40,962 nt of DNA from an uncultured Clostridia bacterium. GTDB lineage: Bacteria > Bacillota > Clostridia > Oscillospirales > Oscillospiraceae. How positions within the stretch are numbered: position 1 is the stretch's first letter; the number at the start of each line of letters is the position of its first letter. Positions 1-40,962 of the stretch are shown here, piece after piece. The stretch is taken from NCBI GenBank assembly GCA_946411545.1, contig CAMKEK010000001.1:1-40962 (forward strand), in the 5' to 3' direction. A program made the translations under genes and the position numbers. The notes beneath the pieces are model-generated. The model was not told the origin of the DNA, searched no databases, and saw only the letters and a program-made list of their open reading frames with translations.

Positions 1-54
1 CCTCGATGAAGCGCACGCCGTGCAGCTCGCCGATCTCGCCGTTGAACAGCTCCT
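1..54. repeat. terminal direct repeat, copy 1 (identical to 40909..40962); circular-closure overlap
   Basis: 54/54 nt identity between window start and window end, read directly. Confidence 0.95.
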
Positions 55-805
55 CCGGAGCCGCGTACTTATGGGCCTCGATCCAGCCCTCGCTCTCCCG
101 CAGGTCGTGGGCGACGCTGGGGTGGATCACCGCGTAGTAGCGGCCGTTGATGCGGGGCACCAGGTTCTTCTTCAGGATGGTCACGGCCTTGTTGATCATG
201 GCCGGGGTCAGCTTGCTCATCACGGTGGCGCTGGCCTCCATGGTGGCGCAGCTGGTGGGCGTACCGGCCACCTCGCCGGTGGCCAGGGTGATGTTGTCGC
301 AGTACAGCACGTTGGTGCCGGCCAGCAGCGCGTCGCGGATCAGCTGCTCCTGGGTCTTGGCGGCGCTGGCGCCCATCTCCTCGGTGGCGCCCAGAATCAC
401 GTCGTCGTATGCCCGCAGCTCCAGCTTGTCGCTGATGGCGGTGTAGGTACCGTACTGGTCCACGGTGCCCATCAGATTGGTGACGCCGAACTTCTGGCCC
501 GTGGGGATGACGCCCTCGGTCAGCTTCTCGGCGTTCTCGAAGGTGTTCCACCTGCGCCACTCCACCTGGCCCTTGTGGTTCTTGGGCAGAGGCTGGGTCT
601 TGCCGAACTGGGCATAGAACAGCTCAGGACGGGCGTTCTCCAGCAGCGCCGTGTCATAGAAGGCCTTCAGCGTCGGGTTCAGGGTGTGGTTGTCGTCGAA
701 TGCGGTGGTCTGGCCGGTGTAGGCGTTGACATAGTTTCCCGTGGCGTTAACCACGTTGCCGGCCTCGGCAAAGAACTGCAGAGGCAGCCGAATCTTTTCA
801 ATCAT
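1..805 (-). CDS. major capsid protein, HK97-fold, N4-gp56-like family; 5' part (gene is split by the linearisation point and continues at 40613..40908)
   Basis: ATG at 805 preceded by GAAAGGAGAACACC. My translation is MIEKIRLPLQFFAEAGNVVN...GQVEWRRWNTFENAEKLTEGVIPTG...RYYAVIHPSVAHDLRESEGW...GELHGVRFIE, which runs in frame into the ORF at 40613..40924. It lies directly downstream of the scaffold gene. Confidence 0.85.
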   Translation of the reverse strand, partial: MIEKIRLPLQFFAEAGNVVNATGNYVNAYTGQTTAFDDNHTLNPTLKAFYDTALLENARPELFYAQFGKTQPLPKNHKGQVEWRRWNTFENAEKLTEGVIPTGQKFGVTNLMGTVDQYGTYTAISDKLELRAYDDVILGATEEMGASAAKTQEQLIRDALLAGTNVLYCDNITLATGEVAGTPTSCATMEASATVMSKLTPAMINKAVTILKKNLVPRINGRYYAVIHPSVAHDLRESEGWIEAHKYAAPEELFNGEIGELHGVRFIE

Positions 806-842
806 GGTGTTCTCCTTTCCCGCCCCCTCTCCGGGGGCACTC

Positions 843-1943
843 TCAAGTCGGATAAATCTTTTCCCCTCTGGCGGCGGCCTCCAGGATCCGCTTCTTCAGC
901 GCCTGGTATTCCTCCCGCGTCTGCCGCGGGCTCTGCAGCTGGGTCACACTGCCGCCCTGGGCCCTGCCCGTCTCATTGGGTCTAGCCTGGCCGGAGGCGA
1001 TGCTGGCCGCCACCCGCTCCTGGATGGCCCTGGCCATAGCCTCGTTCTCCGCCCGCCGGATCTCGTCCCGGTGCAGGGTATAATAGGCGTCCTTGACGCT
1101 CATGCCGATCTGTGGGCTGGTCCAGCGCCGGAAGGTCTCGTTCTGCAGCTCCCGCCGCAGGTCGAAGCCCGGGATGCTCTGCTGCAGCTCCGCTGCCTGC
1201 TGCACCAGCTTCTGGATATGGGCGCGGGTCTGGCGTTCCTCCAGATCCTGCTGCTCCCTGGCCTTCGTTTCCCTCTGGAAGCGCTCCAGCTCGTCCATCT
1301 TCCGGGCGGTGGCCACGTCGGTGCCCAGCTCCTCCGCCCGCTTTTCATACAGCGCGTCATCCTCCTGGATGGCCTTGCCCAGCGCCTCATAGTTGAGGCT
1401 GCCGTCAGCATTGGCCTCCACGCCGTAGTTGCGGCTCAGCACGGACAGCGGGCCCTTCAGTCCGTCCAGGATCCCGCTCACCTTTTTCAGACTCGCGTCC
1501 TGCTCGGCAAGCCGTCCCCGGACGATCTCCTGCATTTCCTGGTTCAGGGCCGGGTTCTGGGCCAGCAGCTCCCGCAGGCTCTGGGTTTTGCCGCCCTCCT
1601 GCGCCGCATCTGTCCCGCTCCCCTGCGCCTTGCCTTCCCCTGCAGGGGCCGGTGCCTTCAGCTGCCCGCCGGCGGGCGTGGTGTCCTTCCCGCGCATCCG
1701 CTGCCGGTATTTCTCGGCCTTGTCCGCCGGCACGCCCAGGCTCTCCAGGCTCTGCCCTGCGTCCTCGGCGGCCTTGCCTTCCCCTTGTGCGTTTGAGGTG
1801 TTCCCCACCCCAGCGGGCGCGCTGTCTTCCGCGCTCTGTTTCCCTGCTCCTTCGCCGCCTGCTGCCGCGCCCTCGCCTCCGCCGGAAGCTGCGCCTTCTC
1901 CCGCGAAGAACTGGATCGGCAGCCACATCTTTACCTTGCTCAT
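843..1943 (-). CDS. head scaffolding protein (coiled-coil, Gly/Ala-rich N-terminal part) with L27-like LPIQFFA N-terminal motif
   Basis: AAGGAG 7 nt upstream of the ATG; MSKVKMWLPIQFFAGEG...; long charged helical segments; position immediately upstream of the capsid gene. Confidence 0.7.
   Translation of the reverse strand: MSKVKMWLPIQFFAGEGAASGGGEGAAAGGEGAGKQSAEDSAPAGVGNTSNAQGEGKAAEDAGQSLESLGVPADKAEKYRQRMRGKDTTPAGGQLKAPAPAGEGKAQGSGTDAAQEGGKTQSLRELLAQNPALNQEMQEIVRGRLAEQDASLKKVSGILDGLKGPLSVLSRNYGVEANADGSLNYEALGKAIQEDDALYEKRAEELGTDVATARKMDELERFQRETKAREQQDLEERQTRAHIQKLVQQAAELQQSIPGFDLRRELQNETFRRWTSPQIGMSVKDAYYTLHRDEIRRAENEAMARAIQERVAASIASGQARPNETGRAQGGSVTQLQSPRQTREEYQALKKRILEAAARGEKIYPT
1642..1668 (-). 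repeat. degenerate family-1 hairpin element inside the scaffold gene
   Basis: GCAGGGGCCGGTGCCTTCAGCTGCCCG; same outline as the GTAGGGGCC elements but the stem has 2 mismatches; translates as APAPAGEG. Confidence 0.35.
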
Positions 1944-2018
1944 AAAATCTCCTTTTGTGACGTCCCTGTTTTGGCCGTTTGCAACCGGCCGGGCGGGCGA
2001 ACTCCCGTTTCACGCCTC

Positions 2019-2055
2019 CAGTTTACCGTCTCCGTGTCCCGTTTCTCTAGGCCGC
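2019..2055 (-). promoter_or_regulatory. 37-nt conserved box, copy 1 (identical to 17969..18005), upstream of scaffold/capsid genes; candidate late promoter or regulator target
   Basis: cagtttaccgtctccgtgtcccgtttctctaggccgc is 37/37 identical to the copy upstream of terS. In the minus sense it directly follows a terminator and T-run. Confidence 0.6.
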
Positions 2056-2088
2056 AAAAAAGCGGACTGCGAAAAAATCGCAGCCCGC
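2056..2088 (-). terminator. intrinsic terminator (minus sense) after the giant gene region
   Basis: Minus strand AGCGGGCTGCGA-TTTTT-TCGCAGTCCGCT followed by T6. Confidence 0.65.
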
Positions 2089-2121
2089 TCTCGATTTGTG
2101 TTTCTCCCCCTTGGGATCTCC

Positions 2122-2145
2122 GTAGGGGCGGATATCATCCGCCCG
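2122..2145 (-). repeat. family-1 hairpin element, variant stem (GTAGGGGCGGATATCATCCGCCCG), intergenic
   Basis: Same GTAGGGGC head; perfect stem GGGCGGAT/ATCCGCCC. Confidence 0.8.
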
Positions 2146-2159
2146 CCTTCGTCTAAACC

Positions 2160-2186
2160 GTAGGGGCCGACGCCCTCGGCGGCCCG
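2160..2186 (-). repeat. family-1 hairpin element, subtype A, intergenic
   Basis: GTAGGGGCCGACGCCCTCGGCGGCCCG; 27/27 identical to the copies at 7787 and 21817. Confidence 0.9.
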
Positions 2187-2202
2187 TCGTCTCCCCCGTC
2201 TC

Positions 2203-2233
2203 CTGAAAACTGAAATCTGAAATCTGAAAACTA
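2203..2233. repeat. heptad repeat (CTGAAAA/CTGAAAT x4) abutting the stop codon of the giant gene
   Basis: ctgaaaactgaaatctgaaatctgaaaacta; TGA at 2204, 2211, 2218 and 2225 covers all three plus-strand frames. Confidence 0.85.
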
Positions 2234-5200
2234 TTTCCGGTGCCACGGTGCCTTGCCGATGGTGCTCTGTGCATATCCCTTGGCGTAGTACAGCGCGTCC
2301 TTCTGGGCGTTGCTCAGCGGCATGGAGTCGATGAAGGCCAGCACCTTGTCCCGCTTGGATCCGTCGATGGTCTTCCCGTTTTCGTCCACGTCCGCCTTCA
2401 GGTCCTTGGTGCCCATGTAGCAGCTGTACCAGGTCTTCACGTCGATGCCCGCCGGCGCCGTCTCGTCCCGGTATTTCACATAGTTGCTCATCTGCGGGAA
2501 GGCCTCGGCATACTCCTCGTTGTCGTACAGGAACTCCCAGTAATCCACCTTGTTCCCGGCCGTCTCTTTGTCAAGTCCCCCATAGGTCACCAGCAGCTCC
2601 ACCGCCCGCTTCCGGTCGATGCCGCCCTCGTTCACCTCGGTCTTGATCTTGTCAAAGGCGATCCCGGTCACCACATAGCAGGTCCACTCCTGCACCGTCG
2701 CCCTGGCCTCGTCCTTGTCCATGGCGCAGTATTTCTCCAGCATTCCCGCGGCCTGCTCCTTGGAAAGCTTGGCCCCGCTCATGCCGTTGCCCTGATACTG
2801 GTCCTTGATGGCGCCGCGCACCTGGCTCCTGGCGTTCTTCTCGGTATAGCCCGCCGCCGTCAGCGCCTGCATGGCCTCCCGATAGGCAGCCTCGTCGTTG
2901 GCCAGGGCCGCCTCCTTCAGCTCCTTGTATGCCCCGCCGTTGCGCCACTCGAAGATCGTCCGGGACGCCTCCGCCTCCGTGTGGGCGATGCCCTTCTCCA
3001 GCAGCAGCTTCTTGGTCTGCTCCTCGTCCAGGAAGCCGTCCGCGAAGGCGTACTGCAGCTCCCGCTCCTCGCCCGCGTCATAGGTCTTGGCCTTCTGCCA
3101 CCCGGCCGCCGGCGCGATCAGGGTGTTGTACAGGCTGGTCACCTCCCGGGCCGCCGGTGCGATGCCGATGCCGGCGAACTGGTCCAGCATCTGCAGGGTC
3201 TTGAAGATCTTGCCCCACAGCGTCATGTTGCCGTACCAGGTGGCCTCGGTGGCCTTCTCCAGGCTGCCGTTGGCAAGCTTCACGGTCTCCTTCCAGATCC
3301 GGAACACCTCGTAAACCTTCTTCACGCTGCCCAGCACCATCAGATCCTTGTCCTCGCCCCGCAGCATGTTCACCACGTCTCCGATCACCGGCACCAGCTG
3401 TGTGGGATCCAGGTTGCCCCCGAAGTTCTTCCTGGCCGCCTCCCACCATTTCTGCAGGAAGCTCCTGTAGTCGTCGTCATCCCGGAAGGCGTCCGCGATG
3501 GCGGCGAACATGGCCGTGGCCGCGGCGGTGGCGGTGTAGACTGCGGCGGCCTTCGCCGCCTTGCGCCCGGCGGCGCGCAGGGCGTTCCGGTTCCCGCTGC
3601 GCTTGGCCAGGCTCGCCTCGCTGGCCACGTCCAGCAGCATGTTATAGGTCAGCGTTGGCTCCGCCTTGAACGCGGTAAACTCCGCCATCATCATGCTCTT
3701 GCTGCGCATGTTCTGGCTGCGGCAGATGGTGCCGTCCATCACCTGGGTGGAGAGGATCACCTCGTCAAAGCGCTCCGCCGTGGCCCGCATCAGCTCCTCG
3801 CCCCGCAGCTTGGTCTTCTCCCGCTGCTCGATCTCGCAGGCGTTCCACAGCGCGCCCCAGGTGGCCTGGTCGCCCCACTCGGCAAGCTTCGTGCCCTTGT
3901 CCGTCAGCCAGCTCCGCCGGTCCACGTCGTGCTTGATCTGCCGCCGGATGCCCGGGTTGATGTTGGTGTCGAAATAGCCCAGATCTTTCCACACTGCAAG
4001 CCCGGAATACTTCAGCGCCTTCTCCCGGCCGCCCTTCATGGCCGCGCCTCTGGCCAGATACTGCGCGTCGATCACCATGGACGCCCGCATGATGGAGGTG
4101 GGCTGCTGCAGCGCCACCCGCAGGTTGAAGCTGATGGCCGCCACCTTGGCCCGGCTCATCAGGTCCTTCAGGGTCTCCTCGCCCCGGCCGCCCTCGTTGT
4201 TGCCGTTCAGGTCCTGCAGGAAGGTGATGAAGTAGCTGCCCGCCTCCTTGCCGTAAACCCGCTCCAGCGTCTTCTGCACGCTCTCGGTGGTATACTGGCC
4301 GTCCTCGCTGCTCTCGCTGATATCCCGGTAGTTGTACCAGCGCATGGCGTCCACCAGCGGCAGGCCCAGGGCGTTGTACTTGGCCATGTCCGCCATGTGG
4401 TTTGCGAAGGTATCGAAGATGCTGTCCAGCACGATGGCGTTGTTGGCGTTTCTCACTGTGTTCTTGGTAAAGCCCATGGTCACCAGCCTGTACAGGTTCG
4501 CCCGGTCCGCGTCCGGGCTTCTGGCGTCCCGGCTTCGGCTGTCGGTCTTGATGGGGTAATAGTTCTCCTCCGTGAAGGAACGGATGCCCCACCGGGCCAT
4601 GGAGATCTCGTTGCCCCAGTCGCTGCCCTGGGTGTTCATGTACTTCTGCAGCGCGTCGGCCACTTCCTTCTGCCGCTCCGTCAGGCTGTCCACCATCTCG
4701 GCCACCGTCTCCAGATCCAGCAGATAGTTCTCGCTCTGCACCACCTCGCTGCGTCCCTGTCGGTAATTGGCCACCCGGATGCCGGCGCCCAGCAGGTGCC
4801 CCCGGGCCTGCTCCCTCTTCATCAGGCAGTAAAGGCCCATCAGCTGCGCCGTGGTCACCGTCACGGTCTCCGTCTCCCGGGTCTCGCCGCCGTCGTTTTC
4901 CTCCGCCGCGATGTCCTGCAGCCTCCGCCGCAGCTCAAAGCTGTGCACCTCCTTCTCCCAGGCCTGCACCTCCTGGCTGCTGTATGCCTTCTCCGCATAC
5001 TCGATCACCTGCTGCATGTTCATGGCCATCTTGCCCCAGCCCCGGCGCAGCTCCCGGAAGATCTGCTGTCCGCCGCTGCCGAAGCGCTTGAAGGCATAGA
5101 AGGGTGTGGCGTTGTCCCAGGCCAGGATCCGCCGCAGCTTGTCCCCTCTGGTGCTGCTTCTGCCCTGAACCTTCTCCAGGTCCCGGATGCTGCCGCTTGC

Positions 5201-8200
5201 GGCCTCTGCCACGCTCCTGCCGTTCTCGTCCGCCAGCAGGGTGTCCGCCTTGCGGATCGCCTCGCTGAAGGCCGTCAGGATCTCCTCCAGGCTCTGCAGC
5301 TGCTCCAGGTCCATCTGGTAGATGCTCCAGGCCTCGCCCTTCCTGGCCCGCTCCACAAAGGGCTGGATCATCTCGTCCATGAACGGCAGCAGGTCAAGCT
5401 GCACCCCGCTGGCAGGCAGCTCACCCCGCTCCTGCGCCAGCGCCGCCTTGGCCAGAATGTTCTGCAGCTCCTGCATCTGCTGGATGTACTGTTTCCGGTA
5501 CTTCTCCTGCGCCCTCGGGCTCAGCGCGTCGATGCTCAGAAGGAACTCGCTCAGCGCCTGTTTCCATACCTCCGGCACATGCTTCTTGCTGCTGTTCTCC
5601 TGCAGGATTTTGGCAAGCCGCTCCCGGGCCTTGGCCACCCGGACCCGCGCCCGGTACTCCTGCTCCCGCTGGACGGACCGCTGCCGCAGCTCATAGGCCT
5701 TTTCCCTGGCCAGCTGATTGCGCAGCCGCTTCTCCTCCCGCAGCCGCTCCTGCAGGTCGTCCCGCCGGGCCCGCTCCCACTTCATCTGGTCCTCCGCGTC
5801 GTTCAGCTGCTGCTGCCGCGCCCGGTCCTTTGCCGCGTACTTCTGCTCCAGTCTCTCCATGGCTCTCTGGTAGTTCCGGTCCGCCATGGTCTCCTTCACG
5901 CCAACCTCGCCGCTCAGCAGCCGGTCGATGATCTCGTTGCCCAGCTCCTCCGAAGCGTCCCGCAGCCGGTAGCCCTCAAACATCCGGAAGTCCTGGGGCT
6001 CCAGACTCTGCAGCACGCCCAGCACCTCATACAGCTGGTCGCTGGGTGCCATCGCGTCCTCCGGGAACAGTTCCTCCCCGAAGGTGCCCCGCAGATCCTG
6101 ATACAGCTGGTCCATGCTCATGCCGTCCCGGCTGAAAGACAGCGTGCCGAAGTTCCGCTTCCGGAAGTCGGCAAAGTCCGGGATGTCGCTGCCGAACTGC
6201 TCGGTGCCGATGCGGTGGTTCCTCAGATACTCCCGCAGATCCCGCCGCAGCTCCGCCCGCTCGTCCTCGGTATACCAGCTGTTCTCCAGAATGTGCCGGG
6301 CAAGCGTCACCGCCTGCCGCCTCAGCTCGTTGAAGAAGCCCACGCCGCCGCCCTGCTGGTTCTGCACCATGAAGTCGCCCAGCGCCTGCAGCTGCGCCGC
6401 GATCTCCGCCGCATCCGCCTGACTGTCCGTCTGCTTCAGCAGCGCCTTGGCCATCCGCCGCACGTCCTCCGGCAGCAGCGTCGCCTGCCCCGGCTCCGTC
6501 CGCCTGGCCTCCCGCCGGTAGTATTCCACATACTCCTGCAGCGCCTTGTTCTCCTCCCGCAGCGCACGCATGTTCCGGGCGGCCTGCTCCGGGTTTGCCT
6601 CCCGCCAGGCGGCAAGGGCTCTCTCCGCCGTCCGCTTCAGCGCCGGCGTCTGCTCCGCCTTCTTCAGCGCCTTCTCCGCCCGCTCGATCTGAGCCTCCAG
6701 CTTCTCAATCTCCCCCCGCAGCTTCTCGGCCTGCGCCTTTGCCTCCTCCGTGTAGGGGCCGACGCTCTCGGCGGCCGGCTCCCCGGTCTCGGCAGCCAGC
6801 CCATTCTCCAATTCCGAATTCTCCCGCTCCAGTGCCTCCAGCGCCGCTCTCCTGCGCTCCAGCTTCTCCTGGGCCCGCTCCATGCTCCGCACCTTCCGGG
6901 CGTACTCCTGCACGTCCAGGCCGGCTCTGGGCGTCTCAGCGGCCTCCATCAAAAGCTCCCGATCCGTCGGCGCCGCATCCCGCTCCTGATATAGCGTCCC
7001 GTCATCCCTCTCTGTGTAGGTAAACAGTTTGCTTTCGTCACTCTGACTGGTGTACAGCAATCCGCCCTCAGCTCGTGGAATGTTCTTGACAGCACTATAA
7101 AGCTGTGATACATTGTAACTGTCACCTGAAGGACTCCGGGTACTCCCGCTTGCGGGGTTGAAACCTTGTCCGAGGGTGACATTTTCTATATCACGAAAAG
7201 CGTAGGACCGCGCGCTTCCGTCAGCGTTCTGGACAATGGTTCCCACCATAGCGCGTATTTCTGTGACCTGCTCGCCGTCCCTGGTTGTAGTGTACTTATA
7301 GAGGTTATAAAGCCGATAGCCATATAGTGCTTTATACTTGTTGTCGGTATGAACCCGTTCCACATTCAGCAGGATGCTGTTTTTGAATATCTCCTTTAGA
7401 TGTGGAATTATATCCAGCGTTGCCTGGTAGTCAAAATCAGGGTCTGTATTCAACCGATTGGCAATGCTTTCCGATACGATGTCTTCGTTAAGATAAGCGG
7501 TTATATCAAGCTGTTGAATGTCCACCGTTGTTCTTTTCCCGTAAGCTTTTCGGAATGCTGCCCTCCCTGCTGCATAGAGACTTCTACGTCCACGCACCAC
7601 ACTTCTGGCGTGTACAGGCTCCAGGACAAGCGGCGTGATATCGTTCCGCATGGTCTGCTCAAAATTTGCAGAAAGCGGAAAATGGTCTCCCAGCCTCCGG
7701 CTCAGATCGTCCAAGCCTAATTTCGCATACCGTTCCCTGATTGGGTTATAAATCTCCCGCTCCTCCAGCTGCGTCTCGTCCCCTTCGTAGGGGCCGACGC
7801 CCTCGGCGGCCCGCTCATTGCCTTCCCCTTGAGGGGAAGGTGCCCGAAGGGCGGATGAGGTGTCCCCCGCCGCAGCGGAAGACGTGCTGCTCTCCGCATT
7901 CCGAACTCCGGACTCCGCATTGGCCCCGTTCCTGGCCGCCGCCACGAAGGCCCGATCCCAGATGTCCTGCAGCTCGTCCAGATATCCCTCCATGGCCTTG
8001 GCCTCTTCGTGGAATGCCTCCACGCCCTCGAAGGCGTCGGCGATCCGCGCCGCCCAGCGCCGCAGCCAGCGGCGGATGCTGTTGAACAGGCCCGGATTAT
8101 CCTGCGCCAGGCTCTCCGCCACCGTGGTCCGCCGCAGCATCATCTCGCAGCCGTCGCACACCACCTCGTCTATGGCCGCGTCATAGCTCAGCTTCCCCGT

Positions 8201-11200
8201 GGTGTCCCTGTCCAGCTTCGCCAGCACCAGCTCGCCCAGGCTCTTCCCCTGATACTCGCTCAGATGCGTCAGCAGAAAGTCCGTCAGCTCCCGGTACTGG
8301 GCTGCGCCCTGATCCTGGATGAAGTGGGTCAGCTCGTGGGCAGCCGTCCGGATGATGGCCACCTGGCTCAGACTCCGGCTGCTGTAGGCCCCGGCGTTCA
8401 CATCCAGGAAGATGCCCTCCCCGCTGCGATAGCCGCCGTTGGCCCCCTGGAACCGGCCCTTGCTGTCCTTGCGGCTCTGGTAGAAGTGTACGTTCACCCC
8501 GCTGATCTCCGCCAGCATGGTCACCGCCTTGATCTGCTTCTTCTGTCGCCGCGTCAGCTTCGACTGGTCCACCGCGTCATACCGCACGCCGTTCATCACA
8601 GCCCCGTCATAGCTCACCGTGCCCTTGGCTCTGGGCCCCCGCGTTCCTGTCGCCGCAGCGACAGATGAGGCTCCCGCCGCAGTGGTGCCCACTCCCACGG
8701 TAACGCCCGCCGCCTCCACCGAGGCGGCGTTTTTTTGCGCCGTCTGGGCAACTTCCGCCCCCGTCTGTACGGTCTCCCCCGTGTAGGGGCCGGCGCCCTC
8801 GACGATCCGCCCGCTCTCCGGCGCCGAATTCTGAATTCCGGCCTCCGCATTGGCCGCGCTCCGTCCCTGCTCCACCGCAAGGCGCAGCTGATCCTCCGTC
8901 AGGCTCTCCAGCAGGATCGGGCTCCGCTCTATGATCTGCTCCACCGTAAGGCTGGTGCGCTTGCCGTAAAGCTTTTCCGCCTGCTCCCAGGCCGCGGCAT
9001 AGGCCTCGATGTTCTGCCCGCTCTCATAGGCCGTAAAGGCCAGCGGCGCGCTCTCGCCCAGCCGCTCCCGCAGCGTGTTGCCAAGCTTCCGCACCGCCTC
9101 CGGCAGCCGCTCGTCCTCCGCGTCCAGCACCTGGGTGCCCGTCTCTGTGTGCACCTCCACGCTGCCGTCTGCCCGCATGACGCCGATGCTGCCCGCCTGG
9201 CCTTCCTCCAGCGTCACGCTCTCGTTCTTGTCCGCCGCCGTCACGTCCTCGGTTGCGGTGTCCTCCGTCTCCCCGGCTGTGGCATTGTCCGCCGTTCCGG
9301 TTCCCGCGTCGGTGACCATCCGGCTCTCCCCGGCATACAGACCGTCGCCCAGACGCACGGTGCCCATGTTCTCGGCCCAGGCGCTGCTGTGGGTTTCGTT
9401 CAGGATGTTGTCCGGGCTCATCTCCTCCAGCACCCGCCGGCCGTACTTGCTCTCGCCCAGGATGCGCTGCCCGTCAGGCCCCAGCAGCTTCCCGCTCTTG
9501 AAGTCCTCGACGGCCTTGTCCGCCGCCCGGTCGCTGGTGGCCTCCCGGATCCGGTTCCACATCTCCTGCGCCGCGTTGGTGATCAGCCTGGCCAGGTTCC
9601 CGGCATTCTCTCCCTCGCCAAGCTCCGTCAGCCGCTCCTCCACCGCCGCGTTCATGGTCTCCTGGTCCGCCTCGGTGATGGCCGCGTCCAGCTTTGCCGC
9701 GCCGAAGCCCCGCAGCGCCTTCCCGCTGTTCTGATACCCCTGCGCCATCTGATAGGCCGCGCTGTCCTCCGGCAGCATCGCCGCCTCGTTGAAAAGGGTC
9801 TCCGCCGTCTCGCTGTCCACGGTGCTCACGCCCTGGACCGCCTGCTGCCCGCCGGCGCCGAAGATGCCGCCCACGGCCTCGCTCACGAAGTCCCAGGCCA
9901 TGTCCTCCATGGTCTCCTTGGAAGCTTGCTGTTCCGCCTGCTCCGGGCTCATGGTCACGCTGTACTCCGTCACCTTCTGGTTGTATTCGCTCTGCCGTCC
10001 GTTGACCCACTCGTCCGCGGCAAAGCCCATGAAGGAGCTGAACAGGCCCTCCGCGCCCTCGAACATGCCCTGAATCCCCGTGTTCTTCAGGAACTCCCCG
10101 ATGTTCTTCGGCGCGCCGGTCTTCAGCAGGTGATCCAGCGGCAGATACTCGCTCCCGGTCTCCGCCGCCCAGCAGAAGGCGGCATACAGCAGCGCCTGGC
10201 CATAGTCGCCCGTCCGGGCCAGTGCCTCGTCATAGCCGCTCTCTGCCGCGCCGCCGCCCATCATGATGGCCGTCATCGCCGCGCCCAGCACATGGCCCCA
10301 GCCCAGGCTCTGCAGCGTGCTGTTGCCGATCTGGTAAAGGTCGCCCAGACCCCGGTCCTTGCCGAAGAAGCGGATGGTGCCCAGGTCGTTCAATGCCTCG
10401 GCGGATCCGCCCGCGATGGCGTTGGCCGCCTCAAAGCCGTTGGCGTAATCCCGCTCCGTGACGTAGCCCTTCTCCGCGTACTCCGCGGCGTCCAGCAGGA
10501 AGTATACCCCCGCGATGGGCATGCCCAGCACGCTTGCGATGCTGCCCGCAGCGCCGCCCCAGGCGCTGGTGTTGCCCCAGTCCTGATACTCCTGCAGCTC
10601 TGCGTTCTTCTTCTGGTGGGCAATGGAATTGTTCACACTGCGGGCAAAGGCAAAGGCCTTCTCCTTGGCGTCCTCTCCCTCCTGTCCGTACAGATAGCCG
10701 AAGATCTCCTGCTGCTCCTGGGTCCACTCCTCCGTCGGCCCGTTCTCGTCATAGTCCAGCCGGTTCCGTTCGTAGAAGCTGCTTGCGTCCTCTCTGTTCG
10801 CCGCCTCCGACCACGACTCCTCCATCCAGCCCTCAACCTTCTCCTGCCGGTCCATCAGATCCTGGCTGTAGGCGTTCATGCCCGCTGTGGCCGCCGCCGC
10901 AAACTCCGTGTCCTCCGGATCCGTCGCCCGCACATACAGGTCGCTGTACCGCTGGGCCCCGGAGAACTGCTCATACAGATACGCCCGGGTATAGTCCTCC
11001 TGGGCTGCCGCCGCCTCCTCACGCACCGGCGCCGCCGCAGCATCCCGGTTCTCCTGAGCCGCCTGATACTCCTGCCACTGCTCTGCCGTGATCAGGCCAA
11101 ACTCCTGCGCCTTCTCCCAGCCGTGCTCGGTCAGGCGGCCTTCCTCGTCCGTCAGCTCCGTATCGTCCCAGAACAGATCGGTCAGCGTATCGGCGATTGC

Positions 11201-12046
11201 CTTCTCCTCCGCGTTCAGGCCCTGCTCCCAAACCGTGGCGATCTTGTCCGCCCTGGAGTCCTCCAGCGCCTTCTCCGCCGCCTGCTGCCGCTCATAGGCC
11301 GCGTCCGCCGCTGCCGCGTTCTGCTCCGCCCATTCCTCCATGCTCATGCCGCCCACCCGGGCGTTGGCCATGTCCAGGGAATAGTCCTGATAGGCCTCCC
11401 AGGCCTCCTTGCTTCCGAAGTCCTCGATGCCCTGCAGAACGTAGTCCAGTCCGCCCCGTCCGGCATCCGTGCCGAAGGGTCCCGGCATGCTGCCCCAGCC
11501 TTCCTCCGCCGGCCGGTAAAAGCCCGGCAGCACCGGCGCCGCCGTCTGCGTCCCGCCGGCTGTCACACCCTCAATGTCTTCCCCTGTAGGGGATGGCGTC
11601 CTCGACGTCCCGTCGCCGGGCAGGCTGCTCTCCCCCCAGCTCCATTCGTCCTCCTCGTCCTCGTCCTTCTTCCTCGCTGTGGTGTCCACGGCCCCCACGC
11701 CAAGGCCCATGGCCGCAAGCCGCGCCGTATAATCGCTGAACCAGTCCTTCCGCGTCCCGCCCGTCTCCGGGTTCTGCCCCGCAAGGCCGCTCAGCGTTCC
11801 GAAGTCCAGCCCCGTCACATACCGTCCGCTGTAGTCATTCCCCACCACCCGCGGCCCCGTCTGCCGGGAAGTATTCGATCTGTTCCCGGTAATGTTGCCC
11901 ATGATGATTTCAAACGCGCTTCTCGGTTCCTCGCTCTGGCTCCCGCCGTTTGAGGCCCCATAGGTTTTCTCGCTGCTGGAACCGCTGGAGCTGCTGGAAC
12001 TCCCGCCCCCGTTGATGTTGTTCATGATCCGCTCAAATTTGCTCAT
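2231..12046 (-). CDS. giant multi-domain virion protein (~3270 aa), polyvalent-protein-like, with an HExxH metallopeptidase module, hydrophobic segments and a long coiled coil
   Basis: Single uninterrupted ORF. I prefer the ATG at 12046 (GGAAGGAGACGGGC upstream) over the ORF-track ATG at 12064. HELTH lies at 8324..8338. The gene occupies the slot after the portal where MuF/gp7-type minor head proteins usually sit. Confidence 0.8.
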   Translation of the reverse strand: MSKFERIMNNINGGGSSSSSSGSSSEKTYGASNGGSQSEEPRSAFEIIMGNITGNRSNTSRQTGPRVVGNDYSGRYVTGLDFGTLSGLAGQNPETGGTRKDWFSDYTARLAAMGLGVGAVDTTARKKDEDEEDEWSWGESSLPGDGTSRTPSPTGEDIEGVTAGGTQTAAPVLPGFYRPAEEGWGSMPGPFGTDAGRGGLDYVLQGIEDFGSKEAWEAYQDYSLDMANARVGGMSMEEWAEQNAAAADAAYERQQAAEKALEDSRADKIATVWEQGLNAEEKAIADTLTDLFWDDTELTDEEGRLTEHGWEKAQEFGLITAEQWQEYQAAQENRDAAAAPVREEAAAAQEDYTRAYLYEQFSGAQRYSDLYVRATDPEDTEFAAAATAGMNAYSQDLMDRQEKVEGWMEESWSEAANREDASSFYERNRLDYDENGPTEEWTQEQQEIFGYLYGQEGEDAKEKAFAFARSVNNSIAHQKKNAELQEYQDWGNTSAWGGAAGSIASVLGMPIAGVYFLLDAAEYAEKGYVTERDYANGFEAANAIAGGSAEALNDLGTIRFFGKDRGLGDLYQIGNSTLQSLGWGHVLGAAMTAIMMGGGAAESGYDEALARTGDYGQALLYAAFCWAAETGSEYLPLDHLLKTGAPKNIGEFLKNTGIQGMFEGAEGLFSSFMGFAADEWVNGRQSEYNQKVTEYSVTMSPEQAEQQASKETMEDMAWDFVSEAVGGIFGAGGQQAVQGVSTVDSETAETLFNEAAMLPEDSAAYQMAQGYQNSGKALRGFGAAKLDAAITEADQETMNAAVEERLTELGEGENAGNLARLITNAAQEMWNRIREATSDRAADKAVEDFKSGKLLGPDGQRILGESKYGRRVLEEMSPDNILNETHSSAWAENMGTVRLGDGLYAGESRMVTDAGTGTADNATAGETEDTATEDVTAADKNESVTLEEGQAGSIGVMRADGSVEVHTETGTQVLDAEDERLPEAVRKLGNTLRERLGESAPLAFTAYESGQNIEAYAAAWEQAEKLYGKRTSLTVEQIIERSPILLESLTEDQLRLAVEQGRSAANAEAGIQNSAPESGRIVEGAGPYTGETVQTGAEVAQTAQKNAASVEAAGVTVGVGTTAAGASSVAAATGTRGPRAKGTVSYDGAVMNGVRYDAVDQSKLTRRQKKQIKAVTMLAEISGVNVHFYQSRKDSKGRFQGANGGYRSGEGIFLDVNAGAYSSRSLSQVAIIRTAAHELTHFIQDQGAAQYRELTDFLLTHLSEYQGKSLGELVLAKLDRDTTGKLSYDAAIDEVVCDGCEMMLRRTTVAESLAQDNPGLFNSIRRWLRRWAARIADAFEGVEAFHEEAKAMEGYLDELQDIWDRAFVAAARNGANAESGVRNAESSTSSAAAGDTSSALRAPSPQGEGNERAAEGVGPYEGDETQLEEREIYNPIRERYAKLGLDDLSRRLGDHFPLSANFEQTMRNDITPLVLEPVHARSVVRGRRSLYAAGRAAFRKAYGKRTTVDIQQLDITAYLNEDIVSESIANRLNTDPDFDYQATLDIIPHLKEIFKNSILLNVERVHTDNKYKALYGYRLYNLYKYTTTRDGEQVTEIRAMVGTIVQNADGSARSYAFRDIENVTLGQGFNPASGSTRSPSGDSYNVSQLYSAVKNIPRAEGGLLYTSQSDESKLFTYTERDDGTLYQERDAAPTDRELLMEAAETPRAGLDVQEYARKVRSMERAQEKLERRRAALEALERENSELENGLAAETGEPAAESVGPYTEEAKAQAEKLRGEIEKLEAQIERAEKALKKAEQTPALKRTAERALAAWREANPEQAARNMRALREENKALQEYVEYYRREARRTEPGQATLLPEDVRRMAKALLKQTDSQADAAEIAAQLQALGDFMVQNQQGGGVGFFNELRRQAVTLARHILENSWYTEDERAELRRDLREYLRNHRIGTEQFGSDIPDFADFRKRNFGTLSFSRDGMSMDQLYQDLRGTFGEELFPEDAMAPSDQLYEVLGVLQSLEPQDFRMFEGYRLRDASEELGNEIIDRLLSGEVGVKETMADRNYQRAMERLEQKYAAKDRARQQQLNDAEDQMKWERARRDDLQERLREEKRLRNQLAREKAYELRQRSVQREQEYRARVRVAKARERLAKILQENSSKKHVPEVWKQALSEFLLSIDALSPRAQEKYRKQYIQQMQELQNILAKAALAQERGELPASGVQLDLLPFMDEMIQPFVERARKGEAWSIYQMDLEQLQSLEEILTAFSEAIRKADTLLADENGRSVAEAASGSIRDLEKVQGRSSTRGDKLRRILAWDNATPFYAFKRFGSGGQQIFRELRRGWGKMAMNMQQVIEYAEKAYSSQEVQAWEKEVHSFELRRRLQDIAAEENDGGETRETETVTVTTAQLMGLYCLMKREQARGHLLGAGIRVANYRQGRSEVVQSENYLLDLETVAEMVDSLTERQKEVADALQKYMNTQGSDWGNEISMARWGIRSFTEENYYPIKTDSRSRDARSPDADRANLYRLVTMGFTKNTVRNANNAIVLDSIFDTFANHMADMAKYNALGLPLVDAMRWYNYRDISESSEDGQYTTESVQKTLERVYGKEAGSYFITFLQDLNGNNEGGRGEETLKDLMSRAKVAAISFNLRVALQQPTSIMRASMVIDAQYLARGAAMKGGREKALKYSGLAVWKDLGYFDTNINPGIRRQIKHDVDRRSWLTDKGTKLAEWGDQATWGALWNACEIEQREKTKLRGEELMRATAERFDEVILSTQVMDGTICRSQNMRSKSMMMAEFTAFKAEPTLTYNMLLDVASEASLAKRSGNRNALRAAGRKAAKAAAVYTATAAATAMFAAIADAFRDDDDYRSFLQKWWEAARKNFGGNLDPTQLVPVIGDVVNMLRGEDKDLMVLGSVKKVYEVFRIWKETVKLANGSLEKATEATWYGNMTLWGKIFKTLQMLDQFAGIGIAPAAREVTSLYNTLIAPAAGWQKAKTYDAGEERELQYAFADGFLDEEQTKKLLLEKGIAHTEAEASRTIFEWRNGGAYKELKEAALANDEAAYREAMQALTAAGYTEKNARSQVRGAIKDQYQGNGMSGAKLSKEQAAGMLEKYCAMDKDEARATVQEWTCYVVTGIAFDKIKTEVNEGGIDRKRAVELLVTYGGLDKETAGNKVDYWEFLYDNEEYAEAFPQMSNYVKYRDETAPAGIDVKTWYSCYMGTKDLKADVDENGKTIDGSKRDKVLAFIDSMPLSNAQKDALYYAKGYAQSTIGKAPWHRK
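6752..6778 (-). repeat. family-1 hairpin element in frame in the giant gene (PAAESVGPY)
   Basis: GTAGGGGCCGACGCTCTCGGCGGCCGG. Confidence 0.85.
7787..7813 (-). repeat. family-1 hairpin element in frame in the giant gene (RAAEGVGPY)
   Basis: GTAGGGGCCGACGCCCTCGGCGGCCCG. Confidence 0.9.
7825..7868 (-). repeat. family-2 element (GGGGAAGGTG-hairpin-GGATGAGG) in frame in the giant gene (APSPQGEG)
   Basis: ccccttgaggggaaggtgcccgaagggcggatgaggtgtccccc; related to 18351..18390 and 25784..25828. Confidence 0.6.
8783..8809 (-). repeat. family-1 hairpin element in frame in the giant gene (GRIVEGAGPY)
   Basis: GTAGGGGCCGGCGCCCTCGACGATCCG. Confidence 0.8.
11586..11612 (-). repeat. family-1 hairpin element, diverged, in frame in the giant gene (GTSRTPSPT)
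   Basis: GTAGGGGATGGCGTCCTCGACGTCCCG. Confidence 0.7.
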
Positions 12047-12109
12047 GCCCGTCTCCTTCCGCATTGTCCCGATATGCCGCAGGGGCGGGGTCTTGCCCCG
12101 CCCGCTTTC

Positions 12110-13294
12110 TTACTTTGCCTTTTCTTTTTGATAGGCTTCCTCTGTTTTCGGCCCCCAAACGCCGTCCAGCTTGATGTTATAGCCTTTATCGATTAGAGCC
12201 TGCTGAGCTGCCAGCACTTCGGAACGCCTCAACCCAGCTCCGCTCAACTTCGGATACGTCTCATACCCGTTGTCCGCTGCCCCGCCGCCGGCCGCGGCGG
12301 CCTGCTGGGCGGCCCGCAGGCTGTCGTAATACTTCTTCATGGCGTTGTACTGGGCCCGGGTCAGTCCCGCCGCCTGGATCTCGTCCTCCGTGGCGGAATA
12401 GCCGATCTGGATCAGGCCGTTGAGCTTGTTCAGCGCGTCCTGCTGCCGCTGATACTCCCGCTCCTCCAGGCTGTCGGCATAGCTGCGCTCGGTCAGGAAA
12501 CGGTTGTAGTCGTCCACATAGCGGTTGTAGTCGGTGCTGTCCTTGTCCAGCAGCATCTGATACTCCCGCAGCAGCCGGTCCCCCTGGTCCTGATACTGCT
12601 GGTATGCCCGGTCGTACAGCTCCGGCACCCGCTCGTTCAGCTGCTGCAGGTACGCGTCGTACTGCTGCTGCCCCACCGCCTGGCCGTAGGTGCTTCCGTA
12701 GCCGCCGGTGAGGGAGGAGGCCTGCCCCATGCTGTCCCGCATGGCCATGCGCCCCTGATTGACGTACTGGTCCCGGTACTGCTGATACAGCGCGTCCGCA
12801 TCCAGGTCATAGGTGAAGTTGCCACGGCCCGTGATTTGGTTGTAAATCTCGTTGATCTGGTCGTCATAGCGGCCCACATAGCTGGGCGGATTCAGTCCCG
12901 CCTCGTTCAGCGCCGCCATGGTCCGCTCATAGATGCCCCTTGTGGCGGCCTCCTGATCCTCAAGGGACGGCACCTCGGCCAGCTGTCGGCTCACCGTGGT
13001 CTGCCCGCTGCTGCCCGTCCCCGGGATCTCGATCTCCATGGGCATCGGCTCCCCGCTGATGGTTCCGCCGTGTCCCGCAGGCCGCGTGGCCGCCGGTGCA
13101 GGCTCCGTGGGCGGTGCTGCGGGCGGCGTCTTCGGCGGCGCCGGCTCCGTCGGGGCCGACGGTACCACGTCCGAGGGGATATAGGTTCCCGGTGCCGGTG
13201 CGCCCGGATCATACCCGGCCTGCGCGTCGATTGTTGCCGGGTCGATTACGGCCGGCTTTCTGCCGCCCAGGCCCGTGTCTTTCTCAAATGCCAT
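12110..13294 (-). CDS. Pro-rich / Tyr-Gln-rich protein with C-terminal peptidoglycan-binding (PG_binding_1-like) domain; probable virion or ejection-associated protein
   Basis: C-terminus reads LAAQQALIDKGYNIKLDGVWGPKTEEAYQ; located between the Prp-like gene and the giant gene. Confidence 0.6.
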   Translation of the reverse strand: MAFEKDTGLGGRKPAVIDPATIDAQAGYDPGAPAPGTYIPSDVVPSAPTEPAPPKTPPAAPPTEPAPAATRPAGHGGTISGEPMPMEIEIPGTGSSGQTTVSRQLAEVPSLEDQEAATRGIYERTMAALNEAGLNPPSYVGRYDDQINEIYNQITGRGNFTYDLDADALYQQYRDQYVNQGRMAMRDSMGQASSLTGGYGSTYGQAVGQQQYDAYLQQLNERVPELYDRAYQQYQDQGDRLLREYQMLLDKDSTDYNRYVDDYNRFLTERSYADSLEEREYQRQQDALNKLNGLIQIGYSATEDEIQAAGLTRAQYNAMKKYYDSLRAAQQAAAAGGGAADNGYETYPKLSGAGLRRSEVLAAQQALIDKGYNIKLDGVWGPKTEEAYQKEKAK

Positions 13295-13658
13295 CGCTCA
13301 ATCCTCCAATCTCCACCCGGACATGCTCCGGGTACTGCTCCGCCAGCGCCAGCCAGCCCTCCGTCACCGTCCATATCATGCTCCGGCAGGCCCGCATCCG
13401 ATCCATTTCACCGGCAAGGCTCTCCGGCGCTCCCGCCTCCAGCATTCTCTGCGCCGTCGCCATCTCCGGAAAACAGATCTCCACCTCTGCCTCCGTGCCG
13501 ATCCGCACCCGGCCGTCAAACTCTCCCGCTCTGGCAAGCATGGCGTTGGTCAGCGCGGTGATCCCCGCGCACACCAGGTCCTGTCCCTTCTCGCCTGCGC
13601 CCGCGTGTCCCTGCAGCCGGATTCGCATCCTGCCCATGTCAACCCGTATCGTCGTCAT
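13284..13658 (-). CDS. prp: Prp-like cysteine protease (ribosomal-processing protease family, DUF464-like)
   Basis: LQGHAGAGEKGQDLVCAGITALTNAM matches the His...Cys signature GHA...G.D.VCA..S.L of Prp; about 124 aa; sits in the head module. Confidence 0.7.
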   Translation of the reverse strand: MTTIRVDMGRMRIRLQGHAGAGEKGQDLVCAGITALTNAMLARAGEFDGRVRIGTEAEVEICFPEMATAQRMLEAGAPESLAGEMDRMRACRSMIWTVTEGWLALAEQYPEHVRVEIGGLSDGI

Positions 13659-13670
13659 TCAGATCCCCTC

Positions 13671-15887
13671 TCAGTCCGGCTGGCTGGCCCGCGCCGCCCG
13701 CTCCCGGGCCTTGCGCACATGGGTGGCCTCTCCCGCGTTTCCGGTGGCGGCGGCCTCCTGCGTGGGCATCGCCGCCTGCCCGGAGCTGGGGAACGCGCCT
13801 CCCGCCATGGCAGCGCCTCCCGTGATTGCCTGGGCAAGCCCCGGCACCAGGTCCGGCCGGTACTGCTGGGCCAGCGTCAGCGCCATCTGCTGGAACTGCA
13901 CCAGCTTCTGATACATGTCCGCGTTCATCGCGATCCGCTGCGCCACCTTGTCCTTGCCTTCAAACTCCATCATGTCCAGCACCGCCATGGCCATGTCCCC
14001 GTTCTGGGGGCTGAAGAAGCCCGCTCCGTATAGCTGCATGGCCAGCTCGTTCTGGGCAAGCTTGGTGTAGGGGTTGCGCTTCTGGGGCTCGATCTTGATA
14101 TCGAACACCGGCAGCCGGAACCCCATGTCCACGCTGCCCATCATGCCCTGCCACTGGGGCTGCAGTCCCTGGTTGGAGTACCGGGTAAACTCATCGCTGC
14201 CGTCGCGCCCCGTGATGCGGAAGGTGCGCGGCATGTCATAGAACTGCCTCACCAGCTCGATCACCTGATCCACCAGCTCCGCGAAGGCCCGATAGCTGGC
14301 CTTGGCGCTGTCCCGGCTTCCCTTGCCGCTGGCTTCCTGCAGCGCCGCGATGGCGGAGGCCGCCGTGGCCCCGCTGGTGGAGATGCCGTTGGCCGTCTCC
14401 GTGTTGCCTGTGGTCTCCCGCAGCTCGCTGATGGTCTGCTCCAGGACGTTGATGTAGTTGCCGTGCAGGCTGTTCACCTCCACCCGGCGCAGGCTGTCCT
14501 CGCCCAGGTTGCCGCTGACGTGCACCAGCGCCTTGTGCAGGTCCAGAAACTCCTCCTCGTTCACCGCGCCGTCGCTGCGGGCGAAGTAACGCGGTGTGGC
14601 CCCGGCCATGGTGTTCTTGATGAAGGCGGTCTTCATCAGGTCCACCTGGGTCTGCTCGTTGGCCGCCAGATCCACGAAGCCATAGCCGCAGGGGCTCCCC
14701 TCCACAGGGAACAGCACGTCAAACACAAAGGGATACTTCCCGTGCTCGTAAAGTCCCCGGCTGGAATTGGTCGCACGGAATCCGGAATTCGGAAGCGCAG
14801 GCACAGCGCCCGGCATACCCGGCGCACCCACACCCGGTCCCGCTCCCATGCCCGGCACAGCGCCTGCAGGGGCCGGCGTCCTCGGCGGCCCGCCCTCTGG
14901 TTCCCGCAGCCCGGCGGCGCCTGGTATGCCTCCCATGCCCGGCACAGCGCCTGTAGGGGCCGGCGTCCTCGACGGCCCGCCCCCGGTATCCCCCAACCCG
15001 GCAGCGCCCATGCCCGGTCCTTCTCCGTAGGGGCCGACGCCCCCGGCGGCCCGTCCTCCCGGCACAGCGCCCGGCATCCTCGTGTCCTGTCCGGTCTGCT
15101 CCGTGGCGTACAGCACCACATCCCCCACGAACTGGCAGTAATGCAGCACCCGTCTGCCGCCCTCGAAGCGGTGGTAGTAGTGGTTGATCACCGTGAACTG
15201 GTTGTCCGTGGGCACCTGATCGTCATACAGGAACTTGGTGGCCTGGAAGGCGTCCGGCTTCAGCCGCCCCCGCAGCTGGGGATACTGCTCGATCAGCGTG
15301 TCCCCGTCCTCCAGGTAGGTGTAGAACAGGTGCCGGCTGTCCTGGATGTCCGCCACGCCCGGCTCCCAGAACAGGTTCAGAAGGTTCACGGTCTGGATGC
15401 TGATGTCCCCCAGCCCGTTCAGCTTTGACTTGTCCCAGGTGATCATGTATACGCCCGTGCCGGTCTTCAGCTTCTGCCACATGGCCCGGTCATAGGTGTG
15501 TTCAAAGCGGTTCTGCTCCAGGATGCAGGGGATCACGGCTGACAGCATCCTGGCCTCCTGCTGGTCTCCCTTCTCTCTGGGCAGGATGTTGGGCTCCGGA
15601 TAGGCCTCCATGGCGTCCGCGTGCTTGGAGGCGATCACGTTGTGCAGCCACCCGCTCTTGGCGTTGAACTCCGCCGGGTCCAGCTCGCTGACCTTGGCCT
15701 CCTCCATCTCGTTGCGCAGCTTCCACCAGTTTTCCGCGTTCTGCACCCGGCGCTCCAGCCGCGCCTTGCCGGTCTTGTACTTCTGCAGAATCCGCATCCA
15801 GTCCCGCAGGGTCTCCTTGGTGATGGGGCCCTTCCGGTCCTCCTCCGCACGCCATCCCGGCGCCTGCTCGTTGATAATCTGATCCAT
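13671..15887 (-). CDS. portal protein carrying a ~100-aa Gly/Pro/Ala-rich insertion
   Basis: Immediately downstream of terL; size; ATG at 15887 preceded by GAGGAGGAG (MDQIINEQ...). The ORF-track start at 15905 is less likely. Confidence 0.8.
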   Translation of the reverse strand: MDQIINEQAPGWRAEEDRKGPITKETLRDWMRILQKYKTGKARLERRVQNAENWWKLRNEMEEAKVSELDPAEFNAKSGWLHNVIASKHADAMEAYPEPNILPREKGDQQEARMLSAVIPCILEQNRFEHTYDRAMWQKLKTGTGVYMITWDKSKLNGLGDISIQTVNLLNLFWEPGVADIQDSRHLFYTYLEDGDTLIEQYPQLRGRLKPDAFQATKFLYDDQVPTDNQFTVINHYYHRFEGGRRVLHYCQFVGDVVLYATEQTGQDTRMPGAVPGGRAAGGVGPYGEGPGMGAAGLGDTGGGPSRTPAPTGAVPGMGGIPGAAGLREPEGGPPRTPAPAGAVPGMGAGPGVGAPGMPGAVPALPNSGFRATNSSRGLYEHGKYPFVFDVLFPVEGSPCGYGFVDLAANEQTQVDLMKTAFIKNTMAGATPRYFARSDGAVNEEEFLDLHKALVHVSGNLGEDSLRRVEVNSLHGNYINVLEQTISELRETTGNTETANGISTSGATAASAIAALQEASGKGSRDSAKASYRAFAELVDQVIELVRQFYDMPRTFRITGRDGSDEFTRYSNQGLQPQWQGMMGSVDMGFRLPVFDIKIEPQKRNPYTKLAQNELAMQLYGAGFFSPQNGDMAMAVLDMMEFEGKDKVAQRIAMNADMYQKLVQFQQMALTLAQQYRPDLVPGLAQAITGGAAMAGGAFPSSGQAAMPTQEAAATGNAGEATHVRKARERAARASQPD
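14866..14892 (-). repeat. family-1 hairpin element in frame in the portal gene (GPPRTPAPA)
   Basis: GCAGGGGCCGGCGTCCTCGGCGGCCCG. Confidence 0.8.
14953..14979 (-). repeat. family-1 hairpin element, subtype B, in frame in the portal gene (GPSRTPAPT)
   Basis: GTAGGGGCCGGCGTCCTCGACGGCCCG; 27/27 identical to the copy at 24348. Confidence 0.9.
15027..15053 (-). repeat. family-1 hairpin element in frame in the portal gene (RAAGGVGPY)
   Basis: GTAGGGGCCGACGCCCCCGGCGGCCCG. Confidence 0.85.
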
Positions 15888-15897
15888 AGCTCCTCCT

Positions 15898-15914
15898 CTA
15901 AGCACTAAGCACTA
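15898..15914. repeat. heptad stop repeat (CTAAGCA x2 + CTA) between terL and portal
   Basis: Minus strand TAGTGCTTAGTGCTTAG has TAG in all three frames. The first TAG is the terL stop, and the repeat runs straight into the portal RBS GAGGAGG. Confidence 0.85.
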
Positions 15915-17354
15915 CTCCCTGACATACATATCCAGCGGGTCAAAGAAAATCTTCTGCTCTCGTTTTTCCACAGGCCGCAGCGGCGTCACCGGCCTCGACA
16001 TACACAGATACCGCCACTCGTCCGCCACGTGGTCCTCCAGCTTCGTGTCCAGGTCCTCCGGCATCGTCGCGCTGTACATCATCTCCGGGATAGTCCGCAG
16101 GAAGGCCGCGCAGCTGCGGAACACATACATCCGCGGATACCCGCTCTCGTCGAACTGCAGCCGGTAGTGGCACTGCATCCAGCCGGGAATCCGCTGGTTG
16201 TCTCCCGGCGTGAAATAGATGCCGTACCGGGCCGCCGTCTCGGCCACGCTCTCGCCCCGGCTGGCGTCCCAGATGCTGGGGTCCGCCACGCCCTCAATGT
16301 GCCGGCCCTTCAGCCACGGATGCTCCCGCTCGATCCTGGAAATCTCCCGAAACTGCATGTCCGGGCTCCAGCGCAGCCCCTCGTTTGGCGTTCCGTTGCA
16401 GCCGTACAGCTCCAGAATCCGGTACAGCACGCCCTCATAGTCCACCGCCCACCAGGCGCAGCTGAAGGGCTTGCCGTATCCGAAGTCGTAAGAGCGCAGG
16501 ATCGTCCAGCCCCGCCGTTCCCCGCTTGCCAGGTCGAATGGCTCGATGACGTGGGTATATCGTCTCTGCTGCCGCAGCGTCTCCGGATCCTCGTCCGCCC
16601 CGGCCACATGTGCCGCCTGCAGGTCCGGCTCTATGTGGAAATCCTCGAAGAACTGCCCCTCGAAGATGTCCCAGCGCCCCTCCAGCCAGGCGGCCCGCAG
16701 CTTGGGCGGCAGCGCCTGCAGCTGCTGCAGATAGTCCGGGTTGGAGCGCATCAGCGCCTTGTTGTCCGTCACCAGCGCCTTGATGAAGGTGTAGTCCTCC
16801 GGTCTCTCGTCCGCCCGGAACTGCCGGTCGATGAACAGCCGCTTGACCCAGCTGTGCCCCGGCCCGCCCGGGTTCATGGTGTAATAGATCCGTTTGGGAA
16901 AGTCGTTGGCGCCGCGGACGATGGCCTTCAGCCGGTCCATCCGCTCCTCCGTCTGGTGGGTGGCCTCGTCGATGAACAGCACGTCCACCTCTGTGCCCTG
17001 AAAGCGCATGGCGTCCCGGTCGTTCTCGCAGTACCGGAACAGCAGCCTGCTGCCGTTTGGGAAGCTGATGGTCTTTTTCTGGTCGTTGTACCGGGCGATC
17101 CGCTGCCGCCGGTCCTGGTCATACACCCGCAGCATCTCGCACAGCGGCACAATGTGGTTTTCCTGCAGCTCCGGATAGCTCTGACGCACGATCATCACCT
17201 TGATCCCCGGATACTTCAGGCACAGCTGTGCAGCCTTCACCCGCACGGCCCAGCTCTTCCCGCCGCCTCGTGCCCCACCGTAGCCGATATACTTGTGCCG
17301 GTCCGTCAGGAAGAGCATCTGCTTCGGGCTCGGCCTCGGTATAAGCAGTTCCAT
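15912..17354 (-). CDS. terL: terminase large subunit
   Basis: Walker A GYGGARGGGKSW, Walker B VLFIDEATH, C-terminal nuclease-type EDHVADEWRYL. ATG at 17354 with GGAGG upstream, just after the terS stop. Confidence 0.9.
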   Translation of the reverse strand: MELLIPRPSPKQMLFLTDRHKYIGYGGARGGGKSWAVRVKAAQLCLKYPGIKVMIVRQSYPELQENHIVPLCEMLRVYDQDRRQRIARYNDQKKTISFPNGSRLLFRYCENDRDAMRFQGTEVDVLFIDEATHQTEERMDRLKAIVRGANDFPKRIYYTMNPGGPGHSWVKRLFIDRQFRADERPEDYTFIKALVTDNKALMRSNPDYLQQLQALPPKLRAAWLEGRWDIFEGQFFEDFHIEPDLQAAHVAGADEDPETLRQQRRYTHVIEPFDLASGERRGWTILRSYDFGYGKPFSCAWWAVDYEGVLYRILELYGCNGTPNEGLRWSPDMQFREISRIEREHPWLKGRHIEGVADPSIWDASRGESVAETAARYGIYFTPGDNQRIPGWMQCHYRLQFDESGYPRMYVFRSCAAFLRTIPEMMYSATMPEDLDTKLEDHVADEWRYLCMSRPVTPLRPVEKREQKIFFDPLDMYVRE

Positions 17355-17355
17355 A

Positions 17356-17952
17356 TCAGGCCTCCGCCCCGTCCGTATCCACGAAGCGCACCTCAATGGT
17401 GCCGCCGCCCGCGTCCTCGGCTTTCTGCCGGCGTCGGATCTCGTCGCCCTCCAGCCTCAGCTTCCGCAGCCGCTCCTTCGCCAGCTTCTGTCCCAGCTCC
17501 TGGGCCGGTGTGTTGATGCCGTAGAAGTCCCGCAGCAGGCCCGCAAGGGCGGTGATCACCGCCGCCATGTCCTTCATAGCCCTGGTGTCCCGCTTCTCGA
17601 AGGTCCGCTCCGTGGTCTCGCTCATGCCCTCTCCGCAGCCCTCCGTCACCACATAGCGCTGAAACTGCATCTCATCGGCCAGGGCGGCCACCGCGCTGTC
17701 CAGCAGCTGCTCCGTCCCGCTCATCAGGGTTTCCAATCGCGCGCGTCCGCGCTCGCGCGCCGCGTCAAGGGCACTCGTTGCCACCTCGGCCCGGAATTGT
17801 TTCCGTTTCTCGGCCCAGCCTCCGGCCGCCGCGGCCTTGCTCAGCGTGGAATAGCTGATCTTTTTCCGCTTGGCAAGCTCCCGCAGGCTCATGTCCCCCG
17901 CGATGTACTGCGCCTCGATCTTTGTCCAGTCCGTCATGCTCTCATCTCCCAC
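17356..17952 (-). CDS. terS: terminase small subunit (HTH type)
   Basis: N-terminal HTH (MSLRELAKRKKISYSTLSKAA), small size, directly upstream of terL. Start is either GTG at 17952 or ATG at 17937. Confidence 0.75.
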   Translation of the reverse strand: MGDESMTDWTKIEAQYIAGDMSLRELAKRKKISYSTLSKAAAAGGWAEKRKQFRAEVATSALDAARERGRARLETLMSGTEQLLDSAVAALADEMQFQRYVVTEGCGEGMSETTERTFEKRDTRAMKDMAAVITALAGLLRDFYGINTPAQELGQKLAKERLRKLRLEGDEIRRRQKAEDAGGGTIEVRFVDTDGAEA

Positions 17953-17968
17953 ATCGCCTTTTCCGTTT

Positions 17969-18005
17969 CAGTTTACCGTCTCCGTGTCCCGTTTCTCTAG
18001 GCCGC
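17969..18005 (-). promoter_or_regulatory. 37-nt conserved box, copy 2 (identical to 2019..2055), immediately upstream of terS
   Basis: 37/37 identity; preceded in the minus sense by a terminator and T6. Confidence 0.6.
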
Positions 18006-18037
18006 GAAAAAAGGACAGCGGCTTCTGGCCGCTGCCC
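18006..18037 (-). terminator. intrinsic terminator (minus sense) separating the early region from the packaging operon
   Basis: Minus strand GGGCAGCGGC-CAGAA-GCCGCTGTCC followed by T6. Confidence 0.75.
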
Positions 18038-18270
18038 TAATCGTCCGGATATTTCGTCTGCAGGATCATCCGGTAGATCTCGCACTTGCGATAATCCCCC
18101 GCGCAGAAGCATTCCAGCTGCCTCAGCCGGTCGCTCTGACGGCGAAAGCGCTGGGTGCTGGTTCCCTTCTCGTCCAGGATGCTCTCGCAGATGATAATCT
18201 TGTGCTTGAAGCTGTCGTGCTTGTAGAACGGGCACTTCATCGTCGCCGCGTTCCATCCCCCATCCGGCAT
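18037..18270 (-). CDS. small Cys-rich protein (77 aa), function unknown
   Basis: AAGGAGGAGAGG upstream of the ATG; six Cys residues (CPFY...ICE...CFCAGDYRKC). Confidence 0.55.
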   Translation of the reverse strand: MPDGGWNAATMKCPFYKHDSFKHKIIICESILDEKGTSTQRFRRQSDRLRQLECFCAGDYRKCEIYRMILQTKYPDD

Positions 18271-18317
18271 GATCCTCTCCTCCTTCTTCCCTGCTCATGC
18301 TTCGCCGGGGCCGACCG

Positions 18318-19157
18318 TCACCGGCCCGCCCCTGTTCTTCCCTTTTTGCCTCCCCTGCAAGGAGAGGTGCCGCCATCGGCAGCGGATGGATCTTTCCGTC
18401 TGGTCATGGTAATCCGACCGCCCCGCACCCGCGGCGCCTCCGGCAGCACGCAGCGCAGATAGCAGCTGGTGATGCGCCCGTCCTCGTCCGCGCTGCTCTC
18501 GTGGGCTTTGATCACGCTGCCCTTCTCCGCGTGCACGTCCTCCACGTCCTCCACCGGAACCGGCTCCGTATAGATCGGCTTGTCCAGGTTCCGGCTGACG
18601 TGGTAGTGCTTCTCGTTGGGCATCCCCCGCAGGTTACCGATCAGATAGGCCGCCATGTCGCTGTGGTCGCCCCGGTTGTCCAGCTGCTCCAGGTTGAAGC
18701 CGCCGCCCGTCCACAGTGTCCTTGCAAGCTCGATCCCGTCCCCCGGCACCAGCAGATGGTGGTGCAGCCTTGCCGGGCAGTCGTGCTTCGGGTTCCAGTT
18801 GGCGTTGACCAGGATGGTCTTCGGCGCCCGTCCGAAGGCTTTCCGGTACTCGGTCCGGAACTTCCGCATGAACTTCGCCGCGTATTCCTTGGCCGCCTGG
18901 AAGTCTGCCGGCAGATGCTCGTTATCGTACTTCAGCGCCAGGAAGCCGTCTCCCGCGTCGAAATTCATGTTGATCCGCCTGGCCAGGTCCCGCGCTGCGC
19001 TGATCTCGTTGGCCTTGATCTTCTTCTCGGAGGAACTGCCCGCCTTCCGCGCGCCCCGTCTCGGCCTGGGTTCTCCCTTTTCCCTCACCGGCATCCAGCT
19101 GCGCCGGATCTCCACCGTGCGTCCCGAGATGATCTTGTACTCCATCAGCTTCTTCAT
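18318..19157 (-). CDS. HUH-superfamily Rep/relaxase-like protein (putative)
   Basis: Motif-I-like FLALKY; His cluster KHDCPARLHHHLLVP, comparable in spacing to relaxase/Rep metal-binding motifs. Preferred start is MKKLMEYK at 19157. The C-terminal tail contains a family-2 element. Confidence 0.45.
   Translation of the reverse strand: MKKLMEYKIISGRTVEIRRSWMPVREKGEPRPRRGARKAGSSSEKKIKANEISAARDLARRINMNFDAGDGFLALKYDNEHLPADFQAAKEYAAKFMRKFRTEYRKAFGRAPKTILVNANWNPKHDCPARLHHHLLVPGDGIELARTLWTGGGFNLEQLDNRGDHSDMAAYLIGNLRGMPNEKHYHVSRNLDKPIYTEPVPVEDVEDVHAEKGSVIKAHESSADEDGRITSCYLRCVLPEAPRVRGGRITMTRRKDPSAADGGTSPCRGGKKGRTGAGR
18351..18390 (-). repeat. family-2 element inside the 3' end of the Rep-like gene
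   Basis: tcccctgcaaggagaggtgccgccatcggcagcggatgga. Confidence 0.55.
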
Positions 19158-19266
19158 CCTCTCTCTTCCCCCGTCTGTCTGTCCCCGCGTATGGAGCGAT
19201 CCCCTGATCGCTCCGCCGCCCCGGCCGATTCCCTGTCCTAAACTTAGCGGATAAAAGGTCCGATCA

Positions 19267-19288
19267 GAAACGCGCACGCGCGCGTTTC
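19267..19288. other. GC hairpin (9-bp stem) in the structured intergenic region upstream of the Rep-like gene
   Basis: gaaacgcgc-acgc-gcgcgtttc, followed by the AT-rich run aaatatag. Confidence 0.6.
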
Positions 19289-19304
19289 AAATATAGTGGG
19301 TCTC

Positions 19305-19336
19305 ATCCCCGCGCTTTTGTGGAAAAGCGCAGGGAT
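19305..19336. other. 14-bp-stem hairpin in the same intergenic region
   Basis: atccccgcgctttt-gtgg-aaaagcgcagggat (one mismatch). Confidence 0.6.
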
Positions 19337-19353
19337 CAAACTCACGCTGCCCT

Positions 19354-19377
19354 CTAAGCTCTAAGCACTGAAAACTG
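19354..19377. repeat. heptad stop repeat (CTAAGCT CTAAGCA CTGAAAA)
   Basis: TAA at 19355, TAA at 19362 and TGA at 19369 cover all three plus-strand frames; related to 26665..26688. Confidence 0.8.
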
Positions 19378-19402
19378 CGGCGCGCCGCATCGGCGCAGCC
19401 GC
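19371..19402 (-). terminator. intrinsic terminator (minus sense) directly after the zinc-ribbon gene
   Basis: Minus strand GCGGC-T-GCGCCG-ATG-CGGCGC-GCCGC followed by AGTTTT. Confidence 0.6.
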
Positions 19403-19612
19403 TCACTTCCCTGCCCGGCCCCGCTCGCCTCCGCCTGGACGCGCCCGGCTGTAAACCGGGCGCCTCCTTCCGTAATCTTCCCAGCTCCTCACCGTCTTCA
19501 CCTGCCAGCACCAGGGGCAGGTCTCGGTCCGCTCCGTGCCCGGCAGCTCCTCCAGGTCGTTTTGCTGTCCAAGCTTCCCGGCGCAGTCCCGGCAGGCGGT
19601 CAGAATCGTCAT
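19403..19612 (-). CDS. small zinc-ribbon protein B (69 aa)
   Basis: MTILTACRDCAGK...CPWC; ATGA start/stop overlap with paralogue A. Confidence 0.55.
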   Translation of the reverse strand: MTILTACRDCAGKLGQQNDLEELPGTERTETCPWCWQVKTVRSWEDYGRRRPVYSRARPGGGERGRAGK

Positions 19613-19779
19613 CCCTGTTTCCCTTTCTGTACATGGTACTGGTCCAGCACGATCTTCCGGCCGCACTGCTGGCAGGTCTCTGCCTTCTTTGTGGTGGTCT
19701 TTCCCAGCTTCTTCATTCGGTATCCGCCCACCCGGTAATCCTCCGCACATGCCTCACAAAGCGTCAGGATCGTGTTCAC
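19609..19779 (-). CDS. small zinc-ribbon protein A (56 aa), paralogue of B
   Basis: GGAGG, then 7 nt, then GTG; VNTILTLCEACAED...CQQCG. Confidence 0.55.
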   Translation of the reverse strand: MNTILTLCEACAEDYRVGGYRMKKLGKTTTKKAETCQQCGRKIVLDQYHVQKGKQG

Positions 19780-20213
19780 GCTCTCACCTCCACGCAGTTT
19801 TCTCCCGTAGGGGCCGTCGTCATCGACTGCCCGTATGAGATGGGGGAGACGGGGCCTGCGTTGGAGATGTGCAAGTCGTCCCCGCCGAAGCGCTCCCACA
19901 GTCTCCGGTTGTTCTCCTCCATCACCTGCATCACGCCCCGCAGCGTATTGAGAGTCGCCTCCTTCTCCTCGATCTCCTTCTCCAGTTCCTCAACCAGATC
20001 CTCGTCCCGCCGGTGCTGCCGGCGCAGGTTCCGGTTCTCCTCCTGCAGCGTCTCGATGGCGATGGCCTGATAGGTGTCCCGCTCGTTCAGCTGCTGAAAC
20101 CGGTCCTCCTGATCCTCCCGCAGGGCCTTTGCCGCCGCCGCGGTTCCCCGGGCGCTGCGCAGCTCCCGCTCCGCCTTCATCGCTCTCTTCTTCCAGTAAT
20201 GGTCAAAAATCAT
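19776..20213 (-). CDS. coiled-coil protein (145 aa), function unknown
   Basis: AAAGGAG 8 nt upstream of the ATG at 20213; heptad-rich charged sequence. The C-terminal 20 aa are encoded by a family-1 element. Confidence 0.6.
   Translation of the reverse strand: MIFDHYWKKRAMKAERELRSARGTAAAAKALREDQEDRFQQLNERDTYQAIAIETLQEENRNLRRQHRRDEDLVEELEKEIEEKEATLNTLRGVMQVMEENNRRLWERFGGDDLHISNAGPVSPISYGQSMTTAPTGENCVEVRA
19807..19833 (-). repeat. family-1 hairpin element, diverged, forming the 3' end of the coiled-coil gene
   Basis: GTAGGGGCCGTCGTCATCGACTGCCCG. Confidence 0.65.
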
Positions 20214-20227
20214 ATTCAATACTCCTT

Positions 20228-20437
20228 TCAGTGGTGAATCATCCCCCGGCCGCTCACCAGCTGCCGGTGTCTCTCGTTCTTCCTTGCCCGGATCGCCAGC
20301 ACCGCCATGGGCATGCCGTCCCGGTGCGCAAGCATCCGGCATTCCTCCGACGCAGCCTTCCATGCCGCGTAATCGCCGCAGCCTCCGTGGCAGCCCGTCT
20401 CCCGCTTCCCGCATCCGAAGCATGGTGCGGTTTTCAA
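20228..20437 (-). CDS. small Cys-rich protein (about 69 aa, TTG start), function unknown
   Basis: High third-position GC in this frame; CFGCGKRETGCHGGCGDY. The start is inferred only from its overlap with the upstream stop codon. Confidence 0.4.
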   Translation of the reverse strand: MKTAPCFGCGKRETGCHGGCGDYAAWKAASEECRMLAHRDGMPMAVLAIRARKNERHRQLVSGRGMIHH

Positions 20438-21054
20438 CAGCGCACCACCTCTCCCGTCTCCGGGTCGATCCGCAGCCCCGCCTTTTCCAGCAGCTCTTCC
20501 GATGACTCCCGCTCCAGATAGCTCACCGTGGTCCGCAGTTCCCTGCTCAGGTTCTCCAGGATTCCGGCCAGCTTCACCGGCTTCGGCAGCATGGGCATGA
20601 TCAACCCCACCAGGAACATCCCGCTCTTGGCCGCCAGATAGATCTGTCCGTACTCGGTCTCCCGCTCCCACAGCTCCACGCCGTCCAGATCCGCCAGCGG
20701 CTCCAGATACGCGGGGTTATAGAACCACAGGCCCAGGCTGGTCCGCGCCGGCGCGATCCAGCTGCCCTCCAGCTTGATTGCCACCTCGCTGTCCAGGATC
20801 ATCCGCTCCCCGTCCATGCTGTCCTCGTAGCAGTAGGGCGACGGCAGCAGCTTGTGTTCCACCTTGAACTCCCCGCGCTTTTCCTCCGGGATGTCCAGCA
20901 CCAGAAACACGGTCTCCTCGTCCAGCTCCGGCATCCCGTGCAGCGGATACATTGCCGCCCCGTCGCCCAGCCACTGGGTCCCGCCCCGCTCCTCGTCGCA
21001 TAACACGATATGCCTGCTCTTTCTGCACAGCTTTGCGATTTTCTTTAAGATCAT
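20434..21054 (-). CDS. hypothetical protein (206 aa)
   Basis: GGAGGG upstream of the ATG at 21054; non-repetitive, protein-like composition. Confidence 0.6.
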   Translation of the reverse strand: MILKKIAKLCRKSRHIVLCDEERGGTQWLGDGAAMYPLHGMPELDEETVFLVLDIPEEKRGEFKVEHKLLPSPYCYEDSMDGERMILDSEVAIKLEGSWIAPARTSLGLWFYNPAYLEPLADLDGVELWERETEYGQIYLAAKSGMFLVGLIMPMLPKPVKLAGILENLSRELRTTVSYLERESSEELLEKAGLRIDPETGEVVRC

Positions 21055-21064
21055 AGGCCCTCCA

Positions 21065-21253
21065 TTATCCGTCATTCACGCCGAAGCGCTGAATATACTT
21101 CTCCACGTCCTGCACCATGCGCCTGGCCTGCATCAGCAGGAAGGCCAGGTTCCCCCGCGCCTTCCCGCTGCTGTCCGTCTGGTCTTTCTCCAGCGCCGTC
21201 AGGATCTCCGCCGCCCGTTCCAGCTCTCTCAGGTACTGCTCCGCGCTTTTCAT
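21065..21253 (-). CDS. small helical protein (62 aa)
   Basis: ATGA overlap with the upstream gene; coding-like composition. Confidence 0.5.
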   Translation of the reverse strand: MKSAEQYLRELERAAEILTALEKDQTDSSGKARGNLAFLLMQARRMVQDVEKYIQRFGVNDG

Positions 21254-22299
21254 GTCTGGATCCCCACCCAGGGCGCCAGAATGGTTTTCAGCGCCCCGGC
21301 CAGCTTCGCGCCCGTCTCCGGGTCCTGCAGCTTCACCGCTTCCAGGCTGTCCCGCAGCGCTGCCAGCTCCCGCTGCACCGCCTTGAAGTGGAAGCCGAAC
21401 TCCGCAATGTCCTTGTTGGAGGCGGCCAGCTGTTTCCGTGCCTGTTCCAGCTCATTCCGGGCCGCCGCAGCCGTCAGCTCCGCCTCCCGCAGCTTTTCTG
21501 CGGTCTCTTCCCCGGCCTTTTCCGCCTTCTCCTTCTCCTTCTGCGCGGCGCGAAGCAGCTTGTCCTTCTCCTGCTCTGCCTTCTCCAGGTCCTTCTGCGC
21601 GACCTCCAGCCGCTTTTTCCAGGCCTCGTCCGCCTCTGCTCGGGCGGCGCTCGCCGCCTCCCGGATGGCCTCTTCATCCCGCTCAACGGCAACCGTCTGC
21701 GGCCTGGTCTCCAGCTCCCGGATGGTGTCCCGCGCAAGCCGCAGCTGCTTCTCCGCCTGCTCCAGCTCTTGCCTGGCCTCCTCCGCAGCCTTTTCCGCCT
21801 CGGCAGCCTGCGTTCTGTAGGGGCCGACGCCCTCGGCGGCCCGCTTCGCCTCCGCCTCCGCCGCGGCCTTCTCCTCCTTCAGCTTCCGGATCTCCTCCTT
21901 CAGCTCCTTCTCGCTCAGGCTCTCCGCGTCCACGCTCTCCGCGAACTCCTCCCGGTCACTTTCCGGCACGGAAAGCAGCAGCAAAGCCTTGGAAATCGGC
22001 AAATCCGAAATATATTTCGCATTTGTCTCCGGCCCGAAGAGCCCCAGCTGATCCGCCCCGTACTCACGGAAAATGCGCATGTAGTTCTGGGCGTGCCGGT
22101 CGGAGAAGGTCGTCTCCCTCTCCAGCCAGCCCAGCCATTCCCCGTGGCCCACCAGCTCCTTGGCCTCGCACAGCCGCCGCCCGATCTCGATCCCGCACAG
22201 CATCGTCACCCGCCGCCCGGTCTCCCAGATCATCCGGATCTCCGCCGCCACCGTCTCCGCCGTCCGTTCTCCCTGCCTTGTGGAAAGCTCTTCGTTCAT
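21250..22299 (-). CDS. DUF3102-like protein with long C-terminal coiled coil
   Basis: N-terminus reads IEIGRRLCEAKELVGHGEWLGWLERETTFSDRHAQNYMRIF, the pattern I associate with DUF3102. Confidence 0.6.
   Translation of the reverse strand: MNEELSTRQGERTAETVAAEIRMIWETGRRVTMLCGIEIGRRLCEAKELVGHGEWLGWLERETTFSDRHAQNYMRIFREYGADQLGLFGPETNAKYISDLPISKALLLLSVPESDREEFAESVDAESLSEKELKEEIRKLKEEKAAAEAEAKRAAEGVGPYRTQAAEAEKAAEEARQELEQAEKQLRLARDTIRELETRPQTVAVERDEEAIREAASAARAEADEAWKKRLEVAQKDLEKAEQEKDKLLRAAQKEKEKAEKAGEETAEKLREAELTAAAARNELEQARKQLAASNKDIAEFGFHFKAVQRELAALRDSLEAVKLQDPETGAKLAGALKTILAPWVGIQT
21817..21843 (-). repeat. family-1 hairpin element in frame in the DUF3102-like gene (RAAEGVGPY)
   Basis: GTAGGGGCCGACGCCCTCGGCGGCCCG. 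Confidence 0.9.
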
Positions 22300-24296
22300 G
22301 CGCTTTTAGCCTCCTTCATGTTTTCTTTCAGTCCCGGCTGGACGATTTTTTCCTCCCACCGGGTATAAAATGTCTTCACCCGGTCTCCCGGGTATCGGTC
22401 CTTCTCTCCATAGCACTGGATCACCTTGCCGTCCTTCAGTCCCAGCTCCAGCGTCGCAAAGGGCTTCTCCGGCTCCTTCTGTCTTCGGATGAAGAAGATC
22501 GCCGTGGTACCCATGGCCATCTTCTGCCCGTAGTTTGACCGGCCCACGCAGTGGCTCAGGATCTCGCCTTCACGGATAAGCTCCGCCTGGCTCGTTGCCG
22601 GTCGGATCTCCAGCCCCTTCCATGCCCATCGAAGACCTGCCAGCCGTTCTGCCGTCTTGGCTATCCCTTCGTCCCGCTCCCGGTTATCCAGGACGCGGCA
22701 CAGCGCTCTGGTTTCGTCGTGGGCCTGCCGCAGTCTCTTTGGCAGCAGCATCTGCAGGTCTTCCGTGTTCAGCCCCGCCCGATCCGCCATGGTCAGATAG
22801 TCCCGCCAAAGCCGCGCCGCAGCGTCTCCGCTCTCCAGCCTGGCATCCTTCATCTGCCTGCGGATATAGTTGAGGGCTTTCCGCAGACTCACGCTCTCCA
22901 GAACCTGCATCAGAGCAAGCACTTCCTCGCCCAGGCCCAGCTCCGCCATGTCCCGTACTTCGTCCTCCTTCGGCCGGATGTCCATCATGGCCAGCGTTCG
23001 CAGCCCGTACAGGGTTCCGCTTCCGCCGTTCACCCTGCGTAAAAGCTCCAGACTCTCCGCCGACACCCCCAGCCGTTCTGCGGCTGTCTGGCCTGGCTGC
23101 AGCCGTGCCTGGATCCGTCTGCTGTCCAGCAGCAGCTCTTCCGCCAGCCGGTACAGTCTTCCTTTGATCAGGTATTCCGTCTCCGGAATCTCTGCTGCCG
23201 TGCGGAAGATTGCCCCGGGTCTCCCCCTCAGTCCCTGCTCCGCCAGCGTCTCAAGTGGTGCACGCAGGCCAAGTCTCTCCCGGATCTGCTTCAGCCCCGT
23301 CGGAGCGATCCAGCTCACGCTCATGCTGTAATACTGCTGCTCCCGGTGAAAGCCGTCCACCTCCACCGCCCAGCAGCCTGTTCCTTTGTCGTAGCTTTCC
23401 CGTCCTTCGCCTGTTGCCGGATTGGAAAAGCCCCGATAGCTTTCCCACAGGATCAGCTCCCGCTTCACGCCGCCGGCTGCCGTGGCCTCTATGCTCAGTG
23501 CCGCCGTGACGCCCCGGACCAGGATCTCGTTCCCACGATCCTCGATCTTGGCTGTCCATTCCCGCTTCAGCATTCCATGGGATCGCTCCAGCTTCTTCCG
23601 GCTCCGGAATTCCGCTTCCGTCCCGCAGCGCAGGCATCTTCCCCGCTCGTACTCTCTGGCGTCCGGGTAAAGCGCCGCCTCTCCGCAATGGCTGCACCAG
23701 GCCCGCTGCTCTTTTCTCCCTGTGTATTCATAGAAAAGATATCGGTACTTCCGCAGCGGTCCCTCGATGCACCAGCGTTTAAACTCTTCTCCCAGCTCCT
23801 CGATCCCCTGGAAATCCTCCAGGATCGCCTGCCGCTGCCGCTCGTGCTTCTCTTTCAGTCTCCTCTCCCGGATGTCTCTGTGGAAAGCCGCCAGGGTCTC
23901 CCCCGGATTCTCTCCCGCCTCTCCGCCGCAGAAGTCTGTCACGGCCCGCTCGTCCCAGCTCAGGCCATACAGCGCCTCGCACTGAGTCCAGAACCGGTAT
24001 CCATAATCGTTGTCCGCTCCGTAATCGTACAGTCGGCCCGGCTCTCTCTTCCTGCCCGAATAGCTGTAGCTCTCTACCTGGAAGCACTGATATCCGTACT
24101 GATCCCCGTTCTGCCACCAGCGCCGCAGCGGCCGGTCATGCCCGTCGTATACCGTTACTCCCAGGATGCGCTCGCCCCCCAGCTCCTCAATCTGAGCCCG
24201 AAAGCGCAGCCATTTCTTTCGCCCCTCCGGAGCTCGCTGGGCAAGCTCCGGGCACGGCAGGGGCGGCAGCGCCGCCAGTTTCTTCTCGCCTCTCAC
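22296..24296 (-). CDS. PcfJ-like protein
   Basis: C-terminus reads LIREGEILSHCVGRSNYGQKMAMGTTAIFFIRR...PFATLEL...VIQCYGEKD, typical of the PcfJ domain; GTGA overlap with the upstream gene. Confidence 0.7.
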   Translation of the reverse strand: MRGEKKLAALPPLPCPELAQRAPEGRKKWLRFRAQIEELGGERILGVTVYDGHDRPLRRWWQNGDQYGYQCFQVESYSYSGRKREPGRLYDYGADNDYGYRFWTQCEALYGLSWDERAVTDFCGGEAGENPGETLAAFHRDIRERRLKEKHERQRQAILEDFQGIEELGEEFKRWCIEGPLRKYRYLFYEYTGRKEQRAWCSHCGEAALYPDAREYERGRCLRCGTEAEFRSRKKLERSHGMLKREWTAKIEDRGNEILVRGVTAALSIEATAAGGVKRELILWESYRGFSNPATGEGRESYDKGTGCWAVEVDGFHREQQYYSMSVSWIAPTGLKQIRERLGLRAPLETLAEQGLRGRPGAIFRTAAEIPETEYLIKGRLYRLAEELLLDSRRIQARLQPGQTAAERLGVSAESLELLRRVNGGSGTLYGLRTLAMMDIRPKEDEVRDMAELGLGEEVLALMQVLESVSLRKALNYIRRQMKDARLESGDAAARLWRDYLTMADRAGLNTEDLQMLLPKRLRQAHDETRALCRVLDNRERDEGIAKTAERLAGLRWAWKGLEIRPATSQAELIREGEILSHCVGRSNYGQKMAMGTTAIFFIRRQKEPEKPFATLELGLKDGKVIQCYGEKDRYPGDRVKTFYTRWEEKIVQPGLKENMKEAKSA

Positions 24297-24685
24297 AGGA
24301 AGTCCTCCAGATCGAAGATCTTCGTCGCCTCCGCAGGGCCTTCTCCTGTAGGGGCCGGCGTCCTCGACGGCCCGTCCTCTTCGTTGACGTTCCCCTCTGT
24401 GATCTCCATCCGGAAGCGCACGTCCGCGCCCTTCCAGTAATACCGTACAGCTCGCTTGAAGGCCTCAAGGTCGCTGATGCTTCCGCCCACGCCCTTGGCC
24501 ACTGTCTTCATACATTCCTCAAAGCTCCGGCCCTCCAGAACCTTCCGGCAAAAGCGATCGCTTTGGCGGCAGAACTCCGTCAGCGCTGCCAGCACCGCCT
24601 CCTTCATGGCCTCTTCCTTCTGGCCGAACTTCCCGGCCCCGCATTCCCGCCGCAGCTTCTCAGCGGCTTCCTCACAGCTGCTCAC
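24293..24685 (-). CDS. PcfK-like protein
   Basis: Small acidic protein directly upstream of the PcfJ-like gene; central ECMKTVAKG...AFKRAVRYYW and a C-terminal IFDLEDFL tail; AAGGAGG plus GTG start. Confidence 0.55.
   Translation of the reverse strand: MSSCEEAAEKLRRECGAGKFGQKEEAMKEAVLAALTEFCRQSDRFCRKVLEGRSFEECMKTVAKGVGGSISDLEAFKRAVRYYWKGADVRFRMEITEGNVNEEDGPSRTPAPTGEGPAEATKIFDLEDFL
24348..24374 (-). repeat. family-1 hairpin element, subtype B, in frame in the PcfK-like gene (GPSRTPAPT)
   Basis: GTAGGGGCCGGCGTCCTCGACGGCCCG. Confidence 0.9.
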
Positions 24686-24696
24686 TGAATACCTCC

Positions 24697-24725
24697 TTGT
24701 TAAACTCCGCCCTGCATGCTATAAT
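24697..24725 (+). promoter_or_regulatory. near-consensus sigma-70-type promoter (TTGTTA-17-TGcTATAAT) on the plus strand
   Basis: -35 at 24697..24702; extended -10 with TG at 24717..24718; TATAAT at 24720..24725. Confidence 0.7.
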
Positions 24726-24731
24726 CAGCAC

Positions 24732-24804
24732 ACAGGGCCCTCATTCCCAACCCTGTACCTCTTTTCCGCTCCCGGATGTGAACGCATCCGGGGGCGGTTT
24801 TTTT
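24732..24804 (+). ncRNA. candidate ~73-nt small RNA (promoter plus terminator, no ORF)
   Basis: Begins about 7 nt after the TATAAT. Stem-loop ACAGGG-(CCCUCAUUCCCAA)-CCCUGU, then a CU-rich linker ACCUCUUUU, then a 13-bp terminator stem and U7. Confidence 0.55.
24766..24804 (+). terminator. strong intrinsic terminator on the plus strand
   Basis: ccgctcccggatg-tgaacg-catccgggggcgg followed by T7. Confidence 0.8.
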
Positions 24805-24822
24805 GCGCCCTTTTCCACGCAC

Positions 24823-25032
24823 TCACGGCCTCTTGCACCATGCCGGTCTCGGGATCCCTCTGGGCTTTCCCACGCTGCTCACCGCCACCGTCCGCCGCTT
24901 CCCGCTGGCGGGCTTGTCCGGATCCATACACACGGCCCGCTGCACGTCATAGCGGTTCACCGCCTCCTCATAAGCCAAAAAGCCGCACCCGTCGCACCTC
25001 GCTGCGCTGACTGATGAGGTGTCACTTCGCAT
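24823..25032 (-). CDS. small protein (69 aa), function unknown
   Basis: High third-position GC; GGGAGAG upstream; overlaps the end of the upstream gene. Confidence 0.45.
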   Translation of the reverse strand: MRSDTSSVSAARCDGCGFLAYEEAVNRYDVQRAVCMDPDKPASGKRRTVAVSSVGKPRGIPRPAWCKRP

Positions 25033-25747
25033 CCGCTCGCTCTCCCTTCCGTCGCTGTCCTCCCCGCTCCGTGTTCGGCGGCAGGCCTTCCTTCTCCCGC
25101 CAGCGCAGGATGGTCTCCTTGTGAGCGCCCACCCGCTCCGCGATCTGGCCGTCGTTCAGCCCCTCCATGTACAGCGCCATCGCCTTCTGATAGTCGATCC
25201 GCTTCAGCGCCTTGAACTGGTTGCTCACGATCCCCTTCCGGTTCCGCCAGTTCCAGACGGACTGCTCGCTGCAGCCCAGCGCCGCCGCGATCTCCTTGTC
25301 CGTCCGGCCCTGCTTGTAAAGCTCCTCGGCCTTGTCCCAGTCGTAAATCGGCTTCGGCTTCCGGTTCACCGGCAGCCCCTGCTTCCGCCGCCAGTCGCCC
25401 ACCACATATTCCGAAGCCTTCACCTCCCGGGCGATCTCCCGGTCATTCATTCCCGCCTGCCACAGCTTCTTCATCACTATGGGATCCGGCCCCCGCCTCT
25501 GAAAGCTCAGGGGCTTCGCCTTCCGCTTCCGTTTCTTCTTCCCGTCCCAGCGGTAGCAGGGGCAGTTCTCCGGCTCCAGCATCCGCTTGGCCGCCTTCGT
25601 CAGCCGGTTCACGCCCAGAAGGCGGTACACCGCGGCCACCCGGCTCTTCCCCGTCTCGGCCGCGTAATTGCACCCGTGGAAGGACAGAAACACATGCCGG
25701 CTCCGGTTGCAGTACAGGCAGTCCCGGCTGCATTTCCCCTCGTTCAT
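25022..25747 (-). CDS. DNA-binding protein with Cys-rich N-terminus and three tandem HTH repeats
   Basis: Three repeats of the pattern L(W/Y)xxG(M/R/L)xDxEIAxxxGxxxxxVxxWRxxxG. Confidence 0.6.
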   Translation of the reverse strand: MNEGKCSRDCLYCNRSRHVFLSFHGCNYAAETGKSRVAAVYRLLGVNRLTKAAKRMLEPENCPCYRWDGKKKRKRKAKPLSFQRRGPDPIVMKKLWQAGMNDREIAREVKASEYVVGDWRRKQGLPVNRKPKPIYDWDKAEELYKQGRTDKEIAAALGCSEQSVWNWRNRKGIVSNQFKALKRIDYQKAMALYMEGLNDGQIAERVGAHKETILRWREKEGLPPNTERGGQRRKGERADAK

Positions 25748-26088
25748 GCCGTCTCCGCCTCCCGCTGCGCATTGTCCTCTTGCCCCTCCCCGCGCCGGGG
25801 AGAGGTGTCACGAAGTGACGGAGAGGGGCCGTTCTTCCACTGCCGCAGCATCAGCAGCTCCCTGCACCGGTCCCAGCCCCGCAGGCTCATGCCCTCCAGC
25901 GGCGCCAGATCCCCGATGTGGATCATCACGAATTCCCGCACCGCCGCGTCGAATCCGTATCCCGCTCTCTCCAGGCAGCGCCCCAGCAGCTCCCATTCCT
26001 CCTCCAGGGGATAGCCGCACAGCGCGCTCGCCGCCATCACCAGCCGCTCCGCCTGGTCCATCTTCGTAAGCATTCCCACCGTTTTCAT
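25744..26088 (-). CDS. hypothetical protein (114 aa)
   Basis: AAAGGAGTACAGGGA upstream of the ATG; the C-terminal tail is encoded by a family-2 element. Confidence 0.55.
   Translation of the reverse strand: MKTVGMLTKMDQAERLVMAASALCGYPLEEEWELLGRCLERAGYGFDAAVREFVMIHIGDLAPLEGMSLRGWDRCRELLMLRQWKNGPSPSLRDTSPRRGEGQEDNAQREAETA
25784..25828 (-). repeat. family-2 element in the 3' end of the 114-aa gene
   Basis: cccctccccgcgccggggagaggtgtcacgaagtgacggagagggg. Confidence 0.55.
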
Positions 26089-26124
26089 TCCCTGTACTCC
26101 TTTCTGTTCTTTCCATTTCTGTCC

Positions 26125-26190
26125 GTAGGGGCCGGGCAGAGCCTGGAACGTCGCACGCTCCCCGCGCGTCGTGATGCCCTCGGCGGCCCG
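26125..26190 (-). repeat. family-1 element, long form (head and tail conserved, ~40-nt insert in the stem), intergenic
   Basis: GTAGGGGCCG...(insert)...ATGCCCTCGGCGGCCCG. Confidence 0.7.
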
Positions 26191-26205
26191 CCTGTTCTTC
26201 CCCCT

Positions 26206-26643
26206 CTAGCGTGTAGGGTGCACGGGAACCTGCACGAACTGCTCATCCCCGCTCCGCAGATATCCCTCGATCACTTCCGCCGCGTCCTGCCATCCCTGGC
26301 ATACCACCGCCCGGTAGCCCTGCCGCTCCAGACTCTCCAGCCAGTCCTTCTGGCTCTGGCTCACCCGGCCGCCGTCCATCCGCTTCATCTCGATGAACAG
26401 CCCGTGCCACGGTCCCCTGGGCGCCGGCAGGAACAGATCCGGCACCCCGGCCTTCACGCCCTCCATCTTGAAGCGTCCGGCCTCCGCCTTGCTCCGTCCG
26501 CCCCCGTTGGGGATGTGGAACAGCAGCCGCAGCTCCGGATACACAAAGCTCTTCATCTCGCACCAGTGAAACAGCGTGGCCTGCTCCTGTCCCTCCGTGG
26601 GCAGCAGCCGCCCGTCCTTCGGCATGTTGATCTTCTTCGGCAT
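26206..26643 (-). CDS. VRR-NUC domain nuclease
   Basis: LFHIPNGGGRSKAEAGRFKMEGVKAGVPDLFL...GLFIEMK...SQSQKDWLESLERQGYRAVVC. Confidence 0.8.
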   Translation of the reverse strand: MPKKINMPKDGRLLPTEGQEQATLFHWCEMKSFVYPELRLLFHIPNGGGRSKAEAGRFKMEGVKAGVPDLFLPAPRGPWHGLFIEMKRMDGGRVSQSQKDWLESLERQGYRAVVCQGWQDAAEVIEGYLRSGDEQFVQVPVHPTR

Positions 26644-26664
26644 TCCCTGTACTCCTTTCGTCCT

Positions 26665-26688
26665 CTAAGCACTAAGCACTAACAACTG
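26665..26688. repeat. heptad stop repeat (CTAAGCA CTAAGCA CTAACAA) with stops in all six frames
   Basis: TAA at 26666, 26673 and 26680 on the plus strand, and TAG x3 on the minus strand. Adjacent palindrome CTGCGGCCGCAG at 26686..26697. Confidence 0.85.
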
Positions 26689-26704
26689 CGGCCGCAGCCG
26701 CCTC

Positions 26705-26962
26705 TCATCCGCCCGCGTCCCGGATTACCAGCTTCGCCTCCAGCGACAGCGCCGCCAGGATCTTCTCCCGCGCCGCCGGGCTCCAGCTCAGCGGCGGCGT
26801 GTTGATCGTGTGCCGGATCGTGTCATAGCCCAGCCCCGTCTTCTCCGCCAGCTCCTTCTGGTCCATCCCCAGCTGCTTCATCCTGCACAGCACCAATCCC
26901 CAGGCCTCGTCCAGCGGCGGCGCCGTCTTCTTATACTTCTCGCCCAGCTTCGTCCTCGGCAT
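26705..26962 (-). CDS. small HTH DNA-binding protein (85 aa)
   Basis: AGGAGG 7 nt upstream of the ATG at 26962; GMDQKELAEKTGLGYDTIRHTIN. Confidence 0.6.
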   Translation of the reverse strand: MPRTKLGEKYKKTAPPLDEAWGLVLCRMKQLGMDQKELAEKTGLGYDTIRHTINTPPLSWSPAAREKILAALSLEAKLVIRDAGG

Positions 26963-26999
26963 TCCCGTACCTCCTTCCTTGCCTTGCTTCCTTCTCCTG

Positions 27000-27008
27000 T
27001 GATACAAT
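27000..27008 (+). promoter_or_regulatory. extended -10 promoter element TGATACAAT for the plus-strand gene at 27032
   Basis: TG-A-TACAAT, 24 nt upstream of the ATG; resembles the TGATACATT upstream of the repressor gene. Confidence 0.5.
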
Positions 27009-27031
27009 CGCTCCCGAAAGGAGTGATTGTC

Positions 27032-27505
27032 ATGGCGTCCTTCGATATGGATTCTGAAATCAATTTCCTGCTCCTGCAGTACGCAAACCGGCAGCACCGC
27101 TTTACGCTGAACGATCTCTGTGCCGCCCTGCCCCTCGATATGCTGGCCGTCCGTCAGCTGGCCCTGGAGCTTGCCCGGGAGCATTTGCTCCGCGTGGGCG
27201 ATGGTGCGAATTTCTCCTGCGCCATAACGCCAGAGGGCCGTCTGATGTTCCTACGCATGCAGGAGCACCGCGATCAGCAGACTCAGCAGAAGGCCGAACA
27301 GCGTGCCGACGAAGCTGAACGCCACCGTGCGCAGGCCGCACAGGCCGATCATCGTAGTCGCAAGCAGTTCCGCCATGATTACGCGGTAGCGGCCTTTGGC
27401 TCTCTCTGCGGGCTCATATTCGGTCTCCTGCTCGATTTCCTCACTTGCCGCGCGGGCCTGCTGGAGCAGCTCCTCCGCATACTCGACCATTGGATTGCGA
27501 AATAG
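27032..27505 (+). CDS. winged-helix-like protein embedded antisense in the early-left operon. Its 3' half overlaps the minus-strand gene 27251..27511
   Basis: AAAGGAG 8 nt upstream of the ATG. The N-terminal ~75 aa look protein-like (FTLNDLCAALPLDMLAVRQLALELAREHLLRV...ITPEGR). No stop codon occurs before 27505. Confidence 0.5.
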   Translation: MASFDMDSEINFLLLQYANRQHRFTLNDLCAALPLDMLAVRQLALELAREHLLRVGDGANFSCAITPEGRLMFLRMQEHRDQQTQQKAEQRADEAERHRAQAAQADHRSRKQFRHDYAVAAFGSLCGLIFGLLLDFLTCRAGLLEQLLRILDHWIAK

Positions 27506-27511
27506 CTTCAT
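27251..27511 (-). CDS. small tail-anchored membrane protein (86 aa)
   Basis: GGAAGGGGGTACGGGA upstream of the ATG at 27511; higher third-position GC than the antisense frame; hydrophobic C-terminus (ELLATTMIGLCGL...FGLLLSLLIAVLL). Confidence 0.55.
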   Translation of the reverse strand: MKLFRNPMVEYAEELLQQARAASEEIEQETEYEPAERAKGRYRVIMAELLATTMIGLCGLRTVAFSFVGTLFGLLLSLLIAVLLHA

Positions 27512-27594
27512 TCCCGTACCCCCTTCCTGAACACGCATCACGATTTGTCAAGGACAAATCGTGTTCACCCGTGTTGCTCTGCCTGCAGAGTAAC

Positions 27595-27825
27595 TTACTC
27601 GCATTTCTGCGAGTTCTCGTGTAAAAAAATATCGGTCGCCTGTGCCTTCGGAATAGACAAAACCTCAACGAGCTTATGCATCTGCCCAATGGAAAAGCTC
27701 AGCCCGTCGCACTTCATCTTGCGGATAAAGGTGCTATTGTCTACGCCGATCGCCCTGGCGACCGCTTCCTGTGTCATACCCCTGTCAGAAATGCTCTTCC
27801 GGAGTGCGTTCACATCAACCTGCAT
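27595..27825 (-). CDS. Cro-like HTH regulator (76 aa)
   Basis: AAAGGAG upstream of the ATG at 27825; GMTQEAVARAIGVDNSTFIRKMK; divergent from the repressor gene. Confidence 0.75.
   Translation of the reverse strand: MQVDVNALRKSISDRGMTQEAVARAIGVDNSTFIRKMKCDGLSFSIGQMHKLVEVLSIPKAQATDIFLHENSQKCE
27599..27612. promoter_or_regulatory. operator-like palindrome O4 (tcgcatttctgcga)
   Basis: Matches the TTGCA-N4-TGCAA family found in the switch region. Confidence 0.5.
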
Positions 27826-27841
27826 GGTTCTCTCTCCTTTC

Positions 27842-27855
27842 TCGCATTTTTGCAA
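27842..27855. promoter_or_regulatory. operator O3 (tcgcatttttgcaa)
   Basis: 14-bp palindrome just downstream of the leftward promoter. Confidence 0.65.
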
Positions 27856-27865
27856 GTTCGATTTT

Positions 27866-27894
27866 AAAATAGCATAGCCACTCCTATCTGTCAA
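27866..27894 (-). promoter_or_regulatory. leftward early promoter (TTGACA-17-TGcTATTTT)
   Basis: Minus-strand -35 TTGACA at 27889..27894 and -10 at 27866..27871 with an extended TG. Confidence 0.7.
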
Positions 27895-27902
27895 GAGTAA
27901 AA

Positions 27903-27916
27903 TTGCATTTTTGCGA
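27903..27916. promoter_or_regulatory. operator O2 (ttgcatttttgcga)
   Basis: 14-bp palindrome, 23 bp centre-to-centre from O1. Confidence 0.65.
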
Positions 27917-27925
27917 ATTTAATTA

Positions 27926-27939
27926 TTGCATTTTTGCAA
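27926..27939. promoter_or_regulatory. operator O1 (ttgcatttttgcaa), overlapping the -35 of the repressor promoter
   Basis: Perfect palindrome TTGCA-TTTT-TGCAA. Confidence 0.7.
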
Positions 27940-27954
27940 CATTCGTGATACATT
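27926..27954 (+). promoter_or_regulatory. repressor promoter (TTGCAT-17-TGaTACATT)
   Basis: -35 at 27926..27931 and -10 at 27949..27954 with an extended TG. Confidence 0.6.
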
Positions 27955-27971
27955 CAGTCTGAGGTGATTAT

Positions 27972-28595
27972 ATGACCACAGGAGATCGTATGAAATTGAG
28001 GCGAAAAGAGCTGGGCCTTTCCGCCGAATACGTTGCGGAGAAGCTTGGTGTTTCTCCTGCGACCATATACCGCTATGAAAAAGGTGATATAGAAAAAATG
28101 CCCGGCAACATACTCGCGCCGATCGCTCGGATTCTCAGTACCACGCCCGCCTATCTGATGGGCTGGGATACTGAGGACTCCCCCGCGCCGCCGCCCGGCT
28201 TCCAGGCCATGCCGGCCATGGCCGCTGCCACGCCCCTCATCGGGGACATCGCCTGCGGCACGCCCATCCTGGCGGAGGAGAACATCTCCCGCTATCTCCC
28301 CACGCCCCTCCACTGGCATGCCGACTTCGCCCTCCTCTGCCGCGGCGACTCCATGGCCCCCCGCATCCTGGACGGCGACCTGGTGGCCATCCGCAAGGTG
28401 CCCCAGGTGGAAAACGGTCAGATCGCCGCCGTTCGCATCGACGACGAGGCCACCCTCAAGCGCTGCTATCGCTATCCCGACCGGCTGGTCCTCCAGGCGG
28501 AGAACCCCGCCTACGAGCCCATCGTCCTCATCGGCCCGGAAATGTCCCGCGCCACCATAGAAGGCATAGCCGTCGGCTTCATGCGCAACCTCTGA
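27972..28595 (+). CDS. LexA/cI-type repressor (XRE HTH plus S24 peptidase domain)
   Basis: HTH LGLSAEYVAEKLGVSPATIYRYEKG; S24 motifs CRGDSMAP and ATLKR; GAGGTG RBS. Confidence 0.9.
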   Translation: MTTGDRMKLRRKELGLSAEYVAEKLGVSPATIYRYEKGDIEKMPGNILAPIARILSTTPAYLMGWDTEDSPAPPPGFQAMPAMAAATPLIGDIACGTPILAEENISRYLPTPLHWHADFALLCRGDSMAPRILDGDLVAIRKVPQVENGQIAAVRIDDEATLKRCYRYPDRLVLQAENPAYEPIVLIGPEMSRATIEGIAVGFMRNL

Positions 28596-28650
28596 TCTCC
28601 GCTCCCGCTCACGAGCATATTATTTTTAAGTAATTTCCTCCGGAAATTTC

Positions 28651-28680
28651 TTGACTTTTATTACTCTTTCATAATAATAT
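28651..28680 (+). promoter_or_regulatory. promoter TTGACT-18-TAATAT for the toxin-antitoxin operon
   Basis: -35 at 28651..28656 and -10 at 28675..28680. Confidence 0.55.
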
Positions 28681-28699
28681 GTCATTAGAGAGGAATGCT

Positions 28700-29107
28700 A
28701 TGAACAAGAAAGATGTTATGGCCCGCCTGTTGGCCCTCCTGAACAACATCTTATGCCATTCGGTTTTACTGGATGAATTGCTCCCGCTTGTCGCCGGGTC
28801 AGGCTTTGAAGCGAAATTTCTTGCGCTCTTCGTCTCCCGGCTTCAGAGTCTGGCTTCCTTGGGCATCCAGGCGACCGTGATGAGAGAGTTTGAGCCTCTT
28901 GGCGGTGGGCTCTACAGCATGCACCTGTCCGGCAAGGGCTTTAACATCCGCATCCTTTATGGCTTCCTGCCCAATGGGCAGCCTGCTCTTCTTCTCGCCT
29001 TCCATGAGAGAGCAGGGAAATCCAAAACAGATTATTCCACTCGTATACCAATTGCGCAGCTGCGGCTTGCTGAAATGAGAAAGGAATTTGATCATGAAAC
29101 AGAATAA
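28700..29107 (+). CDS. RelE/HigB-like toxin (phage Gp49-like family) with N-terminal extension
   Basis: FEPLGGGLYSMHLSGKGFNIRILYGFLPNGQPALLLAFHERAGKSKTDY; followed by an overlapping HTH gene. The ATG at 28700 has GAGAGG upstream, whereas the ATG at 28679 lies inside the -10 element. Confidence 0.6.
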   Translation: MNKKDVMARLLALLNNILCHSVLLDELLPLVAGSGFEAKFLALFVSRLQSLASLGIQATVMREFEPLGGGLYSMHLSGKGFNIRILYGFLPNGQPALLLAFHERAGKSKTDYSTRIPIAQLRLAEMRKEFDHETE

Positions 29108-29510
29108 CTTAGAGGCACTTCTCAGTGCGCTCTCTGACAGCTTAAGCACAGAAGAATTTCAGCTTTCTGTTCTTCAGGGTCAGATTGCCGCCGAGATAGC
29201 CATGCAGCGGCAGAAGCTTGGGCTGAGCCAGAAAGAGTTGGCTGCCAGGCTGGGCGTCACCCAGGGGCTCGTTTCCCGTTGGGAGAAAGGCGAAACAAAC
29301 TTCACGCTCTCCACGCTGGTTGAAATCTCCTCTGCCCTCGGCCTCAAAATGCAGTCCCCCATTGTTCCCTCTTCACCCATTCCTTATCCTGTCGGGAACA
29401 GCAATATAGTTCGCTTGAATTGCACCACTGGCTGGTCCACAAATGCATACAGACCTGATCCTCCGACGGCAACATCCACCGAGACGGAGCAGGAGCTGTT
29501 GGAAATGTAA
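29094..29510 (+). CDS. XRE-family HTH antitoxin (HigA-like)
   Basis: LGLSQKELAARLGVTQGLVSRWEKGETNFTLSTLVEISSALG; 14-nt overlap with the toxin gene. Confidence 0.65.
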   Translation: MKQNNLEALLSALSDSLSTEEFQLSVLQGQIAAEIAMQRQKLGLSQKELAARLGVTQGLVSRWEKGETNFTLSTLVEISSALGLKMQSPIVPSSPIPYPVGNSNIVRLNCTTGWSTNAYRPDPPTATSTETEQELLEM

Positions 29511-29522
29511 GGGAGGCTTCTT

Positions 29523-29729
29523 ATGTACATGTATTCCAATTCTTTCAGTTATTCAGCAAACCCCGGCGTTAACGAGTATCTGATTTCATTTGGCCAGCAG
29601 CACCCGGTTTACAACCCGGATGGAAGCATTAAAGAACTCACAACAGATCCCATTGCCGATATCGTCCTGACGAAGACCGGACTGGAAGCCTTAAAGATGC
29701 TTCTCAACGAAATCAAAACAGAACCATAA
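29523..29729 (+). CDS. small protein (68 aa), function unknown
   Basis: GGGAGG RBS; lies in the low-GC island upstream of the integrase gene. Confidence 0.45.
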   Translation: MYMYSNSFSYSANPGVNEYLISFGQQHPVYNPDGSIKELTTDPIADIVLTKTGLEALKMLLNEIKTEP

Positions 29730-29786
29730 ACGCTGGCCGCTCCGAGTAGATCGGGGCGGCCTCTCAAATCCGGAAGGAGGTCTGCC

Positions 29787-30896
29787 ATGAAATGTAAATA
29801 CTGCAAGGCCGAAGATCTCCCGGCTCACAGCCGCTTCTGCCCCTGGTGCGGAAAGAAGCAGGATTCGGACAAGACGGAGGTCAAGGTTCCGCCGCCCCGG
29901 CAGCTGCCCTCCGGCACCTGGTTCGGCCGCGTCACCGTATCCGGCGAGCGTGTCCCCGTCTCCGCTCCCACCGAGGCGGAGTATTATACCAAGGCCCGCG
30001 CCGCCAAGCTGGAGCTGATCGAACGGAAGAACACTTTGCCGAAGATCACCCTCGGCGCCGCCATAGACAATTACATCCGGGACAATACCCCGGTCCTCAG
30101 TCCCTCCACCGTGAAGGGCTACAAGAGCTACCGGAAGCACCGGCTCCAGGCCTATATGGGCACGGGGATTGCCTCCATTCCCTGGCAGAAGATGGTCAGC
30201 GCGGAGGCCGAGGACATCGCGCCCAAGACGCTCCAGAACGTCTGGCGTCTGGTCACCGCCTCCCTCCGCTATGCCAAGGCCCCGGTGCCGACGGTTAACC
30301 TCTCCCAGGTGTCCCACTCCCAGCGTCCCTGGTTGGACTACAGTCAGATCCAGGTCTTTCTGAAAGCCGTGGAGGGGCAGACCTTCGAGGTGGCGGCTCT
30401 CCTGGCGCTCAACGGTCTCCGCCGCTCTGAGCTCCTGCACCTGACTTCCGCCGACATTGACCTGAAGAAGAACCTGATCCACGTCAACGGCGCCTCCGTC
30501 TATAATGACGCCGGCCTCCTCGTGGACAAGGACACCAACAAGACCCGCAGCTCCCAGCGCATCACCCACATTGTGATCCCGCGCCTGGCCACGCTGCTGG
30601 AGAGCATGGAGGGGAAGCTCGTCACCACAAAGCCCAACACCACCTACGCCCAGGTCAACCGGCTCTGCCGCCGCATCGGTCTCCCGGAGGTCGGCTGCCA
30701 TGGCCTGCGGCACTCCTTCGCCTCCCTGGCCTACCACCTCAAATGGAGCGAAGCCACCACCATGCGGGAGGGCGGCTGGTCAAACTCCAAAACGGTCCAC
30801 GATATCTACACCCATCTCGCCGCCCAGGATGCCGACGCGGATGTCCAGCGCATGATCGACTTCTACACATCTTCCTCCGCAGCGGAAAATAAATAG
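29787..30896 (+). CDS. int: tyrosine integrase with N-terminal zinc ribbon
   Basis: GLRRSEL, HGLRHSFAS and IYTH (the R...HxxR...Y catalytic set); CxxC...CxxC at the N-terminus; GGAAGGAGG RBS. Confidence 0.9.
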   Translation: MKCKYCKAEDLPAHSRFCPWCGKKQDSDKTEVKVPPPRQLPSGTWFGRVTVSGERVPVSAPTEAEYYTKARAAKLELIERKNTLPKITLGAAIDNYIRDNTPVLSPSTVKGYKSYRKHRLQAYMGTGIASIPWQKMVSAEAEDIAPKTLQNVWRLVTASLRYAKAPVPTVNLSQVSHSQRPWLDYSQIQVFLKAVEGQTFEVAALLALNGLRRSELLHLTSADIDLKKNLIHVNGASVYNDAGLLVDKDTNKTRSSQRITHIVIPRLATLLESMEGKLVTTKPNTTYAQVNRLCRRIGLPEVGCHGLRHSFASLAYHLKWSEATTMREGGWSNSKTVHDIYTHLAAQDADADVQRMIDFYTSSSAAENK

Positions 30897-30968
30897 GCAA
30901 AAAGAAAGCGGAGGCGGGAAACCACCTCCGTTCTCTTCGCATCCGTTACCATTTTCATTGCCGATTGA

Positions 30969-30998
30969 GTGTGTTTTTGACCCGGAAATGTGTGTTTT
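30969..30998 (+). promoter_or_regulatory. pair of 9-bp direct repeats GTGTGTTTT (30969..30977 and 30990..30998); candidate arm-type integrase sites
   Basis: Identical 9-mers 21 bp apart, between int and the tRNA fragment. Confidence 0.4.
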
Positions 30999-31080
30999 AC
31001 ATGGCATATTCTGTGGTAATGACCATGCCCGTGCCGCGCACCTTCAAAAACTATTTTTATTGAAATATGCAGAAAAACAG

Positions 31081-31114
31081 GACGCCGAAAAGTTTTTCAG
31101 AACTTTTCAGCGTC
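31081..31114 (+). terminator. hairpin terminator downstream of int
   Basis: gacgccgaaaagtt-tttcag-aacttttcagcgtc followed by cttttc. Confidence 0.6.
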
Positions 31115-31122
31115 CTTTTCAC

Positions 31123-31150
31123 TGGTGCCGGTGGTGGGACTCGAACCCAA
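31123..31150 (-). other. tRNA 3'-end fragment (T-arm, acceptor 3' strand and CCA); probable attP core
   Basis: Reverse complement is GGGTTCGAGTCCCACCACCGGCACCA. Sequence upstream of it cannot form the acceptor 5' strand, so this is not a full tRNA. It lies next to int. Confidence 0.65.
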
Positions 31151-31218
31151 ACCAATCCACCTATCCGCCGCTATTTATCAGCATTTTTTGCTTCGTTGGC
31201 AGATTCATTACCATTTTT

Positions 31219-31428
31219 CTAAAGATTTTCAGGTTTCTGTTCCTTGCAGATTTCGATGATCAGAGTCTTCACTGCAGACAGTCCCGCCATGGCAGCGCCC
31301 ACCAGGGCGCTCTTCCAGGCTGCGCCATCCATGCCGGCAGAAAACGTGGCAGGCAGCGCCACCAGGAAGCCCTCCACGAAAGTCCACGCGGCCCGCTCCA
31401 GGATGTTCAACCAGTCAATCTTCTTCAT
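31219..31428 (-). CDS. holin (LL-H/r1t-like small membrane protein)
   Basis: ILERAAWTFVEGFLVALP...; hydrophobic; last gene of the lysis cassette. Confidence 0.6.
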   Translation of the reverse strand: MKKIDWLNILERAAWTFVEGFLVALPATFSAGMDGAAWKSALVGAAMAGLSAVKTLIIEICKEQKPENL

Positions 31429-31442
31429 GTTCTCTTCTCCTT

Positions 31443-31727
31443 TCAGTCGTGCTGATCATGTGCAGCTTTGTTCAGATGCTTCTCAATTTTGTCAATGGCC
31501 TCCGTCACCGGCCCGTTGCAGCCCTGCTCCTTCAAGCCCTTCAGGCATGCCAAAGTTCCATACGTCAGCAATGTCTGCTCTTCCATGATGCTGTTGATTT
31601 TCTCGTCCTGCTTCTCCTGCCGCTCGAACCATCCGAACAGCTTGCGCAGATAGCTGACCACCGCCACGACCGCGCCGATAATCGCAGCCGCCGTCACAAC
31701 GGATTGCCAGCTCAATGTAATCTGCAT
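31443..31727 (-). CDS. membrane-anchored lysis-cassette protein (holin-like/accessory)
   Basis: N-terminal transmembrane segment VVTAAAIIGAVVAVV, then a coiled region; lies between the endolysin and holin genes. Confidence 0.45.
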   Translation of the reverse strand: MQITLSWQSVVTAAAIIGAVVAVVSYLRKLFGWFERQEKQDEKINSIMEEQTLLTYGTLACLKGLKEQGCNGPVTEAIDKIEKHLNKAAHDQHD

Positions 31728-31744
31728 GACACTCTCCTCCCCTC

Positions 31745-32554
31745 TCAGTTGCAGATCAGCGCTGCCCAGGTTGCGCTGTCGATCTCCCCGGTAGCCGGGA
31801 TCCCTTCACCGTCCTGGAAGTTCCTCACGGCCTCCTGCGTTTTGGGCCCGAACTCCCCGTCGGGGAGCTCTCGCTGGTACACCCACGACCAGGATCCTCC
31901 GCAGCGGAAGCCCCGGGCAATCAGCATCCGCTGGGCGTTGCGGACCGCCTCGCTTTCGTCTCCTTCTTTCAGGACCGGCAGCTGCACGGTCTGAGTCTGA
32001 TCTTCCGCCGGCGCCTCCGTCTCATCCTGCACAGTCTCCACCGGCTCCGGCTTATCCTCCACTTTCTCCACGACCTCCCACCGGGGCCGCCCGAACCCTG
32101 CCAGGCGCGGCGAATTGAGGGGCACCGTGTTCCGCGCCACCATGTCGCCGCTGTTTCCCTCCACGCTGGTGACGCTCCCCGATCCGACAGCAGTCACGAT
32201 CCCCGTATGGTTAATGGCCCCGTTCACCAGGAAGAACACCACGTCCCCCACCTGTGGGGAGACGAACCAGCGCCCGGCCTGCTTGAAGTTGTCCGCCCCG
32301 GCACTGCACAGCGGGATGGACGTAGGCCTGGAAGAGCACTGCAGCTCCAGCGCCAGATCCACGCCGAAGCACTCCACGAAGCCTGCCAGCACAAACTCTC
32401 CGCACCAGGGCTGGTTCTGCTTCGGCCCCCAGGTCAGGTTGTCGATCTTGTCCAGCTTCTCCGCGAACGGGTTCCAGTTGTTGGGCCCTTCACGGATGCC
32501 CACCTGTGAATTGCACCAGGACACAAGCTTGGCCTTCGCCTCGTCAATGGTCAT
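31745..32554 (-). CDS. endolysin: CHAP/NlpC-P60-type amidase-peptidase plus C-terminal peptidoglycan-binding domain
   Basis: QPWCGEFV (Cys) and INHTGIV (His); C-terminal AQRMLIARGF...DGEFGPKTQEAVRNFQ. Confidence 0.8.
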   Translation of the reverse strand: MTIDEAKAKLVSWCNSQVGIREGPNNWNPFAEKLDKIDNLTWGPKQNQPWCGEFVLAGFVECFGVDLALELQCSSRPTSIPLCSAGADNFKQAGRWFVSPQVGDVVFFLVNGAINHTGIVTAVGSGSVTSVEGNSGDMVARNTVPLNSPRLAGFGRPRWEVVEKVEDKPEPVETVQDETEAPAEDQTQTVQLPVLKEGDESEAVRNAQRMLIARGFRCGGSWSWVYQRELPDGEFGPKTQEAVRNFQDGEGIPATGEIDSATWAALICN

Positions 32555-32612
32555 AATTCATCCCCTCTCCGGGGCGGTTTCGAGCCGCCCCGATCTTAAC
32601 TTAAAGTGCATT

Positions 32613-35375
32613 TTATGTCGTGGTTAAGTGTCCCGTGTATGAGAAGTGCCTGTCTTTATACGGGCTATATTCCACCCATTCAGCGCCCGTGAACTCCGTG
32701 CCTGTTCCGACCTCCGTATCGTAGACTTTCCCGGTTTCCGCGTCGTAGGAGGCTCCGTTTGTGCTGCCGCCCAGCCGGATAAGGTCGATTGTGTGAGCGT
32801 CAAAATCAATCAGGACATAGTCAAGGGCCTGTTCCCCGATCGTGCCGATTTTCCGCACCTCTCGGATGCATTCGTCCCCATCCGAGCCCAGAAAAGCCCG
32901 GTCACAGGTCGTTGAAATTACAGGGGTCCCGCCGGGAGTCAGGGCGTTGCCGTCGTAGTGGACATGGCCGGTCAGAGCGCATACCACCTCGCAGTTCAGA
33001 CTCGCATAGCTATATTCCGTCCCGTTATAGCTGTAAGTCCCTCTGCCGTTGACAGCATCAATGATGTCGCGCACTTCATAAAATTTGGAATTGATCTGGT
33101 CCGTCCCATCGTTCCCATACGTCAGCCCGATGTGGGAAACGATGATAACGTGGTAGCCATCTTCAACCCTCGTCATCTCATCGGCGAGCCAAGTGATGCT
33201 TTCCGGGAACAGCGATGCGGAATTGTCGCAGCCAAGAACGTAAAACTTTGTTTTCTGTGCCGCGTTTCGGAACGTATAATCCGCTTTACTGCTCATGGAA
33301 TCGAACACCAGCTCCTGATTTTTGCAGAGCATCTCATAAAGTTCGGGCGAATGCAGCTCGTTTACTTCCTGAGAGGTTGTATCTCCGGGATTGTTGTACT
33401 CATGATTGCCCAGGCACATGTACAGATCGTCGTAGATTTTGTCCATGTATTCTCTGGTTTTAATCAGATTCTCCCGGCAAAGGGCTTTCGAGATCGTCCC
33501 TCGGAGCAGGTCGCCGCCACAGATCACCATCCGGTTGTTCAGGGTGTTTTTCAGATAGCTCGCGATTTCCACCGACTGGAATCCGTTTTCTACGGTTCCC
33601 CCGGCAGGCCGGTAATAATGCGGATCGGTAAACCACAGGAAGCTCGCGTTGTGGATACTGGCTCCCGCTCTCAGCTCGATGATGTCGTTCAGGCGTCCGC
33701 CGATATAGTCGTTGTCGAAATAGTAATCGTGCAGCGGCTGCTTCGCAGTTTCCGTTATTTCAAGAAGCGATTTGAGAACGGTGACGTCAATTAAATCCAC
33801 CTGCACGACCACATTGGTAACAGAGGCGCCGGAGGGGAAATAAAGGATAAGGCAGGCTAAATCCTCAGCGTTTGTTATGACACCGGAATAAGACACTCCT
33901 GTGCTGAAGCCGTTTTCCGTCACGATGTACGCAACCTGATCCCCCCCTGCGCCGGTCTTGTCGTAGCAGCCGACTCTGACCAGCCGATTGGCATCAACGC
34001 TGCCGGAAAGCTTGGAAACGGCAATAATGTAGTCATGAGTTGAGTCAAGCACAGGCAGGCTCTCTTCGAGCCAGTTGCTCGGGACGCCGTTTGTTGCGGC
34101 GAGCCCGTTTGTTATTTTGACGCGCACGTTCGCACTGGCGGAGCCGTTCAGGACAAAGCGATTTCCCTGTGCGGTCACGGTCAAGTCGCCATATGTCACA
34201 GACCCGTTTGTGACATTGAAATCCACCATCCCGGACGCCGCGTTCCGATTCTGCATCAGTTGAATGATACCGTCAACGCTCGCATCATGCAGGCCGACCT
34301 TGTCCCAGAGCAGTTCCTTCGCCTTTGTCACATCGAGAAAGCTGAATCTCACAACGAAGTCGCTGTAAACGGCGTTTTTTCGCGAGTAGGCTGTGAGGCA
34401 CCTGGCGTTGTCGCTGGAGGCGGTAAATTTATTGCCGTAAACGAATTCATGCGCGGCCACAACGCTGCTGTCAACCGAGATTGACTCGCCCGTCCCAGCT
34501 GCCGTATAAATTACGAAATTCGCCCAGCCGGTGCCGGAAATGATTTCGGCGCACATGACATATTCGTGCCCCTCAATCAGGCCGATCTGTTCCTCACGCC
34601 ATGCAGCTTGCACCGATGTGTTTCTGTCAAAAGCCGCGCCGGACATCTTAAAGCGAACGTTTGCTGTCCCGGTGCCGTTAAATTCCACCGTGTTCCCGAT
34701 GATGCTGTATTGGACGCCGCCGTAGTTTCCGTGCCCAAATTTGTCGTTTGCCACATCCACAAAGCAACCGTCGAGGGCAGGACCAAAGGCGCTCTTTAGG
34801 TTGCTGACGTTATCGCTCAGAGTCGTGTAGTCTTCCGGGATCGAGGCCCTCGCCGCAGCTGCCGCTTCCGCAATGGCCTCCTGCTGGGTGGCGCTCTCCG
34901 CCTGGATCGCCGCCGTCTGGGTTTCCCCGGCCTCGGTGATGGCCTCCAGGTTGTCGTCGATGACGCCCTTTGCATAGGTGGCCTTCTCCACCGCGTCCAT
35001 GGCCATCAGCTGAATCTGGGCCACCACGTCCGGATCAGGCTCCGGCTGGCTCTCGTCGCCCTCCGCCGCGCTGCGCTGGATCTTCCCGACCTTCGCCCAC
35101 AGCGTGGGGATGACCACGTCGCCGGCAGCGTTCTTGCCGACCACGCCCACATAGAACTTGTATCCCGCTTCGGCCAGAGGCCCGGCCGGGACCGTCACCG
35201 TGTCCTCCGTGATCACCACGCCGCTGGTGGTGCTGCCCAGGAAATAGGCGACCTTGGCAAGCCCATCCCACTCGCTGGAGAAGGTGAACTGGCATTCCAG
35301 GCCAACCCGGCCCGCCGTCAGGCGCTCGCTCTCGGCAATTGTAATCGCCGTATTGGAAACATTGCATTTGATCAT
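32613..35375 (-). CDS. tail fibre/receptor-binding protein with duplicated beta-sandwich-like modules and a C-terminal calcineurin-like metallophosphoesterase domain
   Basis: FTDPHYY, CGGDLL, GNHEYN, VSHIG and TGHVHYD motifs in canonical order. An N-terminal coiled-coil stalk precedes a low-GC distal part. Confidence 0.75.
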   Translation of the reverse strand: MIKCNVSNTAITIAESERLTAGRVGLECQFTFSSEWDGLAKVAYFLGSTTSGVVITEDTVTVPAGPLAEAGYKFYVGVVGKNAAGDVVIPTLWAKVGKIQRSAAEGDESQPEPDPDVVAQIQLMAMDAVEKATYAKGVIDDNLEAITEAGETQTAAIQAESATQQEAIAEAAAAARASIPEDYTTLSDNVSNLKSAFGPALDGCFVDVANDKFGHGNYGGVQYSIIGNTVEFNGTGTANVRFKMSGAAFDRNTSVQAAWREEQIGLIEGHEYVMCAEIISGTGWANFVIYTAAGTGESISVDSSVVAAHEFVYGNKFTASSDNARCLTAYSRKNAVYSDFVVRFSFLDVTKAKELLWDKVGLHDASVDGIIQLMQNRNAASGMVDFNVTNGSVTYGDLTVTAQGNRFVLNGSASANVRVKITNGLAATNGVPSNWLEESLPVLDSTHDYIIAVSKLSGSVDANRLVRVGCYDKTGAGGDQVAYIVTENGFSTGVSYSGVITNAEDLACLILYFPSGASVTNVVVQVDLIDVTVLKSLLEITETAKQPLHDYYFDNDYIGGRLNDIIELRAGASIHNASFLWFTDPHYYRPAGGTVENGFQSVEIASYLKNTLNNRMVICGGDLLRGTISKALCRENLIKTREYMDKIYDDLYMCLGNHEYNNPGDTTSQEVNELHSPELYEMLCKNQELVFDSMSSKADYTFRNAAQKTKFYVLGCDNSASLFPESITWLADEMTRVEDGYHVIIVSHIGLTYGNDGTDQINSKFYEVRDIIDAVNGRGTYSYNGTEYSYASLNCEVVCALTGHVHYDGNALTPGGTPVISTTCDRAFLGSDGDECIREVRKIGTIGEQALDYVLIDFDAHTIDLIRLGGSTNGASYDAETGKVYDTEVGTGTEFTGAEWVEYSPYKDRHFSYTGHLTTT

Positions 35376-35385
35376 GTTGTCCTCC

Positions 35386-37311
35386 TTATGCCGTCCGCTT
35401 CCAAACGTACACCGCCAGATAGGGCGGCATGTTGTTGTGGGCCTGTCCGCTGCCCAGCGGGGCCGTTGTGACGTCCTTTGTTGGGGTACCGCCGCCGTTT
35501 CGCGCCGCCAGCCACCAGCCGCTGGAGCCGGTGGCGGCGTTGGACTGCCACATGCCGAACTCGTTGTCCAGAGCGCCGCTGCCGTCGTGGGCGAGATCGC
35601 CCACCGGGATGTTCTCTGCCGGCAGCTCCGCCCGAGTCAGTGTGTGCTCCGCCTCGCCCCCGGTGCTGCCCGCAGGATAGTCGGTCGTTGTAACCGTCGC
35701 CGCCAGCAGGAACTTTCCTTCCACCCGCTCCCAGGTTCCGCCCAGATAGCCCGCCGGGCTCACGTTGTTGGTGCTCATGTAGATACTTCCGATTGGGTAG
35801 ATGAGATCAATCAGCGTCCGCTGTCCGATCATCAGCGTCCACCCTGCCGGAAGCTCCAGCGCGTTTCCGTACTCCGGCGCCTTGCCGAAGGCCACGCCCT
35901 GCCCGTCGGCCCGGAACTTCATGGCCCACTGTCTGGTCGGCAGCTTGATCAGCGTCTCCGCGCTGTTGCCCAGGCTGTCCGTTACCCGCAGCCGGACCTC
36001 CCAGCTGGTGTCCGGAGAGAAGCCGCTGGAGAGGATCCGCGTCTCCGTCTCCGCCGTCTCTCCCTGGGTGCTCTGGATGGTCAGGGCCTCCCCTGCGCCG
36101 CTGTAGGACCCGCTCATGGGTCTCGTCCAGTACCGCACGCTCACCTGGTTCTGTCCGCCCAGCGCCGCCATGGTGGCCGTCGCGTGGATGCTCAGCCCGT
36201 TCCCGTCCTCCGGCAGGCCGCTCTGGTCGCTGTTGTACCGGCTCACGTTTCCGCTGACCGTTGGCAGCCGGTACGGCAGGACTGTCACGGCAAAGTTCTC
36301 CGCCGCGGAAAAGCCTCTGCTGTCGATGACGGTACACACGACGGTTGCCCCGTCTGCCAGCACGCCGCTGCGGTACGGGCTCTCCGTCACCGTCTCCCCC
36401 AGCGCCTCAAAGCGGTATCCTGCAATCGTGGCCCCGCTCACAAGCGTGATCTTGCTGGCGTCGAAGCTGGCCTCCGCCCTGCTGTATCCCTGGATAAAGC
36501 CGCTCAGCCCATAAGCCGGATCCCCGCTCGCTCCGTTATAGGCGCTGACTGTCGCCCAGCCCGCTGCCGGCTGCGGTTTCACGTCTTCCTCCCGGAAACG
36601 CACCCGGATGGTGGTGCTGCTGGTTCCGTAGCTGGTGCTGCCGTTGAAGGTCTCCACGGTGACCGTGGCCTCCGCGCTGGCCGCGTTGGTGATCAGCGGC
36701 GCATAGGTGGGCACCGTCGGCATCCATTCCAGCAGGCCGTTCTCCGGCCACTCGTCTGTCTGGGCCAGCAGCTGCGTCGTCACGCCCGCACAGCTGACAC
36801 TCACCGTGTGGGTCACCGTCGTTGTTGCCCGTGTCAGGCGGATTGGGATCGTATCCCCGAAGTATCCGTCCTCCGCCGTCACGGTGGAGGCGACGGCATA
36901 GGTGCCGCTCAGGGTCACCGCGTTGCCTGTCAGGCCATTGATGTACCATTCGCAATAGCTGGGGGATCCTGGGAAGATGAACAGGTAATAGGTGGTGTTG
37001 GGCAGCAGGTTCTGGCTGATGCTGCCGGACAGCGCCGTCCCGGTCTGCGCGCCGCAGGCCTTGCCCGCCGTGCCGCAATACCCATTGTATGCCGTGGCGC
37101 TGGTGCTGATAATAAAGCGGAAGATCCCGGCCGTTGCCCAGGTGGAGGCGTCATCCGGCGTCATGTTGTCAAAATTCTTTGTCCGGAAGCTCAGGCTTGT
37201 GGCGCCGGTTGCCGGCGTGGTGAATTTGAATCTCGCCGTCTTGGCGCCGCCCACATAGCCCACAAGGCCGCTGCCGCCGTTGTAATAGGGCGTTACGCTT
37301 GCTGTCGCCAT
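35386..37311 (-). CDS. tail fibre/baseplate-type protein with C-terminal phage tail-collar domain
   Basis: IYPIGSIYMS...GGTWERVEGKFLL...GGEAEHTLT...HNNMPPYLAVYVWKRTA. Confidence 0.75.
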   Translation of the reverse strand: MATASVTPYYNGGSGLVGYVGGAKTARFKFTTPATGATSLSFRTKNFDNMTPDDASTWATAGIFRFIISTSATAYNGYCGTAGKACGAQTGTALSGSISQNLLPNTTYYLFIFPGSPSYCEWYINGLTGNAVTLSGTYAVASTVTAEDGYFGDTIPIRLTRATTTVTHTVSVSCAGVTTQLLAQTDEWPENGLLEWMPTVPTYAPLITNAASAEATVTVETFNGSTSYGTSSTTIRVRFREEDVKPQPAAGWATVSAYNGASGDPAYGLSGFIQGYSRAEASFDASKITLVSGATIAGYRFEALGETVTESPYRSGVLADGATVVCTVIDSRGFSAAENFAVTVLPYRLPTVSGNVSRYNSDQSGLPEDGNGLSIHATATMAALGGQNQVSVRYWTRPMSGSYSGAGEALTIQSTQGETAETETRILSSGFSPDTSWEVRLRVTDSLGNSAETLIKLPTRQWAMKFRADGQGVAFGKAPEYGNALELPAGWTLMIGQRTLIDLIYPIGSIYMSTNNVSPAGYLGGTWERVEGKFLLAATVTTTDYPAGSTGGEAEHTLTRAELPAENIPVGDLAHDGSGALDNEFGMWQSNAATGSSGWWLAARNGGGTPTKDVTTAPLGSGQAHNNMPPYLAVYVWKRTA

Positions 37312-37314
37312 CTC

Positions 37315-38106
37315 TTAGCCTCCTATGTACCGGATGCCCAATCCACCCGTCGCGGTCATCTCCCAGCCGTCTCCCAGCTGCAGGCTGCTCTCCGTGATCA
37401 GTCTCGCCGCGTGCAGCGAGCTGTCGTTGGACGCGAACCAGCCCACCTTCTGCCCGTCGATCCAGAATTGCCAGCCCTTTGCGGTATACAGGCCGAAGGT
37501 CTGGTTCCCTGCCAGCTCATAGTATTGCAGGCCGCCCTTCTCCTGGGTAGCGGCGCCGAAGTTCAGCTTCTCTGCCACCGCGATGCCGAAGATGTACTCG
37601 CCCGTCTCCGGATCCGTCAGGAAGCCCCTGCGGATCTCGCCGTGCAGCTGCTCCACCGCCTGCCGCACGCCTCCTGTATAGGTGTTCCCGGCCTCCACGC
37701 TGGTGAGCATATCGAACTGCTCCACCACTGCCTTGGCCGTGGCCTCCATCTCCAGCCGTGCGCTCTCCCGGTATGTGCCGAAGTCTGATGCCGCCACATA
37801 ATCGCTGCGCAGGATTTCCCGGATCATTTCCACGTTCTCCAGGATGGTCTCTGCGGTCGTCTTCAGGATCAGGTCCCGCTGCCGCGCGGCGCTTGCACGC
37901 AGCCGCTCGATATCCTCCATGGTGGCCGTCTCGCCGCTGCCCTTGCTGCGGCTCGTCCCACTCTGCTGCATGGCGCTGCTCTGGGCTGCAGGCAGCGTTT
38001 CACCCTCGCCGCCTCCGTTCATCCGGGCGATGCGCACCAGATAGGCACGAAGCGCCGCGATCTGCTGGGCCTCGCTCCCGCTCAGGATCGGCGGTAACTC
38101 ATACAT
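37315..38106 (-). CDS. tail structural protein (263 aa), function unknown
   Basis: Translationally coupled within the tail module; GGAGG RBS. Confidence 0.55.
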   Translation of the reverse strand: MYELPPILSGSEAQQIAALRAYLVRIARMNGGGEGETLPAAQSSAMQQSGTSRSKGSGETATMEDIERLRASAARQRDLILKTTAETILENVEMIREILRSDYVAASDFGTYRESARLEMEATAKAVVEQFDMLTSVEAGNTYTGGVRQAVEQLHGEIRRGFLTDPETGEYIFGIAVAEKLNFGAATQEKGGLQYYELAGNQTFGLYTAKGWQFWIDGQKVGWFASNDSSLHAARLITESSLQLGDGWEMTATGGLGIRYIGG

Positions 38107-39853
38107 CAGAGCCCACCTCCAGAATTCTGGCGATGGAGAAGATGCGCACCTCGCCCTGGCCCTCCAGCCGCAGCTTCAGATGGTCGCAGCGTCTCGGCCG
38201 GATCGGCAGGGTCACGGTGCCGGTGCCCTTGCTGCGGATCGTCCCGCTCAGCCGCCAGGGCCCCTCGGAATCGTACTGCAGATACACATGTACCTGCGCG
38301 CCCTCCTCCATCCGCAGCCGGATGTTGTAGCGGCTGACGTACTTGTGGTCCGGGTACTCATAGTACAGGATCCCGCTCTCCGCCATCCAGCTCAGCGTGG
38401 TCTCCGCCTCGCCGTCCGTGCCGTTCAGGGCCAGCAGACGCCCGCTTACGTCCAGGCAGTACAGCTCATCGTCGCAGGCGCAGAAGTCCGTTGCCTGCAG
38501 ATGGTCCTCCCGGATCCACAGGCCCTTCTTGATGCTGTAGACGAAGAACTGCCACACCCCGTCGGCGCCGCGCATGGAGATGTAGTACCGCTCTCCGAAG
38601 GCGCCCGCCGCCGCGTCATAGTACAGCTCCTCGCCCAGTGCGTCGCTCACGCAGGTGGGGAAGCCTCCCTGCCAGGCGAACACGCCGCTGCGGCCCTTGT
38701 AGTACAGGGTCTCCCCCACAACCTGCAGGCTCTTGTGGCTGCCCTTCTGCACGCCCCGGCACACCGTCTCGTCCAGGCTGTGCGCTCCCTGGGCGCTCAC
38801 CGTCACCATGTGGATCCGGTTCTCCTTGAAGAAGGTGGGGTGCCCCAGATAGGTCACCGCCCCCGTCCACTGGCCGTCCGATCCCACGCTGCCGGCCCAG
38901 GAGTCGGTGCTCAGTCCCAGGTACTGCCGCCAGTTCTTGAAGTCCCCCAGCGCGGAGCAATAGATCTCGTTGACGGTCTTCTCCCCGTCAAAGCCGTAGA
39001 AGCAGCCCCACAGCCGGTTCTGGCATTCCACCACGAAGTCCATCTGCGGCAGCTTCCTTGTGATGCGGATGCTCCCGCTCTCGTCGGTAAAGGCGTTGTC
39101 CGTCAGGCCCACCACCACGATATAGTCCGCTGTGGTCTCCGCCTCGCCGCCCACGCCGTAGAGGATCTTGCTGCCGTCCAGCTCGCTGAAATAGCAGCCG
39201 GACAGCTCCACGCCGTCGTAGCGCTTAAAGGCCGCCGGGATCTGTCCCTGGCTGGTGAAGCTGATCTTCGTGTACACCGTGGGGATTTCCACCCACATGG
39301 CGCTGCTCTCGCTCCACTGCAGCAGCACATGGACGTCCCCGCTGGTGTCCACCCACAGATCCCCGTTGTCCGGGTTCTCTGGCTCCGCGCCGGAGACTGT
39401 GGCCCGCTCATACTCCACGCCGTCCACGTTGCACGGCGCATAGCTCACGCTGCCGCTGAAGCTCCAGTCGGCCTCCATGCTGCCGTAGTCGCTGTTGTCC
39501 TCGGTGTTGTAATACACCTTGTCCGGAAAGATGCAGATATAGGCGCCCATGCCAACCAGCTGCTTGATTCCGCTGCTCAGGCCCGTCACCGGCGTGGCGT
39601 ACCCGCTCACATACAGCGTGCCGTCCTCCACCGTGCACAGCGCATCCTTCTCGATCAGGCCGCCCGGGTTCGTGATGGTGCGCACCAGCCCCCGCTTCCT
39701 CCGGCTGGCCAGCAGCGGCCAGTGCTCCACGGTCAGGTTCTCCGTGTCATAGAACTCCCCGTCCCGGATCCGCAGCCGGTGGTTATAGCCATAGAAGGCG
39801 TCGGTCATCGCCCGCGTTGTGCTCTGCACGGGGATACTGGGAAGCTTCAGCAT
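38099..39853 (-). CDS. tail structural protein (584 aa), function unknown
   Basis: GGAAGGAG RBS; beta-rich composition; first large gene after the head-completion genes. Confidence 0.55.
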   Translation of the reverse strand: MLKLPSIPVQSTTRAMTDAFYGYNHRLRIRDGEFYDTENLTVEHWPLLASRRKRGLVRTITNPGGLIEKDALCTVEDGTLYVSGYATPVTGLSSGIKQLVGMGAYICIFPDKVYYNTEDNSDYGSMEADWSFSGSVSYAPCNVDGVEYERATVSGAEPENPDNGDLWVDTSGDVHVLLQWSESSAMWVEIPTVYTKISFTSQGQIPAAFKRYDGVELSGCYFSELDGSKILYGVGGEAETTADYIVVVGLTDNAFTDESGSIRITRKLPQMDFVVECQNRLWGCFYGFDGEKTVNEIYCSALGDFKNWRQYLGLSTDSWAGSVGSDGQWTGAVTYLGHPTFFKENRIHMVTVSAQGAHSLDETVCRGVQKGSHKSLQVVGETLYYKGRSGVFAWQGGFPTCVSDALGEELYYDAAAGAFGERYYISMRGADGVWQFFVYSIKKGLWIREDHLQATDFCACDDELYCLDVSGRLLALNGTDGEAETTLSWMAESGILYYEYPDHKYVSRYNIRLRMEEGAQVHVYLQYDSEGPWRLSGTIRSKGTGTVTLPIRPRRCDHLKLRLEGQGEVRIFSIARILEVGSDV

Positions 39854-39869
39854 ATTTTAATCTCCTTCC

Positions 39870-40235
39870 TCAGAACCGGAAGCGCCGTCCGCCCTTCGGC
39901 AGGTGCTCCCGGTTATACCGGGCTGTGAACTGCTGCAGCGCCCCGTTGTACAGGGCGCTCAGCTGCTGGAACTTGTACGCCTCCGCGTTCTCTGCCGCGA
40001 TCATGGCCTGCAGATACCAGCAGTACAGGTCCTCCCCGTAGGGCCATGGCACCAGCAGCGTCTCCTCCCCGTCCTCATAGGGTTCAAAGCTGTCCCTCTC
40101 CGCGTCCTCATGAGTCCGGATCACCTCGTCGAAGATCTGGCCGTCCAGGCTGGACAGCCAGCGCAGCTTCTGCTCCTCCTCATAGTCGTTGGGGCAGAGC
40201 TCGTCCACCCGCTCAATGATCTCTCGTCCGGTCAT
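39870..40235 (-). CDS. head-tail adaptor/head-completion protein (putative, 121 aa)
   Basis: Position between the capsid and tail genes; AGGAGG RBS. There is no motif-level support. Confidence 0.4.
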   Translation of the reverse strand: MTGREIIERVDELCPNDYEEEQKLRWLSSLDGQIFDEVIRTHEDAERDSFEPYEDGEETLLVPWPYGEDLYCWYLQAMIAAENAEAYKFQQLSALYNGALQQFTARYNREHLPKGGRRFRF

Positions 40236-40286
40236 GCGTCCTCCTGTTCCAAGGCGGGAGCACGCGCGCAGCGTCTCCCGCCCTTG

Positions 40287-40532
40287 TTAATCCGTCTTCA
40301 TGGAGTCCTGCTGCGCATCCCGGCGCTCCTCGGCCGCCTGGCTGCGATAGAACTCCTCCGCCACTTCTCTGGGCACCAAGCTCTTCTTGCCCCTGGGCAG
40401 GGTATAGCCCTTGCCGTTGATGCCGATAAACAGGGTATTGTTGCCCTTTTCGCTGGCCTTGGGCACGAAGATCTCCACCCGTTCCTCCACGGTCTGGGCC
40501 TCGGTGCTCTGCTCGGTTTTCTCTTTTGCCAT
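40287..40532 (-). CDS. small head-associated protein (81 aa), possible decoration protein
   Basis: Immediately downstream of the capsid gene; its 17-nt translation-initiation region, GAAAGGAGAACACCATG, is identical to that of the capsid gene. Confidence 0.45.
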   Translation of the reverse strand: MAKEKTEQSTEAQTVEERVEIFVPKASEKGNNTLFIGINGKGYTLPRGKKSLVPREVAEEFYRSQAAEERRDAQQDSMKTD

Positions 40533-40552
40533 GGTGTTCTCCTTTCACGCAG

Positions 40553-40583
40553 AGGGGCGGCCTTCCGGCCGTCCCCCTTTTTT
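40553..40583 (+). terminator. intrinsic terminator oriented on the plus strand (A-tract, hairpin, T7; possibly bidirectional), just after the capsid gene
   Basis: ggggcggcc-ttcc-ggccgtccc followed by T7. Confidence 0.65.
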
Positions 40584-40612
40584 TGTCTTCCCAGCAACTG
40601 CGGCGCAGCCGT

Positions 40613-40962
40613 TTACACGTTTGCCTCGTCGGTGGCGCTGAAGCTGCTGCAGCTCATCACGCGCAGCAGTCTCTCCTGATACAGGATGGTGGCGCCGTTG
40701 GTCTCGAACTTATAGCCGATGGTGCTGAACTGGTTCAGCGGGCCGCCGATCTCGCCCTTGTCGTGGACGATCATCTCCAGACCGCCGCCGGCCGGATCGA
40801 TGATGCCGAAAGAGTCCTTGCCGAAGAAATAGGTGGCGTAGGTCACGGTGTTCGCCTTGTTCTTATAGCTGGTCTCTCCCACCACGCCCAGGACGGGCGC
40901 GAAGGTATCCTCGATGAAGCGCACGCCGTGCAGCTCGCCGATCTCGCCGTTGAACAGCTCCT
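40613..40962 (-). CDS. major capsid protein, 3' part (continues from position 1 across the circular junction)
   Basis: ...VRFIEDTFAPVLGVV...ILYQERLLRV...TDEANV, then a stop at 40613. The frame is continuous with 1..805 through the 54-nt overlap. Confidence 0.85.
   Translation of the reverse strand, partial: ELFNGEIGELHGVRFIEDTFAPVLGVVGETSYKNKANTVTYATYFFGKDSFGIIDPAGGGLEMIVHDKGEIGGPLNQFSTIGYKFETNGATILYQERLLRVMSCSSFSATDEANV
40909..40962. repeat. terminal direct repeat, copy 2
   Basis: Identical to 1..54. Confidence 0.95.

Follow-up and report, generated by a model that had tools for sequence, protein, structure and literature searches.

GTAG-footed REP elements of gut Oscillospiraceae carried in one orientation by a phage genome

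A 40,962-nucleotide stretch of an uncultured Clostridia assembly (contig CAMKEK010000001.1; hereafter the window) carries a temperate phage genome in which a 27-base GC-rich hairpin recurs both between and inside genes. What is this element, and how could a phage come to hold so many copies within coding sequence? The original prediction was of a mobile hairpin, similar to REP elements or MITEs and tolerated in coding sequence, with a hairpin used by the phage itself as the alternative.

Anatomy of the repeated hairpin

A pattern search of the window with the consensus GTAG-GGGCCGRCG-YCCT-CGRCGGCCC-G, allowing up to three mismatches, returned 11 copies, all on the plus strand (2160, 6752, 7787, 8783, 11586, 14866, 14953, 15027, 19807, 21817, and 24348), for a chance expectation of 0.00 in shuffled sequence. 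Relaxing the search to six mismatches added a single match, at 1642, and the minus strand yielded no copy at either threshold, in line with the single orientation that had been predicted. The identities reported earlier are exact: 2160, 7787, and 21817 agree at 27 of 27 positions, as do 14953 and 24348. Eleven of the thirteen copies first counted are retained, together with the degenerate relic at 1642..1668 (21 of 27 positions), which forms a weak hairpin within a scaffold-like gene (843–1943) and is read GGQLKAPAPA. The intergenic unit at 2122..2145 (plus strand), downstream of the gene for a giant protein, belongs instead to a sister family with a perfect palindrome, GTAG-GGGCGGAT-ATC-ATCCGCCC, here followed by G. 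Its hairpin has a folding energy of −9.5 kcal/mol (z = −4.35). Among the host and phage loci analyzed there are 36 copies of this family, with compensatory stem variants, and a unit of the same type is found in frame in a related portal. At 26125..26135 (plus strand), only the 11-nt head GTAGGGGCCGG is shared; there is no hairpin (fold z = −0.8) and the site is missed at six mismatches. Because such an 11-mer has about a 9% chance of random occurrence, this doubtful match, a truncated remnant or a coincidence, was not counted.

The element consists of a 5′ GTAG foot, a 9-bp stem, often with a single internal mismatch, and a 4-nt loop. Folding, suggested earlier as a check, gives about −14 kcal/mol for the RNA hairpin; as single-stranded DNA, the GTAG strand folds at −11 kcal/mol and the CTAC strand at −8.4. 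Among 83 distinct variants, conservation reaches 90% or more at the GTAG foot and at most positions of the stem, and pair 7 of the stem is mismatched in 49. The stem covaries, with two-sided changes at six of the nine pairs (48 cells), a level reached in none of 500 shuffles. Conservation of the flanks is limited to position −1 (Y, ~90%) and to a G then a Y after the stem; the flanks show no visible target-site duplication. The TCTCC run said to precede the element mostly reflects antisense-strand composition. Both GTAG and a stem mismatch are required by TnpA-REP of Escherichia coli (PMC3333891). The 27-base hairpin is a GTAG-footed REP element of gut Oscillospiraceae, of the kind handled by RAYT transposases.

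Copies inside phage genes

Mapping of the ORFs bore out the prediction that ten copies lie in frame in five minus-strand genes, in two reading frames, and that no sense frame of the element contains a stop codon. Four are in the giant protein: 6752..6778 (subtype A, two mismatches; aa 1763, PAAESVGPY), 7787..7813 (subtype A, perfect; aa 1418, RAAEGVGPY), 8783..8809 (hybrid subtype, two to three mismatches; aa 1086, RIVEGAGPY), and 11586..11612 (aa 151, DGTSRTPSPT), the last with a GGGGAY...GTCCCC stem variant also present in host genomes. The portal contains three: 14866..14892 (GCAG head, G.G stem mismatch; aa 338, GGPPRTPAPA), 14953..14979 (subtype B, perfect; aa 309, GGPSRTPAPT), and 15027..15053 (subtype A, one loop mismatch; aa 285, RAAGGVGPY). 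A diverged copy with three mismatches, which folds, lies near the C-terminus of a 145-aa protein (19807..19833; ORF 19776–20423; YGQSMTTAPT). Perfect copies of subtypes A and B are found, respectively, in the coiled-coil following a DUF3102 domain (21817..21843; aa 153, RAAEGVGPY) and in the C-terminal tail of a PcfK-like protein (24348..24374; aa 104, DGPSRTPAPT). Copies 6752, 7787, 8783, 15027, and 21817 are read in the (R)AAEGVGPY frame and 11586, 14866, 14953, 24348, and 19807 in the GPSRTPAPT frame. The eleventh, 2160..2186, is a perfect subtype A consensus located between genes, 45 nt past the stop codon of the giant gene.

As ten of the thirteen candidate copies are translated and their peptides recur in homologues, one might suppose that several proteins need the motif xxGPY or SRTPAPT and that codon bias makes their nucleotides alike. 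This is refuted by the reading of one 27-mer in two frames, as unrelated peptides, and by its occurrence between genes, here and, in both orientations, in host genomes. The 27/27 identity across unrelated genes and the compensatory variation at the level of base pairs also argue against it, and homologues bearing the peptides keep the nucleotides too. Ordinary coding constraint is therefore next to impossible as an explanation.

The alignments proposed earlier for the portal, PcfK-like, and DUF3102 proteins indicate that the segments are missing or unconserved in relatives. Homologue comparison places the three portal REPs in a 113-aa insertion rich in Gly, Pro, Ala, and Met (14760..15098, minus strand; aa ~270–382). 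The alignments of all 75 viral homologues break into two blocks that leave it out, and 117 of 120 database homologues have a 5–8 aa loop in its place. Within this insertion, Tandem Repeats Finder identified an 87-nt tandem duplication (14843..15008, plus strand; 1.9 copies, 90% identity) shared by 14866 and 14953, which are therefore not independent events. In the giant protein, all four REP sites fall in stretches without tblastn conservation. Among DUF3102 homologues, the peptide is present in 19 of 120, at several positions, and absent from the closest (82% identical). For the PcfK-like protein, relative L321 has an identical copy at the site equivalent to 24348. Of two homologues, L132 has at this site a REP read in the alternative frame, whereas L150 lacks one. 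The phage REPs occupy lineage-specific or unconserved protein stretches.

No clean pair of filled and empty sites differing by 27 nt was found. The REP at 21817 lies in a cassette of ~180 nt (21700–21876), in place of which a 95%-identical relative has another segment of equal length, with no insertion, and P0123 shares with the window the context AEAEAK-RAAEGVGPY. These observations, like the REP-containing portal duplication and a REP array with a 42-nt period in one host RAYT gene, would fit an import of REPs already embedded in recombined phage or host segments, followed by tandem duplication, with no transposition into the phage. However, such a scenario only relocates the insertions to a different genome: the ten sites, spread over five unrelated phage genes with two frames and four variants, demand independent insertions into genes of phage type somewhere, and the portal loop is bare in nearly all homologues. 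We consider it unlikely.

Host genomes, RAYT genes, and orientation

A genome scan, as recommended earlier, showed that many other genomes carry the motif and that it is abundant in Oscillospiraceae/Clostridia. It was found in at least 120 stretches from 79 assemblies, nearly all of them MAGs or isolates of these groups, such as Oscillibacter, Lawsonibacter, and Pseudoflavonifractor. Host copies are in both orientations and mostly intergenic (~85% outside any confident ORF), often as inverted pairs; 146 adjacent inverted pairs have a modal linker of 25–33 nt, like BIMEs or REPINs. They also adjoin or lie inside RAYT (TnpA-REP) genes. At five host loci, the HUH...Y proteins match the NCBIfam model "REP-associated tyrosine transposase" (E = 1e-15 to 1e-21), and their sole PDB relative is E. 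coli TnpA-REP (4ER8). Each of these five genes bears two inverted in-frame REPs of its own genome's subtype, as do 96–106 of the best 120 RAYT relatives. Neither the window nor any of 200 phage loci yielded a RAYT. Phages with related portals hold just two copies in 80 loci (~1.1 Mb in all), and REP load therefore tracks the host and not the phage lineage.

The phage mixes subtypes A and B with two further variants; most sampled host assemblies have one dominant subtype. This mixing counts against the host origin proposed below. The association of subtype with frame described earlier is present in the window (4 vs. 3, Fisher p = 0.03) and does not hold beyond it, with p = 0.41 for other phage contigs and p = 0.59 for host genomes.

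Orientation is 10:0 in the window; of 72 copies in other phage contigs, 65 place GTAG on the antisense strand, as judged by strand composition, and IMGVR_UViG_3300037400_002447 carries at least 17 copies that all point the same way. So strict a bias exceeds what frame selection alone predicts and, like the subtype mixture, weighs against a host origin. The same is true of the 15 kb at 26.2–41 kb, which contain no copy although the G+C content of 35–41 kb matches. Copies are likewise absent from the minus-strand lysis/tail module (31.7–41 kb), a point not raised previously.

A single orientation might also be kept by selection if the hairpins were cis-acting elements of benefit to the phage, for example structures that stabilize, process, or pause the sense mRNA, or single-stranded DNA hairpins for replication or recombination. 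The compensatory maintenance of the stem and the stability of the RNA hairpin are compatible with such a role, and two copies just downstream of the giant gene stop occupy the classical position for mRNA protection by REPs (PMC3733652). Yet host chromosomal copies are mostly intergenic, paired, and in both orientations, related phages do not conserve REP positions, several copies are decaying (1642, 8783, and 19807), and portal-related phages manage with almost none. Moreover, read in the GTAG-sense direction, the element has one frame with a TAG stop and one encoding RGRRPRRP, whereas the CTAC-sense direction offers two benign frames; the bias is in part due to these coding constraints. A hairpin used by the phage is not needed to account for the data, even though the orientation bias is explained in part only, and we judge it distinctly improbable.

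We estimate at roughly 80% the probability that these REPs are non-autonomous single-stranded DNA hairpins of an Oscillospiraceae REP/RAYT system, belonging to the presumed hosts of the phage, that spread into its temperate genome. The mobile hairpin originally predicted finds support here in the GTAG-REP anatomy, the host relatives, the association with RAYT, and the gaps in homologues. By analogy with E. coli TnpA-REP and IS200/IS605 (PMC3333891, PMC8266576), a host RAYT would recognize the GTAG strand when folded as single-stranded DNA, cutting and rejoining it at C|T. REPs might be copied into the phage genome in this way during the prophage state or replication. With hardly any room between its genes, the phage would retain insertions of two kinds only: those just downstream of a gene, and those adding 27 nt (nine codons) in a benign frame within a loop, linker, coiled-coil, or terminal tail. 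REP-bearing segments may have spread later by tandem duplication, as in the portal, or, as at the DUF3102 gene, by swaps of cassettes among related phages, and some copies (1642 and 19807) would have decayed afterwards. In no system, to our knowledge, has a RAYT been shown in vivo to transpose a REP.

Relation to known repeat families

MITEs, like the phage REPs, are small, non-autonomous, and multi-copy. They are typically 70–300 bp long, far above the 27 nt seen here, and the phage REPs lack both terminal inverted repeats around the core and a visible target-site duplication. With the GTAG REPs, BIMEs, and REPINs associated with RAYT (Nunvar 2010, PMC2817692; Ton-Hoang 2012, PMC3333891; Bertels and Rainey 2011, PMC3116915), the element shares the 5′ GTAG foot, a G+C-rich imperfect palindrome of 20–40 nt with a stem mismatch, dispersal in many copies in hosts, inverted pairs with short linkers, and a RAYT gene per subtype. 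Conversely, the window copies are in a phage, in one orientation, single or as direct neighbors, with 10 of the 13 translated; the hosts belong to the Clostridia (Oscillospiraceae), outside the coverage of the REP surveys consulted, and one 26-mer is common to dozens of species-level genomes.

In some features the host RAYTs resemble TnpA-REP subclass 2.4, or RAYT group 4, for which Quentin et al. (2018, PMC6006769) describe an abundance among Cyanobacteria and Bacteroidetes: REPs lie in frame inside the transposase gene, after the HUH motif, and the REP stem foot comprises three G-C pairs. They differ in that nearly all relatives have a second, oppositely oriented REP ahead of the HUH motif.

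The predicted likeness to Rickettsia palindromic elements stands as an analogy, palindromic repeats being tolerated in frame in functional genes in both cases. RPE-1 exceeds 100 bp, RPE-4 and RPE-6 are tagged by CGTC and not GTAG (PMC3733652), and no relation to the phage REPs was shown in sequence, host, or associated enzyme. The direct precedent lies rather in the bacterial GTAG/CGTC REPs found wholly within ORFs with the frame intact (Di Nocera et al. 2013, PMC3733652). These encode ~9–30 aa, sometimes several per gene, and were inferred to be insertions from shorter homologues. They occur in chromosomal genes, often for DNA repair, of Proteobacteria, Opitutus, and Rickettsia, and make up the smaller part of the REPs in each genome; over half of these intragenic cases are dimers (PMC3733652). 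In the phage, by contrast, most copies are intragenic, and these are singletons located in structural and replication genes. In-frame intragenic REPs of bacteria are already published (PMC3733652); a phage that carries them this densely, and in a single orientation, appears to be new.

A REP family in a temperate phage genome

The repeats constitute an Oscillospiraceae REP family in an unusual place, a temperate phage, where they occur at unusual density and are mostly translated. The degenerate 27-mer matched 11 sites of the window, all on the plus strand, with 0.00 expected from shuffled sequences. Allowing six mismatches added a single site, the relic at 1642, and the minus strand still gave none. 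Two of the sites originally listed as copies are something else: the one at 2122 is a perfect palindrome distinct from the 27-mer, with which it shares the GTAG-GGG foot, and that at 26125 consists of the 11-nt head alone and does not fold. The 27/27 identities first noted (2160, 7787, and 21817 on the one hand, 14953 and 24348 on the other) are exact. The copies at 14866 and 14953 lie within a single 87-nt tandem duplication.

On the plus strand, the tetranucleotide GTAG is placed immediately at the foot of an imperfect palindrome, an arrangement that is the signature of REPs recognized by RAYT/TnpA-REP enzymes (PMC2817692, PMC3333891). It is present in 10 of the 11 window copies, the exception being GCAG at 14866, and at least 90% of 83 distinct variants keep each of its four positions. 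Folding reproduced the proposed hairpin, with a 9-bp stem containing one internal mismatch and a 4-nt loop (−11 kcal/mol for the GTAG strand as single-stranded DNA, about −14 as RNA), in keeping with the definition of REPs as 20- to 40-nt stem-loops often carrying a mismatch or a bulge. Among the 83 variants, six of the nine stem pairs change on both sides, a covariation score reached by none of 500 shuffles; stem pair 7 is unpaired in 49 variants. Conservation ends 1–2 nt beyond the hairpin (Y-GTAG...CCC-G-Y), and no target-site duplication or repeated flank was seen in the flanking sequences.

Other classes of element fit less well. A MITE would have a core flanked by terminal inverted repeats, as well as a target-site duplication; neither is seen here, and conservation stops 1–2 nt from the hairpin. 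Rickettsia palindromic elements are either longer than 100 bp (RPE-1) or tagged by CGTC (RPE-4/6) (PMC3733652), and the window element is 27 nt long and GTAG-tagged. No match to a known structured RNA family was obtained from Rfam at gathering thresholds anywhere in the window. We rejected an intrinsic terminator, as the sense-strand hairpin is followed by CCCCTAC and purines with no U run. The reading of the repeats as a peptide motif was likewise rejected.

The extragenic location usual for REPs does not hold in the window, where 10 of the 13 sites lie inside ORFs; since published REP families include intragenic members (PMC3733652), this location does not exclude membership. These ten copies occupy ORFs of the minus strand and use only two of the sense frames, yielding (R)AAEGVGPY in one and GPSRTPAPT in the other. 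The proposed correspondence between subtype (A, GACGCC..CGGCGG; B, GGCGTC..CGACGG) and reading frame holds inside the window (p = 0.03) and fails elsewhere (p = 0.41 and 0.59); we therefore rejected it as a general rule. Density is about one REP per 3–4 kb of the 41-kb phage. All copies are co-oriented, and the window contains no inverted pair.

The palindrome at 2122–2145 belongs to a second REP family, GTAG-GGGCGGMT-ATYA-KCCGCCC-G, with 36 copies in the loci compared and its own compensatory stem variants. It is found in the same loci as the first family, and both occur together in the same host genomes and phages (the 2122 type in L002, L025, L061, L068, L118, and L323, among other loci). 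Subtypes A and B coexist in the window phage with a GGGGAY stem variant and with this second family.

REPs and RAYT transposases in Oscillospiraceae genomes

When one genome was scanned for each prokaryotic species, at least 120 matching stretches were retrieved, in 79 assemblies. Among the matches listed, nearly every one comes from Oscillospiraceae or elsewhere in Clostridia; Oscillibacter, Lawsonibacter, Pseudoflavonifractor, and numerous MAGs are represented. Within the few 8-kb stretches counted, an assembly has up to 15 copies. Copies in these host loci occur in both orientations, about 85% of them outside confident ORFs, and form 146 adjacent inverted pairs with a modal linker of 25–33 nt, a BIME/REPIN-like arrangement. 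Unlike the mixed window phage, the host assemblies sampled mostly have one dominant subtype each. Exact pattern matches outside Firmicutes were obtained in a Kiritimatiellaeota MAG (L026 and L111), an Acidobacteria MAG (L028), and a Thermoanaerobaculia MAG (L086); these may reflect mis-binning of contigs, convergence among G+C-rich GTAG REPs, or real transfer.

By motif scan, five ORFs of the host loci carry the HUH and Y motifs. They match the NCBIfam model NF047646 "REP-associated tyrosine transposase" with E values of 1e-15 to 1e-21, slightly below its curated cut-off, and E. coli TnpA-REP (4ER8) is the only one of their relatives with a known structure. RAYT genes are located at 1316–2167 of L004, 3114–3626 of L022, 6125–6634 of L054, 6342–6899 of L100, and, as a tblastn match, 1262–1867 (minus strand) of L093. 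The L093 gene contains an internal tandem REP array with a 42-nt period. Each of the five ORFs harbors two inverted in-frame REPs, both of its own genome's subtype, encoding VGADxLxGP before the HUH motif and GPxRxxAPT just after the HUH strand. Database searches gave 2155 relatives, some named "REP element-mobilizing transposase RayT"; both peptides are found in 96–106 of the best 120, and GPPRASAPT or GPSRTPAPT follows the HUH strand in 96 of the 120. The oppositely oriented REP pair is constant across these 96–106 RAYTs.

REPs in frame between HUH and Y and a stem foot of three G-C pairs have been described for TnpA-REP subclass 2.4 (PMC6006769). The host RAYTs share both features, the stem foot being GGG/CCC, and may belong to this subclass. 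In-frame REPs inside tnpA-REP genes are thus already known (PMC6006769). In these five host loci, a cognate RAYT thus accompanies the REP subtype. No RAYT gene was found in the window or in 200 phage loci, so the phage copies are non-autonomous.

REPs as additions to phage proteins

The window represents a complete phage genome, about 40.9 kb long, that was assembled as a circle: its first and last 54 nt (1–54 and 40909–40962) are the same, and the end-to-end junction is spanned by a major-capsid-like gene. On the minus strand, the early/replication genes are followed by the terminase (15912–17396), a P22/SU10-type portal (13671–15905), a giant protein of 3277 aa (2231–12064), and a scaffold-like protein. 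The early genes encode a PcfK-like protein (24293–24685), a DUF3102 protein (21250–22299), a VRR-NUC protein, and a PcfJ protein. The giant protein has no Pfam match. A 1584-aa ORF at 2240–6994, on the strand opposite the giant gene, is most likely a by-product of the G+C-rich composition.

The plus-strand lysogeny block includes a repressor gene and an integrase gene (29787–30896), and a minus-strand lysis and tail module extends from 31.7 to 41 kb. The reverse complement of 31123–31150, TGGGTTCGAGTCCCACCACCGGCACCA, corresponds to the 3' end of a tRNA or tmRNA, with T-arm, acceptor stem, and CCA. This segment lies downstream of the integrase gene, at a distance of about 230 nt, and is a probable attP core. 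ARAGORN detected no full tRNA or tmRNA gene there, and Rfam gave a weak match to the tmRNA 3' end and nothing more; over the whole window, Rfam at gathering thresholds and tRNA scans returned nothing relevant. No relatives of the PcfJ-like protein were detected among viral contigs, megablast of window 12–27 kb against GenBank phages gave a single 520-nt match at 75% identity, and exact-protein look-ups for the integrase, the DUF3102 protein, and one tail protein found none on record.

The lysogeny block is devoid of REPs, as first noticed. No copy occurs anywhere between 26.2 and 41 kb, a region that also comprises the minus-strand lysis and tail genes. The 35–41 kb part equals the REP-rich part in G+C content (64–65%) and strand composition, and 27–35 kb is lower (54–61%). 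By a post hoc estimate, 13 randomly placed copies would leave 15 of the 41 kb empty with a probability of about 0.003.

Comparison with homologues indicates that the phage REPs are additions to proteins. Residues 270–382 of the portal are skipped by all 75 viral homologues, which align as two blocks, and this loop is 5–8 aa long in 117 of the best 120 database homologues. In the closest portal relative (locus L323, 81% identity), this loop contains an insert of 87 aa built from four distinct hairpin-CTAC units, among them a REP of subtype B and a unit of the 2122 type. These units, at 1000–1220 of L323, share orientation and frame (...LYG, ...GPYG, ...RPYG, ...RYG). Two of the four hairpins are outside both REP families studied here. 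Relatives of the giant protein in the loci compared retain four blocks only (aa about 600–750, 1150–1400, 1800–2080, and 2150–2850), and all four REP sites of this protein fall between conserved blocks, in stretches without conservation. The REP of the DUF3102 protein follows the domain, in a coiled-coil region; its peptide is present in 19 of 120 homologues, at several positions, and missing from the closest relative (82% identical), and the homologue from viral contig IMGVR_UViG_3300037400_002447 has five REP-type peptides. One PcfK-like homologue has a REP close to the corresponding site, read in the other frame, and a second homologue lacks it.

The portal-related phage loci, about 1.1 Mb in total, contain two REP copies only; REP load therefore depends on the host rather than on phage lineage. 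Scanning metagenomes with the portal retrieved no relative above 57% identity and, for this reason, provided no near-isogenic filled and empty sites; no clean 27-nt filled/empty pair was found. A Logan contig (L321), 95.3% identical to window 25013–21067, retains the REP of the PcfK-like gene unaltered. In its DUF3102 gene, an unrelated cassette of the same length, about 180 nt, takes the place of the coiled-coil part at 21700–21876 that holds the REP in the window. Cassette swap and tandem duplication therefore both add to whatever primary insertion occurs.

Orientation and possible carriage by phages

In REP-bearing viral contigs other than the window, GTAG is on the pyrimidine-rich (antisense) strand in 65 of 72 copies, and each contig with several copies has a single orientation. 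The 43.7-kb contig IMGVR_UViG_3300037400_002447 (L135, L149, and L150) carries the same REP family in at least 17 copies, which all share one orientation. Among host copies, the two orientations are almost equally frequent overall, and the confidently intragenic singletons favor the phage-like sense by 18 to 4. Coding explains this bias in part. When GTAG is on the sense strand, one frame meets a TAG stop and one encodes RGRRPRRP; with CTAC in the sense strand, two frames are benign, and copies are hardly ever read in the third (GRRGRRPL). Such frame tolerance predicts a bias of about 2:1, weaker than that observed. In every multi-copy contig, the replication strand and the transcription strand point the same way, and the orientation bias could stem from either.

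GTAG REPs, RAYTs, and BIMEs/REPINs have already been published, as have REPs in frame in bacterial genes (PMC3733652); a narrow search of the REP/RAYT literature found no mention of REPs in phage genomes or in Firmicutes. According to a review, horizontally transferred elements lack RAYTs, and the inheritance of REPINs is almost exclusively vertical. One reading of our data, to which we give a probability of roughly 15%, is that temperate phages carry REPs horizontally among Oscillospiraceae and that the co-oriented copies mark an interaction between the host RAYT and phage DNA. The RAYT nuclease may then meet replicating or transcribed phage DNA, and the copies may not be neutral passengers; they could be cleavage or recombination hot spots driving cassette exchange, or hairpins exploited by the phage.

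If true, phage carriage would help to explain how one 26-mer is common to dozens of species, and would contradict the current view of a near-exclusive vertical transmission of REP/REPIN populations (bioRxiv 10.1101/2021.07.10.451892). REPs have been described as chromosomal, extragenic, and vertically inherited; in this 41-kb temperate phage they are dense and mostly translated. It offers a compact system for asking whether a RAYT acts on the DNA of phages, and whether phages can transfer REPs from one host to another. For uncultured gut phages, REP subtype is a possible marker of host linkage, like CRISPR spacers and tRNA matches. For annotation, identical 9-aa peptides in unrelated phage proteins call for caution, as they may be DNA-level repeats. 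The case also illustrates the enlargement of protein loops by mobile hairpins, the portal having gained 113 aa.

Follow-up and report, generated by a model that had tools for sequence, protein, structure and literature searches.

The concept of polyvalent proteins, together with the roles proposed for their peptidase modules, was set out by Iyer, Burroughs, Anand, de Souza and Aravind (2017, J Bacteriol; PMC5512222). Hallmarks of these proteins, such as MuF_C and ART-PolyVal, are tied by these authors to virion delivery (PMC5512222). The virion RNA polymerase gp50 of phage N4, 3,500 aa in length, is a giant protein that is encapsidated and ejected into the host and has an HExxH peptidase-type module; polymerases of the N4 type count among the polyvalent proteins and contain peptidase modules (PMC5512222). 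A giant polyvalent protein is also found in a podovirus, the Stx phage phi24B. This protein, gp47 (annotated vb_24B_48, 2,807 aa), is seen in virions by proteomics, is invisible in the reconstruction, and has been put forward as an ejection protein carried in the capsid (bioRxiv 10.64898/2026.04.10.717836).

The window considered here is the whole stretch of 40,962 nt that was analysed, from an uncultured Clostridia bacterium (GCA_946411545.1 CAMKEK010000001.1:1-40962). It encodes a protein that sequence comparisons place, as a new member, in a large family of giant polyvalent proteins of phages. Like the proteins described by Iyer et al. (2017), the product is giant and multi-modular, is encoded among late virion genes, and has a zincin-like HExxH peptidase as hub module, and domain content differs strongly among otherwise orthologous relatives, where MuF_C represents a PBECR domain. 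The preliminary description had placed the protein in the polyvalent class. This stands at the level of the family, which is grouped with the proteins of Iyer et al. because the bays of relatives carry MuF_C, ART-PolyVal, PBECR3/5, a C5 methylase, LPD3 and LPD23. The protein itself departs from the class in that no Pfam-level effector or other Pfam domain was found in the whole protein or in eight overlapping segments. In addition, for the two largest conserved parts, the N-module and the helical core, no counterpart is found among Pfam LPD families or solved folds, and a strict module order with a single variable bay is seen here, in contrast to a free mosaic. No BLAST-level relative was found among cultured phages in GenBank, and the family appears to be confined to metagenomes as far as tested.

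The giant gene

The window assembles as a circle whose ends overlap by 54 nt, which gives a genome of 40,908 bp. The genome, of about 41 kb, is of the short-tailed phage type, with a podovirus-like gene set. ORF listing and translation show a single unbroken reading frame at positions 2231–12064 of the minus strand, where all features given with coordinates below also lie; read from its first ATG, it encodes 3,277 aa. A second in-frame ATG is at 12046, which is Met7 counted from the ATG at 12064. Since a ribosome-binding site (GGAG) is 6 nt upstream of this second ATG, and an independent database fragment that is 98% identical (P0087) begins at Met7, the true gene is probably 2231–12046 (3,271 aa; stop codon at 2231–2233). 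With a genome length of 40,908 bp the gene therefore makes up 24% of the genome, in agreement with the earlier claim of one uninterrupted frame covering about a quarter of it. Residue numbers given here are counted from the ATG at 12064.

It had been considered that sequencing errors might have fused several genes. Such a fusion is contradicted by relatives from independent assemblies, of which at least 88, with 2,500–4,500 aa, are collinear with this protein, and third-position GC content (GC3) is of the coding type along the entire frame.

Conserved modules

The protein has at least six separable homology blocks, each with its own set of relatives. The modules of relatives follow a fixed order, in which a Gly-rich N-module and an HExxH module precede a variable cargo bay, and a coiled coil and a helical core of about 900 aa come after it. 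Among 97 long members, the core is present in 92 and the peptidase module in 90, and 88 combine both with the N-module; the order N-module, peptidase, core is found in 89 of 89. Family-invariant columns are retained in this protein at 59 of 72 positions, including the H, E, H and E of the peptidase. The family has a fixed chassis that consists of the N-module, a zincin-like metallopeptidase, the variable bay, the coiled coil, the helical core and C-terminal hairpin repeats.

The N-terminal extension (aa 7–434; 10763–12046) has a Ser/Gly-rich start, as first described, followed by an acidic Trp/Tyr-rich region. The acidic Trp/Tyr-rich repeats that had been reported are present as a composition bias over aa 200–500, but self-BLAST detects no repeats. 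The extension is lineage specific. Only the near-identical P0087 matched mainly within it, and the few other matches among 1.84 billion representatives begin at about aa 230–250.

The conserved N-module (aa ~435–1075; 8840–10762) is Gly-rich and has the signature EWTxEQ..FGYLY ... GWG. A search of the same 1.84 billion representatives at E<=1e-3 matched 357 representative clusters, in most cases close to the N-terminus of a protein of 2,800–4,500 aa; no sequence match to the module was found in Pfam or PDB. Hydrophobicity of the protein peaks in this module, at aa 506–524 (10493–10549). Several membrane-like segments had been listed earlier; the quoted strings are all present, but a mean Kyte-Doolittle value of at least 1.1 is reached only at aa 506–524, 1118–1136 and 2839–2857, and one segment alone is clearly hydrophobic. 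In the AF2 model of the core, which is largely helical, aa 2839–2857 form a helix that is predicted with confidence.

The zincin-like metallopeptidase (MPTase-type) module is at aa 1131–1395 (7880–8674). The protein has an intact predicted HExxH...E site, with HELTH at aa 1243–1247 (8324–8338), as the preliminary description had proposed, and a candidate third-ligand Glu in DEVVCDGCEMML (aa 1299–1310). The H, E, H and downstream E are invariant across 14 giant relatives. The module is homologous to a module of a MuF_C-containing protein (hhalign 97.7%, E 2e-12). Matches to Pfam peptidase families are all sub-threshold, and a match to eCIS_core is weak (E 0.15). The AF2 model, at a pLDDT of ~75, shows strands followed by the HExxH helix, a topology compatible with a zincin-like MPTase.

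The conserved C-terminal half is entered through an Arg/Glu-rich coiled-coil and helical region (aa 1711–2100; 5765–6934). The coiled coil had been recognized by eye; it aligns with P0001, P0002, P0077–P0084 and the giants of L144, L150 and L153, and its charge composition agrees. It is followed by the helical core (aa ~2101–3000; 3065–5764), which has the motifs TEENYYPIK, NLRVALQQPT, TQVMDxT..R and RDDDDY. The core is the backbone domain of the family. The ~1500-aa C-terminal part listed in the preliminary description is this conserved family backbone and no further effector. Residues 1830–2983 align with positions 2058–3152 of the 3513 positions of phrog_22978, a PHROGs v4 profile of unknown function (E 4.4e-161), and the core has 66 homologues.

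An AF2 model of aa 2290–3010 is almost all helical (pLDDT 84.2, pTM 0.84). No fold match was found in the PDB (best E 0.18). In BFVD there are 76 matches (top E 7e-39, TM 0.75), and these are C-terminal chunks of viral proteins labelled MuF-C, PolyVal-ART, LPD or ‘nuclease’.

The C-terminal tail (aa 3001–3277; 2234–3064) contains three to four helical hairpin repeats of ~29 aa. Those at aa 3012–3040, 3100–3127 and 3149–3176 were located by regular expression and manual reading, and substantiate the helical repeats first noticed at the C-terminus. The tail is conserved in P0001, L008, L144 and L150, and tails of relatives show weak XkdX-like and SHOCT-like Pfam matches.

The size is similar to that of the N4 virion RNA polymerase, and N4-type polymerases are polyvalent proteins with peptidase modules (PMC5512222), which raises the question of whether the protein is a virion RNA polymerase of N4 or crAss type. 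No polymerase domain was found: searches of the whole protein against Pfam, PHROG and PDB sequences gave no RNA polymerase match, and aa 1131–1710 and 2290–3010 gave no fold match, the latter region being almost all helical. It is very improbable that the gene encodes such a polymerase or is an assembly artefact.

The cargo bay

Between the metallopeptidase and the coiled coil is the cargo bay, which varies from 357 to 2,248 aa in the family and is 763 aa in this protein, where it contains one small cassette only. Among 14 giant relatives, Pfam detects MuF_C in six, ART-PolyVal in five and a DNA methylase (C5) in two, and also PBECR5 and LPD23. P0001 carries LPD23, SprT-like and LPD3 domains and P0080 carries LPD3 and ART-PolyVal. 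LPD23/LPD3 and PBECR3 are present in the giants of L150 and L144 (3,169 and 3,325 aa), whose homology to this protein is limited to the C-terminal half.

The cassette (aa 1433–1710; 6935–7768) has the motifs IPHLKEIFKNSILLNVERVHTDNK and YGYRLYNLY. It corresponds to the low-GC module first noted, and has a GC3 of about 0.5 compared with about 0.9. Homologues are found in P0074, P0075, P0076 and the L153 giant. A GC3 of ~0.4–0.5 is found for the cassette in three unrelated high-GC contexts, with synonymous sites saturated. In relatives, Pfam LPD3 is located between the same flanks, and the cassette occupies that slot. Signals for LPD3 in the cassette itself are weak (Pfam E 0.13; hhalign E 0.027 at 1.8% probability), the AF2 model has a pLDDT of ~65, and NTF2-like Foldseek matches are non-significant. 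The cassette may be a divergent LPD3-like alpha+beta domain.

REP-like elements at module junctions

A scan for REP-like motifs gave 9 copies, whereas 0 are expected. Each of the three module junctions of the giant gene carries an in-frame insertion of a 27-nt host REP-like element. The first copy, read as VEGAGPY (aa ~1089–1094; 8783–8803), is at the junction of the N-module and the metallopeptidase, and has an exact counterpart at the equivalent position in the relative P0002/L008. The second, AEGVGPY (aa 1420–1426; 7787–7807), is between the metallopeptidase and the low-GC cassette, within an insertion of ~35 aa that is missing from P0074, P0075 and P0076. The third, AESVGPY (aa 1765–1771; 6752–6772), is found where the conserved C-terminal half begins, as an insertion that P0001 lacks; the giants of L144 and L150 become homologous beside it, at aa 1769–1778. 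Two further REP-type hairpin elements (2118–2196) are in the 286 nt that separate the giant gene from the scaffold gene.

Gene neighbourhood

Genes for TerS, TerL, a P22/SU10-type portal and Prp are upstream of the giant gene, and genes for a scaffold-like protein and the capsid protein are downstream, so annotation supports the location first described. Elsewhere in the genome are genes for an endolysin and tail proteins, and a match to an ‘internal virion protein’ PHROG; tape measure, tail tube, sheath and chaperone genes were not found in the genome.

This location had been taken to indicate the slot of MuF or SPP1 gp7-type minor head proteins, with a head-anchoring MuF domain. Both arguments lose force. 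The post-portal location is found only in this window, where Prp and a 394-aa gene intervene; the order giant gene, scaffold, capsid is repeated, from the giant gene onward, only in L140, and in the close relative L131 the scaffold gene directly follows Prp. The resemblance to MuF/SPP1 gp7 proteins and MuF-toxin fusions consists of the position just after the portal in this window and of the MuF_C domains of relatives. A MuF domain was not detected at E<=10 in the whole protein or in eight overlapping segments searched against Pfam, nor was Phage_Mu_F found by Pfam in 27 relatives or relative-linked proteins. Identity with minor head proteins of this type is not supported, given the missing Phage_Mu_F domain and the position that is not conserved. 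The giant is also roughly ten times longer than head proteins of the MuF/SPP1 gp7 type. The absence of a MuF head domain from the family is counted against virion carriage.

The 394-aa gene (12110–13294), which does not figure in the preliminary description, encodes a protein with a Pro-rich N-terminus, a helical and Q/Y/D-rich centre, and a peptidoglycan-binding-type domain at the C-terminus (PG_binding_1, E 1.6e-4; weak endolysin PHROG match). A homologue of this partner is directly upstream of the giant gene in L005, L145–L151 and L153; in L008 a single gene lies between the two. In most relatives the two genes come after tail genes (L005, L008, L145–L151 and L153) and before lysis genes.

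These arrangements bear on a possible, though somewhat unlikely, alternative: the giant may be mainly a structural ejection (ejectosome) protein, whose N-module, coiled coil and core form a trans-envelope conduit, as do T7 gp14/15/16 and P22 gp7/16/20. The bay would be an optional passenger, and the peptidase would act on peptidoglycan or host proteins, not on itself. The location after tail genes with a cell-wall-directed partner adjoining agrees with this, as P22 encodes its ejection proteins after tail genes. So do the helical character, the podovirus-like gene set without a tape measure, and the fact that the bulk of the protein is conserved while the bay has just one small cassette. The same role has been proposed for phi24B gp47 (bioRxiv 10.64898/2026.04.10.717836). 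However, the giant is one polypeptide, not three, and has a variable cargo bay; sequence similarity to the T7 and P22 proteins was not found, the modelled parts, including the core, have no fold similarity to any PDB chain, and only one segment is strongly hydrophobic. It should be pointed out that an ejection role overlaps that of an injected polyvalent protein and does not exclude it.

With phi24B gp47, the giant shares a short-tailed phage origin, a peptidase-type module and a preceding gene of ~400 aa. Profile similarity of gp47 to the N-module, peptidase module or core was not detected, the host of phi24B is Gram-negative, and gp47 has a different LPD set (LPD1, 5 and 38). The only precedent for virion carriage is thus an analogue, phi24B gp47.

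The length, the largely helical make-up and the Gly-rich and hydrophobic stretches would also suit the tape measure protein of a long-tailed phage. The gene is near tail genes in some relatives, and some BFVD matches of the core are labelled Siphoviridae or Myoviridae. Yet no Pfam or PHROGs tape-measure family is matched, the portal is P22/SU10-like, the variable bays of relatives carry enzymes, and, at the usual ~0.15 nm per residue, 3,271 aa would specify a tail of about 490 nm. This identity is highly improbable, as neither the family signature nor the long-tail genes were found.

A close homologue, P0001, is in an island of ~12 kb that has an integrase, repressors and a lysin and lacks structural genes, and peptidase-plus-cassette fragments are also present as lone chromosomal genes. 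Not every relative need therefore be packaged. One may ask whether the giant is an unpackaged intracellular protein, expressed late or in lysogeny for anti-defence or superinfection exclusion, and encoded by chance in a structural operon. That Pfam and PHROG searches identified no head-anchoring domain would fit as well. This appears quite unlikely, as the gene belongs to a structural operon, or closes one, both in this window and in L005, L008, L140, L145–L151 and L153, and the core was not found on plasmids. In addition, the family has the hallmarks MuF_C and ART-PolyVal, which are tied to virion delivery (Iyer et al., 2017; PMC5512222).

Proposed function

We consider it likely that the giant is a phage-type polyvalent protein, with a fixed chassis and a variable cargo bay, that would be carried in the virion and injected. 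We infer packaging into the capsid, ejection with the DNA, self-cleavage and effector delivery. The protein would be synthesized late, with a few copies built into the procapsid, and on infection would exit through the portal and tail along with the DNA. Crossing of the thick cell wall and membrane may be aided by the peptidoglycan-binding partner and the Gly-rich hydrophobic N-module. The metallopeptidase would then cut its own chain at flexible linkers and free the cargo, here one cassette in the LPD3 slot, which may target the defences or physiology of the host during the first minutes of infection. Counted against the proposal is that no recognisable Prp (QFFA-type) site is found in the giant protein.

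A broader and rather doubtful proposition is that the family provides tailed phages with a general, modular chassis for protein injection, whose novel-fold core docks in the capsid and whose bay is re-armed, in this host lineage, by recombination at the in-frame linkers of host REP origin at the three module junctions, the low-GC cassette being a circulating effector with maintained AT-richness. If this were true, these phages would have a single chain in which an N-terminal module crosses the envelope, a peptidase cleaves the chain itself, and one cargo bay can be swapped.

Organization of the giant gene and its genome

The window assembly is circular with a terminal overlap of 54 nt, which gives a genome of 40,908 bp. 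ORF listing and translation show a single minus-strand reading frame from position 12064 down to 2231 (3,277 codons). A second in-frame ATG is at 12046, and the true gene is probably 2231–12046, encoding 3,271 aa, because GGAG lies 6 nt 5′ of this ATG and a database fragment 98% identical to the giant protein (P0087) begins at its Met. The uninterrupted frame of the preliminary description is upheld, with its coordinates. Residue numbers used here are counted from the ATG at 12064. GC3 is 0.8–0.97 throughout the frame, save for a trough of ~0.5 at aa ~1433–1710, the low-GC block that had been noticed before.

On the minus strand are TerS (17356–17952), TerL (15912–17396), a portal gene of the P22/SU10 type (13671–15905), a Prp protease gene (13284–13658) and a gene for a 394-aa protein with a C-terminal peptidoglycan-binding-type domain (12110–13294). 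The giant gene lies between this last gene and a scaffold-like gene (843–1943, minus strand), and the capsid gene, also on the minus strand, crosses the origin (40616..895). Two small ORFs (40213–40548 and 39870–40235) come after the capsid gene, and further genes encode a 584-aa member of an ‘internal virion protein’ PHROG, a 263-aa protein, a 641-aa tail protein, a 920-aa protein and an endolysin. The phage looks short-tailed, since no gene for a tape measure, tube or sheath was found in its genome.

The scaffold-like and capsid proteins start with an L27/Prp-type cleavage motif (MWLPIQFF/AGEG and IRLPLQFF/AEAG, respectively). These motifs, together with the phage's own Prp, imply a head maturation that would be Prp-dependent, as described for the staphylococcal phage 80alpha. 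The motif (QFFA) is seen at these two N-termini and is absent from the giant protein.

GC-rich hairpins are found on either side of the giant gene: GGGCGGGGTCTTGCCCCGCCC (12083–12103) just 5′ of its ribosome-binding site, and a second, REP-type hairpin, GGGCGGATGATATCCGCCCC (2118–2144), 3′ of it. Consensus scans of the flanks show no terminator-like site on the coding strand; the sole matches are one promoter-like and one terminator-like sequence on the opposite strand. An Rfam search of the window gave no match. A broad region of lower GC (0.51–0.59 vs ~0.64) at 27000–34500 spans the 920-aa protein, the endolysin and non-structural genes beyond, which suggests that this part of the genome is of mosaic origin.

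Gene order in relatives

The giant gene had been placed in the slot of MuF-type minor head proteins. Synteny does not support this. A homologue of the 394-aa gene is directly 5′ of the giant gene in related loci L145–L151, L005 and L153, and one gene further 5′ in L008; in all of these the pair comes after the homologue of the 641-aa tail protein. Holin and lysin genes follow the giant gene in L004, L005 and L001. L131 is a close relative (81% capsid identity) in which scaffold and capsid come immediately after Prp, and the 394-aa homologue is positioned after the tail genes. The order giant, scaffold, capsid recurs in L140 only, and a MuF head domain is absent from every family member scanned. 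Phage P22 encodes its ejection proteins after the tail genes, and this is the position of the giant gene in most relatives.

Locus L001 (6218–18214 of JGI 3300032007 contig, 387 kb) encodes a 2,137-aa relative with LPD23, SprT-like and LPD3 domains followed by the core. The ~12-kb island contains an integrase, HTH repressors, small genes, the giant gene and a GH25 lysin, and has no structural genes. Perhaps it is a degraded prophage or a satellite-like element with its own polyvalent protein.

Modules and their relatives

Homologue searches divide the giant protein into blocks, each with its own set of relatives. The N-module (aa ~435–1075) has matches in 357 representative clusters (E ≤ 1e-3), and almost all of them are close to the N-termini of proteins of 2,800–4,500 aa. 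The HExxH module (aa 1131–1395; HELTH at aa 1243–1247) has ~44% identity to modules in relatives P0077–P0083 and is homologous to a module of a 1,406-aa MuF_C-containing protein (hhalign 97.7%, E 2e-12); neither the motif nor a Glu downstream of it varies among 14 divergent giants, and both are kept here. The low-GC cassette (aa 1433–1710) has homologues in P0074, P0075, P0076 and the 3,044-aa giant of L153, a 38%-GC phage. The C-terminal half, from aa ~1700–1770, is common to P0001, P0002 and the giants of L150 (3,169 aa) and L144 (3,325 aa), the last two having N-terminal halves unrelated to that of the window giant. With the core (aa 2290–3010) as query, 66 homologues were found, many of which are stand-alone proteins of 1,000–1,250 aa. 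The 1,503-aa C-terminal half as query against a collection of 5.8 billion proteins gave seven matches, as the coiled coil swamps the word index; shorter globular queries worked.

The Ser/Gly-rich N-terminus, the Arg/Glu coiled coil and the C-terminal helical repeats, which are hairpins of ~29 aa, are all present as previously described. The acidic Trp/Tyr-rich composition is confirmed as well, but the ‘repeats’ are a composition bias, since none is detectable within the N-terminal 1,100 aa. Three segments alone are appreciably hydrophobic (aa 506–524, 1118–1136 and 2839–2857); the segment at aa 2839–2857 is modelled as a confident helix inside the largely helical core.

The Pfam scan that had been proposed, with the whole protein and eight overlapping pieces, found nothing at threshold; below it, eCIS_core matched the HExxH helix (E 0.15) and LPD3 the low-GC block (E 0.13). 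Sequence searches of the PDB, also proposed, with the giant protein and three family profiles matched nothing but designed helical proteins, at E > 0.01. In PHROGs, aa 1830–2983 fall in phrog_22978 (E 4e-161), a family whose profile has 3,513 positions and whose function is unknown.

Structural modelling of the core (48-sequence alignment) predicts a mostly helical fold with pLDDT 84.2 and pTM 0.84. Foldseek found no significant PDB match (best E 0.18), and 76 BFVD entries at E ≤ 1e-3. The top BFVD matches (E 7e-39 to 1e-27, TM 0.65–0.76) fall on C-terminal portions of viral proteins annotated as ‘MuF C-terminal domain-containing’, ‘Nuclease’, ‘PolyVal ADP-ribosyltransferase’ and ‘Large polyvalent protein-associated domain-containing’. 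The core is thus a backbone domain that is widespread in phage polyvalent proteins and has gone unannotated. For peptidase plus cassette the model is weaker (pLDDT 58) and has no significant PDB match by Foldseek. Its peptidase part shows strands and then the HExxH helix; the cassette is alpha+beta (pLDDT ~65), and its non-significant NTF2-like matches (E 0.16–0.5) may serve as a lead only.

The possibility that the protein is a tape measure, or a virion RNA polymerase, was considered. A tape measure is rejected for want of a family match and of long-tail genes, and the implied tail length would be absurd; a virion RNA polymerase is rejected in that there is no sequence match on the whole protein and no fold match on the modelled parts, and the core is all-helical.

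A fixed chassis with one variable bay

Among 97 proteins with the N-module and a length of 2,500 aa or more, the core is present in 92, the peptidase module in 90 and all three modules in 88. The order N-module, peptidase, core is without exception (89/89). The distance between peptidase and core varies between 357 and 2,248 aa (median 1,269 aa) and is 763 aa in the window giant. The continuous coding signal and the 88 collinear giants from independent assemblies exclude a fusion of several genes by assembly error. In L005 (5656–13345), the chassis is divided between a protein of 1,406 aa (N region, peptidase, MuF_C and coiled coil) and a core protein of 1,114 aa, and in L008 the gene is interrupted by a gap of ~150 nt at a position equivalent to aa ~2414. 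Either the chassis undergoes fusion and fission, or some assemblies hold frameshifts.

Pfam domains in 14 giants are MuF_C (6/14), ART-PolyVal (5/14), C5 DNA methylase (2/14), PBECR5 (1/14) and LPD23 (1/14). P0001 carries LPD23, SprT-like and LPD3 domains, P0080 carries LPD3 and ART-PolyVal, the L150 giant LPD23 and LPD3, and the L144 giant PBECR3. These effector and LPD domains are signature domains of polyvalent proteins as defined by Iyer et al. (2017; PMC5512222). Their presence in relatives supports the proposed assignment of the window giant to this class; the giant itself has no recognisable effector, and the assignment is made through the family.

In P0077–P0083, flanks matching aa 1131–1383 and 1690–1825 enclose ~200 aa, in which Pfam detects LPD3 in three proteins (below threshold in one). 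Since the same flanks enclose LPD3, the low-GC cassette sits in the LPD3 slot. Profile comparison of the cassette with the LPD3 segments is non-significant (E 0.027, probability 1.8%), and the aligned region is that of the weak Pfam match. Whether the cassette is itself a divergent LPD3-like domain is close to an even call.

Cassette GC3 is ~0.4–0.5 vs 0.9–0.98 around it, with sharp edges, in the window phage and in two other high-GC contexts. The copies compared are window 6935–7768, L006 4439–5602 and L154 277–1515, the latter two being stand-alone chromosomal genes of high-GC bacteria. Synonymous sites are nevertheless saturated between the three; either repeated import from low-GC donors or maintained AT-richness may account for this.

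REP-like elements at module junctions

A motif scan shows nine copies in the window, vs none expected, of a 27-nt element, CGGGCCGCCGAGGGCGTCGGCCCCTAC; the core of this REP-like element of 21–27 nt is GCCGAGGGCGTCGGCCCCTAC. All copies are on the coding (minus) strand, at 2160–2180, 6752–6772, 7787–7807, 8783–8803, 14866–14886, 14953–14973, 15027–15047, 21817–21837 and 24348–24368. Eight of the nine lie in frame within genes, where their translation is AAEGVGPY; the giant gene and the portal gene have three each, and ORFs 21250–22299 and 24293–24685 have one each. Those of the giant gene are at the junctions between N-module and peptidase, peptidase and cassette, and cassette and C-terminal half. 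By comparison with homologues that do not have them, copies 2 and 3 are insertions, and L008 has an exact copy at the equivalent of junction 1. The hairpin of the REP element is no more stable than shuffled controls.

The 21-mer is found in >119 loci of rumen Oscillospiraceae and Ruminococcaceae genomes (MAGs), where most copies lie between genes, inverted pairs ~128 nt apart are frequent, and some copies fall within IS200/RAYT-like ORFs. This distribution likely indicates the host clade of the phage. Rickettsia palindromic elements also occur inside coding genes, and the in-frame elements of the window recall these. The copies at module junctions suggest one route by which repeats of the host could influence how phage proteins are built from modules.

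In the portal gene, a Gly/Pro-rich insertion at 14860–15050 (aa ~287–346) consists largely of three tandem REP-derived units, …GRAAGGVGPYGEGPGMGAAGLGDTGGGPSRTPAPTGAVPGMGG…. Alignment with relatives L131 and L133 extends over both flanks of the insertion, and in L131 a single REP copy occupies this position.

Possible function in ejection and cargo delivery

The architecture, the intact metal site, the late-gene context and the podovirus-like gene set are established, and a delivery role can be proposed. A few copies of the giant protein may be built into the procapsid and exit with the DNA. Crossing of the envelope would be aided by the Gly-rich, hydrophobic N-module and the peptidoglycan-binding partner, and the peptidase may then cut flexible linkers to release cargo; alternatives for the peptidase role are discussed by Iyer et al. 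(PMC5512222). A giant polyvalent protein of ~2,800 aa from a short-tailed phage, phi24B gp47, was found in virions by proteomics and is proposed to be an encapsidated ejection protein (bioRxiv 10.64898/2026.04.10.717836). Profile comparison shows no similarity between gp47 and the family of the giant, and gp47 is therefore an analogue and not a homologue.

A purely structural role in an ejectosome is compatible with the findings and overlaps with the delivery role. It should be pointed out that obligatory packaging is counted against by P0001, found in a ~12-kb island without structural genes, and by P0074, P0075 and P0076, which are lone chromosomal genes.

The giant has no BLAST-level relative in cultured GenBank phages; megablast and tblastn against GenBank phages matched only unannotated faecal fragments, and plasmids gave no match. 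The polyvalent concept dates from 2017, and PHROGs and BFVD already contain members of the family. Current ideas on polyvalent proteins are thus extended to an unstudied clade and not overturned. Worth keeping are the strict single-bay chassis, the cassette and REP observations, and the N-module and core, two large conserved domains for which there is neither a Pfam family nor a solved fold. Both are good targets for structural and virion-assembly work, the core being already confidently modelled.

Polyvalent proteins are believed to encounter host defences before any other phage molecule, but almost none has been studied. Fixed ends with one variable bay make the discovery of cargo systematic over hundreds of phages of gut and rumen Firmicutes that are known only from metagenomes. 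The locus also provides a cargo cassette with cellular stand-alone homologues that is directly testable.

Follow-up and report, generated by a model that had tools for sequence, protein, structure and literature searches.

We found that the short hairpin element scattered through this stretch of DNA, termed "family 1" in a first-pass annotation, is probably a GTAG-type REP of a REP/RAYT system in rumen and gut Oscillospiraceae-type Clostridia, and that host REPs probably persist here at permissive sites of a phage genome as DNA-level passengers; this level of confidence applies to the two statements jointly. The window, meaning the whole stretch that was analysed, is a circular temperate phage of 40.9 kb, and it carries 12 copies of the element at up to 6 mismatches, all 12 on the minus strand. 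A concrete identity, host REP elements, can thus replace the speculative role in module swapping or protein processing that had been proposed for these hairpins.

The element is a self-contained 28-nt DNA unit (28-30 nt) in which GTAG is followed by a GC-rich stem of 6 bp, a conserved purine-purine (A·G) mismatch, 2 bp and a 4-nt loop. Its plus-strand consensus is (C/T)GTAGGGGCCGRCGYCCTCGRCGGCCCG, for which the predicted DNA fold (-11 kcal/mol) has a stem of 6 bp, a 1x1 mismatch, 2 further bp and a tetraloop. Stem positions 10 and 19 covaried: A..G (n = 92) and G..A (n = 83) were common, whereas A..A (n = 5) and G..G (n = 1) were rare. The element therefore has both the GTAG plus short imperfect palindrome (20-40 nt) and the conserved stem irregularity, with A/G or G/A at facing positions, of a GTAG-type REP. 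The flanks of the copies were not conserved, and similarity between copies ended at about 28 nt. In E. coli, recognition by TnpA-REP is specific to the GTAG strand and depends on the irregularity of the stem (PMC8266576).

The exact 27-mer pattern, which includes three degenerate positions, was found in at least 120 stretches from at least 71 Oscillospiraceae/Clostridia assemblies, with several stretches per MAG. Among the matches listed, 11 of 119 host copies looked intragenic, compared with 389 of 600 random control positions, so that the bacterial copies are many, dispersed and mostly extragenic, as in REPs. A RAYT-like gene was present in 10 of 120 host loci among the matches listed. In one of these (L068), the RAYT-like ORF at 1609-2112 has copies on both sides, at 1577(+) and 2147(-), the arrangement seen in GTAG-type REP systems. 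This ORF matched the NCBIfam family REP_Tyr_transpos (E = 3e-17; 62.9 bits, under the curated cut-off of 80) and Pfam Y1_Tnp (27.3 bits against a cut-off of 23). A profile of the RAYT-like proteins had its best solved-structure match in E. coli TnpA-REP (4ER8, E = 1.2e-12), whereas its matches to IS200/IS605 transposase chains were at about 1e-3; HxH was invariant, as was the signature D-Y..(5)..Y-I..N-P. The host ORFs are thus single-domain HUH/Y1 proteins nearer to TnpA-REP than to IS200/IS605 TnpA. Together, the GTAG-tagged palindrome, the many mostly extragenic bacterial copies and the RAYT genes flanked by copies argue for REP identity, and cleavage and strand transfer of the REP by its cognate RAYT on single-stranded DNA are predicted by analogy. 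The host RAYTs were only 42-65% identical to one another, although the 27-mer is identical in at least 71 species-level assemblies. REP-like sequence is also present within the host RAYT genes themselves, at two positions that are fixed. Inverted copy pairs 120-165 nt apart were seen in four host loci (L001, L012, L043 and L073), and many host copies were single. The window has no RAYT gene, a RAYT search of 2.9 million viral contigs gave a single match, and the inverted REP doublets known as REPINs were not found in the phage, where all 12 copies are co-oriented.

A search of the window with the 28-mer at up to 3 mismatches gave 8 copies against 0.00 expected from shuffles. The copies carry from 0 to 6 mismatches; 4 of the 12 are decayed and 2 have lost the hairpin. 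Eleven lie inside ORFs with a GC3 of 0.73-0.87 (at least 0.83 for eight of them), and only the copy at 2159 is intergenic, so the window copies do not share the extragenic location of REPs. Four lie in the giant ORF (2231..12064, minus strand; all further window features are on this strand), which encodes a polyvalent-type virion-associated protein of 3277 aa whose C-terminal ~1500 aa match phrog_22978. The first-pass annotation had placed these four copies at residues 151, 1086, 1418 and 1763, and these positions were confirmed; none of the copies is expected by chance. The copy at 11585..11612 (residue 151) is decayed, with 3 mismatches to variant 2; its frame (frame 2) reads GTSRTPSPTGE and not a ..GVGPY.. 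peptide. The copy at 8782..8809 (residue 1086) is likewise decayed, with 3 mismatches to the nearer variant, and reads RIVEGAGPY. Those at 7786..7813 (residue 1418; 1 mismatch) and 6751..6778 (residue 1763; 2 mismatches) read RAAEGVGPY and PAAESVGPY. The canonical hairpin is gone on both strands at 8782, whereas at 11585 it is lost on the sense strand only and kept on the GTAG strand. Since the giant gene occupies 24% of the genome and holds 4 of the 12 copies against 2.9 expected (binomial P(≥4) ~0.32), it is not enriched, and enrichment was rejected.

The intergenic copy (2159..2186) begins 45 nt past the stop codon of the giant ORF. In tandem with it is a different, CTAC-tagged hairpin (GGCGGGCGGATGATATCCGCCCCTAC, 2122..2147), and downstream of both REP-type hairpins lies a terminator-like hairpin followed by a T run (2055..2088); both features were read from the sequence, the latter without a tool score. 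Three copies, at 14865, 14952 and 15026 (14865..15053), lie in two reading frames in the portal gene, inside a Gly/Pro-rich insertion of ~108 aa that also holds an 87-nt tandem duplication. Three relatives (L121, L134 and L140) lack this insertion, and a fourth (L130) has one copy there. The remaining copies are found in the C-terminal tail of a 130-aa ORF (24347..24374, read as GPSRTPAPTGE), in a 349-aa coiled-coil ORF (21816..21843, a consensus copy read as RAAEGVGPY), near the C-terminus of a 215-aa ORF (19806..19833, decayed) and in the N-terminal linker of a 366-aa ORF (1641..1668, strongly decayed and REP-like). In L128, a homologue of the 130-aa protein carries its copy at this very position, read in the other frame. 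The composite "family 2" hairpin (ACACCTCATCCG, a small hairpin and CACCTTCCCCTCAAGGGGAAGGC) adjoins the 7786 copy as previously noted and spans 7820..7863; it occurs once in the window and 18 times in the fetched loci, where several copies stand directly beside a REP in the same arrangement. A CRISPR-like array was considered and rejected, as the copies are within ORFs and their spacing varies from 74 nt to ~7 kb.

Intragenic copies are translated in two frames, giving RAAEGVGPY-type or GPSRTPAPTGE-type peptides, and the portal gene alone uses both. The GPSRTPAPTGE-type frame accounts for half of the intragenic copies, including one in the giant gene, and none of the 11 is in the Arg-rich frame. 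The use of two frames, together with the one intergenic copy, indicates that the repeat is not a peptide motif, which agrees with the earlier view that a DNA-level role is favoured over a purely peptide one. Within the window, variant 1 goes with frame 0 and variant 2 with frame 2, as seen in about 10 copies that include two tandem duplicates. The orientation of the copies was also biased: 12:0 in the window and 24:5 relative to the gene strand in other viral contigs, compared with 54:52 in hosts, and all 7 multi-copy viral contigs showed uniform copy orientation. A filter on frame and stop codons predicts a bias of about 2:1, which is below that seen in phages. Stop codons and peptide tolerance would thus explain part of the bias, leaving a strand-specific mechanism or phage-level selection to account for the rest.

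We then placed the copies on the modules of the giant protein. The ORF follows the portal and terminase genes, and its metallopeptidase module (aa 1145-1407; 7844..8632; pLDDT 70-86), with HELTH at residue 1243, has the 8782 copy on one side and the 7786 copy on the other, as the first-pass annotation had stated. This module is the only part of the region common to all homologues, gave faint Pfam matches to eCIS_core and WLM, and is shared with proteins carrying ART-PolyVal, MuF_C and LPD domains; ART-PolyVal, ADPrib_exo_Tox, MuF_C and LPD domains all occur in homologues of the giant protein. A low-GC cassette follows (aa ~1427-1691; ~6990..7785), with a GC content of 40-57% in most 90-nt windows against ~65-70% in the flanks and only a faint LPD3 match. 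Pfam gave no match for the whole giant protein and sub-threshold matches for segments of it, and a Foldseek search of the PDB with the AF2 model found nothing at E ≤ 0.001.

The 8782 and 7786 copies flank the peptidase fold in predicted disordered linkers. The former lies ~52 aa before the fold (AF2-model residues 47-55, coil, pLDDT <50), and the latter is in the linker after the module, 5 aa before the low-GC cassette (AF2-model residues 379-387, coil, pLDDT ~30). The 11585 copy is within low-complexity N-terminal sequence. The 6751 copy is predicted to lie in a loop, at a dip in the AF2 model that separates two long helices within a conserved coiled-coil block, and a homologue (P0001) aligns straight across this site (query residues 1687-1842). 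The proposal that the hairpins sit between modules, and the disorder and domain prediction suggested as a check on it, thus fit both flanks of the peptidase and fail for the 6751 copy, which lies at a helix break within a conserved block. Similarly, the low-GC module does lie between the 7786 and 6751 copies, but the REP copies were rejected as its two borders. Only the 7786 edge fits; the 3' edge is LYQERD (residue 1692), and another 66 residues separate it from the 6751 copy. The YQERD motif (residues 1692-1696; 6977..6991) may mark a module border or serve as a cleavage motif, and is the counterpart of the KFQERE and KYSMRE motifs of homologues; [KR][YF]S[ML]R[ED] or YQERD recurs at homologue module borders, with 2-3 per protein against ~0.05 expected. 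As a border motif, [KR][YF]S[ML]R[ED] is a candidate observed in the present sequence analysis rather than an established cleavage site.

These observations could be explained if the host RAYT, working on single-stranded DNA, had brought the copies into the temperate phage, for which lysogeny is the most plausible stage; recombination with host DNA would be an alternative route. Because the phage genome is almost wholly coding, only harmless insertions would persist, namely those that keep the frame and avoid both the Arg-rich frame and the stop-containing orientation. Tolerated sites would be disordered linkers, surface loops, C-terminal tails and 3' UTRs, where 9-10 extra amino acids may do no harm; the translated copies do look like harmless flexible linker peptides, in line with the linker reading offered earlier. 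Such a filter would leave the giant-protein copies in the helix-helix loop and in the linkers that flank the peptidase module, so that they would mark permissive linkers without defining, swapping or processing modules. The decay of several copies is what would be expected of passengers with no phage function. Insertion of the copies into the phage is a proposed step; the phages searched contained no filled/empty site pair. A megablast of 20 kb against GenBank phages for a near-identical phage with or without a copy gave one 522-nt match only, exact look-ups of three window proteins gave no match, and a metagenome scan found no close relatives of giant-protein residues 1040-1800.

Three other explanations were weighed against the passenger reading. 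It is very unlikely that the repeat is a motif at the protein level (..AEGVGPY..), whether as a linker or as the place where the embedded metallopeptidase cuts. Of the four copies in the giant gene, three do read ..G(V/A)GPY.., and metallopeptidase domains are thought to process polyvalent proteins (PMC5512222). The processing-site proposal is nevertheless not supported, because the peptide changes with the frame, half of the intragenic copies having the other reading, and because the recurrent border motif, [KR][YF]S[ML]R[ED] or YQERD, is a better candidate. In addition, one window copy is intergenic, host copies are mostly extragenic, and nucleotide identity is far above what a 9-aa motif needs. 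We also regard it as unlikely that the copies serve as identical, portable micro-homology with which phage or host recombinases swap giant-protein modules. Two copies bracket the peptidase module, one of which lies directly at the low-GC cassette's 5' edge. Two further phage giant proteins (L161 and L145) have an exact or near-exact copy in the linker that precedes a peptidase-type module, with a different hairpin peptide at the corresponding junction of P0001. BLASTP homology to L153 and L159 begins at residues 1778 and 1769, beside the 6751 copy; this start was rejected as a recombination point, since both proteins lack any copy and the P0001 alignment runs through the site. The earlier idea of module changes exactly at the elements was not supported by the homologues: the close homologues P0005, P0009 and P0010 exchange modules at KYSMRE-type motifs with no hairpin element there, and the 3' edge of the cassette has its YQERD motif and no REP. 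Moreover, likeness between copies stops at ~28 nt, and 8 of the 12 copies lie outside the giant gene in non-modular genes and sites, for instance in a loop of the portal, in C-terminal tails and in one 3' UTR. Micro-homology as a driver is accordingly not supported. Because of the exact copy in the L161 and L145 linkers, the copies may still have an occasional recombination role, and recurrence before a peptidase-type module in three phage giant proteins (the window, L161 and L145) could reflect more than tolerance.

The third explanation holds that the phage keeps the copies as cis-acting signals on the late transcript or on replicating DNA, for example as hairpins for mRNA stabilisation or processing, as sites of translational pausing between domains or as strand-specific signals. 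The uniform orientation in phages set against unbiased hosts is consistent with this, as are the stability of the RNA hairpins (~-14 kcal/mol) and the intergenic copy in the 3' UTR just before the terminator, the classic position of an mRNA-stabilising REP. Against it, 4 of the 12 copies are decayed and two are without a hairpin, giant-protein relatives at 38-43% identity have no copies, and homologous genes in related phages have their copies at different positions. An Rfam search of the window gave no match, and part of the orientation bias is already explained by stop codons and peptide tolerance. We consider such signals improbable. For the passenger reading, a combined extension, in which temperate phages carry REPs between Oscillospiraceae species and the identical 28-nt sites, co-oriented in linker-coding DNA and recurrent before the peptidase module, occasionally mediate exchange of effector cassettes, is doubtful. 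If true, phage vehicles would account for the identity of the 27-mer across at least 71 species despite RAYTs that are 42-65% identical. They would also contradict the view, to our knowledge the current one, that REP/RAYT systems pass on by strict vertical inheritance and do not occur on horizontally moving elements.

Textbook REPs are extragenic, chromosomal and vertically inherited. In contrast, the copies described here occur on temperate phages (at least 25 viral contigs), lie mostly in frame inside phage genes, including those for the portal and the giant polyvalent-type protein, and are co-oriented on a given phage. For REP biology, phages may thus offer a natural assay of insertion tolerance and a possible route of horizontal spread. 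For annotation, gut and rumen phage proteins with peptides such as AEGVGPY, GPSRTPAPT or APSPQGEG would be taken to contain repeat-derived linker insertions and not motifs.

The system resembles the GTAG REP plus RAYT "REPtrons" of E. coli, Pseudomonas and Stenotrophomonas in its 5' GTAG, GC-rich imperfect palindrome and stem irregularity, and in its many dispersed, mainly extragenic bacterial copies that flank one small HUH/Y1 transposase gene; the mosaic association of the REP with other hairpin motifs is like that of BIMEs. It differs from REPtrons in its lineage (Clostridia, Oscillospiraceae-type MAGs), in a 27-mer shared by many species-level assemblies with diverged RAYTs, in RAYT genes that hold REP-like sequence, and in phage copies that are co-oriented, mostly in frame inside genes and without REPINs. 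Rickettsia palindromic elements (RPEs) are ~100-150 bp long, have no GTAG tag or known RAYT partner and belong to an obligate intracellular bacterium. The phage copies are like RPEs in being selfish palindromic DNA within ORFs that leaves the frame intact and adds short peptides at permissive, surface or linker sites of unrelated proteins, but the unit here is 28 nt (9-10 aa) and on a phage. RPEs and other MITE-like in-frame intragenic repeats have been reviewed (PMC10969869), and intragenic copies of GTAG REPs are known in bacteria as a minority class (PMC3733652). Polyvalent proteins of phages and conjugative elements contain, as an embedded domain, a zincin-like metallopeptidase that is proposed to divide them into units (Iyer et al. 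2017, PMC5512222); the paper uses neither "linker" nor "low-complexity" and so does not describe repeat elements in linkers. Like them, the giant protein is multi-modular, is encoded beside head and portal genes and has homologues that shuffle modules; unlike them, it has no Pfam match above threshold.

The repeated element of the window (family 1) is a 28-nt hairpin unit with the minus-strand sequence CGGGCCGCCGAGGGCGTCGGCCCCTACA. With ≤3 mismatches, 8 occurrences were found in the window against 0.00 expected from shuffles; with ≤6 mismatches there were 12 copies, 12 of 12 on the minus strand, starting at 1641, 2159, 6751, 7786, 8782, 11585, 14865, 14952, 15026, 19806, 21816 and 24347. These copies diverged by 0–6 mismatches from the nearer of two sequence variants, and the canonical hairpin was lost in copies 8782 and 1641. 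Eleven of the 12 were intragenic, in ORFs with coding-type GC3 of 0.73–0.87 (≥0.83 for eight), and the sole intergenic copy was 2159. A RAAEGVGPY-like frame was used at 6751, 7786, 8782, 15026 and 21816, a GPSRTPAPTGE-like frame at 1641, 11585, 14865, 14952, 19806 and 24347, and the Arg-rich third frame by no intragenic copy in the window. Two frames in use and one intergenic copy support the view of the first-pass annotation that this is a DNA-level element rather than a peptide motif. Its four copies in the giant gene were borne out, and the GVGPY-type peptide that it ascribed to them was found at 6751, 7786 and 8782 but not at 11585, which reads in the GPSRTPAPTGE-like frame. Since the giant gene makes up 24% of the genome and holds 4 of the 12 copies, it is not enriched, and its copies are one instance of a feature found genome-wide. 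All 12 copies lay within 1.6–24.4 kb of the window; positions 24400–40900 (16.5 kb; lysogeny region, lysis genes and tail genes) held none.

We folded the element and scanned for it in other genomes. The results showed a plus strand starting with GTAG, followed by a 6-bp GC stem, a 1×1 internal mismatch, 2 bp and a tetraloop. Exact GTAGGGGCCGRCGYCCTCGRCGGCCCG matches occurred in at least 120 stretches of a one-genome-per-species scan, held by at least 71 assemblies (counted from accession prefixes), and among the matches listed nearly all came from rumen or gut Oscillospiraceae, Ruminococcaceae or Clostridia MAGs; the pattern was also present in 32 stretches of IMG/VR viral contigs. No conserved flanking sequence was found around the element, indicating a unit of ~30 nt, and facing stem positions covaried (A/G in 92 copies and G/A in 83, versus A/A in 5 and G/G in 1), indicating that a purine-purine mismatch is maintained. 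In bacterial loci 11 of 119 copies looked intragenic, compared with 389 of 600 random positions under the same criterion. A REP-associated tyrosine transposase (RAYT)-type gene was present in 10 of the 120 bacterial loci listed. At one of these loci, L068, four copies lay around and inside a 167-aa ORF that matched the NCBIfam model "REP-associated tyrosine transposase" at E = 3e-17, short of the model's equivalog cut-off, and passed the gathering score of Pfam Y1_Tnp. A profile of eight RAYT-type proteins matched E. coli TnpA-REP (4ER8) at E = 1e-12 and IS200/IS605 transposases at about 1e-3. Judged by sequence, these traits of family 1 and of the neighbouring genes are the ones by which GTAG-type REPs and their RAYTs are defined (PMC3733652, PMC8266576, PMC5581495). 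No RAYT gene was found in the window, and only 1 of 2.9 million viral contigs encoded a RAYT relative, indicating that the phage copies are non-autonomous.

The element's 27-mer, with three degenerate positions, was thus shared by at least 71 species-level assemblies of rumen and human-gut origin, although the RAYTs associated with it were only 42–65% mutually identical; a few of the MAGs carry the label Kiritimatiellae, perhaps through mis-binning or because the range is wider. REP or REP-like sequence was also seen at two fixed coding positions of RAYT genes (L068:1609-2112, minus strand; L051, L070, L106, L045, L027, L012, L096, L094 and L120). At site one the peptide VGADALGGP followed "CILSEI"; at site two GGPPRASAPT or GPSRTPAPT lay directly past the HUH motif, and L045 and L106 had 2–4 tandem copies there. 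Because G42, P49, P103 and T104 were invariant in the RAYT alignment, these segments look like old, retained RAYT parts.

Bases 1–54 and 40909–40962 of the window were identical, and this 54-nt terminal overlap indicates a circular or circularly permuted genome, complete at ~40.9 kb. PHROG matches across the window identified a temperate tailed phage with a small terminase (17356–17952), a large terminase (15912–17396), a portal (13671–15905), an integrase (29787–30896, plus strand), an internal virion protein, a tail protein, an endolysin and a replication initiator. Downstream of the portal gene come a 394-aa ORF and then the giant ORF (2231–12064, minus strand; 3277 aa). Its product had no Pfam match above threshold; faint matches were to eCIS_core and WLM at the HELTH region and to LPD3 in the low-GC segment, and phrog_22978 (a giant family of unknown function) matched the C-terminal ~1500 residues. 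ART-PolyVal, ADPrib_exo_Tox, MuF_C and LPD domains occur in proteins that share its HELTH module, which makes it a putative phage polyvalent protein (PMC5512222).

We compared the other copy-bearing genes with their relatives, and the results favour reading the phage copies as insertions that persist where the site is permissive. Three copies, in two frames, sit in a 108-aa Gly/Pro-rich segment at portal residues 274–381, which includes an 87-nt tandem duplication (14843–15008, 89% identical) with one copy per unit; the segment was missing from three portal relatives, and a fourth, in viral contig L130, had one copy at the same loop. In a 130-aa protein the element lay ~25 residues from the C-terminus in both the window and viral contig L128, in differing frames, and the homologue in viral contig L144 had no element at that site. 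Relatives of a 349-aa coiled-coil protein had copies at other positions, several of them in L144 (IMGVR_UViG_3300037400_002447). In that homologue (~7000–8200), full or decayed REPs read AEGVGPY, AEVVAPY, AEGVAPY and DAGPY, similar AExAE coiled-coil sequence followed each copy, and the contig held at least 8 copies in a single orientation. Relatives of the 366-aa protein (ORF 843–1943) had an N-terminal linker with peptides from other hairpin families; in L130, L132 and L145 the linker peptides APSPQGEGNE, GQLPLKGKA and SAMPTASHQGEA differed by phage. This variety suggests that several unrelated repeat families colonise the same permissive linkers. Giant-protein relatives at 38–43% identity (L153–L160, 56–59% GC) carried no copy.

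BLASTP of the giant protein against 41 homologues placed the peptidase module at residues 1145–1407, and the conserved block after it began at about 1687 (in homologue P0001) or 1835. An AlphaFold2 model of residues 1040–1800 showed the peptidase fold at 1145–1380 (pLDDT 70–86), coil at the 8782 copy (1086–1094, pLDDT <50), coil at the 7786 copy with the adjoining family 2 hairpin element (~1405–1426, pLDDT ~30), and a pLDDT dip (54) between two long helices at the 6751 copy (1763–1771), over which the P0001 alignment was continuous. The model was low overall (mean pLDDT 53, 56% of residues <50), mainly owing to the low-GC module without homologues in the alignment, and the REP placements alone are statistically weak. 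The proposed flanking of the peptidase module by two copies (8782 and 7786) was borne out, and both fall in predicted coil. The low-GC cassette (~6990–7785; most 90-nt windows 40–57% GC, versus 65–70% in the surrounding giant gene) had been placed in the segment between the 7786 and 6751 copies; its 5' edge lay 5 residues past the 7786 copy, but its 3' edge was LYQERD at residue 1692, not the 6751 copy. Among the retrieved proteins it had no homologue, its one domain match was the faint one to LPD3, and the cassette is probably a recently acquired, putative effector module.

That REP copies act as micro-homology in module exchange is unlikely, save perhaps occasionally, and a few observations still fit the idea. 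A one-mismatch element lay 12 residues ahead of the peptidase module in homologue P0002 (phage contig L161), the L145 giant ORF had an exact copy in a long low-complexity linker ahead of a different HExxH module, and P0001 had a peptide of another hairpin family at the junction before the peptidase module. Copies also kept a single orientation in the window and in 7 of 7 multi-copy viral contigs, and the CTAC form lay on the sense strand of the local gene in 24 versus 5 viral copies, compared with 54 versus 52 in bacteria. Stop-codon and peptide filters predict a bias of only ~2:1; the rest of the 24:5 excess may come from strand-specific insertion or from selection at the level of the phage. 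As the cause of modularity, micro-homology is not supported. Module content in homologues P0005, P0009 and P0010 switched exactly at [KR]YS[ML]R[ED] motifs (2–3 per protein versus ~0.05 expected), with no REP at these borders, and not at the elements, where the first-pass annotation had suggested that swapping could occur. Its suggestion of processing sites fared no better, as the reading frames of the copies differ, and on motif content [KR]YS[ML]R[ED] would be the better candidate border or cleavage signal. More broadly, [KR][YF]S[MLFQ]R[ED] or YQ(E/Q)R(D/E) separated modules in P0005, P0009, P0010, P0017, P0027, P0028, P0038, P0001 and P0003, and at window 6977–6991, and may mark sites of cleavage or recombination; a keyword search of PMC5512222 did not retrieve it.

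Taken together, the elements are likely host REPs on a temperate phage, kept where the DNA is permissive, linker-coding stretches included. Downstream of the giant ORF stop codon, REP 2159 was followed by a different CTAC-tagged hairpin (2122–2147) and then a terminator-like hairpin, which reads as a typical 3' UTR REP setting. Family 2 (7820–7863) occurred once in the window; in the fetched loci it was a two-hairpin composite, and in L024, L072 and L143 it directly adjoined a REP, with order and orientation matching those of the window. This arrangement resembles the BIME mosaics of E. coli. According to published descriptions (10.1101/2021.07.10.451892, PMC5581495), REP/RAYT systems are inherited vertically and do not occur on elements that move horizontally, which makes co-oriented, in-frame REPs on a phage unusual.

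Follow-up and report, generated by a model that had tools for sequence, protein, structure and literature searches.

The window, that is, the whole stretch of 40,962 nt of DNA analyzed here, contains a phage portal gene on the minus strand, and a hairpin family with copies in this gene and in several others (Table 1). The Pfam search with the portal ORF returned P22_portal (PF16510, 1e-29) and SU10_portal (PF23899, 2e-11), and PHROG 156, which denotes portal proteins, was assigned to the same ORF. The top Foldseek matches of the portal model were the podophage portals of Pan3, SU10, GP4, N4 and P22, all with a probability of 1.0. The helix and strand order in the AF2 model agreed with the canonical portal topology (wing, stem, clip, tunnel loop and crown). 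Both the sequence family and the fold order place the protein among the P22/SU10-type portals, and the peptide quoted in the original prediction was located in this minus-strand ORF, although the protein had been taken there for an SPP1-type portal.

The source is a temperate gut or rumen phage, with an integrase and an S24 repressor encoded in the window. The best portal relative was 60% identical in IMG/VR and 57% identical in the metagenome scan, and only ENA contig L081 was close, with 92% identity outside the expanded loop described below. Between the window and L081, dN/dS was 0.11 for the portal segment upstream of the insert and 0.19 for the downstream segment (0.15 for the flanks overall), showing that both halves of the portal beside the insert are under purifying selection.

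Table 1. Positions of the portal gene, its expanded loop and the hairpin elements in the window
Feature	Position	Strand	Description
Portal gene	13671..15905	-	744 aa; P22/SU10-type by Pfam, PHROG and Foldseek
Expanded variable loop (the insertion)	14754..15098	-	Codons 270-384, 115 aa; from alignments and the loop-length table
Hairpin unit 1 (CGTAGGGGCCGACGCCCCCGGCGGCCCG)	15026..15053	+	Portal frame reads RAAGGVGPY; homologous unit in L081
Hairpin unit 2 (TGTAGGGGCCGGCGTCCTCGACGGCCCG)	14952..14979	+	Portal frame reads GPSRTPAPT
Hairpin unit 3 (TGCAGGGGCCGGCGTCCTCGGCGGCCCG)	14865..14892	+	Head mutated to GCAG; portal frame reads GPPRTPAPA
87-nt tandem duplication	14843..15008	+	1.9 copies, 89-90% identity, 29 codons per copy; bears units 3 and 2
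22-nt bounding direct repeat	14800..14821 and 15061..15082	+	91% identity, 261 nt apart
Intergenic GTAG hairpin pair	2121..2186	+	GGCGGAT type and GGCCG type, BIME-like, just past the stop of the giant ORF
Family-1 hairpin in giant ORF 2231-12064	6751..6778	+	In frame, reads AAESVGPY
Further family-1 copies in giant ORF 2231-12064	7786-7813, 8782-8809, 11585-11612	+	In frame
Family-1 hairpin in DUF3102 gene	21816..21843	+	In frame, reads RAAEGVGPY
Family-1 hairpin in ORF 24293-24685	24347..24374	+	In frame, reads GPSRTPAPT
Family-1 hairpin in ORF 19776-20423	19806-19833	+	Similar to the 24347 copy
Family-1 hairpin, degenerate	1641-1668	+	Similar to the 24347 copy

An expanded loop in the portal protein

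The expanded segment corresponds to a loop of 5 to 31 aa in 117 of the 120 best portal homologues, most of which have only 5 to 11 aa, as opposed to 115 aa in the window. Loops beyond 31 aa were found in three of the 120 (52, 88 and 115 aa), and all three contained hairpin elements. The insertion relative to homologues that had been predicted is thus real and amounts to about 110 extra residues. The description of the gene as ordinary on either side does not hold right at the insert, where homologues also have a loop of variable length. The nearest insert-free portals are only 64 to 69% identical, and alignment with them points to a probable insertion event.

The 345-nt segment is 75.7% GC, and Gly, Pro and Ala make up 62% of the loop. 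Residues 272 to 381 had a pLDDT of ~30 and no secondary structure in the AF2 model, so the insert is predicted to be disordered, and we infer from the model that the loop lies in the wing region of the portal. This assignment relies on the AF2 topology, because neither of two sequence-based approaches placed the loop: profile alignment onto P22 gp1 failed (hhalign, 23 columns, probability 1%), and the PDB sequence search with the portal gave a weak match to the Pan3 portal that did not cover the loop. The RNA fold of the whole insert was no more stable than that of shuffled sequence (z = +1.6), and thus we claim no larger structure.

Inside the insert, the three elements predicted at 14866, 14953 and 15027 were recovered with cores starting at 14865/6, 14952/3 and 15026/7 and with the predicted spacings of 87 and 74 nt. 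Positions, including those of the repeated flank, agreed within 1 to 2 nt. This flank, the linker GGCACAGCGCC, was found four times (14800, 14854, 14941 and 15061), is contained in the 22-nt bounding repeat and was found neither in the rest of the window nor in any of the fetched loci. Matches of the insert to other loci were limited to cores of 30 to 39 nt, and the linkers are private to the insert. Of the 345 nt, ~81 belong to the three hairpins and the remainder is local linker repeat; the insert does contain three hairpins, as proposed, but most of it is not built from them. TRF reported a period of 87 with a score of 274, and the longest exact run common to the 87-nt copies was ~24 nt. 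The use of two reading frames was also borne out. The statement that the elements are not simple in-frame duplicates is correct for the copy at 15026, which is read in the other frame, whereas the copies at 14865 and 14952 belong to an in-frame 87-nt tandem with 89% identity. A suspected third palindrome family of the GAATTC type, near 14776-14794 and 8823-8841, was not significant.

The insert length is divisible by three, the reading frame is unbroken and the conserved flanks are intact. None of the three sense frames has a stop in the insert, and an open portal frame is therefore no evidence in itself. If the loop is translated, the tryptic peptides AAGGVGPYGEGPGMGAAGLGDTGGGPSR, TPAPTGAVPGMGGIPGAAGLR and EPEGGPPR are expected. 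We scored 22 in-frame hairpin copies, 11 in the window and 11 in viral contigs, and none of them used the Arg-rich frame, though Arg-rich frames were open. This avoidance argues that the elements are translated, as opposed to being removed before the mature protein by an intron, an intein or translational bypass, which would leave the virion portal without the loop. GC-rich hairpin elements within genes are bypassed in some mitochondrial systems, which provides a lead only. Removal is very improbable here, given the continuous frame and a length that is a multiple of three. A self-splicing intron or intein was rejected as a candidate, since no Rfam family reached the threshold on the window and the Gly/Pro/Ala-rich insert had no predicted structure; intein-like motifs or folds were likewise not found.

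The loop content differs by lineage, as the suggested comparison of relatives revealed. The loop of L081 is 88 aa long and shares only the first unit with the window, followed by a GGCGGAT-type GTAG hairpin and a CCTTCCCC/GGGGAAGG hairpin. A single family-1 unit is also present in the corresponding loop of the L214 portal, which is only 59% identical. Closer homologues (64 to 69%) lack such units, and therefore an independent insertion is most parsimonious. Another contig, L246, also has an insert resembling that of the window in its portal loop. At least three portal lineages have palindromic elements in the same wing loop, and the different hairpins in other lineages are most simply explained as independent insertions. 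Regex anchor scans for the loop recovered few of the fetched loci.

These relatives bear on the question of whether the segment is an assembly artefact, caused either by mis-assembly, collapse or expansion of a repeat or by chimeric joining via a repeat shared with the host. The exact portal protein is known from one contig only, the region is repetitive and GC-rich, and the repeat family is common to host genomes. However, the longest exact run between the 87-nt copies is below typical final assembly k-mers, and both the frame and the conserved flanks are preserved. Furthermore, L081 was assembled independently and has its insert at the same codon position with the first unit in common, and L214 and L246 have similar inserts. 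We consider an artefact very improbable.

A functional appendage would be a co-opted loop, maintained by selection as a flexible spacer or as a contact surface on the portal wing for scaffold, coat, internal proteins or DNA. The loop would be present in twelve copies per virion in an essential machine whose gene is still under purifying selection. In addition, the loop of repeat-free homologues is variable and often extended, so that extra length is accommodated and might be used, and the use of non-basic hairpin frames only implies that the peptide matters at least negatively. Such a role is nevertheless unlikely, since the closest relative differs widely at the site in both sequence and length, 5 to 11 aa suffices for most homologues, no fold is predicted for the loop, and the same elements occur in unrelated proteins.

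The hairpin family in the window and in other genomes

A search of the window with the core pattern, allowing up to 3 mismatches, gave 7 matches, compared to none in 100 shuffles. A looser search found 12 family-1 copies and a repeat search added one GGCGGAT-type variant, giving 13 copies, all on the plus strand and 11 of them inside ORFs. The head is YGTAG in 11 copies and GCAG in the other two. In the predicted fold of the 28-nt core, a stem of 6+2 bp contains a single purine-purine mismatch and is closed by a loop of 4 nt, with energies of -11 to -12.6 kcal/mol (ssDNA) and z-scores of -2 to -4. The GTAG head was unpaired in 9 of 10 folds; the exception is the copy at 19806, where the 3' end pairs with two bases of the head. 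Neither terminal inverted repeats beyond the hairpin nor flanking direct duplications were found in the aligned flanks of the 13 copies or at the L214 site.

The exact 27-nt pattern gave at least 149 matches in at least 120 genome-contig stretches, nearly all from Oscillospiraceae, Ruminococcaceae or Clostridia, and among the matches listed there were several copies per MAG, e.g. in RUG14046 and RUG180. Pseudoflavonifractor phocaeensis An507 is an example of an Oscillospiraceae genome rich in this repeat. The pattern also occurred in 43 stretches of viral contigs. Intragenic copies were called by a codon-score test with random positions as controls. The longest open frame was rejected as a coding criterion, since GC-rich off-frames (GRRGRRPL, RGRRPRRP) yield spurious long ORFs. 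Among the bacterial copies, 3 of 127 (2.4%) passed the strict test, as opposed to 990 of 2400 random positions (41%); for viral contigs the values were 21% and 35%. Bacterial examples are located downstream of stop codons. One bacterial intergenic array (L153:233-437) alternates with a second GTAG hairpin type at a period of 89 nt, the same alternation as at 2121-2186 in the window. Another stretch (L115) has four copies with a period of 115 nt, and a third (L142) an inverted pair. The hairpin is thus a REP-like repeat of the phage's host clade, the Oscillospiraceae/Ruminococcaceae.

Group 1 RAYTs have been reported in Clostridia (PMC5581495). Here, no transposase was linked to the repeats: a motif scan of all fetched loci found no RAYT-like ORF, although this is a weak test, with flanks of only 8 kb and RAYTs being single-copy, and the window ORFs that were scanned did not include a Y1 transposase. 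A DGR variable region was rejected as a candidate, since Pfam detected no RT domain in the 27 window ORFs and the units match many unrelated genomes without a single local template.

In the DUF3102 gene family, the same RAAEGVGPY-encoding hairpin was present in the same coiled-coil region and the same frame in 14 of 120 homologues. It was identical in 27 of 27 nt even where the encoded proteins share only 48% identity. Compared with a relative of 82% identity, the window protein has a replaced patch of ~60 aa that contains the hairpin and looks like a recombination patch. Recent and repeated insertion would be consistent with the recurrence, and so would spread by recombination. Another possible cause is selection at the DNA level, which is not predicted if the hairpins are pure parasites.

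The identity and the replaced patch in DUF3102 are also compatible with hairpins that are primarily DNA or RNA signals exploited by the phage, such as host-factor sites, mRNA processing or stability elements or recombination hot spots, with coding being secondary. According to published reports, REPs bind host factors and influence mRNA stability (PMC3733652, PMC12306157). Co-orientation was complete for the 13 window copies and within all 8 multi-copy viral stretches, whereas bacterial stretches were mixed. However, this is equally explained by genes on one strand together with a TAG stop in one frame of the opposite orientation. The hairpins have no T-run for a terminator, no regular spacing or positional logic and no Rfam match, and the whole insert folds no better than shuffled sequence. 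A signal function is therefore quite unlikely. It is also improbable that the hairpins are site-selective, recombinogenic or DNA-level-selected modules by which, in otherwise unrelated Oscillospiraceae phages, virion and replication proteins are repeatedly remodeled in the same loops and linkers. The hints are the recurrence in portal lineages, the DUF3102 observations and the strict co-orientation in phages. In that case, REP-like repeats would not be merely junk but would drive mosaicism and the diversification of protein loops in phages.

Proposed origin of the portal loop

We favor the explanation, with a probability of roughly 0.7, that REP-like, non-autonomous repeats of the host clade became fixed in frame in a permissive, variable wing loop, were then duplicated locally, and are tolerated. 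In the family unit, the GTAG head is unpaired and an imperfect GC stem-loop of ~9 bp comes after it. Because the phage is temperate, it would spend part of its time in a chromosome where GTAG repeats multiply. Since intergenic DNA is very scarce in a prophage, survival there would be restricted to copies inserted in frame at tolerant positions, such as loops, linkers or coiled coils. The first step would have been a single unit in the portal loop, common to the nearest relative. Local slippage or unequal recombination may then have generated the 87-nt tandem duplication and the four private linkers, and the frame of one hairpin would have shifted relative to the other two owing to the 13-nt difference in length between units. 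The obvious candidate for the transposition or recombination enzyme is a Y1 transposase, RAYT or IS200-like, that acts on single-stranded DNA.

Most likely, each of the 12 portal subunits carries a translated, disordered, Gly/Pro/Ala-rich loop of ~115 aa that is tolerated and not needed. The original prediction left open whether the segment is a tolerated parasite or a functional appendage. This framing was apt, and the evidence favors the tolerated parasite, because the hairpin is REP-like and of the host clade, the loop of L081 is largely different, other lineages have other hairpins and the loop is predicted to be disordered. An essential dodecameric packaging machine thus appears to tolerate a disordered loop of ~115 residues derived from host-type selfish repeats. 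The loop marks a permissive site in P22/SU10-type portals that could serve for display or tagging, and the repeats in common tie the phage to its host clade. They also give a warning for annotation: segments in proteins of this clade that are Gly/Pro/Ala-rich or read RAAEGVGPY or GPSRTPAPT are derived from repeats and are not domains.

Comparison with known repeat systems

Like MITEs, the hairpins are small, non-autonomous, structured repeats able to land in genes. However, they are far shorter and have no TIR beyond the single hairpin and no target-site duplication in the aligned flanks. RPE-1 units are ~100 to 150 bp long. With RPEs, the hairpins share in-frame insertion at sites absent from homologues, as observed in the portal loop and for the 11 in-frame window copies, but they do not belong to the RPE sequence family. 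RPEs are Rickettsia-specific, unrelated in sequence and longer, and reside in an obligate intracellular bacterium, as opposed to the ~28-nt GC-rich units in Clostridia and phages described here. In-frame REPs and REP clusters encoding 43 to 82 aa have been documented in bacteria, with intragenic clusters known in Opitutus terrae and Thauera (PMC3733652). In these clusters, in RPEs and in the present case, in-frame palindromes occur in genes for functional proteins and the peptides are presumed to lie in loops. The present case differs in that the gene encodes a phage virion protein and the 115-aa loop exceeds the cluster sizes in PMC3733652.

The closest resemblance is to GTAG REPs, for which we used Di Nocera et al. 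2013 (PMC3733652), Nunvar et al. 2010 (PMC2817692) and Ton-Hoang et al. 2012 (PMC3333891). GTAG REPs and BIME-like arrays are thought to be mobilized by RAYT/TnpA(REP) Y1 transposases (PMC3733652, PMC2817692, PMC3333891). Both families consist of an imperfect GC palindrome of ~28 nt with an unpaired GTAG at one end and many dispersed copies. Both are overwhelmingly extragenic in bacteria and form clusters, alternating arrays and inverted pairs, with occasional in-frame intragenic copies or clusters. The hairpin family thus shows the short stem-loop, unpaired GTAG, dispersed copies, extragenic location in bacteria and clusters or arrays that characterize REPs. In the literature searched, REPs were described neither from coding genes of phages nor from Oscillospiraceae; such absence is no proof of novelty, and both the phage structural-gene setting and the clostridial GTAG family appear to be undescribed. 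In the 2013 survey, the groups listed with GTAG REPs were limited to Proteobacteria, Cyanobacteria, Chloroflexi and the PVC superphylum (PMC3733652), whereas the present family is from Clostridia (Oscillospiraceae/Ruminococcaceae) and its window copies lie in a phage genome and are mostly intragenic. The GTAG-REP superfamily is thereby extended to gut and rumen Clostridia, which the surveys consulted do not cover, and in-frame REP colonization, known for bacterial genes, to temperate phage genomes, with 11 of 13 copies being coding.

The portal insert and its place in the fold

The Gly/Pro/Ala-rich peptide that had been described from the sequence was found in the minus-strand portal ORF. The best Foldseek matches of this portal were podophage portals, led by Pan3 (9vyf, 1e-13) and followed by SU10, GP4, KHP30, N4 and P22. 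We found ~8,000 portal homologues, typically 608 to 670 aa in length, and compared loop lengths in the best 120. In alignments A1 and A4, 115 residues of the window portal separate the invariant E269 (…LYATE) from L385/Y386 (GLYEHGKYPFVFD…). The loop comprised 5 to 31 aa in 117 of the 120 proteins, and the three longer loops were of 52 aa (P0027), 88 aa (P0002) and 115 aa (the window). The loop site is thus naturally variable, with the window portal as the extreme case.

Features of the window discussed in the text
Feature	Position	Strand	Remarks
Giant ORF	2231-12064	-	3,277 aa, downstream of portal module; four family-1 hairpins in frame
Prp-like cysteine protease gene	13284-13658	-	directly after portal
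Portal gene	13671-15905	-	744 aa; Pfam P22_portal 1e-29, SU10_portal 2e-11; PHROG 156
Portal insert	14754-15098	-	codons 270-384
Terminase	15912-17396		upstream of portal
DUF3102 gene	21250-22299	-	one family-1 hairpin
HTH-S24 repressor	27972-28595	+	
Tyrosine integrase	29787-30896	+	
CHAP plus PG-binding lysin	31745-32554	-	

An AlphaFold2 model of the portal, for which 55 homologues were used, had a mean pLDDT of 60; residues 272 to 381 had a pLDDT of about 30 and no secondary structure. In the model, a three-stranded sheet (236-267) is followed by the insert, the conserved GKYPFVFD…EGSPCGYG segment, helix 417-433, a small alpha/beta region, helix 481-498, the invariant GNTE…AASAIAALQEASGKGS stretch, the long helix 511-555 and C-terminal helices. 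This predicted order is that of a canonical portal (wing, stem, clip, stem, tunnel loop, wing helix, crown), a topology that would place the insert in the N-terminal part of the wing, ~33 residues ahead of the first stem helix. Residue-level mapping of the loop onto the P22 portal gave no usable alignment.

The insert contains three hairpins with near-identical cores (14865-14892, 14952-14979 and 15026-15053; spacings of 87 and 74 nt), as originally described, and the repeated flank corresponds to a linker, GGCACAGCGCC, at 14800, 14854, 14941 and 15061. Its Gly+Pro+Ala content is 62%, compared with 22% in the remainder of the portal, and its GC content is 75.7% vs 64.4%. The reading in two frames also held, with RAAGGVGPY at unit 15026 and GPSRTPAPT and GPPRTPAPA, in the other phase, at units 14952 and 14865. 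However, the elements had been taken not to be simple in-frame duplicates of one another, and units 14865 and 14952 do lie in an 87-nt (29-codon) tandem duplication that keeps the frame and has 89 to 90% identity. Nor is the insertion simply built from hairpins, which account for only ~81 of the 345 extra nt. A 22-nt direct repeat borders the insert, its copies being separated by 261 nt (3 x 87). Each of the three sense frames is open throughout the insert, and the absence of stops therefore has no weight.

A 24-nt motif, TCCTCTAAGCACTAAGCACTA (plus strand), occurs at or near minus-strand gene starts at 15891-15914, 26658-26681 and 19347-19370, and the first copy overlaps the start codon region of the portal. 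The motif is perhaps a signal for translation initiation or regulation that these genes share.

History of the insert

The only close relative, the portal of ENA contig L081 (P0002), is 92% identical to the window portal outside gappy columns (88% DNA identity in the flanks) and has its 88-aa loop at the same position. The two loops have the gene-proximal unit in common (GDAGPYG vs GGVGPYG), after which L081 has a GTAGGGGCGGATATCATCCGCCCG hairpin and a CCTTCCCC…GGGGAAGG hairpin instead of the duplicated 87-nt units of the window. Between these two genes, with a dS of 0.39, dN/dS was 0.11 upstream of the insert (264 codons) and 0.19 downstream of it (360 codons), indicating that both portal halves are maintained as one functional gene. 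An assembly artefact is an unlikely source of the insert, given that the repeats have diverged (identical stretches do not exceed about 24 nt), the portal frame is preserved and independent contigs carry similar inserts. A co-opted, functional loop is quite improbable: most homologues have almost no loop, and that of the closest relative is largely different.

Exactly one family-1 unit, in the same frame, lies in the portal loop of locus L214 (59% identical). Since homologues of 64 to 69% identity have none there, an independent insertion is the most parsimonious explanation. A different palindrome occupies the loop of P0027 (61% identical). Matches of the insert to other loci were confined to 30- to 39-nt cores, the linkers being private to the insert. 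Together with the relatives' loops and the 22-nt bounding repeat, this fits a history in which a single founding unit was duplicated locally; a later indel would have shifted the phase of one unit.

Family-1 hairpins elsewhere in the window

Family-1 (consensus YGTAGGGGCCGrCGyCCTCGrCGGCCCG) is represented in the window by 13 copies, one of them a GGCGGAT variant; all are on the plus strand, whereas the genes there are on the minus strand. The core, allowing up to three mismatches, matched seven times in the window vs none in shuffles. In the fold of each copy, an unpaired YGTAG head precedes a GC stem that has a single purine-purine mismatch and ends in a 4-nt loop. Long ORFs contain 11 of the copies (giant ORF, four; portal, three; DUF3102 gene, one; other ORFs, three), and these copies read …AAEGVGPY… or …GPSRTPAPTGE…, whereas the Arg-rich third frame is open yet never used. 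This avoidance, the continuous reading frame and the lack of an Rfam match make removal of the insert by splicing or bypass unlikely. The remaining two copies, paired at 2121-2186, are intergenic and differ in hairpin type. The stretch from 24.4 kb to the contig end, with the lysogeny module (~27-35 kb) of lower GC, holds none of the 13.

The sole match of the giant ORF was to PHROG 22978 (a 3,513-position profile of unknown function), and a Pfam search of the ORF gave none. A second palindrome type (CCTTCCCCTTGAGGGGAAGG, 7821-7840) adjoins one of its hairpins. RAAEGVGPY-encoding units were also seen near the N-termini of a portal homologue (P0014, residue 23) and a DUF3102 homologue (P0123, residue 12), so disordered N-termini are also tolerated as a landing place.

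RAAEGVGPY was present in 14 of 120 DUF3102 homologues (P0123-P0202), within the coiled coil that follows the domain and invariably in one frame. A prophage with an unrelated, HK97-type structural module and a DUF3102 protein of only 48% identity has the hairpin with 27 of 27 nt identical (L327:10550-10576). The nearest homologue (P0122, 82%) lacks it, and the window gene differs from P0122 by a replaced patch of ~60 aa around the hairpin. This pattern may reflect recurrent insertion, recombinational spread or selection. Along with the strict co-orientation of copies in phage contigs, it speaks for a nucleic-acid-level or recombinogenic role of the hairpins, which we nevertheless consider improbable.

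The window (40,962 bp) has ~64% GC, and its ends (1-54 and 40909-40962) are identical over 54 nt, suggesting a circular assembly or terminal redundancy. The phage is temperate, with the HTH-S24 repressor and the tyrosine integrase as markers of this lifestyle. One copy of a 43-nt direct repeat (98% identity, A-run at the end) lies at 2019-2061, close to where ORF 1405-2013 ends, and the other at 17969-18011, close to where ORF 17356-17952 starts.

Host repeats and comparison with known systems

For the exact 27-nt pattern, we counted at least 120 stretches, almost all of which came from gut or rumen genomes or MAGs (Oscillospiraceae, Ruminococcaceae or Clostridia), as well as 43 stretches of IMG/VR contigs. 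One viral contig (IMGVR_UViG_3300037400_002447, 43.7 kb; L216, L232, L233) carries at least eight co-oriented exact copies. Bacterial copies are sited after stop codons, in arrays where they alternate with the GGCGGAT-type hairpin (L153), in tandem composite arrays (L115) or in inverted pairs (L142). A codon score, for which each side had to have 80 open, coding-like codons, classed 3 of 127 bacterial copies as intragenic vs 41% of positions taken at random from their loci; for viral copies, it was 11 of 52 vs 35% of random positions. The repeat is thus truly extragenic in bacterial hosts and often intragenic in phages.

Prophage residence in a REP-rich chromosome would give such repeats access to the phage, and because intergenic DNA is scarce there, surviving copies would be those in frame in loops and linkers. 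The insert is real and is largely explained: REP-like repeats of the host clade form a cluster that has expanded, in frame, within a permissive wing loop of this P22/SU10-type portal.

The window ORFs scanned showed neither a reverse transcriptase nor a Y1 transposase; Group 1 RAYTs (REP-associated tyrosine transposases) are reported from Clostridia (PMC5581495). With their unpaired head, hairpin fold, arrays and extragenic siting in bacteria, family-1 hairpins show traits that define GTAG-tagged REPs and BIMEs (PMC3733652, PMC12306157). In-frame REPs, and REP clusters encoding 43 to 82 aa, are already known in bacteria, from a survey that includes neither Firmicutes nor phages (PMC3733652). 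In-frame palindromic selfish DNA is thus a known class of mechanism; the phage portal setting, the repeat family and the loop size appear to be new.
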